Notes under the pieces: model-generated
The model's database searches: none
What the model saw: only the letters and a program-made list of their open reading frames with translations
Told to the model about the DNA's origin: nothing
Position numbers and translations under genes: made by a program
Assembly: GCF_964355755.1 (NCBI RefSeq)
Contig: NC_092676.1
Span: 3,449,888-3,513,887 of the forward strand
Length of the DNA: 64,000 nt
Origin: Antedon mediterranea
Taxonomy: Eukaryota > Animalia > Echinodermata
Direction of reading: 5' to 3'
Shown here: positions 1 to 64,000 of the stretch, piece by piece
How the letters are laid out: every line of letters begins with the position of its first letter
Position numbering within the stretch: position 1 is the stretch's first letter

Positions 1-254
1 AAAACAAATAATAATTGTTGAATATTTATCCACACAAAGTGTGAAGTTGAGTACGAGAAGAATACAATAGATATACTGTTAATACAGTATAGTGAACATA
101 TCCATTGATGTCTATTTTATCACATTCAATATCAGTAAAACAAGTTTCTCCACGCCCAACAAAAAAGGGGACGAAAACAAAAATATTATGACAGAATGGA
201 AAACTAGTAAAAACGGTATAAAAAACATCTTAATTTAACCGTTAACACGACAAT

Positions 255-880
255 TGCTACGACAGGAAAGATAAAGTTATGTGGAGTGTTTTAACCAATC
301 ACAGTCACGAACTACTCAGCATTTACAACTTAAACTCTCACTCACCATACGCCTCCGACTGATAGACGTATATCACGCCCTCTGGAGGAAAAATGACAAT
401 GTATCAGGAAAGTATTTTTAAAGTATTACATCATTAATGTTGAATATTCAGTGGCGCTATTTCCTGATATTTTATTTCTGCAGTAATCAAGTTTATCACT
501 GGTGCTGAAGTAGATCATTCCAACTTATATAAAGACAAAATAAAGACACAAGTGCCAACGTTTAATGTTTGACTACGAATACAGGATCTAACCGTATACG
601 AAGTTATTTAGTATTGGATATAATGTTGGATTGAAGTGTTTATCAATTGAGCAGCATACGTGTGAACAAGCAAACATTATTTAATGTCTAAACATTATTA
701 CTGGTGTCTTTGAATCGTCGGAATAAGGAATATCATGTATAGGAATATTTGCGTAAATCTCAATTTGATAAGGAAGTTCCAATATTCGGACGTCAGTCGA
801 GGTGCCTTAGTCAGTATTGTACCATTCCTATTATAACAACGCGTGGGAACATCGACCGTCTTATGATATCTAATATTTAC
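255..880 (+). promoter_or_regulatory. Shared upstream block of g1, g6, g8 and g10 (putative promoter / 5' UTR)
   Basis: Recurs at about 25315, 32270 and 41100. Contains caggaaagataa (ETS plus GATA-like), ccaatca, and acgccctctggagg (CTCF-like on the minus strand, 375-388). Function is inferred from motifs only. Confidence 0.4.
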
Positions 881-884
881 TACA

Positions 885-2897
885 ATGTTTATAAAGACTT
901 ACCATCAACATTGTACATTGCTGTTGTACAAGTGCCTGGTTATATTGTATGGTATACTTCACTGTTGTTGTGCACAATCCTATACTTTTACAAAACAACC
1001 AAAATCTGTTCTTGTTGGACAAGGAAACACAGCATCGTTATCGTGTGAATGGAAACCAGCATTGAATGAAAACCATGTCGTTTACTGGTCAGCATACCCT
1101 CATGTTGATGGGTCGCAAGCAATCGATAGGTCAACTTTAAAGTACAATTTAACAACTATAGCAACATCTGCATATCTTTCCATTTTTAATGTTGATTACA
1201 ACGATGTAGGAAGATACAGGTGTGATATCTCGGAAGGTGGTGATTTATTCAGTCTTTCTGAAGAGGCTTCTGTAGTTCTAGGAGAAATAACGTGCAATCC
1301 AGAGAATGACAATGGTGAGATTGGAACAACGCTGACATGTTCTTATTTTACTTCTTATTATTCACGTGATATTGATTTACTATGGTATGAACACAGGAAA
1401 CAAATTACATCAGAAATGCAACAAAATAAGGCTATAAAATCAAGAGCTTTGACTGTTGAAGACGATGGAGCTGTATTTACTTGTACAGCCACAATTAGAT
1501 CTCAAAATCAAGTGATAGGAACTTGTAAAACTACTCCTCTAATATTGACTATAGCTGCCAAGATTGAACAATCACCGCCAGGTACACTTCAGGTTGGAGA
1601 TAGCTTTAACCTTACCTGCTCAGGGAAAGGTAATCCTGATTATTATAATTATACATGGACGTGGAATAACAAACCGGTAGGATCGTCACCAAATGAAAGA
1701 CGATTTTCAAAAGATAATGTGCTTACTGTGAATAGTGTTTCAAGCGGTGCAAATGGCAAAAAAGTTACTTGTACTATTAGTCGCAGTGGTCGTAACAGCA
1801 GCATAGCAACCTATACAGTGAACGTTACAGAGCAAATGACTACACGTTTGCAGTCGACATCTGGTACACCTACCCGCAACTCAATTACACGTCATCTAAC
1901 AACCAAAGTCCCTGATGACGTGTCCCCAACAGTAATGACAACACGTTTACAGTCGACACCAGGTACACATGCACACAAGCCAATTACGGTCGGACTATCA
2001 ACAACCAATGTCGCGCATGACGTTTCACCAGTAATGACTACACGTTTACAGTCGACACTTGGTACACGTACGTACAAGTCAATTACAGACCTATCAGAAA
2101 CTAATATCCAGGATATTAATTCTACAATAGTAATCATTGTCATCATTGGCGTAGTTGCGATAGCTCTTGTGATTTTGATAACAGCATTTATAATTTACTT
2201 TTTAAAGAAAAGGCACAAGAAACAGTACGACAAAGAAGAGACAAAACCCGAAAATGTACCATTGAAAGAACCAGTTTACGGTAACACTGAACAAAATATT
2301 AACAGTTCTGAAATAGATAATAATCTGTGTGAAAATGTGGAGACTATGTACGCAGAACCTGACATGTCAGCAAATGGGTGCCATGTTAAATATGACACAC
2401 TACAGAATGCAGTAAACATTGATAAAACTGATGATTATTTAGGTAAGCCAATGAAACCTAATGAAGCGAGTGATGCTAAGTCAAGAAAAAGGACAAGTGC
2501 CGAAAATACGGATATAATACAAGTAAGACCAACCGGACCAACCAAGGCCCACACTGTTAAAGAAAGTCTTGAAGATCTGTATTCTAAGCCTAACAAAAGG
2601 AATTCGAAAACGTTGATCGAGGCCCACAGTAAAGAGAATCTTGAAGATTTGTATACTAGGCCTAATAAGCCGACTGCAAGCAGACCAACCAACAATGTTA
2701 AAGAAAGTATTGAAGATCTGTATTCTAGGCCCAACAAACCAACGACAAGAACGCCAGATATTACGCACGAAGATCCTACTAAGAAAAACGTAGAAGGCTT
2801 AACGTACGCAGAAATAGAGTTTACAAGCGGTACGTTCCCAGCCCCTGAACCACAAGACTACGGGCTTGATTACGCAACTGTACAGATTAAGAAGTAA
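885..2897 (+). CDS. g1: single-ORF IgSF receptor (V type A, 2 C2-like Ig, mucin-like stalk, TM, tail T1 with 3x EDLYxxPNK and two C-terminal ITIMs)
   Basis: 670 aa ORF. Signal peptide ends HCCCAQ. Ig motifs LSCEW..W..DVGRYRC, LTC..LLWY..FTC and LTC..WTW..VTC. TTRLQST stalk repeats. TM IVIIVIIGVVAIALVILITAFIIYFL followed by KKRHKK. ITIM matches LTYAEI and LDYATV. Confidence 0.9.
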   Translation: MFIKTYHQHCTLLLYKCLVILYGILHCCCAQSYTFTKQPKSVLVGQGNTASLSCEWKPALNENHVVYWSAYPHVDGSQAIDRSTLKYNLTTIATSAYLSIFNVDYNDVGRYRCDISEGGDLFSLSEEASVVLGEITCNPENDNGEIGTTLTCSYFTSYYSRDIDLLWYEHRKQITSEMQQNKAIKSRALTVEDDGAVFTCTATIRSQNQVIGTCKTTPLILTIAAKIEQSPPGTLQVGDSFNLTCSGKGNPDYYNYTWTWNNKPVGSSPNERRFSKDNVLTVNSVSSGANGKKVTCTISRSGRNSSIATYTVNVTEQMTTRLQSTSGTPTRNSITRHLTTKVPDDVSPTVMTTRLQSTPGTHAHKPITVGLSTTNVAHDVSPVMTTRLQSTLGTRTYKSITDLSETNIQDINSTIVIIVIIGVVAIALVILITAFIIYFLKKRHKKQYDKEETKPENVPLKEPVYGNTEQNINSSEIDNNLCENVETMYAEPDMSANGCHVKYDTLQNAVNIDKTDDYLGKPMKPNEASDAKSRKRTSAENTDIIQVRPTGPTKAHTVKESLEDLYSKPNKRNSKTLIEAHSKENLEDLYTRPNKPTASRPTNNVKESIEDLYSRPNKPTTRTPDITHEDPTKKNVEGLTYAEIEFTSGTFPAPEPQDYGLDYATVQIKK

Positions 2898-4041
2898 CGT
2901 AATATTGTTACGTAACCGTTACGTATTTACCGTTTACGTTGTAACAATTTTGAATACGTTTATCATTAACACATGTAGCAGAAATCAATATTAATCAACC
3001 TTCGGTATGTGACCTTACCATTTGGTCAAATCGCTCGTGACAGATTTATGCAATGTGTATGTAGGCCTAAGATTAAAATAGAAGATTTAAAATAACAGAC
3101 ATTATCAGAGTTGTTTCTGTAACTTTGTATACAGTTTTTCATATAATTGAGATAAAGTACCATAATATTCTATGATAAATAAATACATAAATAGCCTGGA
3201 TGCATTACAGCCACTATAAATATATAATTTAATAAAAGAACACTTGTTGGTAATTGTAAATATTACAGATGTACAGTCAAATAACTCTTAGATATCATAG
3301 CTTTAAATCCGTTTACTTAATAATAAACGTATTGTAGTTGAATACGGTTGCTTATCTATTTTGGTATTTAATTTAATATAATCAATCTTGTGCTATGTAG
3401 GCCTAATTAACCTTGCGCATATAAATAAGTTACTTAATATATTTTTTTATTTTAAAGAAACTGATGTAGGCCTACAGTATACCGTTGTATTTTAATGAAT
3501 ACTAGCAGAACAAGAACATCTCGAAAATGGATGTTTAGTTATTATCATTATATAATTGATTTATATTGATTAGATAGCTTAATATTATTGATTATGAAAT
3601 TAAAGTTATTGATTATATATTTGATATTGATTGTTATTGGGGTTTTTTTCAAGAGAAAGCCAAAAATGTGTGAGTTATTTTTTGTTCTTGTATGAGGAAA
3701 CAAACTGAAATAAATTATTTTAAAAATGAGGAGATTGAAACAACACTGACGAGATCAAGGAAGTACAGGAAACAATTAGCAACAGTTTTGAGTTATATAA
3801 ACACTAATATGAATGTACGAGGTTAGAGATTGGTGGTTACATTAATTCCCTTTCTGTTGATGGTACTTCGGACAATTCTCCCCGAGTGTTCAACAAGTCG
3901 GACTTCCGGAAAAAAGTAATTCAACATTACAGCAATTCCTACATGATCAAAAAAAAAAGAAGAAAAATGAAATAATTGAAAAAGTTTAAAATTAGTTGGA
4001 GATTGATGGTTTACTTTACTGTGGTAATTCGTTTAACTCTT

Positions 4042-4198
4042 AAGCTCTGTCTACACTATCAAACTAGTTTGACGAAAAAGGTGTGATGTGCCCAAATATG
4101 GTAGTGATATTCCAAAATATGGTAGTGGTATATCATGTCCATATATGGGAACATCACATTTTGTTGTCACATGAAGTTTGGTAGTGTAGACAAAGCTT
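4042..4198. mobile_element. Short MITE (other copies at about 5035-5182, 46250-46381, 50692-50843)
   Basis: TIRs aagctctgtctacactatcaaact / agtttggtagtgtagacaaagctt, with internal ccaaatatggtagtg repeats. Confidence 0.8.
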
Positions 4199-5424
4199 TA
4201 GTGTTTTTAAAAAATGACCCACATATCTCATTTTACTTGAAATCCATATACAATTTAAATTTCAAAGATTTTTTTTAATCTTTGGTGGTTCACCACCACC
4301 TTTATTCATTCAATGTTTCATTACATAATCTCTAAACATTTTCTACCTTTTTTCATTATTTTCTGTTTTTCCTCATTGATATCATAATTTTAACCTTTAG
4401 TACCATACCATTAATACAAAGTATTTACTTTTTAACATTCTTTTTTTTTAAATCCTCTATTTACAATAATAATAATAACCAATTGTATATTAATTAAAAT
4501 ACTTATTATTATACTTGTTTCTGCTTTCGGTTTTTCTTAGCTTGTGGTTCATCAATATTTTGCCTTGAATATTTAAAAGAGTGCACTGCGGTAATTATAC
4601 CGGTAGGCCTCCTGCAATGGTAATAAGTTAAAACCAAACCAACTTCTCTTTCTCGATACTGAAGTAAAACTATAATTTATAACGCTTTCGATTTAAATTC
4701 CAAAGATAAAAACCCACACAAAGTAACGCAAAACGTCAAAGTATGCTGTTTTTGCTTTAGATTTTCCTTCGTGGTTCATCAATATTGTACCGGTACTGCT
4801 GCAGGTAACAGTTAAACCCAAACCAAATTCTCGCTCTCCATACTGATAGTAAACTCTAATTTAAAGACTAAAACTAACGCCTTCGAGGAAGCAACGGCAA
4901 TGGAAATTAAAGGGCGACTTATTTTACTTAATTCGTTTTTTATGACATTAAATGGTCGCACAGACACTTCTGTTCATATCAAAACAAACAAGTTACGAAA
5001 ACAGTAAGCCCTAATAAGGAAACAAGAGCATATGAAGCACTGTCCACACTATCTAACTTTATGTAACAAGTTATTGCCCATAAACGGACATGATGATGTC
5101 ACATCACTACCATATTTGGGCATACCACTACCATGGGCACATCACACTTTTGTTGTCAAACTAGTTTGATAGTGTAGACAGATGCTGGTTGGACCAAAAA
5201 TAGATCGGAAATGAAAAATCGGAACATAAAGGCTTGCTTCTAAGTGTTCTCTATGTCTTGTCGTCACTTGGAGGGTAAACATATTATTATGTACACTTCT
5301 CTCCCAGGCTAGGTCACTGCGTATATTGTTACAGTATTTCTATCTATGTTCAGTATTATATACTTTCTTATTTACATACCACCTGTCTGGTATATAAGTA
5401 CTCTAGGCGTTGTTTTCTGTTCTT

Positions 5425-5456
5425 CTGATGATGAGAATTGTTTCTCGAAACATGTC
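5425..5456 (+). ncRNA. Minimal hammerhead-ribozyme-like motif, probable Penelope-like remnant (duplicate at 50979-51010)
   Basis: CTGATGA-t-gagaa(ttgt)ttctc-GAAA-CATGTC with palindromic ACATGT. Stem I pairing is not evident. Confidence 0.45.
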
Positions 5457-6138
5457 ACATTTTAAGGCAGTTTGCCTATTCGTTAAATGCCTCGCTATAT
5501 TCATATTAACTCGTAAGTTCGGTGGAATGATTCATGATTTATCTATTATATAATATGATTGTATGATTACCGTTGTTTTGATAGTAGTAAATGAATTTAG
5601 AAATATCTCTTTACTACACCAATCGGTATAAAATAAAACTGAGATAATAAGAATTTATTTATTTCAGTTAGTCTTATTTCTGAAGAAGCTGTGCGTGTGA
5701 AGTATAGAACAACAGTGTCAAGGTAAAACATCCAAGTATTTTCATTTCGATTGGTTTGTTAAAAATGTCTAAATTCCTAATCCGGAGGTAATTAAGTAAA
5801 TAAACACTGTATGGGGCATCATTGTATTATCACTGGATAACATACCACGCAATATAATAATAACACATATGAAACGATCTTCTAAAATAACTTTATAATC
5901 GGATAAACAATTATTTCTATATGATTGGATATTGTATTGGGCACAAATGAAATCATATCGCGTGAGGCTTTAGTAATAATGTCTTTCAAAAGAATGCGTT
6001 AAAACATCAACTATTCTTACATTGTAGTCATTACCATAAATGATTGGAATCTACAATAGTCCTAAACAATCTCAATTTTGGTAAGGAAGTTACTTTAAAC
6101 CGATCAAAAGCAATATTTGAGAATTGACATTCACAAGA

Positions 6139-7854
6139 ATGGCTCATTCTCAATATTGGACATTGCTGTTCTTCAAGTTTCTGATTATATTTCATATATC
6201 TCACTGTTGTCGTGCGCAGTACTACAATTTTACAGAACATCCACAATCGGTTCTCGTTGCAGACGGACAAACTACAACGCTATCGTGTGAATGGACACCA
6301 TCATTGAATAACAACCATCTCGTAACATGGACATACGATCGTGTTAATAGTCCTAAACGAATTGAAATTTCAGATACAAAATACGCATTAATGAACGAAG
6401 CAACATCTTCAAGTCTTTCCATTTCTAATGTTGGCTCTGGTGACGTAGGCAACTACATTTGTGAGATATTCGAATGTGATTCATACAACAGTGTCTCATC
6501 TTCTACATTTGCTTCTCTAGTATTAGGAGAATTGATATGTAATCCGGAGAATATTGTTGATATAGGAACAACGCTGATATGCTCCTTCACCTCTTCTGAT
6601 AATTCATATATTATTAATTTACTATGGTATAACAACGGAAAACAAATAACTTCGGGACAACAACAAAACAATGATTTAGAATCAACGGCTCTGACTGCCG
6701 AAGACGAAGGAGGTGTATTTACTTGTAAAGCCACTATCGGATTTCAAAGTCAAGCGACAGGAACTTGTGAAACTACTCCACTAGTATTTCCAATAGATGC
6801 AGAGATTCAACAATCACCACCAGGTCCACTTCAGGTTGGTGATAGCTTTAATCTTACCTGCGTAGGGAAAGGTAATCCTGAAAATTATAATTACGAATGG
6901 ACGTGGAATAACAACCCAGTAGAATCTATGACAGATAGTCGATTTGCAATTGGCAATATGGTTATTGTGAATACTGTATCAGGCAGTGACAATGGCAAAA
7001 TGGTTTCTTGTACTATTAGTAGTAGTGGTTACAGAAGTATAGCGAGCTATACAATAAACATTTTGGATGAGACGTCGAGTACAACTACAAGTATGTCGAC
7101 ACCAGATAGGCCTACACGTACGCAAAAACCAATTACGGCGGTCAGACTCACAATACCTGATGACCCGGATGACATTTCAACAACAGTAATGACTACACGT
7201 TTAAAGTCGACACTAGATACACGTACGCAAAAACCAATTACGGTCAGACTCACAACACATAATGTTCCGGATGACATTTCAACAACAGCAATGACTACAC
7301 CAGGTACACGTTTGCAAAAACCAATTACACATCAACTCACAACACATAAAGTCTCGGAAGACGTTTCCGCAACAGTAGACCTAATGAATACACGTTTAAA
7401 CACAACACCTGTTACTGTAACGCGTTCTATTACAGAAATCCTAACGGTTGTAATTATCGTAGTTGCAATTTTACTCGTCGTTTCTTTGATAATAATAATA
7501 AGCCTATGTGTTTATTTGCAAAAAAGAAAAAAGAAAAACACAACTCCTTCAAATCGACTGTCAAATAATCTTGAGCACGTTTACTATGACATTACGTCAT
7601 CTAGCGCACACGTGACCTCGACAGCCAGTAACACTAAGTATGATTATGTCATACACCCGTTCACACGAAATACGGAAGAATCCACTCCTGAGTACCTTGA
7701 ATTGGACGATGGTTTCCAAGATGGCGCACCAAAATCAGCAAGTAATACAGCCGCTGATTACGATGATGTTGCATCGGAACAAACAGATACTAATAACAAA
7801 GAGTACAAATACGAAAATGGTATGCTGCGGGATAAAGGTATCAGAGAGACATAA
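6139..7854 (+). CDS. g2: IgSF receptor (V type B, tail T2)
   Basis: The ORF track starts at TTG 6124; the first ATG at 6139 (MAHSQYW) matches paralog starts. Three Ig domains, about 4 stalk units, TM VVIIVVAILLVVSLIIIISLCVYL. Tail motifs YYDI, YDYV, EYLEL, DYDDV, YEN. Confidence 0.9.
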   Translation: MAHSQYWTLLFFKFLIIFHISHCCRAQYYNFTEHPQSVLVADGQTTTLSCEWTPSLNNNHLVTWTYDRVNSPKRIEISDTKYALMNEATSSSLSISNVGSGDVGNYICEIFECDSYNSVSSSTFASLVLGELICNPENIVDIGTTLICSFTSSDNSYIINLLWYNNGKQITSGQQQNNDLESTALTAEDEGGVFTCKATIGFQSQATGTCETTPLVFPIDAEIQQSPPGPLQVGDSFNLTCVGKGNPENYNYEWTWNNNPVESMTDSRFAIGNMVIVNTVSGSDNGKMVSCTISSSGYRSIASYTINILDETSSTTTSMSTPDRPTRTQKPITAVRLTIPDDPDDISTTVMTTRLKSTLDTRTQKPITVRLTTHNVPDDISTTAMTTPGTRLQKPITHQLTTHKVSEDVSATVDLMNTRLNTTPVTVTRSITEILTVVIIVVAILLVVSLIIIISLCVYLQKRKKKNTTPSNRLSNNLEHVYYDITSSSAHVTSTASNTKYDYVIHPFTRNTEESTPEYLELDDGFQDGAPKSASNTAADYDDVASEQTDTNNKEYKYENGMLRDKGIRET

Positions 7855-8076
7855 CAAAATAAAGTACGCAACTATCAATTTTCTACGCATGTATTGGAAC
7901 TACGATTACGTCACATTGGTGCGTACACGGCGTTGTTTGCTGATTAACGAGTCAATCGTGTACGAAAATTGTCTGATTTATATCTAAAGCAAACGTTAGA
8001 AGCATACAGTATGAAACTTAATCAAATAAATCAATCATTGTATAGAAACAACTATCCCCACAGAGGTCTTGTTTAA

Positions 8077-9469
8077 AGTGGAGCTCCACCCAGAAAATTA
8101 CTATATTTCATACATTTCAACTATTATTTAAAAATATCATCCCTTATACTTCATATTTTTTTGAAATTTTTTTCAATGAGTACGATTTTCTTGAAAATCA
8201 CGCCTTTTTGCGTTTTGGGGGGATACCTTGTAATTTCCTATTCTTTTACATGCAAAAGGGGGGTATATTTGAATAATCCTAAAAAATTCATTTCTTCACC
8301 AAAAAAAAAATGTAAAATATGTATTTATGTAATTTTTCCAGATCTTTCTATTTCTGGTATTTTTATCACGTATACATTGCGCAATTTTGCGTAAATAGAC
8401 ACTTTCCCCCGTTCGGGTCCAATTGGGTTTTTTATTTTGCTAGGGAGTACGATCACGTGACATTTTTCACAATCACACTACTGCAGCTGGCGATCTGTTA
8501 TTTTGTCACGATGTTATTTTTGACGGGCGAAAAGTATATTAAAACATTCTGAATGTGACCCTATTATGTTTCACAGTGTAATAATGTGATTATGAGATTA
8601 TTACTAAAATGTCAAATTTAACGAGATTTGAGAAAGATGTGGCTATATATTCAATAAAGCTAGGCCTAGGCCTACTAGAGTGTAGGTATGTACCGATGCT
8701 GCTTAGAGTGGCTTGGCCTCAGGCGCTAGCTAGGCTAGGCTGACAGCAGTGAAGTTTGTTTTGCTGTCACCCGACCTTGGCCTACCCATGGGCCATGATA
8801 GGGTGCCTGAATAGTTTCTTTTCAGTCAGGTCTAAGCTTGCACATCGCTTTACTATTCTTTACTACTCTTTACTACTCTTTTTCTGTATAGGATTTTGTG
8901 TTTCACAATTCTTAATATGCGAGAAAACCCAGGAACGATAAATGGGGCGAAACGACCATGCCTATGAATACATAGGCCTCTAGACAAAAATTCAAGGCTA
9001 GCTAGGCTGAGCAGACGGCTTAGCTAGGCCTAGCCCTACCTAGCTTAAAGTTAAAAGCAATCTGATAAGATTATAATGCTGCTGTTGTACAGTGAAAATC
9101 ATGAGGTTACATGTAAATTATACTGACATTCTTATCGGAAATATTACTTAGGCCTAAACAAATCGTATTAATTGTGTGTATAAAATTTATTCCCCATTTT
9201 TCGACACATAATTTACCAAAGGGAAGAAATTTCCACAATGCGTTCACAGTCGCTAAGTGTAACGCGTTTCGCGACGTATTGTAAACTAATAACCCCTAAG
9301 TTACTGAAAAACTGTAATTTGTTAAAAAACACTATTTTCTGACCGCTTTTTTAGAAATGAGTTTTTGGAAAATATTTCCGTATTTTTCCTGTTTTTTTTT
9401 ATGTAATCACTTTCAATTAAACATACTTAAACATAATATAAGCTGAGAAAGTCTGAGTGTAGCTCCACT
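8077..9469. mobile_element. Non-autonomous DNA transposon, Kolobok-like
   Basis: TTAA on both sides. TIRs agtggagctccac / gtgtagctccact. Empty site gtcttgtttaacatat at about 57070-57086. Confidence 0.8.
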
Positions 9470-10292
9470 TTAACATATAACATATCTGCCAAGATAAACA
9501 AGTAAATTGTAATTCTCATTATAATGGACTGTAACATGGATCTAGTTTAAGTTTTAAAAAGGATATGCTTTTAAATAAATTGTTATATAATATTATAACA
9601 TTTATTGTATATAAACCACTACCACCACCATGGTCTAATATAAATCTAAATAAATAATTGTACAGTTATACACATTTAAAATAGAATAAACTGTAGGCAG
9701 TTAGGCGTTATAGCAAAACATTAATTAAGCTTGTATAGACGCAACAAAAGCGAGTTGACCAATGACAAGCGACAGTTCGAATAATACATTGCTTATGATT
9801 GATCAAATCGCTTACGTTGCTTTAAGTCCTTGTGTTGCGTCTCTAGTGGGAACCAAGCATTAGGGGAAAATGTACGCAATAGTAGTACAAAAATTATATA
9901 TTATTTAAGGAAGCAATATAGATGAACAGGTTATGGTTAAATAACATAGTATAAAATGACTCTAAGTAACGAGAGGAAAGCCATGATTCAAAGTTGATAT
10001 TTATTTGATCATCATCAGGAGTCGATGATCAAATAAAAATTGAAACGTTGAACCATGGTTTGCATCTCCTTATTATTTAAGGAAACAATAACACTAGATT
10101 ATTAACGAGCAATACGACAAGAATAACACAGAAATTAGGAAGGCAGGAAGTTTTACGAAACTATTTTAAAATGTATTGGTTTATCAAGTTGTCCGGTATC
10201 GTGTTTTGTTTTCACTTTCATGATGTTTCTAAGTGTACAATGAACGAATAAAATAATGCCAGTCAATTATCTATCAACATATTATTGGTTAA

Positions 10293-10694
10293 AGGCCCAT
10301 TTACACTAGGACGATAACGATCGGCGATAAATAGATAAGCATGCATTTTTTTTTTACATAAAACAAAAGAATTTAGAAAGGTTTTCGTTCTAGAATTATA
10401 GAATACTCATTTATGCTGTCTTTGATAAAAATAATATTTTAAAAAATCCAATCAAATGACGTCATGATCAATAAAACCAAAAAAAGTCGTTGTATTGTTA
10501 CGATATTATTGCTCTTACTAATCATGACGTTATTTGATTGGACATGTGAAAATATCACTTTCATCAAATTAAGCATAGATGGTTCCTAAATAGTTCTAGA
10601 ATAAAAACTTTTTAGATTTCTTTTGTTTTATGTATGAACAATGCATATTTGTTTATTTATCGTCGATCTTTATCGTCCTAGTGTAAACGGGCCT
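10293..10694. mobile_element. Fold-back MITE, PIF/Harbinger-like
   Basis: Long TIRs aggcccatttacactaggacgataa / ttatcgtcctagtgtaaacgggcct. TAA on both sides. Absent from the paralogous site at about 57905. Confidence 0.8.
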
Positions 10695-10697
10695 TAA

Positions 10698-11291
10698 AGC
10701 TCAGGTACAGGCATGAATTTTAAATATAATATCTGGTTAATTGTACATAAATCAAATATTTGTAACAGAAATCAAGACGAAAAAACATGAATTTCCCTTA
10801 ATAGTCAAATACAAAATTTGGCAAAATTCTGCCATAAAAACCAGGAAGACTTTTTTTCAGTAGTTAGGTAGTATAACCTAATGTAATAACAAGTCTGATG
10901 ACTCCCTAGAAAGTGAAACAAGATGGTGGATATACGGTGGATAATTTTTGCTATAGCATGAAAATAAAAATCTGAAGTTGAATAAAAATACCAGAAATGT
11001 AAAATTCAAGTTATATTACCTATATTTAGTCATCTGATAACATTTTTTACCACACCGTTTATTTTTCATAGCTTTTTAAAATGCCTCTCTATTTACAAAA
11101 TTTGTGTTCAAAATAATAGAGATTTTACTGTGTAATTTGAACTATCCCTCCACTGATAAGAAAGTGCTTATTTTCAATAAGCTCGTGTAACACAAATAAA
11201 ATCCCAAAAAATTATGAAACATAGGGGAAACTATAGATCGATAATTATTGGAATGTATGATCAATAGAAATTGTTTGCCCGCACCTGGCCT
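10698..11291. mobile_element. Second Kolobok-like non-autonomous element
   Basis: Imperfect TIRs agctcaggtacaggca / tgcccgcacctggcct with a TTAA target. Empty site attggttaaggaaa at 57901. Confidence 0.7.
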
Positions 11292-11369
11292 TTAAGGAAA
11301 GGAATTATAATATATGTACCCTAAATGATATAAGGAATACAAACTTACATTGGCTAAAAAGTTGTATGG

Positions 11370-11580
11370 TACACCCTAAACATTGGACTATGGTATTTTA
11401 CAAAATTATGCTTGATTACATTTAAGTATTATACACTTGTTAAAAACCACCGATATCGGTTATCGTTGCAAAAAGACAAATAACAAAGTCATCGTGTGAA
11501 TGGGCACCAGAAGTTTATGCAAACGATGTACTGAATTATGGTATAGATGGAGTGGTAAACAATTTATAAATTCAGAAACA
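11370..11580 (+). pseudogene. Old degraded signal-peptide/V-domain remnant (duplicate at about 57995-58110 plus 60009-60120)
   Basis: aacattggactatg..., gttatcgttgcaaaa... and tcatcgtgtgaatgggcaccag resemble QHWTLL, VLVA and SCEWTP coding sequence. Confidence 0.6.
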
Positions 11581-12253
11581 AATTAAGTAAACATAAATCT
11601 ATGTATATGTTTCCATCTAATTGTAGCCTTAGATTAATCTAGTTAAACTAAGTGTTCAATGCTTACAAAACAAAGGAGGGGCCAATGCGGGGTTGGGGGT
11701 TACACATTTACTGTCATTACACCTAGAAGACAGACATTTAATCAGAAATTGTATGTTTTCATAAAAAGAACTATATCTTTCTACATATATTTAAATCAAT
11801 AGTATGTTGAAATTACTGTATTTGACAATGTGTAATTCTTATTCTTCTTGTCAGCAGTTATCAGGTATTCCTGTCGTGTGTGGCAGCAGATAGCAACTTA
11901 CATAAAAAGAAACAGGAATGATCCAACGTTTTAGTTCGAAGTTACTCTATAGTATAGTATGCATTATTACTAGTTTTACCTAAATAGAATGGAATATGTT
12001 AAAATAACTTTATACAGGTTACGTAGTTGATGCTAATATCACTTTAGTAGGAGTACGCTACAATACAGTACACAGTAATCAGAACGACTGTTACAGAGTA
12101 TTACTTGTACCAACTTGTACAGCAATTATATAGTATAACAGGAATACAGTATCGTTAAATTGGTATACAAATCTGGACATTTTTTTTCCGTATTATCTTG
12201 AATTTGATAAATAAGTAAATCAATCCCGGAACTTAACCGTCGTAGTATTTATA

Positions 12254-14101
12254 ATGGCTCATCATCAATATTGTACATTGCTGCTGTACAAGTGCCTGGT
12301 TATATTGTATAGTATATTTCACTGCTGTTGTGCACAATCCTATACTTTTACAGAACATCCACAATCGGTTCTTGTTGCAGAAGGACAAACAGCAAAGATA
12401 TCGTGTGAATGGACACCTAAATTGAATGAAACCCATCATGTTGCATGGAGATACTATCATTTTAGTACAAGAACGGGTCAAATAATTGAACGTTCAACGT
12501 CAAAATACATTTTCAGAAAAGGTACAACATTTTCAAATCTTTCCATTTTGAATGTTGATCCTAATGATGTAGGACACTACCGGTGTCGTATCTCCAAAGG
12601 TGATTTTGTATACAGTTTTTCTGAATTTACTTATGTAGTGCTAGGAGAGTTAACGTGTAGTCCAGAATATGATTATGGTGACATAGGAACAACGATGACA
12701 TGTACTTATACTTCATCTGATCCTGTATATATTATTGATTTACTATGGTATAAAGAGGGAAATGAAATTACTTCAGCAGCACAACGAAGTAATATCAAAG
12801 AATCAAAGACTTTGACTAGTGAAGACGATGGAGCTGTATTTACTTGTAAAGCTATCCTCGGTTATCAAGTGATAGGAACTTGTGAAACTACTCCTCTAAT
12901 ATTGACTATAGATGCAGAGATTGAACAATCACCACCAGGTCCACTTCAGGCTGGGGATAGGTTTACCCTTACCTGTTCAGGGAAAGGTAATCCTGATTAT
13001 TATGAATGGACGTGGAATGGCAAACTTATAGGATCGTCGACAGATAAAAGTCGATTTGCAATAGGTAATGTGCTTACTGCGACGAGAGTATCAAGCAGTG
13101 CCAATGGAAAAATAGTTACTTGTACTATTAGTCGTAGTGGTCGTACCAGCAGTACAGCGAGGTTTACATTAAACGTGCTAGAGAACATTTCCAGTAGGCC
13201 TACTACTACACATTTTCAAACAACACCAACGCAACAGGTCGTTACAGACAAACTACTACCAACTACACGCTTACACACTACACGTTTACAGTCGACACGT
13301 ACGCAACAAGTCGTTACAGACAAACAACTGCCAACTACAAGCTTACGCACTACACGTTTACAGTCGACACGTACGCAAAAAGTCGTTACAGACAAACTAC
13401 TACCAACTACACGCTTATACACTACACGTTTACAGTCGACACGAACGCACCAAGTCGTTACAGACAAACTACTGCCAACTACACGCTTACCCACTACACG
13501 GTTACAATCGACACGTACGCAACAAGTCGTTACAAACAAACTACTACCAACTACACGCATACACACTACACGTTTACACACTACACGTTTGCAGTCGACA
13601 CGTACGCAACCATTCATTAAAGACCAACTCTCAACTAATATCTCATCGGTTGACGAGCCCCCAACACTAATGGTTGTTATTAGTGTACTTGCAATTCTGC
13701 TCGTAGTTTCTGTAATAACAACGATATACATGTATTTGCAAAAAAAAAACGTATCTAGAGGCAACATAATTCCTTTAAATAGACCACCGAATAATATTGA
13801 ACACAATTACGATTACATTGTGTCTTCAGACACACAGATCAACACGACAGGCAAAGACACACACACGTATGATTATGCCATATATCCGTGTACACGAATC
13901 ACAGAGAATATCAGTGCTGAATACATTGAAGTAGAAGACAGTTTCCACGAGAGCCCACAAAAACCAGAACAAAATATGACCACAGTCGAGAAAGATGATG
14001 TGTTCTTACAACCAACGGGTATTTGCAGCAAAGAGGCCACGTACGAAAATGTTGAATTGCGTATCAAAGGCATAGCAACTTCTGACAATATGATAATTTA
14101 A
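12254..14101 (+). CDS. g3: IgSF receptor (V type C, 72-bp VNTR stalk, T2-related tail)
   Basis: 615 aa ORF with the family architecture. Tail motifs YDYIV, YDYAI, EYIEV, TYENV. Confidence 0.9.
   Translation: MAHHQYCTLLLYKCLVILYSIFHCCCAQSYTFTEHPQSVLVAEGQTAKISCEWTPKLNETHHVAWRYYHFSTRTGQIIERSTSKYIFRKGTTFSNLSILNVDPNDVGHYRCRISKGDFVYSFSEFTYVVLGELTCSPEYDYGDIGTTMTCTYTSSDPVYIIDLLWYKEGNEITSAAQRSNIKESKTLTSEDDGAVFTCKAILGYQVIGTCETTPLILTIDAEIEQSPPGPLQAGDRFTLTCSGKGNPDYYEWTWNGKLIGSSTDKSRFAIGNVLTATRVSSSANGKIVTCTISRSGRTSSTARFTLNVLENISSRPTTTHFQTTPTQQVVTDKLLPTTRLHTTRLQSTRTQQVVTDKQLPTTSLRTTRLQSTRTQKVVTDKLLPTTRLYTTRLQSTRTHQVVTDKLLPTTRLPTTRLQSTRTQQVVTNKLLPTTRIHTTRLHTTRLQSTRTQPFIKDQLSTNISSVDEPPTLMVVISVLAILLVVSVITTIYMYLQKKNVSRGNIIPLNRPPNNIEHNYDYIVSSDTQINTTGKDTHTYDYAIYPCTRITENISAEYIEVEDSFHESPQKPEQNMTTVEKDDVFLQPTGICSKEATYENVELRIKGIATSDNMII
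13231..13620 (+). repeat. Coding tandem repeat with a 72 bp / 24 aa unit (QQVVTDKLLPTTRLHTTRLQSTRT), 5 copies plus a partial copy
   Basis: The unit start gcaacargtcgttacagac recurs at 13231 and 13303 and onward at the same spacing. Confidence 0.9.
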
Positions 14102-14361
14102 TCGTACTTAAAAGAACGATAATACTAAATCATCTGCGCATCTACATGAAATATAATTTACTTGTTAAGAAAAAGGCGCAAATAAACAAAACGCATAAGC
14201 CTGCCATTAATATCAAAGAATGACATTAAAGAAAAGAAATACAGCAGAAACTACAAATTCTGAAAACTTCGAAAATATCGACGTTCATGGAAGTGGAATG
14301 GCAGAAATATGAATGTGAGCGTGATCGTCAAAAATGGTCTATGATGGTTCTCTATAAAACA

Positions 14362-15430
14362 GTAATTTTGTGAATATGCATTTAATAAATAAATATTATC
14401 CGGTTTTACACACGTTGGAAATTAAGCTATCTTTTTCTTTGTTAATTTTTTTTAATATAAGATAGCAAACAACTCTAACTTAACAATTAAAAGTGAAACC
14501 ATTAATTTGTTTAATACTTTTTTACTATGTTATTATTTAAAAAAAACAATAACACTAAATTATAAGCGAGCAACACAACAAGAAAAACAAAGAAACCATT
14601 TGTTTTGTTATTGTTTTACTCTAGATTTTACTTGCCTTCGGTTCAATGCTCAGTTAATTGCTAAATTCGCTCGGAATACGGAGCCGTTCAATTCTTAATA
14701 GAACTGTCTCTTATTTAACAAAAACGGCGCCTAGGTAGAGTTAGGCGTACATTTTGTTTTACGGTAAATGTAAATATAGTAGGCCTACCTTATTCCATAA
14801 TGAATAACAAAAATAGATTTCCTTGAATACATAATTTTTTTTAGATCATGTATGTGATTGTTATTATAGGAGAGGAAAGAAATTTAATAAAGTAATGTCT
14901 AATATAGCTAATAGACTTTAAGCAAGAACTAAATTATTCAGTTATTTACACGTTAAACGTGTGTAATTTTGTGAATATACATTTAATAAATAAATATTAT
15001 CAGGTAGTACACACATTGGAAAGAAAGATATCTTATTATTTGCTAATTTTTATTAAAAGATAGAAAACAACTTTAATTTGATAAAGTTAATGAAGAAAAA
15101 CATTAAAAGTTAAACCATTAATTTCTTTATTATTGCTTTAACTCTAGATTTAACTTGCATTTCGGTTCAATGTACAATTTACATTCGCACGGAGACGGCG
15201 CCGTTCAATTCTTTATAGAATGTATCTATTATTTAACAAAATGGCGCCTTCAACTCCGTGAAACGGAACAAGTTAGGCGTACATTTTATTTTACAGTAAT
15301 GTAAATATAGTAGGCCTACCTTATTCCATAATGAATAACAAAAATAAATTTCATTGAATATATAATTATTTTTTTAGATTATGTAATCGATTGTCATCGT
15401 AAAAGAGCAAACAAATTTAACTTTTAATAA
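14362..15430 (+). repeat. Local diverged tandem duplication, period about 600 bp
   Basis: gtaattttgtgaatat.catttaataaataaatattatc at about 14362 and 14964; ttaggcgtacatttt...gtaggcctaccttattccataat occurs twice. Confidence 0.75.
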
Positions 15431-16610
15431 AAGTATGTATTATTAAATAAAAATGAGATCAACGGTAACGACAATAAGGAAAGAAAGTTGTAAATACAGA
15501 TAATTATGATTTTGCGAACGAATTTATAAATGTGAAAGGCTATTAGTGAAACTGATGAAACTCAATATGGAAACAAAGAAAATGCGAAGTTCTTGATACT
15601 TTCTACATTTAGAAAATTGCTCAAAATAACTTTCCCCTAATGGACCTTGTTTAAAAGGTATCTAGAGTAGAGGAACAAATAATACATTAATTCGTTTTCT
15701 TAATTATTGATCAATAACTCACTAATATGTAAAATATATATAAGAACTCGTGGACAGCATTAACTAAATGAAAAAAGACTAAAAATTAAAAAAAAACACG
15801 AATTTATAAAACATAAATAATAACCTAATGAACAGAAGAAAAAAAACAAATACAAGTAACTAAACATTATGGACTAAAAAATAAATGAAAAGACATCGTT
15901 AATAATTGAAATTTAAAAAAAACCGAAATATTTCTAAAGAGAAAAATCATGATATAGGTAAGAAAGTTAGAATTGCTTTTTCAAATAATTTAGTTATAGT
16001 GTGCTAAGTGAAGAACAATTAATTTCAATTCAATTAGTGGTTATTATTATATTAAATATAACTACGACCGCCAGAAAAAGCAAAGAAGGGTTGGGAGCCC
16101 TCTATTTCAATTTTACAAAGCTTATTTAAAAACTTTCCTAAATAAAATAATAGGCTTCTCCTTATCTATTCATACAGAACCAGAAATACAAATGTGAAAT
16201 CGTATAAACGAAGATGCGACAATAACAAAAATCGTTTTCAACATTATATACATTACAACACAGGGATACTTCAGTTTTAGTCAAAATCGTCACTCTAATA
16301 AGATATGTTTAGTGCGGATGCGCAGTTATTTTTGTATATATCATGTGACCAGGTTTGATGTATGAATACAGTGACTAGATACAGTATAGGAATCAGATCG
16401 AGTGAGTGCTTAAACTGAGTACGATTTCATAACGCGAATATCGACTAACAATAAGGTTTACATTATATATTGTTTAATCATCAGAATTTACCTACATTTA
16501 TTTGTGTACGTTTTTGTTTCATCATAAATCTCTATTTTGGAAATTGATTTAAACTGAACTAAAGTAATATTGGAAGATGAACTAGAAACTACCAAGTCGC
16601 AGTGTTTATA

Positions 16611-18071
16611 ATGGCTCATCATCATTGCTTGTTGTGCCTGATTGTATTGTATAGTATATTCTACGACTGTTTTGCACAAATATATCGATTCACAAAACAT
16701 CCACAACCGGTTCTTGTTGCTGAAGGAAACACAGCAAGGTTATCATGTGCATGGATACCAGAATTGGATGAACGGCATAACTTTCGATGGGTATTCTTCC
16801 CTCAGGATGGTGGTCAGTTTCAAGTACTTGAGAGATCAAATTCAAAATACAATTTAACAAATAACGCAACTTCTTCACATCTTTCCATTTCTAATTTTGC
16901 TTCTAGTGACATAGGAAAATACAGGTGTGATATCAGACACGACAGAGACACTGTTTCTAAAGAGGCTGTTGTAGTGCTAGGAGAAATAACGTGCAATCCA
17001 GAATATGATAATGGTGAAATAGGAAGAACGATGACATGTTCTTATACTTCTTCTTATTCTTCAAATTTTATTTATTTACAATGGTATAAATCAGACGAAC
17101 AAGTACAATCAGACACCCAAGACAAACACGTTATAGAATCAATAGTTTTGACTGCTGAAGACGATGGAGCTGTGTTTACTTGTAAAGCTATCCTTGGTTA
17201 TCAAGTGATAGGAACTTGTGAAACTACTCCGCTAATACTGACTATAGATGCAGAGATTGAACAATCACCGCCAGGTACACTTCAGGTTGGGGATAACTTT
17301 ACCCTTACCTGCTCAGGGAAAGGTAATTCTGATTATTATGAATATGAATGGACCTGGAAAAACCAAGACTCGTCGCCAACAGAAACACGATATTATGCAA
17401 TAGGTAACTTTCTTTTTGTGACAAAATCTAGCAGCAACGCTATTATTACGTGTACTATTAGGCGTAGTGATCGCGTCAGCAGTGAAGTGTCCTATACGAT
17501 TGACATGTCAGAGAATTCAGAAAAACCTACAAGCATCTACCAAACTGATAACAATGATGTATACCCAAATAAATCAACATCGGTAATAGAATTAATATTA
17601 ATTGCGGTTGGTGTACTTGCTATTTTACTCCTCGTTTCGATAATAATAATATGCGTATATTTCCAAAAAAGAAACGGATCTAGGAACAACACAACCCTTG
17701 CAAATCAACCATCAATTAATATTGGGCCTGTTTATCATGATATTGCATCACCAGATACACAAGTCACCACGGAAAACAATGAAAACATGACGTATGATTA
17801 TACTATGTCCTGCACACGTGCTACTGCAGAATCCAATGACGTTGTCAACGAAAACCTTTGCATTAATTGTCATAATATGGCAACACCAAACGCAGGTATT
17901 AACACCAAACAAACAACACAAAACGAAACATTTAAATTAACTTCGCGTTTGAACAGAGCTGGTGTCAGTGAGGATAACTACGAGGGGTTCACATTGACCA
18001 CCATTGAAACGCCTACTGATGTAAACGTGTATGAAAATAAATCGGCTGGCCTACGTACAAAAGCAGTGTAA
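16611..18071 (+). CDS. g4: IgSF receptor (V type D, almost no stalk, short Tyr tail)
   Basis: ATG 16611 (MAHHH). Three Ig domains, TM LILIAVGVLAILLLVSIIIICVYF. Tail motifs VYHDI, YDY, NYEGF, VYEN. Confidence 0.88.
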   Translation: MAHHHCLLCLIVLYSIFYDCFAQIYRFTKHPQPVLVAEGNTARLSCAWIPELDERHNFRWVFFPQDGGQFQVLERSNSKYNLTNNATSSHLSISNFASSDIGKYRCDIRHDRDTVSKEAVVVLGEITCNPEYDNGEIGRTMTCSYTSSYSSNFIYLQWYKSDEQVQSDTQDKHVIESIVLTAEDDGAVFTCKAILGYQVIGTCETTPLILTIDAEIEQSPPGTLQVGDNFTLTCSGKGNSDYYEYEWTWKNQDSSPTETRYYAIGNFLFVTKSSSNAIITCTIRRSDRVSSEVSYTIDMSENSEKPTSIYQTDNNDVYPNKSTSVIELILIAVGVLAILLLVSIIIICVYFQKRNGSRNNTTLANQPSINIGPVYHDIASPDTQVTTENNENMTYDYTMSCTRATAESNDVVNENLCINCHNMATPNAGINTKQTTQNETFKLTSRLNRAGVSEDNYEGFTLTTIETPTDVNVYENKSAGLRTKAV

Positions 18072-18419
18072 AGTATGCTATGAATTAAACTGGTAAATTC
18101 CAAACACAAAGTAGGCCTCGACTTTCGCTCGAATGTCTTTTTATTGGCAAATTATAATTGGAACTACTCGATTAACAAAGTCAACGCAAGGGCACTAAAA
18201 TTGCCCCGACAATCACTTTAAATATCAACTACAAAGTAAAGTAAACATTGCCTATACAATCTCCAAAACAGTCAAATTTGAATATGGAATGTTAGGGATA
18301 ATTTCATTGAATTATATATTTAATTTTATCTTGTCGATTAGTCTGTTAAATAATAACAGTTAGATCATGGCACTTAGTCTAGTGCTTCGATGTCAAAAAC
18401 ATGTGTTTCTTGAAGCATC

Positions 18420-18720
18420 AGAACCAACGATAAAGAGGCTGAAACAGTAAATTACATCTCAAAGATATAACAAGCATGACAACATCTGACGACTAGAACA
18501 TGTACGAAAATGTGACATTGCTACCGAGACTGAGAAAAGATGGAGTAACCGTTATGGACAACCCCGAGGATGACGTCAGCCTGGTGCACGCGAGTACAAT
18601 CGATACAAATGTGTACGAAAATTCACCACTACGCACAAAAGCAGTGAAATCTGCTCAGAAAAAAAACATAACTAAACGTATAGAATTTACAGAACAAGCA
18701 ACGAAAACTGCACCTTATCA
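18420..18720 (+). pseudogene. Orphan C-terminal tail fragment of the T3 type
   Basis: Translates to ...EDDVSLVHAST..NVYENSPLRTKAVKSAQKK, homologous to the g5/g6/g8/g12 C-termini. No ectodomain attached. Confidence 0.7.
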
Positions 18721-20444
18721 TAGAAACTTGAATGTTTTGTCCCTAAATAAGAGGTTTATGCCAGGTATGATCTATTAAGGTTTTAATTAGCCTATGTGAA
18801 ATTGTTTACCATTTGCAAACTACTGTCCGAACAGGACGGACCATGATAGTTCCATGGTAAGAGAAATAGAAAAGTAGGCTAAAGGTAAATACTGTAATTT
18901 TGTTTAAGGAAGTAAATAAATAAAACTATTATATTAGAAATAATCAACTCTGAGATGAACAATAACCAGAAAAGGGAAGGGTAGGAAGTATTAACATATG
19001 ATTAGTGAGAATTAAAATCGTACAGAAAAGAGGAAAGAAAAACAGAATAAAGTTCATCGATAACATATCCTTATTTGGCATGAAATAAGCAACAATAAAT
19101 ATCAATATATGCCAGTACACGTGATCGTCCAAAATGGTTTTTCTATGTTTCTATATAAAACTACGATTTTATACGTAATTAGATTTCTATATTAATATGA
19201 TAATTTAAATATTAAAGTTTAAGCAAGAACTTATAATACATTGATCGATATTTACACGTTGCAAATTAGTAATTTTGTGTATATATATTTCATATCATTT
19301 ATTTATATAAATATTTCTATTTTATATTTTTGCTTTACGGCTATAATTGTTTTTACTACAGTAAGTTTAAACTAGTTCAGACTTTTGTTTTCTTACCAGA
19401 ATTATTAAATAAATAATATCAGATATCACAAATGTGTGAAAGAATACGTTTAAAATGGTAACGTACCGTAATGTAAATATATAGTATCTTATTTCATAAT
19501 GGATAACATTAAAAATGTTATTTTATTCTCTCAGCTTGAGTGTAGGCCTACTACTTACAGTACGGTCATGTAAATATAGTATCTTATTTCATATTGGATA
19601 ACAAAAATATATTTCATTGAATATGTAAACACAAATGCATTTTCGAAATATGGCCAAACACAGCAACGAAACGTTTCATTAAGGCATCCTTGTAAACATT
19701 GAACTGTATATAGTTCTTGATACATTTAGAACATTTCTGAAAAAACTGTCCCTAAATGAAACATGTTTAAAAGACATCTACACTAGAGTAACAAACCTTC
19801 ATGTCAGTTGTTGTGGAGTTGGGCTCTTTTGAAATACATTACATTTCTCATGGACGAAAAATAAATGAAAAGAAATATTTTGAATAAGAAAATGCATGAT
19901 GTATGTATGTAATTGTCTGTAAATATTTTTCCGTAACATTTACCAGTACGTTTATTGTTACATTTATCATTACGAATCGACCTTTGACATGTGACGTAAC
20001 CGCATCGTTCAATATTGCTTGTACTGTATATACAAATCTATTTTAATGCATTGTGTATTATAGGCCTAACAAATAACAGTCAAACGAATTCTATCGTAAT
20101 GTTATACGTCATACGCATCTCAACAACGATTATGAAGGAAATTGTTGAAATTGCTGGGTTGCTGTAATTTTATTTTATTAGAAACATTATCATTCTGATG
20201 ATTTTCTGAAATATCAGATTTTAGCAACACGGCAAGTGAAGCGTTTTGACAAATCATGGCCACGTGTCCCGCAGAAAAAAAAAATACAACTAATATTGAA
20301 AAACTCTCTCCATAATTTCAAGTTCAACTTTATCTACGGCGGCCTAGCTCAACACGGATGTTCTTAGCTGCAGCCGTGCTATAGAAAGCACAGCAGTTGT
20401 GTACACAACAAGAGCAGTAAATAAACTTACAATAATAAAAAACA

Positions 20445-20454
20445 GGAAAGTCCC
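20445..20454 (-). promoter_or_regulatory. Perfect NF-kB consensus GGGACTTTCC upstream of g5
   Basis: Plus strand ggaaagtccc, about 485 bp before the g5 ATG. Confidence 0.4.
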
Positions 20455-20938
20455 AAAGTTTAAATACAAGTTACACTCTAGGGGGCAGTATACCATACTA
20501 CCGGTTTTACCTGGCAGTCGATAATCTGGATATCCAATTTTTCTGTATATAGCATGTTACGAGCCTGACGTTCCAATACAGTGATTAAGAATACAGGAAT
20601 CAGATCGAGTGAGTGTTTAAACTAGTACAATTTCTATCGAAACTGGCTATTTCTGTCATAAATCGTAGAATTTTATAATACACAGTGATTGGAATCAGTT
20701 GAATCATAATCGAAAAGGTGCTTAAACTGGATACAATTTCTATTATAACAAATGCGTGGCAACATCAACTAACAATGTAATGTACAGTTTTACATTGTAT
20801 TAAGTATCTTTAAATTTAAGTATTTCTGAACGTTTTTGTTCCGTACCAACAATATCTCTATTGTGATAAGGAAATTAATTTAAACCGATCCCAAAGCAAT
20901 TCTTGGAACTCAACTTCTGCAAGAAACTACAGTTTATA

Positions 20939-22852
20939 ATGGCTCGTCAGCAACATTGGACATTGCTGTTGTACAAGTGCCTGGGTATGTTGTATAGTGT
21001 ACTTCACTGCTGTTGTGCACAATCCTATACTTTTACAAAACATCCTCAACCGGTCCTCGTTGCAGAAGGAAAAACAGCAACGCTATCGTGTGAATGGACA
21101 CCAGCATTGAATGAAAACCATGATGTTGAATGGACATACTATCCTGTTGGTAGAACGGGTCAAGTAATTGAAAGTTCAACGTCAAAATACACTTTCACAA
21201 AAGGTACAACATTTTCAAGGCTTTCCATTTTGAATGTTGGTCCTAATGATGTAGGAACATACTTGTGTCATATCTCCGAAGGTGATGGTGTATACAGTTA
21301 CAGTGAAACTACTTATGTAGTGCTAGGAGATTTAACGTGCAATCCAGAATATGATAATGGTGAAATAGGAACAACGATGACATGTTCTTATGCTTCATCT
21401 TATATTGCATATTCTATTGATTTACTATGGTATAAAAACGGGAATGAAATTACTTCAGCAGCACAACAAAATTATATCAAAGAATCAAGAGCTTTGACTA
21501 GTGACGACGATGGAGCTGTATTTACTTGTACAGCGAGACTCGCTACCCATGACAATTTGGAGGTAGGAACTTGTGAAACTACTCCTCTAATATTGAATAT
21601 AGATGCGGAGATTGAACAATCTCCGCCAGGTACACTTCAGGTTGGTGATAGCTTTAATCTTACCTGCTCAGGGAAAGGTAATCCTGATTATTATAATTTT
21701 GCATGGACGTGGAATGGCAAACCTGTAGGATCGTCGACATGTAAAAATATATTTGGAATAGGCCATGTGCTTACTGTTTTGGGTGCAATAAGCAATGTGA
21801 ATGGCATAAACGCTACTTGCACTATTAGTCGTGATAGTCGCAACAGCAGTACAACGACCTATACAATAAATACAGTTTTCGTAAATGTGACCTCTACAAC
21901 GACACATTCACACACGACACCAGGTACACATACGCAAAAGGCAAGTATATATAAACTATCAGAAACTACTAGACTAAAGATTGTCATTGGAGCCGTTTCA
22001 GTAGCGTTTGTGATTTCGACGACAGGAAATATAATTTTTTTATTAAGGAAAAGGCGCCAAAAAACTAAACGAATAAGCCTGCAATTAAAGTCAATGAATG
22101 ACATTGAACAAAAGACTGCAGATTCTGACGTTCATGAAAACTTGGTGACAGTTTTGACTGTTGATAAGTTTGGGATTTCAAAAGAGTCAAACGCAGAAGA
22201 CAATTTAACCACTATGTCATGTGATAAACGTACACTGGCAGCACGTGACCAATTACAAGACAACGTTGATTATGATTGTGTGGCATCAGACGACAATCGA
22301 AGCACTGACATTACAGTAAACAGCAACAATGAATGCCATGATTCGACATTAGTAGACATTCACAACGATGAAATGACATCTGAAACAGGCAGTGAATATG
22401 AGTATGATTATGTGGAGACATCAGGCATAGGGGCCACAGAGAATAACGGCTCTGCAGAATACATTCAGGTTGTCGATGACAACGCTGATGACGATCCTAG
22501 AAGAGATTCACTAAAAACAGAAAATACTAGGCCTACAGCTGGTGAGTACAATGATGCTTCAATGTCACAAACTTATATTTCCATAAATACTAGAACCAAT
22601 GATAAAGAAACTGAGTACGAAAACAGTAAATTACATCGTCCCAAAGATGTCCCGACTTCTGACAACTCAAAGACCAAGTCCGAAAGTGTTAAATTATCAC
22701 AGAGATCAAGAAGATATGGAAAAACCATTTCAGATAATCGCGAAGATGACGTCACCAAGGTGCATTCGAGTACAGTTGAAGTACCTAATACAAACGACGT
22801 GTACGAAAATGCATCGGTACGCACAAAAGCAGCGAAGTGTGCTAAGAAATAG
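20939..22852 (+). CDS. g5: IgSF receptor (V type C, short stalk, polar TM, tail ending in the T3 module)
   Basis: ATG 20939 (MARQQHW). Three Ig domains, TM IVIGAVSVAFVISTTGNIIFLL. Tail motifs YEYDYV, EYIQV, EYEN, VYENASVRTKAAKCAKK. Confidence 0.88.
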   Translation: MARQQHWTLLLYKCLGMLYSVLHCCCAQSYTFTKHPQPVLVAEGKTATLSCEWTPALNENHDVEWTYYPVGRTGQVIESSTSKYTFTKGTTFSRLSILNVGPNDVGTYLCHISEGDGVYSYSETTYVVLGDLTCNPEYDNGEIGTTMTCSYASSYIAYSIDLLWYKNGNEITSAAQQNYIKESRALTSDDDGAVFTCTARLATHDNLEVGTCETTPLILNIDAEIEQSPPGTLQVGDSFNLTCSGKGNPDYYNFAWTWNGKPVGSSTCKNIFGIGHVLTVLGAISNVNGINATCTISRDSRNSSTTTYTINTVFVNVTSTTTHSHTTPGTHTQKASIYKLSETTRLKIVIGAVSVAFVISTTGNIIFLLRKRRQKTKRISLQLKSMNDIEQKTADSDVHENLVTVLTVDKFGISKESNAEDNLTTMSCDKRTLAARDQLQDNVDYDCVASDDNRSTDITVNSNNECHDSTLVDIHNDEMTSETGSEYEYDYVETSGIGATENNGSAEYIQVVDDNADDDPRRDSLKTENTRPTAGEYNDASMSQTYISINTRTNDKETEYENSKLHRPKDVPTSDNSKTKSESVKLSQRSRRYGKTISDNREDDVTKVHSSTVEVPNTNDVYENASVRTKAAKCAKK

Positions 22853-23707
22853 AAGAAGAAAAACATAACAACCGTACAGAATATTCATACAAAAACAAAC
22901 AATGAAAAGTGCACTAACGCATATTATCATAGAGACTTGTTTATGAATGTTTAATCTATTAAGGCTTTTATTATGTGAAATTGTTATCTGTTATTATTGT
23001 CCCCAACACGTACAGGGGTGTGACTTATTCTTTTACGTATTCTAAGACTAGTATGGGCCATGATAGTTCCATGGTAAGAGAAATAGAAAAGTAGGCTAAA
23101 TATATAAGTTAATATCTTGAAATATTTAATTTTGTTTAAGGAAGTAAATAAAAAAATATTATATTAGAAATAATCAACTCTGAGAGATGAACATTAACCA
23201 GAAAAAAGAGTTTTATATTAATGTCGTTTACTGTTTTTATATCTAATTGTCTATACATTTTATACATTTTTACATTATATGCATATAATTTTTTTTATCC
23301 TTTTTAATGTAAAATTTTACGGTTTCAGCCTTTTGGCTATTTGTGTAATTGATCGTATGTTTTTGGACAAATAAATGAATTAATATAATTATGCGATATG
23401 TGTAATGTTTCTTTAAGACGCATTCGTAAAAACTGTATTCAGAAAAAACATCAAATAAAATAAAAAAAGGCTGTTTATAAGTTTCTACGTTTTAATGATA
23501 AAGGGGTTAATTGGCCAACAAGAGGTGAACATTAGCTTGTTGACTCTATTTATGATCAAAGTAGAACATCATCAATCAACAAACTGAATCTATTAAACAT
23601 CATTAGCATGTTATTTTAGTTAAAAAAAGTTCAACAATAAAAGAATATATATATACTAGTGACACGTGTTCTATAGAACACGAGCCCAGTCAGCCAATTT
23701 GTGTAAA

Positions 23708-24020
23708 GGGCGTGTGGCGCAGTGTGTTGGACGTTGGACTACCGATCGTCAGACCTAGGTTCGAATCCAACTCTCGCCGCATTGCTTGTATCCGTAGGCA
23801 AGATACTTTACTTACGTTGCCTCTCTCCACCCAGGTGTATAAATGGGTACCCAGTTAGATCTAGACACAACTTTGCGCTGGTTACCGGCTGCATTATGGG
23901 AGTATGTTTCCATACGTGTTTGATCCCAAAAAATACTGGGGTAATAATGCTTGTAAAGCGCCTTTGAACATGATTACTCATGAAAAGGGCGCTATATAAA
24001 TGTGGTATTATTATTATTAT
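23708..24020 (+). mobile_element. tRNA-derived SINE
   Basis: A box tggcgcagtg, B box ggttcgaatcc, core ctctccacccaggtgtataaatgggtacc, LINE-like tail gtaaagcgc...gcgctatataaat(tta)n. taaa on both sides. Empty site at about 63740. Confidence 0.85.
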
Positions 24021-25966
24021 TAAACAAAAAATAATATATAATATATTTAATGAAAAACATTAAATCTCTTGTTGTCATTGATTGACCTCCCACCCAAATC
24101 GTTCCTGATGGGACAAGAACGTTTGCTCTTTACATACAAAATGTTATTTCACAGTTTCAGTCTTATAGGGGGCGGTATACGATACTAAAAAAATGTTGAA
24201 TGCTTCCTCATGATAAACTGTGTAGTGTAGTTGACAAAAGTACATTTTTTCTACAATATATATTAATAAAATATTGCACAAGCATTATTTTATAACATTT
24301 GTATAAACATCAACCATCGAGAAATATAAAACAGACAGCGGAAATACATATAACTGCGTGACGTCAGCAATGAAAACGATGACCACTAAAACAGACAGTA
24401 CAAATGAGTATGATTATGTGGAAACATAGGTGCAGCTACGGTGAAGAACGATTGTCACATGAGGAAGCCAGTAAAAACGGAAAGATAGGCGTACTGTATG
24501 TAAAAAGTCAAATGTTGATGCACATTTTGCAGAATGTGTACTAAACATTTAAACTTAAATATTCAAATATAATTGATTATAAAAACAACCTTCAACATGA
24601 AAGGAAAACATTAAAGTGAAACAATTAATTTATTTTACTTTAGATTTGACTTGCCTTTCGGTGCAATGCTCAGTGTATAGCTTCGTTCACACGGAAGACG
24701 GCGACGTTCAACCTTTTACAGGATTTTTATTATTCAACAGAACAGCGACGTTTTCAAATTACTTCAACTGAATATTCCATAATACAGTATCACATGTGAA
24801 TCACATGTATCTCCTAGTATATCATAGACCATAACATAACCATTAACCTATAACCTTATACATAATACAGACACCACTGTGGTGCTGTTTAATTCGGAAT
24901 GTTCCTATGATACACCATGTCGTATGTAGAGATACTGCACTGAGAATCGGGTAGTTAATTAGTTTGCTGATTTGGGTAATCAGCCAATCACGAGGCTTAA
25001 TCATATTCTGGTTCATTGTTTGGTAAATTTCTAAGCTATGAATTAAAGTTAGAATTGAAGGGATGTCTTCGGCTTTCGGGAATGTACAAATTTTAGTTTT
25101 TGGTCCTAAACATAGTGCCACAACATTCTATTAAATATAGTACTCATAGCATAGAACTAAAATAAACGTTTATTTTATACACTCACTTTGTACTTTATCA
25201 AATGAATTGTTTCACAAACAAAATACCCTTCCCCCCCCCCCCACCTAAAAAAGAGTACAACAACCAAAGTATCACGAAATGTAAGAATAGTAAATATCTT
25301 TATTTAACATTTGATACGACAGGAAAGATAAAGTTATGCAGAGTGTTTTAACCAATCAAAGTCACGAACTACTCGGCATTTACAATTAAATTCTCACTAA
25401 CCACGCCCCCGACTGATAAACGTATATCACGCCCTCTGGAAGAAAAATGACAATGTATTAGGAAAGTATTTTTAAAGTATTACATCATTAATGTTGAATA
25501 TTCAGTGGCGCTATTTCCTGATATTTTATTTCTGCAGTAATCAAGTTTATCACTGGTGCTGAAGTAGATCATTTCAACTTATATAACAACAAAAAAAAGT
25601 TGTAATAAATAAAGTGCCAAAGTGTAATGTTTAACTACGAATACAGGATCTAACCATATAGGAAGTTGTTTAATACTGGACATAATGTTTGATTGAAGTG
25701 TTTATAAATTGAGTACCATTTACAGCATACGTGAACATCAAGCAAACATGATTTAATTTCTAAAACATTATTACTGGTGTCTTTGAATCGTCGGAAAAAG
25801 GAATATAATTTATAGGAATATTTGCGTAAATCTCAATTTGGTAAGGAAGTTCCAATATTCGGACGTCAATCGAGGCGCCTGCGTAAGTACACTACTATTC
25901 ATATTATAACAACGCATGGGAACATCAATCGAACATTATGTCTTATGATATCTAATATTGACTACA

Positions 25967-28027
25967 ATGTTTAAAATGTCTCATCTTCAACATTGTACAT
26001 TGCTGTTTTTCAAGTGCTTGATTGTATTGTATAGTATATTTCACTGTTGTTGTGCACAATCCTATACTTTTACAAAACAATCAAAATCTGTTCTTGTTGG
26101 ACAAGGAAACACAGCAACGTTATCGTGTGAATGGACACCAGCATTGAATGAAAACCATGTCGTTTTCTGGTCAGCATACCCTCATGTTGGTGGGTCGCAA
26201 GCTATCGATAGGTCAACTTTAAAGTACAATTTAACAACTATAGAAACATCTTCACATCTTTCCATTTTTAATGTTGGTTACAACGATGTAGGAAACTACA
26301 GGTGTGATATCTCGGAAGGTGGTGCTTCATTCAGTTTTTCTCAACGTACTTCTGTAGTTCTAGGAGAAATAGTGTGCGATCCAAGGAATAGCAATGGTGA
26401 GATTGGAACAACGCTGACATGTTCTTATTTTACTTCTTATTATTCACGTGATATTGATTTACTATGGTATAAAAACAGGAAACAAATTACATCAAAAGTA
26501 AAACAAAATAATGTTATAAAATCAAGAGCTTTGACTGTTGAAGACGATGGAGCTGTATTTACTTGTAAAGCCACCACTGGAATCCAAAATCAAGTGATAG
26601 GAACTTGTGAAATTACGCCGCTTGTATTGACTATAGATACAGAGATTGTACAATCACCGCCAGGTACACTTCAGGTTGGTGATAGCTTTACCCTTACCTG
26701 CTCAGGGAAAGGTAATACCGATTATTATGAATATGAATGGATGTGGAATGGCAACCCTGTAGGATCGTCACCAAATGGAAGGCAATTTGCAATAGATAAT
26801 GTGCTTACTGTGAAGAGTGTATCAAGCAAAGACAATGACAAAATAGTCACTTGTACTATTAGTCGTGATGGTCGTAACAGTAGTATAGCAACCTATACAG
26901 TGAACGTTATAGAACAAATGACTACACGTTTGCTATCGACATCTGGTACGCGTACGCGAAACTCAATTACGCGTCAACTATCAACTGACGTCCCTGATGA
27001 TGAGTCCCCAACAGTAATGACTACACATTTACAGTCGACACTAGGTATACATACACACAAGTCAATTACATACATACTATCAGAAACTAATATCCAGGAT
27101 AATGATTCTACAATAATATTCATTGTCATCATTGGCGTAGTTGCGATATCTCTTGTGATTTTGATAACAGCAATTGTAAATTACATTTTACATAAAAGGC
27201 GCAAGAAACAGGATGAGAACAAAACAAAAGCTGAAAGTGTAACATTGAAAGAACCAATGTATGGCAACACTGATCAAGATATTATTAAAACGCGCGTAAA
27301 TGGCCGTCTGCGCGAAACGTTGATAACAGATTTTGCTGTATATGAAGAACCTGCAATGTCAGACACACATGGAAACTTGGATATTGTTTACGAAGACCCT
27401 GACGTGCCTCCATACGACCAATTAACAGAAAAGGATAAGTATGATTATGTTGCATCAGAAGAAATAACAGTTGAAAGAGAAAGCAAAAACGAGTATGACT
27501 ATGCGGCAATAACAGACACCCACAGTGCCGAGATGATAGATAATTCAGAAATAAAAAATAACTATGATTATGTGGTATCGGCAGACATCCACAGCACAGA
27601 AAATGAATATGAAGGTGTAAAATCAGCAGACGATCAAAGTGATGAAACAGACAGTGAAAATGAATATGTGGAAACATCAGGAATAGGCGTTACAGAAAAA
27701 GAAGGCTCTGCAGAATACATTGAGTACGAAAACAGTAAATTACATCGTCTTAAAGGTATCTCGACTTCTGACAACACAAAGACCAAATCCGAAAGTGTTA
27801 AATTATTACAGAGATCAAGAAGAGGTGGAATAACCATTTTAGATAACCGCGAGGATGACTTCAGTAAGGTGAATGCGAGTACAGTTGAAGTAAACGACGT
27901 GTACGAAAATGCACCAATACGAACAAAAGCAGTGAAGTGTGCTAAGAAAAAAAAGAAGCAAAACAGAACCAAACGTAGGCATACAGACAAAACTATTAAA
28001 ACTGCATCAATACATTCTACATCATAA
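25967..28027 (+). CDS. g6: IgSF receptor (V type A, tail T3)
   Basis: ATG at 25967 or 25976. V domain close to g1 and g8. Acidic tail with many YDYV, YEEP and YEN motifs. Confidence 0.9.
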   Translation: MFKMSHLQHCTLLFFKCLIVLYSIFHCCCAQSYTFTKQSKSVLVGQGNTATLSCEWTPALNENHVVFWSAYPHVGGSQAIDRSTLKYNLTTIETSSHLSIFNVGYNDVGNYRCDISEGGASFSFSQRTSVVLGEIVCDPRNSNGEIGTTLTCSYFTSYYSRDIDLLWYKNRKQITSKVKQNNVIKSRALTVEDDGAVFTCKATTGIQNQVIGTCEITPLVLTIDTEIVQSPPGTLQVGDSFTLTCSGKGNTDYYEYEWMWNGNPVGSSPNGRQFAIDNVLTVKSVSSKDNDKIVTCTISRDGRNSSIATYTVNVIEQMTTRLLSTSGTRTRNSITRQLSTDVPDDESPTVMTTHLQSTLGIHTHKSITYILSETNIQDNDSTIIFIVIIGVVAISLVILITAIVNYILHKRRKKQDENKTKAESVTLKEPMYGNTDQDIIKTRVNGRLRETLITDFAVYEEPAMSDTHGNLDIVYEDPDVPPYDQLTEKDKYDYVASEEITVERESKNEYDYAAITDTHSAEMIDNSEIKNNYDYVVSADIHSTENEYEGVKSADDQSDETDSENEYVETSGIGVTEKEGSAEYIEYENSKLHRLKGISTSDNTKTKSESVKLLQRSRRGGITILDNREDDFSKVNASTVEVNDVYENAPIRTKAVKCAKKKKKQNRTKRRHTDKTIKTASIHSTS

Positions 28028-28301
28028 GAGACATGCACTGTTTCCTATAATAAGTTTAATCGATATTTTAGTATAGCATTTACTTTAAAAATGAGAGAGA
28101 AGTTTATTAAACGTTTTGATCTTTTATGGATCATAATACACATCGGAATTACAATAAGGAAATTAACTTACAGCAATGTTTGGAAGTCAGTCAAAGTGCC
28201 CGAGTCAGTACTATAGTATTCTATTAGGCATATAACAACGCGTGGGAACATCACAACATTATAATTGTTTATAATTAGCTACATTGAATAAAAATCTTAC
28301 A

Positions 28302-29190
28302 ATGGCTCATCATCAACATTGTACATTGCTGTTGTACAAGTGCTTGATTATATTCTATAGTATATCTTATTGTTGTTCTGCACAATCCTATACTTTTACA
28401 GAACATCCACAATCGGTTCTTGTTGCTGAAGGACAGGCAGCTACGTTGTCGTGTGAATGGACACCAGCACTGGATGACACTTTTGGTCCTGGTCAGCATT
28501 TTATGGAAGAGTGTCAAAAAGAATTGATAGTTCCACTTTGAACTACAATGTAACAACTAAAGCAAAATCATATCTTTCAATTTTCAATGTTGATTCTGAT
28601 GATTTAGGAAGATACATGTGTGATATATCGGAAGGTGGTGATTCAAAAAGTCTTTCTTGCGTATTTGAAATTTTGCTCCTCGTTTCTGTAATAACAATAA
28701 TAAGCCTATGTGTGTATTTGCAAAAAAAAAAGAAAAAAAAGAAGAAAAACACAATTCCTTCAGATCGACTCTCGAATAATCGACAGTCAAATAATGTTGG
28801 ACATTTTTACGATTATATTACATCATCTGGCATACACGTGACCACGACAGCCAGTGACAAAGTTCAGTATGATTATGCTATTTTCCCAAGCACATAAATC
28901 ACCGAGAAAAAGGGGGTGAATAGCACGGAAAACGAATACGAGGTTGGTGTATTATCTTCACGCACTGATGGTTTCCTAAAAGTCTGCACAAGTGATAAAG
29001 AGGTTGAGTACGAGCACGATGAAACAATAGGCCTAGGCCTACATCTCAAAGATATGACAGACACTAACACTTTTGAAAATACATTAGATATTAGGAACAA
29101 AAGAATTAAACTATGAACGCGCCTGAATGCAGCTGGTGGCACTGATGTAAACCTGTACGAAAATAAATCTGTATGTACAAAAGCATTGAC
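28302..29190 (+). pseudogene. g7: pseudogene with signal peptide and V domain fused directly to TM and tail
   Basis: ATG 28302 MAHHQHC. Frameshift near 28480. YMCDISEGGDSKSLS is joined to CVFEILLLVSVITIISLCVYL, so Ig2, Ig3 and stalk are deleted. In-frame stops at 28895 and 29114, then a g4-like end TDVNLYENKS. Confidence 0.8.
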
Positions 29191-30089
29191 GTCAGCTACG
29201 ACATCTTTTATACAAAAGAGATAAAAACACAGTGATTGCATCAACTGAACACCTTTACTCGAACGTTATATGTAGCAGTAATAGCAAATATACACAGTAA
29301 TCGCAAATATTATCGAAAGCTCCTAGGCCTATTATATAAAAAATCCTGGCATTGAGCGAAATAGAAATAAGAAATAAATAATAATAAAAGAGAAATATAT
29401 CCAGTTGATAATAGCATAATACTGATAATTATATTTTCATTGTCTCACTATAGCCCGTATTGGGCCCGTATTAGCCTAAATGTTTCTGACACTCATGCAA
29501 GTATTTGCATTTTTGTAGTGCTTGAAACAACAGTTAACGACAATTATTATCGTCTTATGATTATTATACTGTAGTAGTAATTTGGTGTACAACACTTAAT
29601 TCAATATTACGTTTATTGTAATTAGAAAAAATAATAAGAATGTGGATTGTATGAGAAACATAATTGTATTTGTCGTTTAAGGAAGTAAATTAAAATGATT
29701 TTATAAAGAAAACGTTTGGGATAAAACTGAAGAACAAGAAAGAGTTTTACCAACGATTAACAAGAATTTGAGACTTCTTGAAACAAGGAAAATAATGTAA
29801 AAGTTTATTCTATAATTTATATCTGTGTGTTCACAGGAAATGATATTTTGAGGTACAGTTCCCAGCCCTAATGCGACTCCTTAATGCTCAGCTTTAATAT
29901 TTTTATTTTTTTTATGTCCTTAACTCAGTTTTATATTAATGTCGTTTACTGTTTTTATATTTAATTGTCTATACATTTTCACATATATGCATATGTTTTC
30001 TTATAAATTTTAACCTGTTGAAATGTTACGGTTTCAGCCTTTTGGCTATTTGTATCAATTATCGTCTATTTTTGGACAAAAAAATATAC

Positions 30090-30591
30090 CTGAAATATTA
30101 TTATTTTACCTTGATTTACCTTGACCTTTAGACTATAAACCTGTTAAGGTTTGTGAGTCCCTCTTTGAACATCTTGGTTATATGGCTCAAACTTTAGGTT
30201 GTGGGTTTTCCAGTGTGTTTCAAGATGGGTTTTAAAATTATTTATAGAGGATGCATTTACTATATGATATGGCAAACTATTCCAATCATTTACTGCAGAT
30301 ATTGAAAAGAATTTCTGTCTGTGTTTCGATTTACTATGAACTTTTTTAATTTTAAAATTGTGGCCTCTAGTTACAGTAGATGGTGCTAATTCAAAAAAGA
30401 CACCCGGATTAACATTATCATACTTTTGTATCATTCTAAAAATTTGTAAGCAGCAAGACCTCTTTCTTCGAAATGCTAATGATGGCAGTTTCATAAATTT
30501 CATTCGGTCACTATATGGTTGAGTTTTAATTTCCACAGCAAGTTTTGTGGCTCTTTGCTGAACTTTTTCTAAGAGAATAGAATCACCAAGC
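30090..30591 (-). mobile_element. 5'-truncated CR1-like LINE fragment
   Basis: Translates to LEKVQQRATK...LPSLAFRR...TRGHNFK...FFS..VNDWNSLP (RT C-terminus), with a short tandem-repeat tail. Absent from paralogous units. Confidence 0.8.
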
Positions 30592-31214
30592 ATAATTATT
30601 ATGCGATATGTGTAATGTTTCTTTATGAACACTGTAATAAGAAAAAACATCAAATAAAATAAAAAAGGCTATTTCTAAGTTGCTACGTTTTAAGGATAAA
30701 AAGGGTAAATTTGCCAACAAGAGGTGAACATTAGCTTGTTGACTCTATTTCTGAAAGTAGAACATTATCCATCAACAAACTGAATCTCAATGTTTTTAAA
30801 CATCATGAGCATGTTATTTTAGTTCAAAAAAGTTCAACAATAAAAGAATATATATAAACTAGTGGCACCATGTTCTGAACCCAATCAGGCAAGTTTGTGT
30901 AAACATAATTATGGTCAGCTAAATAAATAATATATATTATTATACTTAAAAAAAACGTTCCATCTCTTGTTGTCATTGATTGTCTTCCACCCAAATCGTT
31001 CCCGGGACAAGAACGTTGGCTCTTTACATACAAAATAGAATTGTATTCCACAGTTTCAGTCTTATAGGGGGCGGTATACAATACTAGAAACATGTTAAAT
31101 GCTTCCTCATAATAAACTGTGTAGTGTAGTTGACAAAAGTACATTTTTCTACAATATATATTAATATAACATTGTATGAGCATTATTTTATAACATTTGT
31201 ATAAACATCAATCC

Positions 31215-31216
<2 letters not shown>

Positions 31217-31255
<39 letters not shown>

Positions 31256-31270
31256 GGGAGATAGAGAGAG
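31217..31270. repeat. (GA)n / poly-G microsatellite
   Basis: Seen directly in the sequence. Confidence 0.9.
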
Positions 31271-32916
31271 AATGAAAACGATGACCACTAAAACAGACAG
31301 TAAAAATGAGTATGATTATGTAGAAACATAGGTGCAGCTACGGTGAAGAACAATTGTCACATGAGGAAGCCAGTAAAAACGGAAAGATAGTCGTACTGTA
31401 TGTAAAAATTCAAATGTTGATGCACATTTTGCAGAATGTGTACTAAACATTGAAACTTACATATTCAAATATAATTGATTATAAAAACAACCTTCAACAT
31501 GAAGGGAAAACATTAAAAGTGAAACCCTTAATTTATTTTACTTTAGATTTGACTTGCCTTTCGGTTCAATGCTCAGTATATATATATTCGTTCACACGGA
31601 AGACAGAGCCGTTCAACCCCCTTTAACAAAGTTTCCAATATTTAACAGAACAGCGGCGTTTTCAACTTCGTGTGAATATAACTTAAAAATTGGGATCTAA
31701 AATTACAAATATTTACTTCAATTGAATATTCCGTAATACAGCATCACATTTGAATCACATGTATCTCCTACTACATCATAGACCATAACCCAGCCACCTT
31801 ATACATAATACAGACACCACTGTGGTGGTACACATGAGATGCTGTTTAATTCGGAATGTTCCTATTATACATCATGTCGTATGTAGAAATACTGCACTGA
31901 GAATCAAGTAGTTAATTAGTCTGCTGATTTGGGTAATCAGCCAATCACGAGGCTTAATCATATTCTGGTTCATTTTTTGGTAAATTTCTAAGCTATGAAT
32001 TAAAGTTAGAATTGAAGGGATGTCTTCGGCTTTCGGGAATGTACCAATTTTAGTTTTTGGTCCTAAACATAGTGCCACAACATTCTATTTAAATATAGTA
32101 CTGATAGCATAGAACTAAAATAAACGTTTATTTTATACACTCACTTTGTACTTTATCAAATGAATTGTTTCACAAACAAAAAACCCTCCCCCCCCCCCCA
32201 CCTAAAAAAGAGTACAACAACCAAAGTATCACGAAATGTAAGAATAGTAAATATCTTTATTTAACATTTGATACGACAGGAAAGATAAAGTTATGCAGAG
32301 TGTTTTAACCAATCAAAGTCACGAACTACTCGGCATTTACAATTAAATTCTCACTAACCACGCCCCCGACTGATAAACGTATATCACGCCCTCTGGAAGA
32401 AAAATGACAATGTATTAGGAAAGTATTTTTAAAGTATTACATCATTAATGTTGAATATTCAGTGGCGCTATTTCCTGATATTTTATTTCTGCAGTAATCA
32501 AGTTTATCACTGGTGCTGAAGTAGATCATTTCAACTTATATAACAACAAAATAAAGTTGTAATAAATAAAGTGCCAACGTGTAATGTTTAACTACGAATA
32601 CAGGATCTAACCATATAGGAAGTTGTTTAATACTGGACATAATGTTTGATTGAAGTGTTTATAAATTGAGTACCATTTACAGCATACGTGAACATCAAGC
32701 AAACATGATTTAATTTCTAAAACATTATTACCGGTGTCTTTAAATCGTCGGAAAAAGGAATATAATTTATAGGAATATTTGCGTAAATCTCAATTTGGTA
32801 AGGAAGTTCCAATATTCGGACGTCAATCGAGGCGCCTGCGTAAGTACACTACTATTCCTATTATAACAACGCATGGGAACATCAATCGAACATTATGTCT
32901 TATGATATTGACTACA

Positions 32917-35130
32917 ATGTTTAAAATGTCTCATCTTCAACATTGTACATTGCTGTTTTTCAAGTGCTTGATTGTATTGTATAGTATATTTCACTGTTGT
33001 TGTGCACAATCCTATACTTTTACAAAACAACCAAAATCTGTTCTTGTTGGACAAGGAAACACAGCATCGTTATCGTGTGAATGGACACCAGCATTGAATG
33101 AAAACCATGTCGTTTACTGGGCAGCATACCCTCATGTTGGTGAGTCGCAAGCAATCGATAGGTCAACTTTCAAGTACAATTTAACAACTATAGCAACATC
33201 TTCACATCTTTCCATTTTTAATGTTGGTTACAATGATGTAGGAAACTACAGGTGTGATATCTTGAATGGTGGTGATTCATACAATCTTTCACGAGAGGCT
33301 TCTGTAGTGCTAGGAGAAATAACGTGCAATCCAGAGAATGACAATGGTGAGATTGGAACAACGCTGACATGTTCTTATTTTACTTCTTATTATTCACGTG
33401 ATATTGATTTACTATGGTATGGAAACAGGAAACATATTACATCAGGAGTACAACAAAATTATGTTATAAAATCAAGAGCTTTGACTGTCCAAGACGATGG
33501 AGCTGTATTTACTTGTAAAGCCACCACTGGAATCCAAAATCAAGTGATAGGAACTTGTGAAATTACGCCGCTTGTATTGACTATAGATACAGAGATTGTA
33601 CAATCACCGCCAGGTACACTTCAGGTTGGTGATAGCTTTACCCTTACCTGCTTAGGGAAAGGTAATCCTGATTATTATGAATATGAATGGATGTGGAATG
33701 ACAAACCTGTAGGATCGTTACCAAATGAAAGGCGATTTGCAATAGGAAGTGTGCTTACTGTGAAGGAGGTAACAAGCAGAGACAATGGCAAAATAGTTAC
33801 TTGTACTATTAGTCGTGATGGTCGTAACAACAGTGTAGCAATCTATGCAATAAACGTTATAGAGGGAATGACAACACGTTTGCAGTCGACACCTGGTACG
33901 CGTACGCGCAACTCAATTACGCGTAAACTATCAACCAACGTCCCTGCTGACGACTCCCCAACAGTAATGACTACACGTTTACAGTCGACACTAGGTACAC
34001 GTACGCACAAGTCAATTACGGTGGGACTATCAACAACCAATGTCGCGCATGACGTTTCACCAGTAATGACTACACGTTTACTGTCGACACTAGGTATACA
34101 TACACACAAGTCAATTACATACCTACTATCAGAAACTAATATCCAGGATAATGATTCTACAATAATAATCATTGTCATTATATGCGTAGTTGCGATAGCT
34201 CTTGTGATTTTGATAACAGCAATTGTAAATTACATTTTACATAAAAGGCGCAAGAAACAGGATGAGAACAAAACAAAAGCTGAAAGTGTAACATTGAAAG
34301 AACCAATGTATGGTAACACTGATCAAGAAAGTATTAAAACGCGCGTAAATGGCCCTCTGCGCGAAACGTTGATAACAGATTTTGCTGTATATGAAGAACC
34401 TGCAATGTCAGACACACATGGAAACTTGGATATTGTTTACGAAGATCCTGACGTGCCTCCATACGACCAATTAACAGAAAAGGATAAGTATGATTATGTT
34501 GCATCAGAAGAAATAACAGTTGAAAGAGAAAGCAAAAACGAGTATGACTACGCGGCAATAACAGACACCCACAGTGCCGAGATGACAGATGATTCAGAAA
34601 TAAAAAATAACTATGATTATGTGGTATCGGCAGACATCCACAGCACAGAAAATAAATATGAAGACGTTCAAAACGATGAAACAGACAGTGAAAATGAGTA
34701 TGATTATGTGGAAACATTAGGAATAGGCGCCACAGAAAAAGAAGGCTCTGCAGAATACATTGAACTTGTTGATGACAACGCCGATGTCGACTGTCACATC
34801 AAGAGGAAGCCACAAACAACGAATATGCCCGCTCCATCCAAGTACAATGTTGCTTCAATGTCACAAACGTATATTTCAGTAATTATTAGAGCAAATGATA
34901 ATGAGGCTGAGTACGAAAACAGTAAATTATATCGTCCCAAAGGTATCTCGACTTCTGACAACTCAAAGACAAAGTCCGAAAGTGTTAAATTATCACAGAG
35001 ATCAAGAAGAGATGGAATAAACATTTCAGATAATCACGAAGATGACGTAACCAAGGTGCATGCGAGTACAAACGACGTATACGAAAATGCATCTGTACGC
35101 ACAAAGGCAGTGAAGTGTGCTAAGAAATAA
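32917..35130 (+). CDS. g8: IgSF receptor (V type A, full-length tail T3)
   Basis: In-frame ATGs at 32902, 32917 and 32926; the ORF-track start at 32779 is a TTG. Close paralog of g6. Confidence 0.9.
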   Translation: MFKMSHLQHCTLLFFKCLIVLYSIFHCCCAQSYTFTKQPKSVLVGQGNTASLSCEWTPALNENHVVYWAAYPHVGESQAIDRSTFKYNLTTIATSSHLSIFNVGYNDVGNYRCDILNGGDSYNLSREASVVLGEITCNPENDNGEIGTTLTCSYFTSYYSRDIDLLWYGNRKHITSGVQQNYVIKSRALTVQDDGAVFTCKATTGIQNQVIGTCEITPLVLTIDTEIVQSPPGTLQVGDSFTLTCLGKGNPDYYEYEWMWNDKPVGSLPNERRFAIGSVLTVKEVTSRDNGKIVTCTISRDGRNNSVAIYAINVIEGMTTRLQSTPGTRTRNSITRKLSTNVPADDSPTVMTTRLQSTLGTRTHKSITVGLSTTNVAHDVSPVMTTRLLSTLGIHTHKSITYLLSETNIQDNDSTIIIIVIICVVAIALVILITAIVNYILHKRRKKQDENKTKAESVTLKEPMYGNTDQESIKTRVNGPLRETLITDFAVYEEPAMSDTHGNLDIVYEDPDVPPYDQLTEKDKYDYVASEEITVERESKNEYDYAAITDTHSAEMTDDSEIKNNYDYVVSADIHSTENKYEDVQNDETDSENEYDYVETLGIGATEKEGSAEYIELVDDNADVDCHIKRKPQTTNMPAPSKYNVASMSQTYISVIIRANDNEAEYENSKLYRPKGISTSDNSKTKSESVKLSQRSRRDGINISDNHEDDVTKVHASTNDVYENASVRTKAVKCAKK

Positions 35131-36559
35131 AAGAAAAAAAACCAGAACCAACCGTACAGAATATTCATACAAAAACCAACAATGAAAAGTGCACCAACGC
35201 ATATTATCATAGAGACTTGTTTATGAATGTTTAATATATTAAGGCTCTTATTATGTGAAATTGTTATATGTTACTACTGTCCCCAACACGTACAGGGGTG
35301 TGACTTATTTTTAAAGTATTGTAAAACTAGTATGTGAAGAGAAATAGAAAAGAGGTTAAATATATACGTTGATATCTTGAATTATTATCATTGCACGAGT
35401 TAAAAAATATTGTAATTTTGTTTAAGGAAGTAAATAAACAAATATTATATTAGAAATAATCAACTCTGAGATGAACATAAACCAGAAAAGGGAATGGTAG
35501 GAACTATTAACAGATGATTAGCAAGAATTCACATCGTACAGAAAAGAGGAAAGAAAACACAATAAAGTTCATCAATAACACATCCTTATTTGGCATGAAA
35601 TAAGCAACAACAATAAAATATCAATATATTTGATCGTCCAAAATGGATTTTCTATGTTTCTATATAAAACTACGATTTTATACGTAATTAGATTTCTACA
35701 TAAATATAATTTAAATATTAAACTTTAAGCAAGAACTTATATATTGATCGATATTTACACGTTGCAAATTAGTCATTTTGTAAATATGTATTTAATATAT
35801 TTCGTATTATTAATATAAATATTTCTATTTTATAGTTTTGCTTTAAGGCTATCATTTTTTACTGTATATTTATAACTGCAAAACGTAAGAGAACCTCGCA
35901 TAAATCACTTGAATTGAGAGGTATAGAGAAATTGAACAGTACTTTGTTTTTAAAAATAGTTAATAGACTTTTATTTCGCATCTCTCTTTTTTTGTTTGTT
36001 TAAATGAAATCTGTTTTGACATGTTTGTATACTAATAGGCATGTGGTTTGTAACTGCTACAGGTTACTTTATTATTACTTGTATTAGTTTTTAATGTAAC
36101 CGAGTAAATTATGTAAATTATTGTTTTATGAAATAAAATACAGGAAATAAATTAAATTTGAAAAATATTACTACAATAATTTTTGACTAGTTCAGACTTA
36201 TGTTTTATTTTTTTACAGCGAACAAATAAATAAATAAATAGTATCAGATATCACAAATGTGTGAAGAACTACATTAAAAATATTATTTTATTCTCTCAGC
36301 TTGAGTGTAGACCTACTATTTACATTACATATATTTATTTGAATATGTAATTAATTGTTTCTGTAATTGATTATTATAAGAGAGCAGACAAATTAAACTT
36401 AATTTAAAGTAAATTTTTTCCAAATGTTATTGTACTTGCTTGTTGATTAAGGAACAAATGAATGGAAAGGCACCAGTTGATATCAACGTTAAGGAGAATA
36501 AGAAAGTTGTAACAAAAAAAATGAATAGGATTGTTTAAAATCAGCAGACAATCAAAACG

Positions 36560-37135
36560 ATAAATTGACCACTGAAACAGACAGTGAAAATGAGTATGAT
36601 TATGTGGAAACATCAAACATAGGAGCCAAAGTAAAAGAAGGCTCTGCAGAATATATTTAAGGTTGTTGATGACAAGTGCCTGATTATATTCTATAGTATA
36701 TTTCACTGTTGTAGTGCACAATCCTATACTTTTACAGAACATCAAGTCGACACCAGTCGACATCAAGTATTATACGTACGTACAAATCCATTACACGTCA
36801 AATGTCAACAATGTTCGAGATGACGTTTCAATGCAGGTTTACACACAGCATCCATTACTATCACGCATCATTCCATTACAGACAACAAGTCATTTGAAGT
36901 CATTGTCATTTGCGTATTTGCAATTTTACTCCTAGTTTCTGTAATAACAATTATAAGCATATGTGTGTATTTGCAAAAAACAAAAAAGAAAAACACAATT
37001 CCTTCAGATCGACTCTCGAATAATCGACAGTTAAATAATGTTGGGCACGTTTACGATTATATTACATCATCTGGCATACACGTAACCACGACAGCCAATG
37101 ACGAAGTTCAGTATGATTATGCTATTTACCCAGAC
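36560..37135 (+). pseudogene. g9: scrambled receptor remnant (tail fragment, then signal peptide, stalk, TM and T2 tail fragments)
   Basis: acagacagtgaaaatgagtatgattatgtggaaac (tail) is followed by acaagtgcctgattatattc...cacaatcctatacttttacagaacatc (signal peptide), then by sequence matching g7 28660-28885. Confidence 0.75.
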
Positions 37136-37768
37136 GCAATTTTTTTTTTCGTACATAAGTTGGGGACCCCCTCATGAAACGTCACAAAATAAACATGAAT
37201 TATTCATCAGTTAAATTTTCTTGCTCCGTGTGCACCCAAGCGTATAGCAACAAGAACAACAACTGCGGTGACGATTCTAGGCCTAGGCGATTCTCCACTG
37301 TGTTTGCGGCGTGCGATTTCATAAAAGAATAGCGGCGTTTTGTGTGGATTGTCGAAATAATCTGTCTTTAGTTTTTGAGTTTTTTTTTAATAGACTTTAT
37401 TACTAAAGAATTACGTGTTAAAAATATAGTTTCTATTAATACCATTAGGCCTAATTATTAGTCTCTAAAGCTCGTGTCTATTCTAGTAGTCTGTGTGGTG
37501 GGTGTGCGTGTTAGGTACTCCGAGTAATAAGTCAGCAAAATTAAACAATTACATTACACACAATTTATTCTCGTGTTCATATACGCGCATTTGAGTACAT
37601 GCATATTGTTTGATAATAAAATAACAGAATTAAAAAATTACAGTACACAAAATTATACACATTCTTTATTCTCGTGTGTCTAAACTTTCTTTGGGCTATG
37701 ACCAATACTACTTAGTTGAATGTGTCTTGCCTAGCTGTCGATTAGTCTCGACACATTTTGCATAGTGG

Positions 37769-37805
<37 letters not shown>

Positions 37806-37984
37806 GAGTGCGCCAAGGCAATCACGTGACTAGGCATAAGTAGAATCGTATCGCAGTTGTAATAATCACTTGTTGCTATACGCTTGGGTGCACACGGAAC
37901 AACAAATTTAACTGATGAATTATTCAAGTATATTTTGTGACGTTTCATGAGGGGTCCCCAACTTATGTACGAAAAAAAAATCGC
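37136..37984. mobile_element. Non-autonomous MULE/Mutator-like element with an internal (GT)n tract
   Basis: TIRs of about 115 bp (tttttcgtacataagttggggacccc...). 9-bp flanking duplication tacccagac / tacccggac. Confidence 0.8.
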
Positions 37985-40900
37985 TACCCGGACACACATC
38001 GACTGAACGTTATATGTAGTAGTAATAGCAAATATACGGTATAATTATAATCGCAATATTATCGAAAACTCTTATACTAATCCTAGGCCTATATTATATG
38101 AAAAATCCTGGCATTGAGCGAAATAGAAATAAGAAATAAATAATAATAAAAAAGAAATATATCCAGTTGATAATAGCATGATACTGATAATTATATTTTT
38201 TAATGTTTCACTATAGCCCGTATTGGGCCCGTATTAGCCTCAATTTTTCTGACAATCATGCAAGTATTAGCATTTTTTTGTAGTGCTTGAAACAACAGTT
38301 AACGACAATTATTATCGTCTTATGATTATTATAAATGTAGTAGTTGTATTTTTGGTGTACAACAATTAATTCAAAATTACGTTTATTATGATTAGAAAAA
38401 ATAACAAGAATGTGGATTGTATGAGATTTATCAAATATCATTGTGTTTGTTGTTTAAGGAAGTAAATCAAAATTATTTTATAAAGAAAACGTTTGGAATG
38501 AAAATGAAGAAGAAGAAAGAGTTTTACCAACGATTAACAAGAATGTGAGACTTCTTGAAACAAGGAGAATAATGTAAAAGTTTTAAAGTTTATTCTTATA
38601 AATTAAATTTATATATATGTGTTCACAGGAAATCATATTTTGAGGCAAAGTTCCCAGCCATAATGAGACTCCTTGAGCTTTAATATTTTTATATTTTTCG
38701 ATGTCCTTAACTCAGTTTTATATTAATGTCGTTTACTGTTTTTATATTTAATTGTCTATAGATTTTATACATTTTTATATATATGCAAATATTTTCAAAT
38801 AAATTTTAATCTTTTTAATGTATTACGGTTTCAGCCTTTTGGCTATTTGTATCATGGATCGTCTGTTTTTAGACAAATAAATGAATTATTATTATTATTA
38901 TTAGTGTTAGTGTTATTAATATTATTATGCGATATGTGTAATGTTTCTTTATGACGCATTCGTGAACACTGTAATCAGAAAAAACATCAAATAAAATAAA
39001 AAAAGGGCTGTTTCTAAGTTGCTACGTTTTAATGATAAAAGGGTTAATTGGCCAACAAGAGGTGAACATTAGCTTGGTGACTTTATTTCTTAGTAAAGTA
39101 GAACATTATCAATCAACAAACTGAACTGTTGCCATTGATTGACTTCCCACCCAAATTGTTCCCGGGACAAGAACGTTTGCTCTTTACATACAAAATAGAA
39201 TGGTATTCTACAGTTATAGGGGCGGTATACAATACTAGAAAAATGTTGAATGCTTCCTCATGATAAACTGTGTAGTGTAGTTGACAAAAGTACATTTTTC
39301 TACAATATTAATAAAATATTGTATGAGCATTATTTTATAACATTTGTATAAACATCAACTCGGGAGAGAGAGAGAGAGATAAAACAGACAGCGGAAATAA
39401 ATATGACTGCGTGACGTCAGCAATGGAAACGATGACCACTAAAACAGACACTACGAATGAGTATGATTATGTAGAAACATAGGTGCAGCCACGGTGAAGA
39501 ACGATTGTCACATGAGGAAGCCAGTAAAAACGGAAAGATAGGCGTACTGTATGTAAAAACTCAAATGTTGATGCACATTTTGAAGAATGTGTACTAAACG
39601 TTGAAACTTCATATTCAAATATAATTTATTATAAAAACAACCTCAAAAATGATGGGAAAACATTAAAAGTGAAACAATTAATTTATTTTACTTTAGATTT
39701 TACTTGCCTTTCGGTTCAATGCTCAGTATATAGCTTCGTTCACACGGAAGACGGCTTCATTCAACCCTTTACAGGATTTCCATTATTTAACAGAACAGCG
39801 CCGTTTTCAACTTCGTGTGAATATAACTTAAAAAATCATCTAAAATTACAAATCTTTACTTCAATTGAATATTCCGTAATACAGCATCACATTTGAATCA
39901 CATGTATCTCCTAGTATATCATAGACCATAACCTAACCATTAACCTATAACCTTATTCATAATACAGACACCACTGTGGCGGTACACATGAGATGCTGTT
40001 TAATTCGGAATGAGTCCTATGATACACCATGTCGTATGTAGAGATACTGCACTGAGAATCAGGTAGTTAATTAGTCTGCTGATTTGGGTCAGCCAATCAC
40101 GAGGCTTAGTCATATTCTGGTTAATTTTTTGGAAATGTCTAAGCTATGAATTAAAGTTAAAATTGAAGGGGTGTCTTCGGCTTTCGGGAATGTACCAATT
40201 TTAGTTTTCGGTCCTAAACATAGTGTCACAACATTCTATTTAAATATAGTACTCATAGCATATAACTAAAATAAACGTTTATTTTATAAACTCACTTTGT
40301 ACTTTATCAAATGAATTGTTTCACAAACAAAAATGTTGAAACTGAAACTTACTGGTAATAATTTAAGAAAACATCACCGAATTGTTGTAGTCACGAACAC
40401 GTCAGGTGTGTCAAAGTTTTAAAAGGATGTTTTTATTTGTTACTAAATAATCTTTGCGAAAGAGATACATGCTGCTTTTCATTAGAGGTCTCTAACTAAT
40501 GCATATTAGAAAATACTGTTTGTATTTTAGAATCTATAAGATTACAACACAATTATTTCAAAAGGAGCAACAACAAAGATGGAAAAAACAAAGTTTTGCT
40601 TATCAGTACGATTTTAACAAATTACTGTCACTGTTCCAAATGTTACGTCATGTCATGTATTTATTTTACATATTTCTTTATAAACTTAGGTGGCTTCCTT
40701 TATACGATGTCATGAGACATTTATATCGATTTAAATTGAAGAAACCGACGAAAACCAATTTAGAAAGTCAGCATAGAAATCAGGAAAACAAATGGAAAAA
40801 AAGTTAGTTAAAATGGATAAAACTTAAAAAAAAAACAACTAATCGGTCAATTGTTGAGTACAAAAAACTGTAAAAGAATACAATATAAGTTACAGTAAAA

Positions 40901-41699
40901 ATTTCCATTGAGGCCTATTTTATCACATTTTCTTATCAGTGCAGAATAGCGTAAACCAACCAAGTTTCTCCCCCCCCCTCCCCCACCAAAAAAAAAAGAA
41001 GAGTATTAGGCCTACAACCAAAGTATCACGAAATGTAAGAATAGTAAAGCAACATATAAAAATACATCTTAATTTAACGGTTAACACCACATTTTTCTAC
41101 GACAGGCAAGATAAAGTTATGTTGAGTGTTTTAACCAATCACAGTCACGAATTACTCAGCATTTACAACTTAAACTCTCACTCACCATAACGGCTTAGTA
41201 TATCACGCCCTCTGGAGGAAAAAACTGACAACGTATTAGGAAAGTATTTTAAAGTATTACATCATTAATGTTGAATATTCAGTGGCGCTATTTCCTGGTA
41301 TTTTATTTCTGCAGTAATCAAGTGTATCTGGTGCTGAAGTAGACCATTCCAACTTATATAACAAAAAAATAAAGACACAAGTGCCAACGTTCAATGATTG
41401 CTACGAATACAGGATCTAACCGTATATGAAGTTATTTAATATTGGATATAATGTTGGATTGAAGTGTTTATAAACTGAGTACCATTTGCAGCATACGTGT
41501 GTAAAAGCAAACATTATTTAATGTCTAAAATATAATTACTGGTGTCTTTGAATCGTCGGAATAAAGAATATAATTTATATGAATGTTTGCGTAAATCTCA
41601 ATTTGATAAGGAAGTTCCAATATTCGGACGTCAATCGAGGCGCCTTAGTCAGTACTGTACTATTCCTATTATAACAACGCGTGGGAACATCGATTAAAA

Positions 41700-43694
41700 A
41701 TGGCTCATCATCAACATTGGACATTGCTGTTGTACAAGTGTCTGGTTATATTGTATGGTATTTTTTACAGCTGTTCTGCACAATCCTATGCTTTTACAAA
41801 ACAACCTCAACCTGTTCTTGTTGGACATGGAAATACAGCAACGTTATCGTGTGAATGGACACCAGAATTGAAGGAGGAAGAACATTACACGATATGGTCT
41901 TTCGACGGTGCTGGTGAGCCTCAACGAATTGATAAATTAGATAACAAACATAGTTTAACAACTGAATCGACCGTTTCAAATCTTTTCATTTTCAATATTA
42001 CTTCGTATGATGTCGGATACTACTGGTGTACTATCTTTGACGGTAAAAACTACAAAAATTCTGAAAGTACGTATATCGTTCAAGGAGAAATAACGTGCCT
42101 TCCAGAGAATGGTTATGGTGACATAGGAACAGTGATGTCTTGTTCTTATCCTTCTTCTTATCTTATAAATGATATTGATTTACGATGGTATAAAGACAAA
42201 AAAGCAATTACAACAAAACGACTGCACAATAATATTTTAGAATCAAGAGTTTTAACTGCAGAAGACGATGGAGTTTTATTTACATGCACAGCCATACTTT
42301 CATCAAATGAACATTTTGTGATGGGAACTTGTAAAACTACTCCTCTAATATTGACTATAGCTGCCAAGATTGAACAATCACCACCAGGTCCACTTCATGT
42401 TGGAGATAGCTTTAACCTTACCTGCTCAGGGAAAGGTAATCCTGATTATTATAATTATACATGGACGTGGAATGACAAACCTGTAGAATCGCCAAGTAAA
42501 AGTCGATTTGCAATAGATAATGTGTTTACTGTGAAGGGTGTATCAAGCAATGCCAATGGCAAAATAGTTACTTGTACTATTAGTCGTAGTGGTCATAACA
42601 GTAGTGTAGCAACCTATACAGTGAACATTACAGAGCAAATGACTACACGTTTGCGGTCGACATCTGGTACACGTACGCGCAACTCAATTACACGTCAACT
42701 ATCAACCGACGTCCCTCATGACGAGTCCCCAACAGTAATGACTACACGTTTACAGTCGACACCAGGTACACATACACACAAGCCCATTACGGTCAGACTA
42801 TCAACAACCAATTTCGCGCATGACGTTTCAACAGTAATGACTACACGTTTACAGTCGACACTTGGTACACGTGTGCACAAGTCAATTACATACCTATCAG
42901 AAACTAATATCCAGGATACTGATTCTACAATAGTAGTCATTGTCATCATTGGCGTAGTTGCGATAGCTCTTGTGAGTTTGATAACAGCATTTGTAATTTA
43001 CTTTTTAAAGAAAAGGCACACGAAACAGTACGACAAAAAAAAGACAAAACCCGAAAGTGTACCATTGGAAAAACCAGTGTACGGTAACACTGAACAAAAC
43101 ATTAACAGTTCTGAAATAGATAATGACCTGTGTGAAAATTTGGAAACAATGTACGCAGAACCTGACATGTCAGCAAATGGGTGCCATGTTAAATATGACA
43201 CGCCACAGGATGCAGTAAACATTGATAAAACTTATGATTCTTTAGGTAAGTCAATGAAACCTAATGAAGCAAGTGATTCTAAGCCGAGAAAAACGACAAG
43301 TGCTGAAAGTACAGATGCAATACAAGTAAAACCGATCAAGGCCCACAGTAAAGAAATTATTGAAGATTTGTATTCTAAGCCCAACAAACGGAATGCGAAA
43401 ACGCTGATCGAGGCCCACAGCCAAGAGAATATTGAAGATCTGTATACTAGGCCTAATAAACCGACTGCAAGCAGACCAACCAAGGCCCACAATGTTAAAG
43501 AAAGTCTGGAAGATCTGTATTCTAAGCCCAACAAACCAACGACAAGAACGCCAGAAATTACGCACGAAGATCCTACTAAGAAAAATGTAGAAGGCTTAAC
43601 GTACGCAGAAATAGAGTTTAAAAGCGGTACGTTCCCAGCTCCTGGACCACAGGACTACGGGCTTGATTATGCAACAGTACAGATTAAAAAGTAA
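41700..43694 (+). CDS. g10: IgSF receptor (V type E, tail T1 with two ITIMs)
   Basis: 664 aa ORF. Near-identical to g1 from GTCKTTPLILTIAAK onward; V and Ig2 are divergent. Confidence 0.9.
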   Translation: MAHHQHWTLLLYKCLVILYGIFYSCSAQSYAFTKQPQPVLVGHGNTATLSCEWTPELKEEEHYTIWSFDGAGEPQRIDKLDNKHSLTTESTVSNLFIFNITSYDVGYYWCTIFDGKNYKNSESTYIVQGEITCLPENGYGDIGTVMSCSYPSSYLINDIDLRWYKDKKAITTKRLHNNILESRVLTAEDDGVLFTCTAILSSNEHFVMGTCKTTPLILTIAAKIEQSPPGPLHVGDSFNLTCSGKGNPDYYNYTWTWNDKPVESPSKSRFAIDNVFTVKGVSSNANGKIVTCTISRSGHNSSVATYTVNITEQMTTRLRSTSGTRTRNSITRQLSTDVPHDESPTVMTTRLQSTPGTHTHKPITVRLSTTNFAHDVSTVMTTRLQSTLGTRVHKSITYLSETNIQDTDSTIVVIVIIGVVAIALVSLITAFVIYFLKKRHTKQYDKKKTKPESVPLEKPVYGNTEQNINSSEIDNDLCENLETMYAEPDMSANGCHVKYDTPQDAVNIDKTYDSLGKSMKPNEASDSKPRKTTSAESTDAIQVKPIKAHSKEIIEDLYSKPNKRNAKTLIEAHSQENIEDLYTRPNKPTASRPTKAHNVKESLEDLYSKPNKPTTRTPEITHEDPTKKNVEGLTYAEIEFKSGTFPAPGPQDYGLDYATVQIKK

Positions 43695-43879
43695 CGTAAT
43701 ATTGTTACGTAACCGTTACGTGTACAGTATTTACCGTTTACGTTGTAACAATTTTTAATACGTTTATCATTAACACATGTTGTAGAAATCAATATTAATC
43801 AATTTTCGGTATGTGGCGTAACCGTTTGGTCAAATCGTTTGTGTAGGCCTACATACACATTGCGTAAAACTAAGATTAA

Positions 43880-44815
43880 CACAGAACGTAATGAATTATA
43901 GGACATACGTCTCCAGCTCTAAATATGATTCTTGCCCAGTTGTACGATTTGCTGACGATACGGCGATGATTGGCTTGATTCAGAAGGACGATTGCACTTC
44001 ATATTTAAATGAGATTAATAATTTTGTAAAATATAGTAATGATAACTTTTTAGAATTGAATGTTGAAAAAACAAAGGAAATGATTATAGATTTTAGAAAG
44101 AAAACGAATAAATGTGATCTAGTTGACATAATGGGTAGACAAATTCAGAGGGTGGAAACATATAAATATCTGGGGGTTGTATTTAACAATAAATTGACGT
44201 GGAGTAACCACTTGGATCTCGTTATGAAGAAAGTAAATACTAGAATATACTGTTTAAGACAACTAAACAAGTTCAGTGTAAATAATAATATTTTGATTAC
44301 ATTCTATCAGTCTATTATTGTTGGGGTTTGGAAATATTGTATTGCAGGGTGGGGTGGAAATGTTACAGAGGGAGATAAGGGTAGAATTGATTGTGTGGTA
44401 AGAAGGGTTGAGAGGATGTCTGGTTTGTGTCAGCAGTCGGTGGATTCAGTTTATTGCGAGAACCTGGACAGGCTTTTTGGGATGGTGTTGAGGGATGAAA
44501 GTCATCCTGTGAATTCCGATTTAGGCAGTCTCAGGAGTGCTCGTAGTGGAAGATTGCGATCCGCGGCTGCTGACACAAACCGATATCTTTTCTCTTTTCT
44601 GCCCACATGTATCAGGAGACATCAGCGACATTCATCCAGATGAGCACCATGAAATAATATGTAATAATATGTTCTTGTTGTGAGTTTTTAATATTGGTAT
44701 TGTTGTATTGTCATGTTATTTTATATATTGTAATTATGATGTATTTGAAGACGAGCAATGTAAATTTTCTCCTTGTGGGAACGAATAAAGATTATACTTG
44801 ATACTTGATACTTGA
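43880..44815 (+). mobile_element. 5'-truncated LINE fragment, Rex1/Babar-like
   Basis: ORF 43891-44643 has RFADDT, LELNVEKTKEMIIDFR and YKYLGV. 3' end is aataaa plus (tacttga)3. Absent downstream of g1. Confidence 0.8.
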
Positions 44816-45010
44816 GCTACCTCCATAAAGGATATAGATTTGAAATAACAAACTACCACAATATCTATGTTAACGCGGACTGCTGTGAGTTGTTTCTGTA
44901 ACGTTGTATACAGTTGTTCATATAATTAATATAAAGTACCATAATATTCTATGATAATTTTCTATGATAAATAAATACATAAATAGGATGCATTACAGCC
45001 ACTATAAATA

Positions 45011-45372
45011 TTTTATTTTTTTATTCTATTTTTTATTTTTATTTTATTTTATGTCTTTAGGCAATGTGGCCAAGGATTACCAATAGTGAATTAATCACTG
45101 TCCTATCAGATAGGTGGTAATCCCCCTGATACAGGGGCTATTTTGTGAACCAGTTCACCGGGGTAACCCCCTACTCTTTTCGAATAATGAACTGGGTTCT
45201 TTAAAGTGCACACAGGTTATAACTGTGTAAACTGGACCTACGGTTTATAGTTCTTATCCGAGAAGACTTGTTCCACCACCAGAACTAGGAGCGAGTCGGC
45301 CTCGAACCCTTGCCGATGTTGTTGGCTCTTTAGGTACGGTAAACGACGCCCCTGCCTTAACCGCTCGGCCAT
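45011..45372 (-). mobile_element. tRNA-derived SINE with a Deu-domain-like core
   Basis: Minus strand: A box tggccgagcgg, B box ggttcgaggcc, core taaagaaccc...cgaaaagagtagggggttaccccggtg, A-rich tail. Empty site at about 3215-3230. Confidence 0.75.
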
Positions 45373-46836
45373 ATATAATTTAATAAAAGAACACTTGTTG
45401 CTAATTGTAAATATCAGATGTAAAGTCAAATAATTCTTAGATATCATAGCTTTAAATCCGTTTACTTAATAATAAACGTATTGTAGTTGAATTCGGTTGC
45501 TTATCTATTTTGGTATTTAATTTGAAATAATCAGTCTTGTGTTATGTAGGTCTAATTAACCTTGCGCATATAAATAAGTTACTTAATATATTTTCTATTT
45601 TAATGGAACTGATGTAGGCCAATACCGTTGTATTTTAATGAATACTAGCAGAACAAGAACATCAAAAATGGATTTTCATTTTTAGTATCATTATTATAAT
45701 TGATTTATATTGATTAGATAGCCTAATATTATTGATTATGAAATCGAAGATATTGATTTTTGTTGGTTTTTTTTAAGAGCAAACCATAATTGATTTACAT
45801 TGATTAGATAGCTTAATATTATTGATTATGAAATTAAAGTTATTGATTATGTATTTTATTTTGCTGTTATTGGTTTTTTTTTCAAGACCAAACCAAATGT
45901 GAATTATTTTTCGTTCTTGTATGAGGAAGCAAACTGAACAATTGTTTTGGAAATGAGGAGATTGAAACAACACTGACGAGATCAAGGAAGTACAGGAAAC
46001 AATAGGAAGATTTATTATTTATTAAAACAATGTACGAGGTTAGAGATTGGTGATTACATTAATTCCCTTTCTGTCGATGGTACCTACCCGAGTGTTCAAC
46101 AAATCCACACGGACTTCCGGAAAAAAGGGAATTCAACATGACAGTAATTCCTACATGATCAAACCAACAATAAAAATTAAATAATTAAAAAAGTTCAAAA
46201 TTAGTTGGAGATTGATCGTTACTTTCCTGTGGTAATTCGTTCAACTTAAAGCACTATCAAACTAGTGTGATGTTCCCAAATATGGTAGTGATATGCCTAA
46301 ATCTGGTAGTGGCATATCATGTCCATTATGGGCATATCACATTTTGTTGTCACATAAAGTTTGATAGTGTAGACAGAGCTTTTGTGTTTAAAAAAAATGA
46401 CCCACATTTCTTATTTTATTTAATATCCATATACAATTCTAATTTAATTTCAAAGATTTTTTGTGGTTCACCACCACATTTATTCATTAGATGTTTCATT
46501 ACATAATTTCTAAAAATTTTCTACCTTTTTTCATTATTTTCTGTTTTTTCCTCATTGATATCATAATTGTCATCTTTAGTATCAAACCATTAGTAAACAT
46601 TAACATTTATTTAGTATTTTGTTTTCTGAATTACTAAACATTAATACAAAGTATTTACTTCTAAACATTCCTTTTTTTTTGTTAAATCCTCTATTTACAA
46701 TAACCAATTGTATATTAATTAAAATACTTAAATTTTAAAGATAAAAACAAACAAAGTAACGCAAAAGGTCAAAGTATGTTGTTTTTGCTTTAGGTGTTTC
46801 TTAGCTTGTGGTTCATCAATATTTTACCTTGAATAT

Positions 46837-49800
46837 TGTAATAAATTACCATTCCCTAACATATAGAGTAACATAGTATTTACATGAACATTCTAGAATA
46901 AGATGTTTTGATTTAAGAAACCATGTATAATTAATAAGAACAATCAAGAACATTCCAGAAGTGCTATTAATAGAAACTGTAATCATGTAATAATGAGAAG
47001 TATAAAGAATGATCTAGAAGGATAGGAGCATCTTGTATATAAAGGGTTGTAAACTATTGTAAGGTTGTTGGATTAGAGGTTGGATTAGAGGTTGGATTAG
47101 AGGTTGGATGTTATATTGTAAAGTTATTGTGAAGCTGTTGTTTAAAGTGCTTACTGGATTGTTAAAAGTTGAAGTTGATTGAAATTAAAGCTTTGTTTTT
47201 GAGTTATTTTACAACTTTGTGGATTTTGTGTGTATACTTTTATGTCACAAGGGAGTTCCTAAAGTATTTTCAACCGCTCGGAAACATACGTGAGAGGAGT
47301 TCGTGACATAATTTGGTGGCAGCGGTTATTTCGATCTACTGTTCGACTTAACTGTGTATTTATCTACAGTACTGTTGTGATATTTTGTGGTAGCAGTTTG
47401 ATCTACTGTATTTTGTCATAGATTGGTGGCTGTTTTAGGATCAACTGTACTTTATTGATATTTTGTGAAAGCGGTACTTACGATACTGAGATATTTTACG
47501 GAAGCCGTGGTGCTACGTTTTGTTTAATCGTAAGTACACAAACATTGTTTTAAGAACAGTACATTGTTTATTTGGAACAGTAGACTTGTGAACGTCTCGG
47601 TAACTACGATTAACTAGTAACAAGACCCTCATCCAGATTTAAAATATGGCTGATAAACAATCAACAACAAGATCCGGTAGAGAATACAGCGGCGGCAATG
47701 AAACTGATTCAGATGTAGAATCAGTTCAATCAGTACAACCTGAACAACAGGCAGAAGAGTCTGGACCAACCAGTGGACATAACCCTACAGGGGCTGACTC
47801 ATTTTCAAAAGATTTTTTGTTGTTGATGCAGCAGCAAATGCAACAGCAGAATATTATGATGCAGCAGATGATGAAACAACAAGAACGTTCACGTCAAGAA
47901 GATAATGAAAGACGTCGGGAAGATATAGAGAAACAAGAACATTTGACAGGCAAAGCAAGAGCAGCCTATGCATCACTACCAGTGACAGAAAGTAACCAGT
48001 ACGACATAGTGAAGAAAGCAATATTACAAAGGTATGACATAACTGAAGAGACATATAGACAAAGGTTTAGGTCAATTAAAAAGAAAAGTGAAGAAAGTTA
48101 TAGAGAAATGTATGTTAGGTTGAAAGACTTATTTACTAAGTGGGCTAGGCCTGCTGATAAAAGCAAAGATGATTTAGCTGAAATTGTTATTTTAGAGCAA
48201 TTAATAGATATTATGCCCACAGGGGTACAAATTTGGGTTAAAGAACATAAACCAGATTCTGGATTAAATGCTGCAGAATTAGCAGATAATTATTTTCAAG
48301 CTAGAAAAGGTATCGATTTTGAGAAAAAGTTTCAAAATAGAAAACACGAAAATAGAAACAACAAGGAGAAAACAGTGAAAGGCACTCCTGAAGTTGACAG
48401 TAAGGGTAATAATAATCCCCCTGATAACTTTCATAAATCACAATCTGACGCTAGACAACCTCTCGTTTGTAGACGGTGCAAAAAAGTAGGCCACATAGAA
48501 CGATTTTGTCGAAGTAAGGATGGCTTTTTGTCGACAAAGACAGATACTGTTTCAAAACCATGTACACCTTACATTTGTAGAGGCCTAGTTGAAGGATGTG
48601 ATTGTGAAATTTTGATAGACTCTGGATGTGATATGACACTTGTTCATTCTGATTTAGTAGCGGCTAAGAAAATTAATCGCGCGGAGGAAGCTAAAATTAC
48701 ATGCAGGTGCGTCCATGACCATGTCCAAGCCTATCCTACTGCATTCGTCAATATTAAGGTTAATAACGAAGACCATAATTTGTTGGTTGGCGTTTGCAGC
48801 GATTTACCAAGAGATGTAATTCTTGGTAGAGACTTTCCTAAATTTGGAGACTTATTAGGGAAGGGGAATAAGAATCATGATAGGCATAGTTTTGTTGCCA
48901 CTAGAGATCATGCTAGAAAAGAAAAACTAAGAGAGGAAAACGAATTAAATTCGGAAAAAGCTTCTGGGGTTATTTCACATCAGTTAGATGATGTGGTTAA
49001 TTTTCAAGAAGAATTTGGACATTTAGATGGCCAACTACTCAGTAACAACCCCCCCAAGGAAAAAGTTCATAAAACCAGAAGTGAGAAACGAAAAGTTAGG
49101 AAAGAGTTTGCAAAAACAAAGGAAGCTCAATCTAGCCAAGATAGTGAATTAGACATTTTAGATATTGGCAGAGATAAAATTAAGGATTATCAGGTTAAGG
49201 ATAGAACTTTAATTTCACTTCGAGAACAGATGTTAGTACAGAAGGATGATGACACTATAAAGATAGTCTGTAAGGATGGAATTTTATTTAGGCAGGTTTT
49301 CACTAAACACCAGACAGAACCAATAGAGCAATTAGTAGTTCCATACCCTTGCCGTAATAGTGTATTGAAAGTCTCACATGATATTCCTTTGGCAGGTCAT
49401 TTAGGTAGGAAAAAGACATTAGATAGGATAAAGCAGAGATTCTTTTGGCCTGGTATTAGAAAGGATGTGACTGAATATTGCAACACTTTTGAGATTTGTC
49501 AGAAAACTTCAAAGTATAGAACTAAATTTAAGGACTTTATGATTCCTATGTCAGTAATTAGTGAACCATTCGGACAAATTTACATGAATGTTGTTTGTTC
49601 ATTATTAGTAATTATTAATAATTATGTTCCATGTTTTTATGGCGTATTTAAGTTTTATAGACTAGGAGTGGGTTAAATTTTGACACGTCCGTGTATACTT
49701 GCCCCTCAAAACTCCAAGAAAGAGTTTTGAGCTCAGAAAGAGGGGGGAGTGTAATAAATTACCATTCCCTAACATATAGAGTAACATAGTATTTACATGA

Positions 49801-50221
49801 ACATTCTAGAATAAGATGTTTTGATTTAAGAAACCATGTATAATTAATAAGAACAATCAAGAACATTCCAGAAGTGCTATTAATAGAAACTGTAATCATG
49901 TAATAATGAGAAGTATAAAGAATGATCTAGAAGGATAGGAGCATCTTGTATATAAAGGGTTGTAAACTATTGTAAGGTTGTTGGATTAGAGGTTGGATTA
50001 GAGGTTGGATTAGAGGTTGGATGTTATATTGTAAAGTTATTGTGAAGCTGTTGTTTAAAGTGCTTACTGGATTGTTAAAAGTTGAAGTTGATTGAAATTA
50101 AAGCTTTGTTTTTGAGTTATTTTACAACTTTGTGGATTTTGTGTGTATACTTTTATGTCACAAGGGAGTTCCTAAAGTATTTTCAACCGCTCGGAAACAT
50201 ACGTGAGAGAAGTTCGTGACA
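46837..50221 (+). mobile_element. Gmr1-like Ty3/Gypsy LTR retrotransposon, internally deleted
   Basis: 472-bp LTRs at 46837-47308 and 49750-50221 (TG...CA, one difference spotted). ATAT TSD. PBS tggtggcagcggt at 47314 (tRNA-Leu-like). PPT agaaagaggggggag. Empty site at about 4567-4575. Confidence 0.93.
47646..49676 (+). CDS. Truncated Gag-Pro-IN polyprotein (SCAN-like capsid, CCHC knuckle, aspartic protease, integrase Zn finger; no RT)
   Basis: EETYRQRFRS...VILEQLIDIMP...WVKEHKP; CRRCKKVGHIERFC; ILIDSGC; HDIPLAGHLG...FFWPG. Confidence 0.85.
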   Translation: MADKQSTTRSGREYSGGNETDSDVESVQSVQPEQQAEESGPTSGHNPTGADSFSKDFLLLMQQQMQQQNIMMQQMMKQQERSRQEDNERRREDIEKQEHLTGKARAAYASLPVTESNQYDIVKKAILQRYDITEETYRQRFRSIKKKSEESYREMYVRLKDLFTKWARPADKSKDDLAEIVILEQLIDIMPTGVQIWVKEHKPDSGLNAAELADNYFQARKGIDFEKKFQNRKHENRNNKEKTVKGTPEVDSKGNNNPPDNFHKSQSDARQPLVCRRCKKVGHIERFCRSKDGFLSTKTDTVSKPCTPYICRGLVEGCDCEILIDSGCDMTLVHSDLVAAKKINRAEEAKITCRCVHDHVQAYPTAFVNIKVNNEDHNLLVGVCSDLPRDVILGRDFPKFGDLLGKGNKNHDRHSFVATRDHARKEKLREENELNSEKASGVISHQLDDVVNFQEEFGHLDGQLLSNNPPKEKVHKTRSEKRKVRKEFAKTKEAQSSQDSELDILDIGRDKIKDYQVKDRTLISLREQMLVQKDDDTIKIVCKDGILFRQVFTKHQTEPIEQLVVPYPCRNSVLKVSHDIPLAGHLGRKKTLDRIKQRFFWPGIRKDVTEYCNTFEICQKTSKYRTKFKDFMIPMSVISEPFGQIYMNVVCSLLVIINNYVPCFYGVFKFYRLGVG

Positions 50222-51955
50222 ATATCTATAAGATTGCACTACGGTATATACCGGTACTGCAATGGTAACAAGTTAAAACCAAACCAACTTCTTTTTCTCG
50301 ATACTGGAGTAAAACTATAATAATTAGGCCTATAACGCCTTCGATTTAAATTCCAAAGAAAAAAACACACACATTAACGCAAACGGTTAAAGTATGTTGT
50401 TTTTGCTTTAGATTTTCCTTCGTGGTTCATCAATTGTACGGTAAAGTACCGGTATTACTGGTAATAAGTTAAAACCAAACCAATTTTTCTTTCTCCATAC
50501 TGATAGTAAACTCTAATTTAAAGACTAAAACTAACTCCTTCGAGGAAGCAACGGCAATAGAAATTAAAGGGCGACAAATTTTACTTAATTCGTTTTTTAT
50601 GACATTAAATGGTCGCACAGACACTTCTGTTCATATCAAAATAAACAAGTTACGAAAACAGTAAGCCCTAATAAGGAAACAAGAGCATATTAAGCCCTGT
50701 CCACACTATCTAACTTTATGTAACAAGTTATTGCCCATAAACGGACATGATGATGTCACATCACAACCATATTTGGGCATACCACTACTATGGGCACATC
50801 ACACGTTTGTTGTCAAACTAGTTTGATAGTGTAGACAGAGCTTAATGCTGGTTTGGACCAAAAATAGATCGGAAATGAAAAATCGGAACATAAAGGCTTG
50901 CTTACATATATACTTTCTTATTTACATACCACCTGTCCTATTGGTATATAAGTACTCTAGGCGTTGTTTTTTGTTCTTCTGATGATGAGAATTGTTTCTC
51001 GAAACATGTCACATTTTAAGGCAGTTTGCCTATTCGTTAAATGCCTCGCTATACTCATATTAACTCGTAAGTTCGGTGGAATCATTCATGATTTATCTAT
51101 TATATAATATGATTGTATGATTACCGTTATTTTGATATTAGTAAATGAATTTAGAAATACCTTTTTACTAAACGAATCGGAATAAAATAAAACTGAGATA
51201 ATAACAGAAGCTGTGCGTGTGAAGTATACAACAACAGTTTCAAGGTAAACCATCCAAGTATTTTCATTTCGATTGGTTTGTTAAAAATGTCTAAATTCCT
51301 AATCCGGAGGTATGAAGTAAATAAACACTGTATGGGGCATCATTGCATTATCACTGGATAACATACCACGCAATATAATAATAACACATATGAAATGATC
51401 TGCTAAAATAACTTTATAATCGGATAAACAATTATTTCTATATGATTGGATATTGTATTGGGCACAAATGAAATCATATCGCGTGAGGCTTTAGTAATAA
51501 TGTCTTTCAAAAGAATGCGTTAAAACATCAACTATTCTTACATTGTAGTCATTACCATAAATGATTGGAATCTACAATAGTCCTAAACAATCTCAATTCT
51601 GGTAAGGAAGTTACTTTAAACCGATCAAAAGCAATATTTGGGAATTGACATTCACAAGAATGGCTCATTCTCAATATTGGACATTGCTGTTTTTCAAGTT
51701 TCTGATTATATTTCATATATTTCACTGCTGTTCTGCACAGTACTATAATTTTACAGAACATCCACAATCGGTTCTCGTTGCAGACGGACAAACTACAACG
51801 CTATCGTGTGAATGGACACCAGCATTGAATAACAACCATCTCGTAACATGGACATACGATCGTGTTAATAATCCTAAACGAATTGAAATTTCAGATACAA
51901 AATACGCATTAATGAACGACGCAACTTCTTCTAGTCTTTCCATTTCTAATGTTGG

Positions 51956-54900
51956 GTCTTTCACACCCCCGCTGTTGTTCCATTGGAAGAGATGGTCTCC
52001 TTGTAGTCAACCGCACTGAACCACTCTCACTTAAGCATGAATGTATTATTGTCCCTCGCCCCGTATTAAACGGACTGCTGACATCACTTCACGTCCGGCT
52101 AGATCACCCAACTAGTCACCAACTTAAGTTATCCGTTCGCCGCCACTTCTTTGCGCTTGACTTGGACAAAACCATCGAACAGGTGTCAGAATCGTGTCAT
52201 CACTGTGCCTCGATCCGTACTGTACCCACCACTGCAATTGAGCAGTCCACTGATGATCCTCCGTCGAAGCTCGGAGTCACCTTTGCCGCCGATGTCCTAA
52301 AACGCGAGCGTCAACTTATTCTTGTTGTCAGAGAGACGGTGACGTCTTACACCCTTTCGTGTTTAATCAGCGATGAGAAGCACGATACTCTCCGCGATAC
52401 CTTGATTCGCTTATGCATTGGCATGTGCCCCGTGGAGGGCCCCTCAGCAACCATCCGCACAGACCCTGCCCCGGGCTTCATGGCACTCGTCCACGATCCC
52501 GTCTTACTGAAACATATGATTTCGATCGAAATTGGCAGAGTTAAGAACATCAACAAAAACCCGGTTGGAGAGAAAGCTGTACGCGAATTTTCAGAAGAGT
52601 TACTTCGGCAAGAGCCTGGTGGTGGTCCCATCTCACCGACGTTGCTTGCTGTCGCCACATCTCGTCTTAACTCCCGTATCCGAACACGAGGATTGTCGTC
52701 TCGCGAAATGTGGACACAGCGAGATCAGTTCACTCATGACCAAATCCCTATTTCTGACCGCAAGTTGATTATCAGCCAACAGCACCTCAGAGCCTCTAAT
52801 TTATTTATTTTTTATTTATTTATTACGGTATATATAAAATTACAAAAACAATAGCACATAGCTAATAACGTTTGTATTACAATAAAAAATATTGAAATGA
52901 AATCTATAAAAACTACAATAATAAATTCGGAATATACAATTACAAAATTTCACAATTATTCACTAAAATTTAAAATATTAAGAATTTTAAAATATATACA
53001 CAATTTTGGAAAATACAATTGCACTTTTATTTAAAAAAAAAACGAAAAATTTACATTATAATATACTAAAGTAAAACCTATCTGCACTGTTCTTTATTTG
53101 ATTATTATTATTATTATTATTATTATTATCTTTTAGTATAGGTGGCAACATTGCACAATTATTCACTAAAATATTCACAACATTAAAAATCTACAAAAAT
53201 ATATTAAATTTCGGAAAATAAAAGTTTACAGTGTATATTAATATTAAACGTTGTCTGCAGTGCTCTTCATTTGATTATTTTAGGCGGTAATATTGCACAA
53301 TCATTTATTATATATTTTTTTAATTTCATTTTTCACAGGAGGAATTTAATTTGTTTATAATATAGGGAATCGTTGAATTTTTATATCGGTTAGTTTTTAT
53401 TTTAGGTAATGTAAATCTATTGGGGTTACGTAATCTAGATATATTAGGTCTTTCAGCAGGCAGCATATTACGATGTCTCTCTGACTTAAGGATACCTTCT
53501 CCAAATTTTAATGTTAATTTTTCTCTACGTTCAGCAAGGCTGGTAATTTTGAGTTGAGTAAGGGCCGTATCATAGCTCTCATAGTCCTGGCCAAGTATAA
53601 TTTTGCATGCTCGCTTTTGCAACCTCTCAATTTCATTGGTCTGTTGTTTTGTAATGCTAGAGTGCCAAACAACACATGCATACTCAGTCAGCGGCCGAAT
53701 ATAAAGTTGATAAATACTTAACATGTCACCAATAGGTGCACTATATCCTCTCAATGCATAAAGAAGAAACATTCTTCTACTTGCTCTAGAGATAATACTT
53801 TTGATTTGGATATCCCAACCTAAATTGTCTTGTAGCTCAAGACCTAATAATTTCATACTATGTACAGTATCAATTTTTTCACCACTTATAGTAAATTGGG
53901 GGTAGTTTATTTGGGATTTCATAAAATTTATATTAATAGCATGGCACTTCGAAGGCTTGGGTAGCATGTCATTTTGTTTACACCAACAACTCAAGGAATC
54001 TAAATGGGATTGAAGTTCTGATGATGTACTATTATTTTTTATATTAATTATTTCTCCCAGTGTTAGATCATCCACAAATTTCCAACGATTATCAGTGGTG
54101 TTACCCGCATCATTCACCATAACAGTAAATATGCTGGGTCCCAGTTTGGTACCCTGGGGGACCCCACACGTTATAGTTCTTAGTCCAGAACAATGTCCCT
54201 TAAATTTCACACACTGGGTGCGATTCATCAGAAAACTGCTAATCGTTGGAATTATCGACGGTCTAACACCAGATTCTATCATCTTTGAAATAGCAACATT
54301 ATGGTTTATCCTATCAAACGCAGTTGTGAAATCAACTGTACATAATGTGGCGTAGGTCCCTGGCACATCAATATTGGATATAACCGTATTCAACATATCT
54401 ACTAAGTAGTGTGTTGTACTAGTTCCTCTCACGTTACCATACTGTTTACAATCCAATACTGGTTCGAAATCCGTTTTTAACCATCCCGCTAGGAATGATT
54501 CAAATACTCTACCCAATATTTTAGTTAGTGAAATAGGTCGTAATTGGCCAACCATTGTCGGTTTTTTAACTTTAGGTACTTGTACAATTGATGCGGTCTT
54601 CCACACAGTTGGAAACACCCCTTCGTTTAGACAGGTATTAAAGATTAAAAACAGGGGTTGTGCTATTTCAAAAGAAAACAGCTTAATGAGTTTCACCGGA
54701 ATATCATCTGGGTGGCCAGATTTATTGGAGTTTAATTTGTTTAAACTCTTCCAAATTTCTCCATGGTATATTTTGGGGGGTGGTTTTGTAGGCAAGTACG
54801 AGGGAAGTGTTTCCAATCTGAGTGGTGGAAGCTGGCAACATACTCTTGAGAAATGTTCATTAATTTGTTCAGCCTGTTCTTCAACAGATTCACCATAATT

Positions 54901-55715
54901 ATTTAATTTAACATTGTCTGACTTCTTGTTATATCACGCGCACAGCGAAAAGTCTAAGGCACCCGTCGCGAGTGCAGCACCTGACGTTTCTATTACGGTT
55001 GGTGATTTAGTCTACCTGTGGACAGATCGTCGCAAGACCTGTGCACGAGATCGCTATCTCGTTGTTTCTGTAGATGGAAAGTGGTGCAACGTCCGAAAGT
55101 TTACGCACTCACAATTGAGAAGCGCTACTTATCGTGTAAAGAAATCAGAGTGTTTTACTGTACCGACTGACGTTCATCATTCTCCCACACCAACCTCACA
55201 ACGCCACTGCGACACCTCTGATGAAGAACCTGATTTCACAGTTGATCCGTCTCCATTTCCTCCACCCGAGGTACCGTCAACTCTTTCTGCCTCTCCTGAT
55301 GAGGTGAACGACAAGTCATCATCCATACAGACCCCGGAAGAATCACCAATGGAAGTTCCAGCACAGTTGTCTCATCGCACATCCACACGTTCACGCAGAT
55401 TTCCTAGACATCTCGCTGACTACGTTCTTGATTTATAATGTTTCATTCGTATTATATAGTTAAGTTTCGACCATTCAATTTAGATTTTGAGTGCTTTTGC
55501 TTGCTTTGTTTTGTTTTTGACTTTTGTGTTTTATGAGAAGAGAAAAAAAAAATGATTACGCCAGTCTAGCGCCCCCTATCTAGATATATATATCATGGCC
55601 GCTGGTTGTTATGTTATTGTTGTGATATTTGGTTTTGACGAATAAAGATCTTATTCTACTTGAGTCTTACGTGTCCGGTCGTCTTTATTGTGGTGTGCCT
55701 TTTGCCTTACTGGCG
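51956..55715 (+). mobile_element. 3' portion of a Gypsy-like LTR retrotransposon (integrase, PPT, probable 3' LTR), split by a LINE
   Basis: HVRLDHP..CHHC, FAADV, IRTDPAPGF and NKNPVGEKAVRE (HHCC plus DDE). The frame rejoins as RASN|HAHSEKSK across the LINE. Purine tract at about 55535-55552, then tgattacg...aataaa. Confidence 0.78.
52801..54932 (-). mobile_element. 5'-truncated non-LTR retrotransposon (L2/Crack-group-like RT, ORF 53326-54816)
   Basis: LRPISLT, VDFTTAFD, GVPQGTKLGP and WKFVDD. A-rich tail at 52801 on the minus strand. Confidence 0.88.
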
Positions 55716-58110
55716 ATGGTATAACGACGGAAAACAAATAACTTCGGGACAACAACAAAACAATGATTTAGAATCAACGGCTCTGACTGCCGAAGACGAG
55801 GGAGGTCTATTTACTTGTAAAGCCACTATCGGATTCCAAAGTCAAGCGACAGGAACTTGTGAAACTACTCCGCTAGTATTTCCTATAGATGCAGAGATTG
55901 AACAATCACCGCCAGGTCCACTTCAGGTTGGCGATAGCTTTAATCTTACCTGCTCAGGAAAAGGTAATCCTGAAAATTATAATTACGAATGGACTTGGAA
56001 TAACAACCCAGTAGAATCTATGACAGATAGTCGATTTGCAATTGGCAATGTGGTTATTGTGAATACTGTATCAGGCAGTGACAATGGCAAAATGGTTTCC
56101 TGTACTATTAGTAGTAGTGGCTACAGCAGTATAGCGAGCTATACAATAAACATTTTGGATCAGATGTCGAGTACAACTACAAGTATGTCGATACCAGATA
56201 AGCCTACACGTACACAAAAACCAATTACGGTCAGACTATCAACACATGATGTCCCGGATGATATTTCAACAACAGTAATGACTACACGTTTAGAGTCGAC
56301 ACTAGATACACGACGTACGCCAACATCAATTACACATCAACTATCAACACATAATGTCTCGGAAGACGTTTCCACAACAATAGACCTAGCGAATACACGT
56401 CTACACACAACACCTGTTACTGTACCGCGTTCTATTACAGAAATCCTAACGGTTGTAATTATCGTAGTTGCAATTTTACTCGTCGTTTCTTTGATAATAA
56501 TAATAAGCCTATGTGTTTATTTGCAAAAAAGAAAAAAGAAAAACACAACTCCTTCAAATCGACTGTCAAATAATCTCGAGCACGTTTACGATTACATTAC
56601 GTCATCTAGCGCACACGTGACCACGACAGCCAGTAACACTAAGTATGATTATGTCATACACCTGTTCACACGCAATACGGAAGAATCAACTCCTGAGTAC
56701 CTTGAATTGGACGATGGTTTCCAAGATGGCGCACCAAAACCAGAAAGTAATACAGCCGCTGATTACGATGATGTTGCATCGGAACAAACAGATACTAAAA
56801 ACCAAGAGTACAAATTCGAAAATGGTATGCTGCGTGTTAAAGGTATCAGAGAGACATAAAAAAATAAGGTACGCAACTATCAATTTTTTACGCATGTATT
56901 GGAACTACGATTACGTCACATTGGTGCGTACACGGCGTTGTTTGCTGATGAACGAGTCAATCGTGTACGAAAATTGTCTGATTTATATCTAAAGCAAACG
57001 TTAGACGCGTACAGTATGAAACTTAATCAAATAAATCAATCATTGTATAGAAACCACTATCCCAACAGAGGTCTTGTTTAACATATAGCAAGATACATCT
57101 GCGAAGAAAAACAAGTAAATTGTAATTCTCATAACACGAAGGACAAAATGGACCGCACCATGGATCTAGTTTAAGTTTTAAAAAGGATATGCTTTCAAAT
57201 AAATTTTTATATAATATTATAACAGTTATTTTATATAAACCACTACCACCCCCATGGTCTAATATAAATCTAAATAAATAAGTGTACAGTTATATGCATT
57301 TAAAAAAAAAGAGTAAACTGTAGCCCGTTATAGCAAAACATTTTAAGCTTGTATAGACGCAACAAAAGCGAATTGACCAATGACAAGCGACAGTTCGAAT
57401 AATACATTGCTTATGATTGGTCAAATCATTTACGTTGCGTTACGTCCTTGTGTTGCGTCTCTAGAGAGAACCAAGCATTAGGGGGAAAATGTACGCAATA
57501 TTAGTACAAAATTATATATTAGGAAGGAAGGAATATAGATGCACAGATTATGTTTAAATAACATAGTATAAAATGACCCCAAGTAACGAGAGGAAAGCCA
57601 TGAATAAACGTTATACTTATTTGATCATCATCAGGAATCGATGATTAAATAAAGATTGAAACGTTGAATCATGGCTTGCCTCTCTTTATTACTTAAGAAA
57701 AGAACAACACTAGATTATTAACGAGCAATATGACAAGAATAACACAGGAATTAGGAAGGCAGGAAGTTTTACGAAACTATTGTAAAAATGTATTGGTTTA
57801 TCAAGTTGTCCGGTATCGTGTTTTGTTTTCACTTTCATTATGTTTCTAAGTGTACAATGAACGAATAAAATAATTCCAGTCAATTATCTATCAACATATT
57901 ATTGGTTAAGGAAACGAATTATAATATAAGTACCCTCCTAAATGATATTATGTACGAATATACAAACTTTCATTGTCTACAAAGCTTAATAGTTCACCCT
58001 CAACATTGGACTATGTTGTTTTACAAATGCTTGATTATATTTAATTATTATACACTTGTTAAAAACCACCGAAATGAGTTATCGTTGCGAAAAGAAAAAC
58101 ACCTACGTCA

Positions 58111-60000
58111 CAGGGGTGGCGCCATGATCTTCCCGACGCGGGGGCTACATTCCCCGACGAGGGGGCTATGCGAGCATCACAAGGCTGGGGGCCAGGGGGC
58201 CGCCAAGGGCCCCCGGTGGGGGTCCAGGAGGCGAAGCCCCCGGAAGTAACGCGTTCTAGCGTCATTTGAGGTCATTTTAATCAGATTTAGGGTAGCCATT
58301 TTTTCCATTTTTTATAATGCATAAATAAAATACTGCGTGCAAAAAAACGATGCGCGATGACTGTTTCAATCCATATTTTTCAATTTAAAAAATAAAAGTT
58401 CAAAGAAAATTTAGAAAAATAGAGTTGGAGGTCCTGGAAATTGGACTTATTATACTTCAAAACATGAAACAAAATATATAAGTCCCTATCATGGTTGTGA
58501 CTGAGCTAAGAAATGTTTGAAAAATAGAGATGTTAGGTCCCGGAAAATGCACTTCTTGTACTTCGAAATATGACCAGCTTTATTGTTGGGGCTGAGCAAA
58601 GAAAATGTTTAAAACTAGAGCTGCAGGTCTAAAATTGCATTTTATATTTTGGAAACATCAGGCCCAGAGGCTTAAAAACGCAAGCGTAGACCTTTTTCAG
58701 TCGGGGAAATAAGTTTATTCCTCCCAAGTGTATGCCTGCGTACCATCTGGACTTCCGAGTGGTGAGAAATTCATGACATACAGGAGGACATTGAAAATTT
58801 AATAACTTAGCTATAATAAGATGTTGGCTAAGCGAAAATGGCATGTTTTTTTGTTTAGTAATGGATGAAATATTTATTTTAGGTGCCCCACGGTACAGAA
58901 GGTTACTTGTAAATTAAAAAATTTTGTGAACATACGAACAATTAACATAATTCGTTTTTGCTGTAGTGTAGCGTACGTCGACACAGTACACGACGTAACC
59001 ATCGGTAAACTTCGCCTGGAAAATAACTACAGTACACATTTTGGTCCCTGGATGGAACATGATATCACGACCCAACGTTGAACGATTCGTACAAAGGGAT
59101 ACCGCCAGACAAGTGCGTACCTATAGCTATTGTTTAGTAGTAAGTTAGATCGCTGGCAATAATGAATGCATATAAAGTGCATAATATCACTCTGACGTAC
59201 TCTCACGGTCAATGAAACGTCGAGGTTTTCTAGGCGCTGAAGCTACGAAGTGAACGCGAACGAATTATATTCCCCGACAAAAAGTACCCGAACCGTCGGT
59301 AAACTTCGCCTGGAAAATAACTACATTACACATTTTGGTCCCTGGATGGAACTTGATATCACGCGTCTCGACCCAACGTTGAACGATTCGTACAAAGGGA
59401 TACCGCCAGACAAGTGCGTACCTAGCTAATGTTTAGTAGTAAGTTAGATCGCTGGCAATAATGAATGCATATACTGTAATTGCATAATAGCACTCTGACA
59501 TACTCTCACGGTCAATGAAACGTCGCGGTTTTCTAGGCGCTGAAGCTACCAAGTGAACGCGAACGTTTTTTACTGTATATTATATTCCCCGACAAAAATT
59601 ACCCGTGTTCCCTTCGGTAATCGTCGTTAAACTTCGCCTGGAAAATAACTACATTACACATTTTGGTCCCTGGATGGAACATGATATCACGCGTCTCGAC
59701 CCAACGGTGAACGATTCGTACAAAGGGATACCGCCAAACAAGTGCGTACTAGCTATTGTTTAGTAGTTAGATCTCTGGCAATAATGAATGCATAAAAGTG
59801 CATAATAGCCCTCTGACGTACTCTCACGGTCAATGGAACGTCGTGGTTTTCTAGGCGCTGAAGCTATATGAAGTGAACGCGAACGTTGTTTACTGTATGT
59901 TATATTCCCCGACAAAAAGTACCCGTGTTCCCCGACGGGGGAGCTAGGCTCCCCGACGAGGGGGCTAGAGCCCCCGTAGCTCCCGCTGGCGCCACCACTG
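58111..60000. mobile_element. Non-autonomous hAT-like element carrying three tandem repeats of about 300 bp
   Basis: 8-bp TSD ctacgtca (58103-58110 and 60001-60008). TIRs caggggtggcgcca / tggcgccaccactg. Subterminal cccgacg-ggggg motifs. Repeat units start at 59002, 59296 and 59624. Confidence 0.87.
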
Positions 60001-60885
60001 CTACGTCATCGTGTGAATGAACACCCGAATTATATGCAAACGATGTAATATCTGAAATAGACGCAAACTCCGCCTGGTATAGAGGGTGAGGGGGGAAATT
60101 TAGATATCCAGAAACAAACTAAACATAAATCTATGTATATGTTTCCATCTAATTGTAGCCTTACGTTAATCTAGTCAAACTAAGTGTCCAATGCTTACAA
60201 AACAAAGGAGGGGCCAATGGGGTTTGGGGCGTTACACATTTACTGTCATTACACCTAGAGGTCTACTTCTGCAGCCAAATCTTGTTCTTTAGTTTAGAAA
60301 ATCAATTCGTAAACCACGCTCTCTAAGAGAAGACAGACATTTAATCAGTAATTGTATCTTTTCATTAAAAAACAATATCTTTCTACATATATTTAAATCA
60401 ATAGTATGTTTAAATTACTGTATTTGACAATGCAGTGTTAATGTTCAGAATTGTGTAATTCTTATTCTTGTCAGCATTTATCAGGTATTTCTGCCGTGTG
60501 TGGCAGCAGACGGCAACTTACATAAAAAGAAAAAAAGAAACAGGAATGATCCAACGTTTTAGTTCTAAGTTACTCTATAGGGGGCGGTATGCATTATTAC
60601 TAGTTTTGCCTACAGAATGGAATACGTTAAAATAACTTGATACAGGTTACGTAGTTGATGCTAATATCACTTTAGCAGGAGTACGCTACAATACAGTACC
60701 CAATAATCAGAACGACTGAGTGTTACAGAGTATTACTTGTACCAACGTGTACAGCAATTATTTATACAATATTAAGGAATACAGTATCTTTCAATTTGGT
60801 ATACAATTCTGGACATTTATTATTCGTATAATCTTGAATTTGATAAGTAAGTAAATCGATCCCGGAACTTAACCGTCGAAGTGTA

Positions 60886-62892
60886 ATGGCTCATCATCAA
60901 TATTGTACATTGCTGTTGTACAAGTACCTGATTATATTGTATAGTGTATTTCACTGCTGTTGTGCACAATCTTATACTTTTACAAAACATCCACAACCGG
61001 TTCTCGTTGCTGAAGGACAAACAGCAACGATAGCGTGTGAATGGACACCTGAATTGAATGAAAACCATGATATTTCATGGAGATACCATCCTGTTCTTAG
61101 AAGGGGTCAATTAATTACAAAATCAACATCAAAATACACTTTCACAAAAGGTGCAACATTTTCAAGGCTTTCCATTTTAAATGTTGATTTTTATGATGTA
61201 GGAACATGCTTGTGTCGTATCTCCGAAGGTGATGGTGTATACAGTTCTTCTAAAACTACTTATGTAGCGCTAGTATTAGCGTGTAGTCCAGAATATGATA
61301 ATGGTGAAATAGAAACAACGATAACATGTTCTTATACTTCATCTTATCTTCTATATTCTATTGATTTACTATGGTATAAAGACGGAAATGTAATTACTTC
61401 AGCAACAACACAAAATAGTCTTTCAAAATCAAGGATTTTGACTGCTGAAGACGATGGAGCTGTGTTTACTTGTAAAGCTTTCATCTCAAATCATGTAATA
61501 GGAACTTGTGAAACTATTCCGCTAATATTGAACATAGATACAGAGATTGAACAATCACCACCAGGTCCACTTCAGGTTGGTGATAGCTTTAACCTTACCT
61601 GCTCAGGGAAAGGTAATCCTGATTATTATAAGTATGTATGGACGTGGAATGACAAACCTGTAGGATCGTCCCCAGATAAAAATAGATATGCAATAGCTAG
61701 TGTGCTTACTGCGAAGGATGTACGAAGTACCAGTGACAAAAAAGTTACTTGTACCATTAGTCGTGATGGTCGTAATAGCAGTACAGCGAGACATACAATA
61801 AATGTTGCAGAAAATACGCAAAGTACAACTGCATGTTCACGCACACCACACGGTAGGTCTACTGTTACAGACCCACTATCAGCAAACAATGTCACAGACA
61901 ATGAGCCACAAACATTGATTATTGTCATTGGCGTAGTTGCAACAGTTATTGTGATTTTGATAACAGCAATTGTAATTTACATTTTACATAAAAGGCGTAA
62001 GAAACATGACAAAAAGACAAAACCTGAAAATGTACCATTGAAAGAACCAATGCATGGCAACACTGATCAAGAAATTATTATTAAAACGCGCGTAGATGGC
62101 CCTCTGCGCGAAACGTTGGTGACCGATGTGGCTATATATGATGAACCTACAATGTCAGACACACATGGAAACTGGGAGATTGTTTACGAAGACCCTGACG
62201 TACCACCACACGACCAATTAACAGAAAAAGATAAGTATGATTATGTTGCATCAGAAGAAATGACAGTTGAAAGAGAGAGCAAAACCGAGTATGACTATGC
62301 GGCAACAACAGACACCCACAGTGCCGAGAAGACAACTGAACGACACAACTATGATTATGTGGTATCAGCAGACATCCACAGAACAGAAAATGAATATGAC
62401 GATGTAACATCAGCAGACGATCAAAACGATGAAACAGACAGGGAAAATGAGTATGATTATGTGGAAACACCAGGCATAGGCTCCACAGAAAAAGAAGGCT
62501 TTGCAGAATACATTGAACTTGTTGATGACAACGCCGATGTCGAATGTCATCAGAGGAAGCCACTAACAACTAATATGCCTGCTGCATCCAAGTACAATGA
62601 TGTTTCAATGTCACAAACTTATATTTCCATAAATATTAGAGCAAATGATAATGAGGCTGAGTACGAAAATAGTAAAGTGCATCGTCCCAAAGGTGTCTCG
62701 ACTTCTGATAACTTAAAGACCGAAAGTGTTAAATTATCACAGAGATCAAGAAGAGATGGAAAAACCATTTCAGATAATCGCGAAGATGACGTCACCAATG
62801 TGCATGCGAGTAAATTTGAAGTACGTGATACAAACGACGTGTACGAAAATGCATCGGTACGCAGAAAAGCAGCGAAGTGTGCTAAGAAATAG
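60886..62892 (+). CDS. g12: IgSF receptor (V type C, short stalk, tail T3)
   Basis: 668 aa ORF. V resembles g3/g5, TM and tail resemble g6/g8, and the 3' flank resembles g5. Confidence 0.88.
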   Translation: MAHHQYCTLLLYKYLIILYSVFHCCCAQSYTFTKHPQPVLVAEGQTATIACEWTPELNENHDISWRYHPVLRRGQLITKSTSKYTFTKGATFSRLSILNVDFYDVGTCLCRISEGDGVYSSSKTTYVALVLACSPEYDNGEIETTITCSYTSSYLLYSIDLLWYKDGNVITSATTQNSLSKSRILTAEDDGAVFTCKAFISNHVIGTCETIPLILNIDTEIEQSPPGPLQVGDSFNLTCSGKGNPDYYKYVWTWNDKPVGSSPDKNRYAIASVLTAKDVRSTSDKKVTCTISRDGRNSSTARHTINVAENTQSTTACSRTPHGRSTVTDPLSANNVTDNEPQTLIIVIGVVATVIVILITAIVIYILHKRRKKHDKKTKPENVPLKEPMHGNTDQEIIIKTRVDGPLRETLVTDVAIYDEPTMSDTHGNWEIVYEDPDVPPHDQLTEKDKYDYVASEEMTVERESKTEYDYAATTDTHSAEKTTERHNYDYVVSADIHRTENEYDDVTSADDQNDETDRENEYDYVETPGIGSTEKEGFAEYIELVDDNADVECHQRKPLTTNMPAASKYNDVSMSQTYISINIRANDNEAEYENSKVHRPKGVSTSDNLKTESVKLSQRSRRDGKTISDNREDDVTNVHASKFEVRDTNDVYENASVRRKAAKCAKK

Positions 62893-64000
62893 AAGAAGAA
62901 AAACATAACCAACCGTACAGAATAGTAATACAAAAACAAACAATGAAAAGTCCACTAACGCATATTATCAAAGAGACTTGTTTATGAATGTTTAATCTAT
63001 TAAGGCTTTTATTATGTGAAATTGTTATCTGTTATTATTGTCCCCAACACGTACAGGGGTGTGACTTATTCTTTTACGTATTCTAAGACTAGTATGAGCC
63101 ATGATAGTTCCATGGTAAAAGAAATAGAAAAGTAGGCTAAATATTATAAGTTAATATCTTGAAATATTTAATTTTGTTTAAGGAAGTAAATAAAAAAATA
63201 TTATATTAGAAATAATCAACTCTGAGAGATGAACATTAACCAGAAAAGAGAGTTTTATATTAATGTCGTTTACTGTTTTTATATCTAATTGTCTATACAT
63301 TTTATACATTTTTACATTATATGCATATATTTTCTTTGTTATCCTTTTTAATGTAAAATTTTACGGTTTTGGCTATTTGTATAATTGATCGTATGTTTTT
63401 GGACAAATAAATGAATTAATATAATTATGCGATATGTGTAATGTTTCTTTAAGACGCATTTGTGAAAACTGTATTCAGAAAAAACATCAAATAAAATAAA
63501 AAAAGGCTGTTTATAAGTTTCTACGTTTTAATGATAAAGGGGTTAATTGGCCAACAAGAGGTGAACATTAGCTTGTTGACTCTATTTATGATCAAAGTAG
63601 AACATCATCAATCAACAAACTGAATCTATTAAACATCATTAACATGTTATTTTAGTTTAAAAAAAGTTCAACAATAAAAGAATATATATATACTAGTGAC
63701 ACGTGTTCTATAGAACACGAGCCCAGTCAGCCAATTTGTGTAAACAAAAAATAATATATAATATATTTAATAAAAAACATTAAATCTCTTGTTGTCATTG
63801 ATTGACCTCCCACCCAAATCGTTCCTGATGGGACAAGAACGTTTGCTCTTTACATACAAAATTTTATTTCACAGTTTCAGTCTTATAGGGGGCGGTATAC
63901 AATACTAGAAAAATGTTGAATGCTTCCTCATGATGAACTGTGTAGTGTAGTTGACAAAAGTACATTTTTCTACAATATATATTAATAAAATATTGCACGA
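62893..64000 (+). repeat. Duplicate of the g5 3' flank (22853 to about 24280) lacking the SINE
   Basis: Near-identical collinear sequence running to the window end. Confidence 0.88.

Follow-up and report, generated by a model that had tools for sequence, protein, structure and literature searches.

Candidate paired receptors in Antedon mediterranea: a tandem array of single-ORF three-Ig genes with mosaic heads and tails

Echinoderm immunity is known through the TLR, NLR, SRCR, and Transformer families. Among immunoglobulin (Ig) receptors, SIRPs have a V domain followed by two C1-set domains, with a charged transmembrane (TM) residue in activating members; Siglecs are marked by an invariant F-strand Arg, a B-E intrasheet disulfide, and a D1-D2 disulfide; KIR/LILR receptors, of the leukocyte receptor complex, have C2-type domains only; and the CEACAM N-domain is without a B-F disulfide. 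CEACAM and Siglec paired receptors are multi-exon. Nectin/CADM proteins have a short, conserved tail with a PDZ-binding motif at its end, and Kirrel/nephrin proteins have five or eight Ig domains and low copy number.

Several described systems share features with the locus described below. In CEACAM1/CEACAM3 and Siglec-11/16, an Ig head on C2 domains is shuffled by gene conversion (PMC8860441, PMC5701461), and N-domain positive selection, which accompanies shuffling in the CEACAMs (PMC8860441), is combined with a division into ITIM and Nck-type tails (PMC8860441, PMC3308951, PMC5701461). Hydractinia Alr and Botryllus FcoR represent invertebrate Ig receptors encoded in clusters, with pseudogenes, mosaic domain composition, and ITIM tails (10.1101/2022.03.04.482883, PMC12065747). 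Among echinoderms, sea-urchin TLRs are single-exon genes with ∼26% pseudogenes and positive selection on one ectodomain face (PMC3367398), and a genome survey describes V-C1 transmembrane receptors with an Ig-V domain in sea urchin (PMC3308324). An inhibitory self-sensing arm of echinoderm immunity is absent from the reviews searched, and a 2026 sea-cucumber review contains no mention of ITIM, IgSF, or allorecognition. An Ig cluster whose tails are of ITIM and activating type would supply this missing arm in the sister group of chordates, and would bear on whether paired-receptor logic is older than vertebrates or was repeatedly re-evolved. We analyzed one 64-kb stretch of DNA (the window), which holds a tandem array of single-ORF, three-Ig type I receptors with recombined heads and tails that on balance probably act as paired receptors in non-self recognition.

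Array layout and gene structure

The window carries nine intact ORFs of 486 to 742 aa on the + strand, with three dead copies and fragments in between. Tails fall into three classes: class I with two ITIMs, class II acidic (YDYV/YEDP/YEN), and class III short.

885-2897, + strand: g885, 670 aa; D1-D2 as in g25967/g32902; tail of class I, with three EDLY(S/T)xP repeats and, at its end, two ITIM-like motifs
2799-2882, + strand: the two ITIM-like motifs of g885 (aa 639-644 and 661-666)
6139-7854, + strand: g6139, 571 aa; YDYV, YDDV, and YENG in a short tail of class III
11366-11554, + strand: degenerate signal-peptide/D1 fragment
12254-14101, + strand: g12254, 615 aa; class III tail; stalk built from a 72-nt repeat (4.9 copies)
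16611-18071, + strand: g16611, 486 aa; stalk short; tail resembling class III, with a class II-like VYEN motif at the end
18384-18721, + strand: degenerate class II distal-tail fragment
20939-22852, + strand: g20939, 637 aa; class II distal tail; 3' end 97-99% identical to that of g60886
25967-28027, + strand: g25967, 686 aa; class II acidic tail with YEEP, YEDP, two YDYV, and two YEN
28302-29173, + strand: dead copy; D1 frameshifted and fused straight to the TM and a class III tail; stops present
32902-35130, + strand: g32902, 742 aa; class II acidic tail
36520-36657, + strand: class II tail fragment, upstream of the next dead copy
36674-37132, + strand: dead class III copy with an internal deletion
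41700-43694, + strand: g41700, 664 aa; two-ITIM class I tail in common with g885; divergent D1-D2
51660-51957 and 55717-56859, + strand: dead g6139 copy, ∼60 codons lost at the break
about 51957-55716: 3.76-kb insertion with retroelement ORFs, splitting the dead g6139 copy
60886-62892, + strand: g60886, 668 aa; three-way mosaic

Each of the nine ORFs encodes a putative signal peptide (judged by the hydrophobic N terminus), three Ig domains (D1 to D3), a Ser/Thr stalk, a TM segment, and a Tyr-motif tail. All nine can be aligned end to end across the Ig domains with conserved Cys and Trp, and all pass the Pfam Ig_3, Ig_2, and I-set cut-offs, in agreement with the nine intact and at least three dead same-strand paralogs of the preliminary description. 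Its placing of stalk, TM, and tail in one coding ORF per gene was likewise confirmed in 9/9; single-ORF status refers to the coding region, and no conserved splice acceptor was evident upstream of the ATG. Each protein has one uncharged TM, and stalks measure 28 to 161 aa with 25 to 41% Ser+Thr. The tails (110 to 300 aa) had been called Tyr-rich, which fits their 5 to 19 Tyr each but is too strong for g16611 and g20939, where Tyr content is a modest 3.7%. Simulated random mutation at 5% left frames open in 0.5 to 4% of 200 trials each, and at 15% in 0/200, while mean paralog dS is ∼0.3; the intact frames are thus not a product of chance. No tRNA genes were found in the window.

Trivially, the array could reflect stacked haplotypes, an artefact of assembly, or retrocopies without expression, as the near-identical 3' ends of g20939 and g60886 might indicate. 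We regard this as highly improbable: paralog ectodomains are just 55 to 80% identical at the protein level, flanks are duplicated along with the genes, indels in coding sequence keep the frame or are compensated, which is mostly untrue of those in flanks, and contigs from sequencing run X1, possibly the assembly's own sample, match unique parts without a single difference over 360 and 1083 nt. The conserved D2/D3 junction has a summed depth of 1072 to 1441 versus 14.4 on a unique contig in X1, and at position 42398 each DNA run has 15 to 23 contigs with a variant base. Depth and variant contigs together suggest further copies without giving a copy number. Variation between individuals was covered by short contigs of one other conspecific sample. 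Cover of the g16611 tail is low or absent in runs X5, X7, and X8, as is that of the g41700 head in X8, which hints at presence/absence variation of these two parts, although no contig connects the two sides and the hint carries no weight here. Run X8, presumed to be RNA, extends over the spacers just like the DNA runs, and no canonical splice joint was seen in it.

Domain types and comparison with named families

A fold model from a 16-sequence alignment (pLDDT 84; a 9-sequence alignment gave only pLDDT 40) predicts D1 to be a V/I intermediate with a 3-residue C' strand and no C'' strand, and D2 and D3 to be C2-like with the D strand absent. The earlier label V-C2-C2 therefore holds for D2 and D3 but only in part for D1, the Pfam V-set cut-off being reached by 6/9 proteins. 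The D1 Cys pair is invariant (9/9) and lies on strands B and F, the latter of which also holds two hypervariable positions, 110 and 112. Foldseek and VIA searches returned generic Ig matches only (14 to 23% identity), and an ESM Atlas search returned generic Ig/C2 clusters only, the neighbors of D2/D3 being C2-set.

By the features tested, SIRP, Siglec, KIR/LILR, CEACAM, nectin/CADM, Kirrel/nephrin, Alr, and FcoR could not be equated with the array. SIRPs are set aside by the lack of any Pfam C1-set match in the nine proteins, by modelled D2/D3 domains without a D strand and with C2-set Atlas neighbors, and, for the activating type, by a charged TM residue in 0/9. Siglecs are set aside by the position of the D1 Cys pair on strands B and F and by variability at 110 and 112, and KIR/LILR by a modelled V/I-type D1 with A', C', and D strands. 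Against CEACAM stand the D1 Cys pair in all nine and matches ranking under generic Ig proteins (CEACAM1, E = 6e-6, weaker than titin and VEGFR in the profile search). More generally, the array differs from CEACAM/Siglec receptors in showing no specific homology, keeping the D1 B-F disulfide, having no ITAM, and being intron-free in its coding regions. The nectin/CADM ectodomain is similarly V-C2-C2-like, and CADM4 was matched at profile positions 10-273 (E = 4e-9); the array is distinguished by its long tails, whose C termini are without the PDZ motifs of those proteins (g16611 ends in Val, which is ambiguous). D2 weakly resembles nephrin C2 domains, but array members have three Ig domains each and number at least 12, unlike Kirrel/nephrin.

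Hydractinia Alr genes have one exon per domain, an Fn3-like spacer, many domains without Cys/Trp, and ITAMs (10.1101/2022.03.04.482883), whereas the array genes have one ORF, a Ser/Thr stalk, and retained core Cys/Trp. Botryllus FcoR is described with a V-sushi-C2-C2 ectodomain and a hemITAM (PMC12065747); the array proteins give no sushi match at E 0.01 and leave no space between D1 and D2. Sea-urchin TLRs, being LRR-TIR proteins, have neither Ig domains nor paired Tyr tails. The sea-urchin Ig-V receptors are described as V-C1, unlike the C2-like D2/D3 of the array, with which they may nonetheless overlap. A parallel was drawn at the outset with SIRP, Siglec, KIR, and Alr clusters; by the features tested, the array belongs to none of these.

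One-to-one orthology to a conserved adhesion family, named beforehand as one of the findings that would overturn the proposal, was sought by sequence and profile searches, and none was found. Word-index searches with g20939 and one family alignment retrieved generic Ig proteins only (1 and 3 matches), and two metagenome scans for related loci found none among 142 and 20 candidates. No description of the array family was found in the literature searched, which for sea-urchin V-type receptors was a genome survey.

Selection and recombination of heads and tails

Comparison of models M2a and M1a gave an LRT of 35.5 for D1, with 22% of sites at omega 4.1; the LRT was 20.7 once gaps were trimmed, and two codon-frequency models gave similar values. 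None of 55 mosaic null simulations rose above 12.2, their maximum. D2 and D3 show some positive selection (LRT 8 to 12) in or near that null range, and the strictly neutral model was rejected for all three domains. These tests used in-house code, nine sequences, fixed topologies, and NEB posteriors. All 12 D1 sites with a posterior of >0.9 lie inside the C-C' and F-G spans, which comprise 41 of 102 model residues (p = 6e-6), showing that, as placed on the fold model, diversifying selection on D1 acts on one face, that of the C-C'-F-G strands.

Mean dN/dS is near 1 for the ectodomain (1.03, 0.88, and 0.83) and omega = 1 fits roughly half of the sites, as would be expected had an ordinary adhesion or developmental Ig gene been amplified in an unstable region and its copies diverged mostly under relaxed constraint, a pattern reported for Siglec exons after conversion too (PMC5701461). 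That account is unlikely, however, because D1 needs a site class with omega >1, clustered on one face, and because three distinct tail classes are maintained and tails are purified: in three close pairs tail omega is 0.35 to 0.42, with Tyr kept at 10/12, 15/16, and 16/19 positions.

The D1 of g885 is 84 to 85% identical to those of g25967 and g32902, yet the tails differ (two ITIMs versus none). Over D1-D2, 142 sites place g885 with g32902 and 23 place it with g41700, and in D3 the counts become 11 and 29 (p = 1e-12 for the shift); in AU tests, the D1-D2 tree was not rejected by D3 data (p = 0.11), and the D3 tree was rejected by D1-D2 data. Similarly, g60886 resembles g12254 upstream, g32902 in the TM and proximal tail, and g20939 at its 3' end. 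Since no contig bridging a head-tail junction was found in the sequencing runs, the mosaics rest on the assembly. Comparison of the assembled genes shows heads recombined onto different tails within a birth-and-death tandem array. Similar ectodomains with differing tail motif sets in one cluster, the structural mark of paired receptors, occur in g885 versus g25967/g32902 and in g12254 versus g60886/g20939. One-face selection on D1, purified tails, dead copies, and mosaics support the original proposal of a diversified birth-and-death recognition family.

Tail motifs exceed the shuffled-tail expectation, with YEN alone marginal in class III tails (p 0.05 to 0.07). The motifs of class II and III tails may bind Grb2 and Src. 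The tails of g6139, g32902, and g60886 each contain one match to the Nck consensus, pY-D/E-D/E-V (PMC3308951). As none of the nine has a canonical ITAM or a charged TM residue, the label "activating" rests on these short motifs.

Relatives and proposed function

The nearest relatives (∼24% identity; range, 22 to 26%) are uncharacterized brittle star, crinoid, and hemichordate proteins of Ig-C2-C2-TM type:

Amphiura: XP_072038515, XP_072038517, XP_072046410
Anneissia: XP_033121820
Saccoglossus: XP_077864653, XP_077865053
Glandiceps: XP_078001388

Aligned with hhalign, array and relatives match with a probability of 98.9 over 245 columns at 24% identity. They have in common the three-domain module, a four-Cys D2, and terminal ITIM-like YA(E/D)L motifs, and the NVEGLxYA ITIM of the array is present in 2/9 relatives checked; unlike the array, the hemichordate proteins have one additional N-terminal Ig domain. 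"Lineage-specific," the term first applied, is accordingly right for the array but not for the module. Two RefSeq models of relatives contain two consecutive units, suggesting that the relatives too lie in tandem arrays. New here, at the sequence level, are diversifying selection on D1 versus purified tails, head/tail mosaics without exon boundaries, ITAM-free tails, and ambulacrarian relatives with NVEGLxYA.

As paired receptors, these proteins would bind ligand through the D1 C-C'-F-G face, and their clustering would open the tails to phosphorylation by Src-family kinases. Class I tails, with two ITIMs, might then recruit SHP-type phosphatases and dampen the cell, whereas class II/III tails (Y-D/E-D/E-V/P, YDYV, and YEN) might recruit Nck, Src, and Grb2-type adaptors, leading to actin remodelling and uptake or encapsulation. 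Unequal crossing-over and gene conversion would shift heads between tails without exon boundaries, so that a ligand exploiting an inhibitory receptor would encounter an activating counterpart too, as in the case of CEACAM1/CEACAM3. More tentatively, and with real doubt, we suggest an old, CEACAM-like paired system of Ambulacraria, in which intron-free genes swap pathogen-facing heads between an ITIM tail, its NVEGLxYA core conserved across Ambulacraria, and ITAM-free Nck/Grb2 scaffolding tails, yielding inhibitory and phagocytic versions of one specificity.

In a second species, the counterpart of g6139 (592 nt) has 16 differences and that of g41700 (542 nt) has 31, both without gaps. Two heads kept at 94 to 97% indicate slower turnover than a fast arms race predicts, and their retention in two species would suit heads that form a cell-identity code, binding self or sister molecules in trans like Alr, nectins, or Dpr/DIP, for allorecognition, neuronal wiring, cell fusion, or gamete recognition, with tails signalling match or mismatch. 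The C-C'-F-G face is the adhesion face in nectin-type dimers too. The top structural neighbors of D1 include RIG-5 Ig1, Kirrel2 D1, and Dpr1 (Z 13.2 to 13.8, rmsd 1.9 to 3.0 Å, 95 to 97 residues), tied with titin and VH domains, and Alr genes likewise show domain-level mosaics and ITIMs (10.1101/2022.03.04.482883). We give an identity code a lesser, though serious, chance: frequent gene death and recent recombination fit a fixed wiring code poorly, and the nectin/CADM-type C terminus is absent. With one ORF per gene, DNA sequence alone allows members of the family to be counted and typed in different species and individuals, and their heads and tails would be easy to express separately.

Gene copies and growth of the array

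A listing of open reading frames (ORFs) in the window under the standard code recovered nine plus-strand frames of 486 to 742 amino acids, in agreement with the preliminary description, which had proposed nine intact paralogs on one strand. All nine can be aligned, and the single-ORF layout proposed for them, with a hydrophobic N terminus, three Ig domains (D1 to D3), a variable stalk, a transmembrane segment (TM), and a cytoplasmic tail, holds in every one. The earlier sighting of at least three dead paralogs was also borne out: tblastn and translation of the gaps identified three dead copies and three fragments between genes. One dead copy (51660-51957 and 55717-56859) is a near twin of g6139 (genes are named by start position), differing from it at 12 bases across the first 98 codons, and is interrupted by a retroelement-bearing insertion (51957-55716). 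The insertion, which probably consists of nested elements, carries two ORFs:

51949-52854, plus strand, integrase-like ORF
53326-54555, minus strand, reverse transcriptase ORF

Self-comparison of the window revealed duplicated blocks, including 187-10292 versus 41024-57909 and 24026-27117 versus 30922-34067. Because these blocks contain flanks, we conclude that the array expanded through tandem DNA duplication. In simulation, random mutation quickly closed the receptor frames. Indels in coding sequence either preserve the frame or are compensated, which is mostly not the case for flank indels. Both observations argue that the open frames are under selection. We regard the array as real and likely functional.

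Other features were observed in the intervening DNA. A young LTR element (46837-50221; 472-nt LTRs 99.8% identical) has one 676-aa ORF with SCAN, aspartyl protease, and integrase zinc-binding domains; no Pfam match to reverse transcriptase was found in this ORF, and the element is probably internally deleted. Remnants at 43891-44643, starting 200 bases past g41700, and at 30144-30650 resemble C-terminal portions of LINE-type reverse transcriptase ORFs. The spacer between the dead copy of g6139 and g60886 contains a tandem repeat of ∼328 nt (58995-59886; 2.9 copies). g885 has lost the family's common start codon and would start at an upstream in-frame ATG (885-900) also present in g25967 and g32902. 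An upstream block (760-790) common to g885, g25967, g32902, and g41700 contains GGAAGTTCC, which we take to resemble an NF-kB site.

Domain architecture and tail classes

At Pfam cutoffs, all nine proteins matched Ig_3, Ig_2, and I-set, and six matched V-set. For the g885 ectodomain, AlphaFold2 modeling (16-sequence alignment; mean pLDDT 84) gave D1 strands A, A', B, C, a short C', D, E, F, and G, with C'' absent. I-set domains and V domains of antibodies scored equally well, to within one Z unit, as structural neighbors of D1. D1 is therefore best called V/I-intermediate on this model; in D2 and D3, both C2-like, the D strand is missing. Thus, the earlier V-C2-C2 label stands for D2 and D3 and must be softened for D1. 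D2 has four conserved cysteines, the additional pair, on strands A and G, likely forming a second disulfide. In g60886, Cys replaces the tyrosine-corner Tyr of D1 and the stalk holds an extra Cys; unpaired cysteines also occur in g6139 and g20939. Such residues could dimerize or destabilize the proteins. In-frame tandem repeats of 72, 87, 99, and 102 nt (13229-13578, 1835-2087, 7113-7375, and 33867-34118) vary stalk length and would place each head (the D1-D2 side) at its own height.

The nine tails sort into three classes, all marked by putative Tyr motifs, in keeping with the proposed tyrosine-signaling tails. None of the nine tails has an ITAM, and none of the nine proteins has a charged TM residue.

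Tail classes by Tyr motifs
Class I: g885, g41700; three EDLY(S/T)xP repeats, two terminal ITIM-like motifs
Class II: g20939, g25967, g32902, g60886; acidic, one to four YDYV, two YEN, Y(D/E)(D/E)P in three of four
Class III: g6139, g12254, g16611; short, YDY, one YEN

The remaining dead copies (28302-29173 and 36674-37132), each downstream of a class II gene, have similar internal deletions fusing an N-terminal part to TM and a class III tail.

Apparent exchange of heads and tails, and selection

Upstream, and again from D3 to the stop, g885 and g41700 share 93-96% and 88-96% identity, respectively. Their identity falls to 70-79% in D1-D2, a region in which g885 matches g25967 and g32902 at 88-95%; the informative sites of g885 switch partner likewise (p = 2e-9 and 1e-12). 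g60886 sides with g12254 upstream (115 versus 12 sites), with g20939 over g32902 in D1-D2 (96 versus 22), with g32902 across the TM and the proximal tail (133 versus 17), and with g20939 at the 3' end. The D3 tree was rejected by D1-D2 data; the D1-D2 tree was not rejected by D3 data (p = 0.11). As assembled, similar heads are joined to dissimilar tails; none of the read contigs searched spans such a junction, so the mosaics depend on the assembly. That the copies are an artefact is highly improbable.

Mean pairwise dN/dS (D1, 1.03; D2, 0.88; D3, 0.83) is near 1 and could be compatible with neutrality, as amplification under relaxed constraint would have it. We consider that explanation quite unlikely: site models (custom code, nine sequences, fixed topologies) rejected neutrality in all three domains, each needing a class with omega above 1. 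In D1 (LRT 35.5; 22% of sites at omega 4.1), the signal holds with a second frequency model and after gap-adjacent columns are dropped (LRT 20.7; 75 of 105 kept), and it exceeds all 55 strongly mosaic null simulations (maximum 12.2). Signals in D2 and D3 are weak (LRT 7.8 and 12.8), and those of D2 and untrimmed D3 are not clearly beyond that null. Twelve D1 sites reach a posterior above 0.9, five of them close to alignment gaps; every one maps to C, the CC' loop, C', F, or G (p = 6e-6), leaving A, B, D, and E free of such sites. Tail omega is 0.35-0.42 in the three closest pairs and 0.61-0.68 in three more distant pairs.

In its distal-face selection, conserved tails, apparent exchange of heads between tails with and without ITIMs, and gene death, the array follows, by analogy, the pattern seen in vertebrate paired receptors. 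Published work describes N-domain selection with gene-conversion shuffling in CEACAMs (PMC8860441), uptake by CEACAM3 via Nck, whose SH2 domain prefers pY-D/E-D/E-V (PMC3308951), and conversion-maintained pairing of Siglec-11/16 (PMC5701461). We therefore lean toward a candidate paired non-self receptor system, in which diversified heads would be swapped between ITIM and non-ITIM tails. The heads might instead spell out a cell-identity code, a reading we hold to be rather unlikely.

Named families and relatives

The preliminary description did not recognize the array as a named family, and comparison agrees for the families examined: at least one defining feature fails for each of SIRP, Siglec, KIR/LILR, CEACAM, nectin/CADM, and Kirrel, by the usual definitions of these families, and for Alr and FcoR, by published definitions. 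Among the papers listed by searches aimed at this receptor family, none described it, and no mention of it turned up when PMC13673367, PMC11999971, and PMC11310086 were searched for relevant terms. The absence of introns is by itself not new, because sea-urchin TLRs are already known as single-exon, pseudogene-rich receptor families (PMC3367398). V-C1 transmembrane receptors of sea urchins are mentioned in PMC3308324, and the 2006 primary papers, or supplements to the literature, could list members of the present family.

Among 1.84 billion representatives, 1861 matched a profile of the family; the best 150 of these are mostly giant multi-Ig proteins and include no close relative. Rescoring with the D2-D3 module ranked brittle star, crinoid, and hemichordate proteins first. 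Twelve of the 13 top domain scores belong to named ambulacrarian entries and one to an unnamed entry (172 proteins, a set enriched by added cluster members and close relatives). Identity to ambulacrarian relatives is 22-26%. These relatives make an ambulacrarian host probable. Two Amphiura (brittle star) entries are 86% identical to each other and are placed on a contig of equal length, and RefSeq models XP_033121820 and XP_072046410 each contain two receptor units in a row and appear to fuse two adjacent genes; together, these entries suggest that tandem arrays of such receptors exist in other species too. Of nine relatives checked, two, from a brittle star and an acorn worm, also carry the NVEGLxYA core found in the g885 ITIM. 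In a second species, short gap-free counterparts match the g41700 head at 94% and the g6139 head at 97%.

Follow-up and report, generated by a model that had tools for sequence, protein, structure and literature searches.

Do the outer recognition domains of a clustered family of immunoglobulin (Ig) receptors stay with their own signalling tails, or have domains and tails been recombined, and if so, by what process? The question is raised by a stretch of the Antedon mediterranea genome (the window; 64 kb, 34% GC, zero N), in which nine intact and three broken receptor genes (g7, g9 and g11) lie. We consider it probable (about 0.7) that this is an intronless array of three-Ig receptors mixed through conversion and unequal crossing-over among paralogues, in which immune-type pairs share their outer domains, one tail type (T1) being predicted to be inhibitory and the other (T3, on g6 and g8) being tyrosine-rich and free of ITIMs.

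Composition of the array

Each intact gene is a single ORF on the plus strand encoding 486–737 aa, and "intronless" is used here of the coding region, as judged from the DNA. The common layout is a signal-peptide-like start, three Ig domains, a Thr/Ser-rich stalk, a transmembrane (TM) segment and a tyrosine-rich tail. A Pfam scan recognized Ig domains in all eight of the receptors scanned (g8 was left out) and Fn3 in none of these eight. The predicted fold of the ectodomain is three Ig domains (pLDDT 86.5, second model); the first model (pLDDT 47.8) was unusable.

All of the following lie on the plus strand. The intact genes are g1 (885..2897), with V+Ig2 of type A, a g10-like Ig3 and stalk, and a T1 tail with a twin ITIM; g2 (6139..7854), with a V type of its own and a T2 tail; g3 (12254..14101), with V type C, a repeat stalk and a T2-like TM segment and tail; g4 (16611..18071), with its own V type, a short stalk, a divergent T2-related tail and patches in common with g3 and g5; g5 (20939..22852), with V type C and a hybrid tail, the proximal part its own and the distal part T3-like; g6 (25967..28027) and g8 (32917..35130), both joining V+Ig2 of type A to a T3 tail; g10 (41700..43694), with V+Ig2 of type E and a T1 tail; and g12 (60886..62892), with a g3-like 5' flank, V+Ig2 of type C, a g6/g8-like TM segment and tail, and a g5-like 3' end and flank. 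The pseudogene g7 (28302..29116) has a frameshifted V fused straight to a T2-type TM segment and tail, without Ig2, Ig3 and stalk, and g9 (36520..37132) consists of scrambled relics, namely a T3 piece, a signal-peptide piece and a T2-type TM segment and tail. The g2-like g11 (51660..56859) is interrupted by retroelement sequence at 51960–55715 and has lost about 185 bp of the gene. Two further relics are a decayed signal peptide and V (11366..11554) and the distal part of a T3 tail (18384..18721). The block g1-g2-g3(5') matches g10-g11-g12(5'), and g12 stands where g3-g4-g5 would be in this duplicated block. None of the sequencing runs listed for the window is recorded as RNA. In run X1, depth was zero in two of 30 bins, both intergenic; RNA is hinted at by this and is not counted here as expression.

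Combinations of outer domains and tails

By nucleotide identity, two groups of V domains were found, g1/g6/g8 (93%) and g3/g5/g12 (84–88%), while g2, g4 and g10 each stand apart (61–74% to the others). The V of g1 is 93.5% identical to that of g6, 93.2% to that of g8 and 69.0% to that of g10; the corresponding values for g12 are 87.9% (g5), 84.0% (g3) and 69.6% (g8). The tails fall into the groups g1/g10 (91%), g6/g8/g12 (89–95%) and, loosely, g2/g3/g4 (57–62%), with g5 as a hybrid. The g1 tail is 91.4% identical to that of g10 and 45.8% to that of g6, and the g12 tail 90.2% to that of g8 and 88.6% to that of g6; g3/g2 reach 61.8% and g5/g8 71.1%, the last composed of a proximal part at 38–66% and a distal part mostly at 83–94%. 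The V and tail identity tables thus contain every V/tail combination listed in the preliminary description of this locus, and the mosaic combinations are confirmed as real. That description had taken V as the exchanged unit. V is indeed exchanged, but not alone: the unit is V+Ig2, since Ig2 tracks V (g1/g8 91%, g1/g10 78%). The Ig3 and stalk of g1 group with those of g10 (90% and 93%). At the amino acid level, the ectodomains of g1, g6 and g8 are 84–85% identical in V and 79–89% in Ig2.

Recombination within the coding region

In a PHI-type test on the ectodomain, none of 5000 permutations gave a value as low as that observed. The trees of separate domains are incongruent, as reassortment had been expected to make them: V+Ig2 rejects the groups {g1,g10} (AU test, p = 0.0012) and {g6,g8,g12} (p = 4 × 10-10), and TM+juxtamembrane rejects {g1,g6,g8} (p = 0.001) and {g3,g5,g12} (p = 2 × 10-5), these p values being optimistic as the groups were picked after the identity tables had been seen. 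Ig3 alone rejects neither grouping (p = 0.050 and 0.18). Synonymous divergence switches between V+Ig2 and the region from hinge to TM, from 0.032 to 0.192 for g1/g6 (p = 2.5 × 10-5), from 0.266 to 0.068 for g1/g10 (p = 3.5 × 10-6) and from 0.103 to 0.428 for g12/g3 (p = 5 × 10-9), so that selection alone cannot account for the pattern.

The clearest switch is located in g1. A tract shared with g6 and g8 runs from 958 to 1517 on the plus strand and covers the end of the signal peptide, V and Ig2, with a synonymous divergence of 0.03–0.05 as against 0.16–0.19 downstream. Informative sites in g1 support g8 over g10 by 139:23 before 1517 and by 28:82 after 1527 (permutation p = 0.0005), and third positions by 44:5 and 6:30, respectively; MaxChi for g1 against g8 and g10 gave p = 0.0005 and holds on third positions alone. 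The right breakpoint (1517–1527) coincides with the start of the best-conserved block of the ectodomain (columns 221–260; mean pS 0.13–0.20, pN 0.08–0.10). For g1, the data support the proposal that recombination took place inside an uninterrupted ORF and switched at the conserved Ig2/Ig3 hinge. At its first few sites and in both flanks, g1 resembles g10, consistent with a conversion tract that begins at 958 and measures about 560 bp. The switch in g12 lies within Ig3 or the stalk and is placed imprecisely (61406–61835); from about 62590 the gene becomes g5-like, and its downstream flank is 98% identical to that of g5. Triplet tests were not significant for g4 (g3 versus g1, p = 0.057) and g5 (g3 versus g1, p = 0.23).

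Exchange extends beyond the V and tail modules to which the preliminary description had assigned it. Exchange between those modules stands, but confinement to them does not, as short ectodomain patches and the flanks are mosaic too. Bonferroni-significant shared tracts were found in six of the 36 gene pairs (30 pairs had none); several are just 27–42 codons long, and the short ones include g3/g4, g4/g5, g6/g10 and g3/g10. The intergenic DNA is a patchwork with stretches at 97–99% identity. Upstream, g12 is identical to g3 at 504/552 positions, g1 to g10 at 531/563, and the near-allelic g6/g8 and g2/g11 at 588/593 and 551/567; downstream, g12 is identical to g5 at 581/592. Because short ectodomain patches are exchanged, the flanks are mosaic and some chimeras are pseudogenes, the process is general tandem-array recombination and not a dedicated rewiring device.

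On this basis, g1 would be a conversion product with two switches, its start and flanks g10-like and its V+Ig2 g6/g8-like, and g12 would be a crossover product, g3-type on the left and T3/g5-type on the right; the position of g12 in place of g3-g4-g5 fits unequal crossing-over. Where introns are lacking, exchanges would be resolved in homologous coding blocks with the frame preserved, and out-of-register exchange may have produced the pseudogenes g7 and g9.

Tail motifs and selection

The T1 tail ends in two ITIM-consensus motifs, their tyrosines 22 residues apart, after three or four YxxP motifs. In g1 this twin ITIM (LTYAEI ... LDYATV; 2799..2882, plus strand) follows the repeated YxxP motifs, and in g10 it lies at 43596–43679. 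A C-terminal twin ITIM appeared in only 7/5000 shuffles of the g1 tail and 5/5000 of the g10 tail, and between the two tails pN (0.06) is below pS (0.19). The T3 tails have 15–19 tyrosines, with an excess of those that precede D/E, together with YxN motifs and a single YxxL; in g6, nine of the 15 tyrosines are in Y-D/E motifs, a value matched in 1/5000 shuffles. YxN and Y-D/E motifs are binding sites for SH2 domains of the Grb2 or Nck type. T3 had been called ITIM-lacking, which holds for g6 and g8 but not for g12, whose tail matches the consensus once (SKYNDV), as often as chance would give (P = 0.38); single matches in g5 and g12 are at chance level, and a T3 tail without an ITIM is expected by chance about half the time.

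Many Y-D/E and YxN motifs could let the T3 tail dock SH2 adaptors, and an activating role for it is a guess from these motifs, while an inhibitory role of the T1 tail is predicted with motif support. ITIMs bind SHP phosphatases, according to the portion of the Hydractinia study available (10.1101/2022.03.04.482883), and the T1 tail may likewise recruit SHP-type phosphatases. Since the ITAM pattern YxxL/I-x6-12-YxxL/I occurs in none of the nine tails and no charged residue lies inside the TM segment of the nine receptors, opposing signalling is something that we only infer. From the sequences we also infer that the exchange may rewire ligand specificity to different outputs; what is observed directly is that synonymous sites and flanks are of mosaic descent and that the twin ITIM is present.

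Among g1, g6 and g8, 10 of 18 columns around the F-G loop and G strand of V are variable, as against 13 of 85 elsewhere in V, the 18-column window having been chosen by eye. In V and Ig2 overall, pN is close to pS, and pN exceeds pS in V+Ig2 at p < 0.05 (uncorrected) in two of seven pairs. These values hint at diversifying selection following exchange.

Alternative explanations

Were there no exchange at all, unequal selection on V and tail might mimic reassortment, through fast divergence of V in g10 and of the tails. The fast evolution of V and Ig2 agrees with this, but synonymous and third-position sites switch together with the non-synonymous ones and the non-coding flanks switch as well; the reading is largely refuted by the synonymous-site switches, and we find it scarcely credible. 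An artefact of assembly, by haplotype switches or by retention of a second haplotype with g10-g12 allelic to g1-g5, would account for the near-allelic stretches beside g6/g8, g2/g11 and g12/g5, and none of the 32 contig matches listed for positions 1–8200 (from four of nine runs, with 125,568 further matches) bridges the g1 breakpoint at 1517–1527. Against it, neither side of any junction copies another gene of the window (best donor 84–97%), the two switches in g1 are separated by about 560 bp and g12 has two or more, the window is free of N, and run X1 has g1 Ig3 (1617–1867) and tail (2235–2758) at 0 differences. Contigs from four of the nine runs contain g1 Ig3 and tail at 0 differences, as well as a second version of the tail with 47 differences. 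An artefact is thus very improbable, and a simple misjoin in particular appears unlikely because no segment copies another window gene and the switches are a few hundred bases apart. The contrast between type A on T1 and type A on T3 concerns three genes, g1, g6 and g8.

The same recombination could also be neutral, an unstable tandem array turning over while selection favours no particular match of tail with ligand domain, perhaps in adhesion or developmental proteins like KirrelL. Chimeras of such a kind arise in tandem arrays with or without selection. Flanks as mosaic as the genes, short patches exchanged within ectodomains, three broken genes with additional relics and a weak excess of pN over pS would all be expected, and kirrelL is itself an intronless Ig gene for which a developmental role is described (PMC8903837, accessible text). 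However, the twin ITIM is retained in both g1 and g10, the T1 tail has pN well below pS, and V variation is concentrated in the CDR3-equivalent part, so that we hold purely neutral turnover to be unlikely. A stronger form of the immune-type reading is doubtful, though worth stating: a retroposed intronless ambulacrarian family would have evolved pairing independently, hinge conversion, germline and in frame, repeatedly copying V+Ig2 between inhibitory twin-ITIM tails and non-ITAM activating tails with many phosphotyrosines, to give a combinatorial, haplotype-variable ligand-by-output repertoire.

Comparison with known receptor systems

The process itself is known. "Merohomogenization", in which ligand-binding domains are homogenized between opposing receptors, is described for KLRC/NKG2, Ly49 and PIR (PMC3210942), and homogenized ligand-binding domains for Xenopus CEACAM pairs (PMC5112662), as far as the accessible parts of these accounts extend. 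The array resembles such vertebrate pairs, as there described, in its near-identical ligand-binding parts, divergent signalling parts, ITIM-bearing partner and conversion or recombination within clusters. It differs from them in being made of single ORFs, whereas those genes are multi-exon with tracts described by exon, and in its non-ITIM partner without an ITAM, whereas opposing signalling in those pairs is shown or motif-supported; as far as tested, it is not orthologous to them. Among the features that define paired receptors, the array has clustered similar ectodomains, an ITIM-bearing partner (g1, g10) and a homogenized ectodomain with distinct tails (g1 versus g6/g8), but an ITAM or charged TM residue in the other partner is absent, and it is therefore placed outside the class, though evolving alike.

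In Hydractinia, the Alr genes form a cluster of Ig receptors whose tails have an ITIM or an ITAM, and Alr12A/B are >90% identical except in domain 1 (64%), according to the available text (10.1101/2022.03.04.482883). Alr and the array are alike as clustered invertebrate Ig receptors with domain-level swaps, but the multi-exon structure, exon shuffling, true ITAMs and Fn3-like domain described for Alr are all absent from the array. The Botryllus fester co-receptors (FcoR) are described as type I V-Ig/C2-Ig proteins of a variable cluster with ITIM, hemITAM or core YxxL tails (PMC12065747, in part); unlike the array, they have a Sushi domain, are spliced and pair with fester genes, and the likeness is one of layout. 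Echinoderm KirrelL, an intronless Ig gene proposed to be retroposed, is presented in the accessible text (PMC8903837) as a developmental fusion gene that has a single exon and is conserved throughout the echinoderms. It is likened to the array by gene structure alone, both being intronless echinoderm-type Ig genes; no KirrelL sequence was among the search matches. An intronless invertebrate Ig family exchanging in frame is apparently new, no description of one having been found in our literature search (subscription journals lay largely outside it). For paired-receptor evolution by partial homogenization, most documented cases are vertebrate, and ITIM/ITAM Ig clusters are on record for a cnidarian and a tunicate, so that an echinoderm case would bridge these examples. 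Intronless genes can also be amplified whole, which would make conversion tracts mappable across individuals and chimeric receptors directly testable.

Relatives of the array

A full-length g1 search gave no matches among 7996 candidates. Matches in the Atlas were generic Ig-receptor clusters, a profile search of a 1.84-billion set was dominated by multi-Ig giants, and the ectodomain profile retrieved nine generic Ig proteins among longer proteins. Fold matches in the PDB (examined for affinity to SIRP, CEACAM, Siglec and nectin) were generic three-Ig structures with 12–19% identity and TM-scores of 0.27–0.43, and PDB sequence matches were headed by titin and VEGFR. Among these generic neighbours in fold and sequence, adhesion molecules occur no less often than immune receptors, which counts against the immune-type reading.

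Ranked by single-stretch score of the ectodomain profile, the best 10 of 162 proteins come from Amphiura, Saccoglossus, Glandiceps, Anneissia and Ptychodera, and none is characterized, which points to an echinoderm or hemichordate origin of the array; they include Amphiura XP_072038515, Saccoglossus XP_077864653 and XP_077865053, Glandiceps XP_078001388 and Anneissia XP_033121820. These ambulacrarian relatives have a cysteine/tryptophan pattern in common with the array, and several end in two ITIM-like YxxL/I motifs, as in T1. They differ in sequence (about 22–23% identity where measured, in Amphiura-type rows), and some have extra Ig domains. No reassortment was seen among four aligned Amphiura-type proteins. 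Two Amphiura-like relatives (about 750 aa) are present in ENA assemblies, one of them on a 4.8 kb contig, which hints that the relatives may likewise be single-exon.

Transposable elements

The LTR element at 46837–50221 was recently inserted; its 472-bp LTRs are 99.8% identical to each other, its termini are TG...CA, and it is flanked by a target-site duplication, ATAT. The ORF of this element (47643–49676) encodes SCAN, protease and integrase zinc-binding domains, and no reverse transcriptase (RT) domain was found in this ORF. The presence of SCAN and the position of the integrase after the protease suggest that this element is Gmr1-like. Retroelement sequence (51960–55715) is also nested inside the broken, g2-like receptor gene g11 (51660–56859), where an integrase-like ORF (51916–52854), an RT ORF on the opposite strand (53326–54933) and a third ORF (54899–55438) were recognized.

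A truncated ORF directly 3' of the receptor gene g10 (43822–44643) looks, as judged by eye, like a LINE reverse transcriptase cut down to its 3' portion, and this ORF is absent behind g1; a second LINE-like fragment lies on the minus strand at 30144–30668. The short, high-copy element that occurs in inverted pairs (4040–4198, 5035–5182, 46252–46381 and 50692–50845) is MITE-like, and it dominated the contig depth in all four sequencing runs compared with positions 1–8200.

Variation among the receptor genes

The number of tandem Thr-rich repeats sets the differences in stalk length among g1, g2, g3, g8 and g10, with a unit of 72 bp in g3 (13200–13630) and of about 99 bp in g1, g8 and g10; receptor height would change with this number. 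The regions upstream of g6 (25201–25967) and g8 (32150–32917) are 99% identical (588/593), whereas their V domains differ by 7%, which could reflect either recent promoter homogenization or fast change of the V domain. In g12 (60886–62892), a Cys replaces the conserved Tyr preceding the F-strand cysteine of the V domain, and one codon is deleted at the V/Ig2 junction; this V domain may fold poorly.

The relative from Anneissia (XP_033121820), annotated as a single 1123-aa protein, contains two consecutive signal/Ig/TM/tail units, and this duplicated layout suggests two tandem genes from a similar array, fused by annotation.
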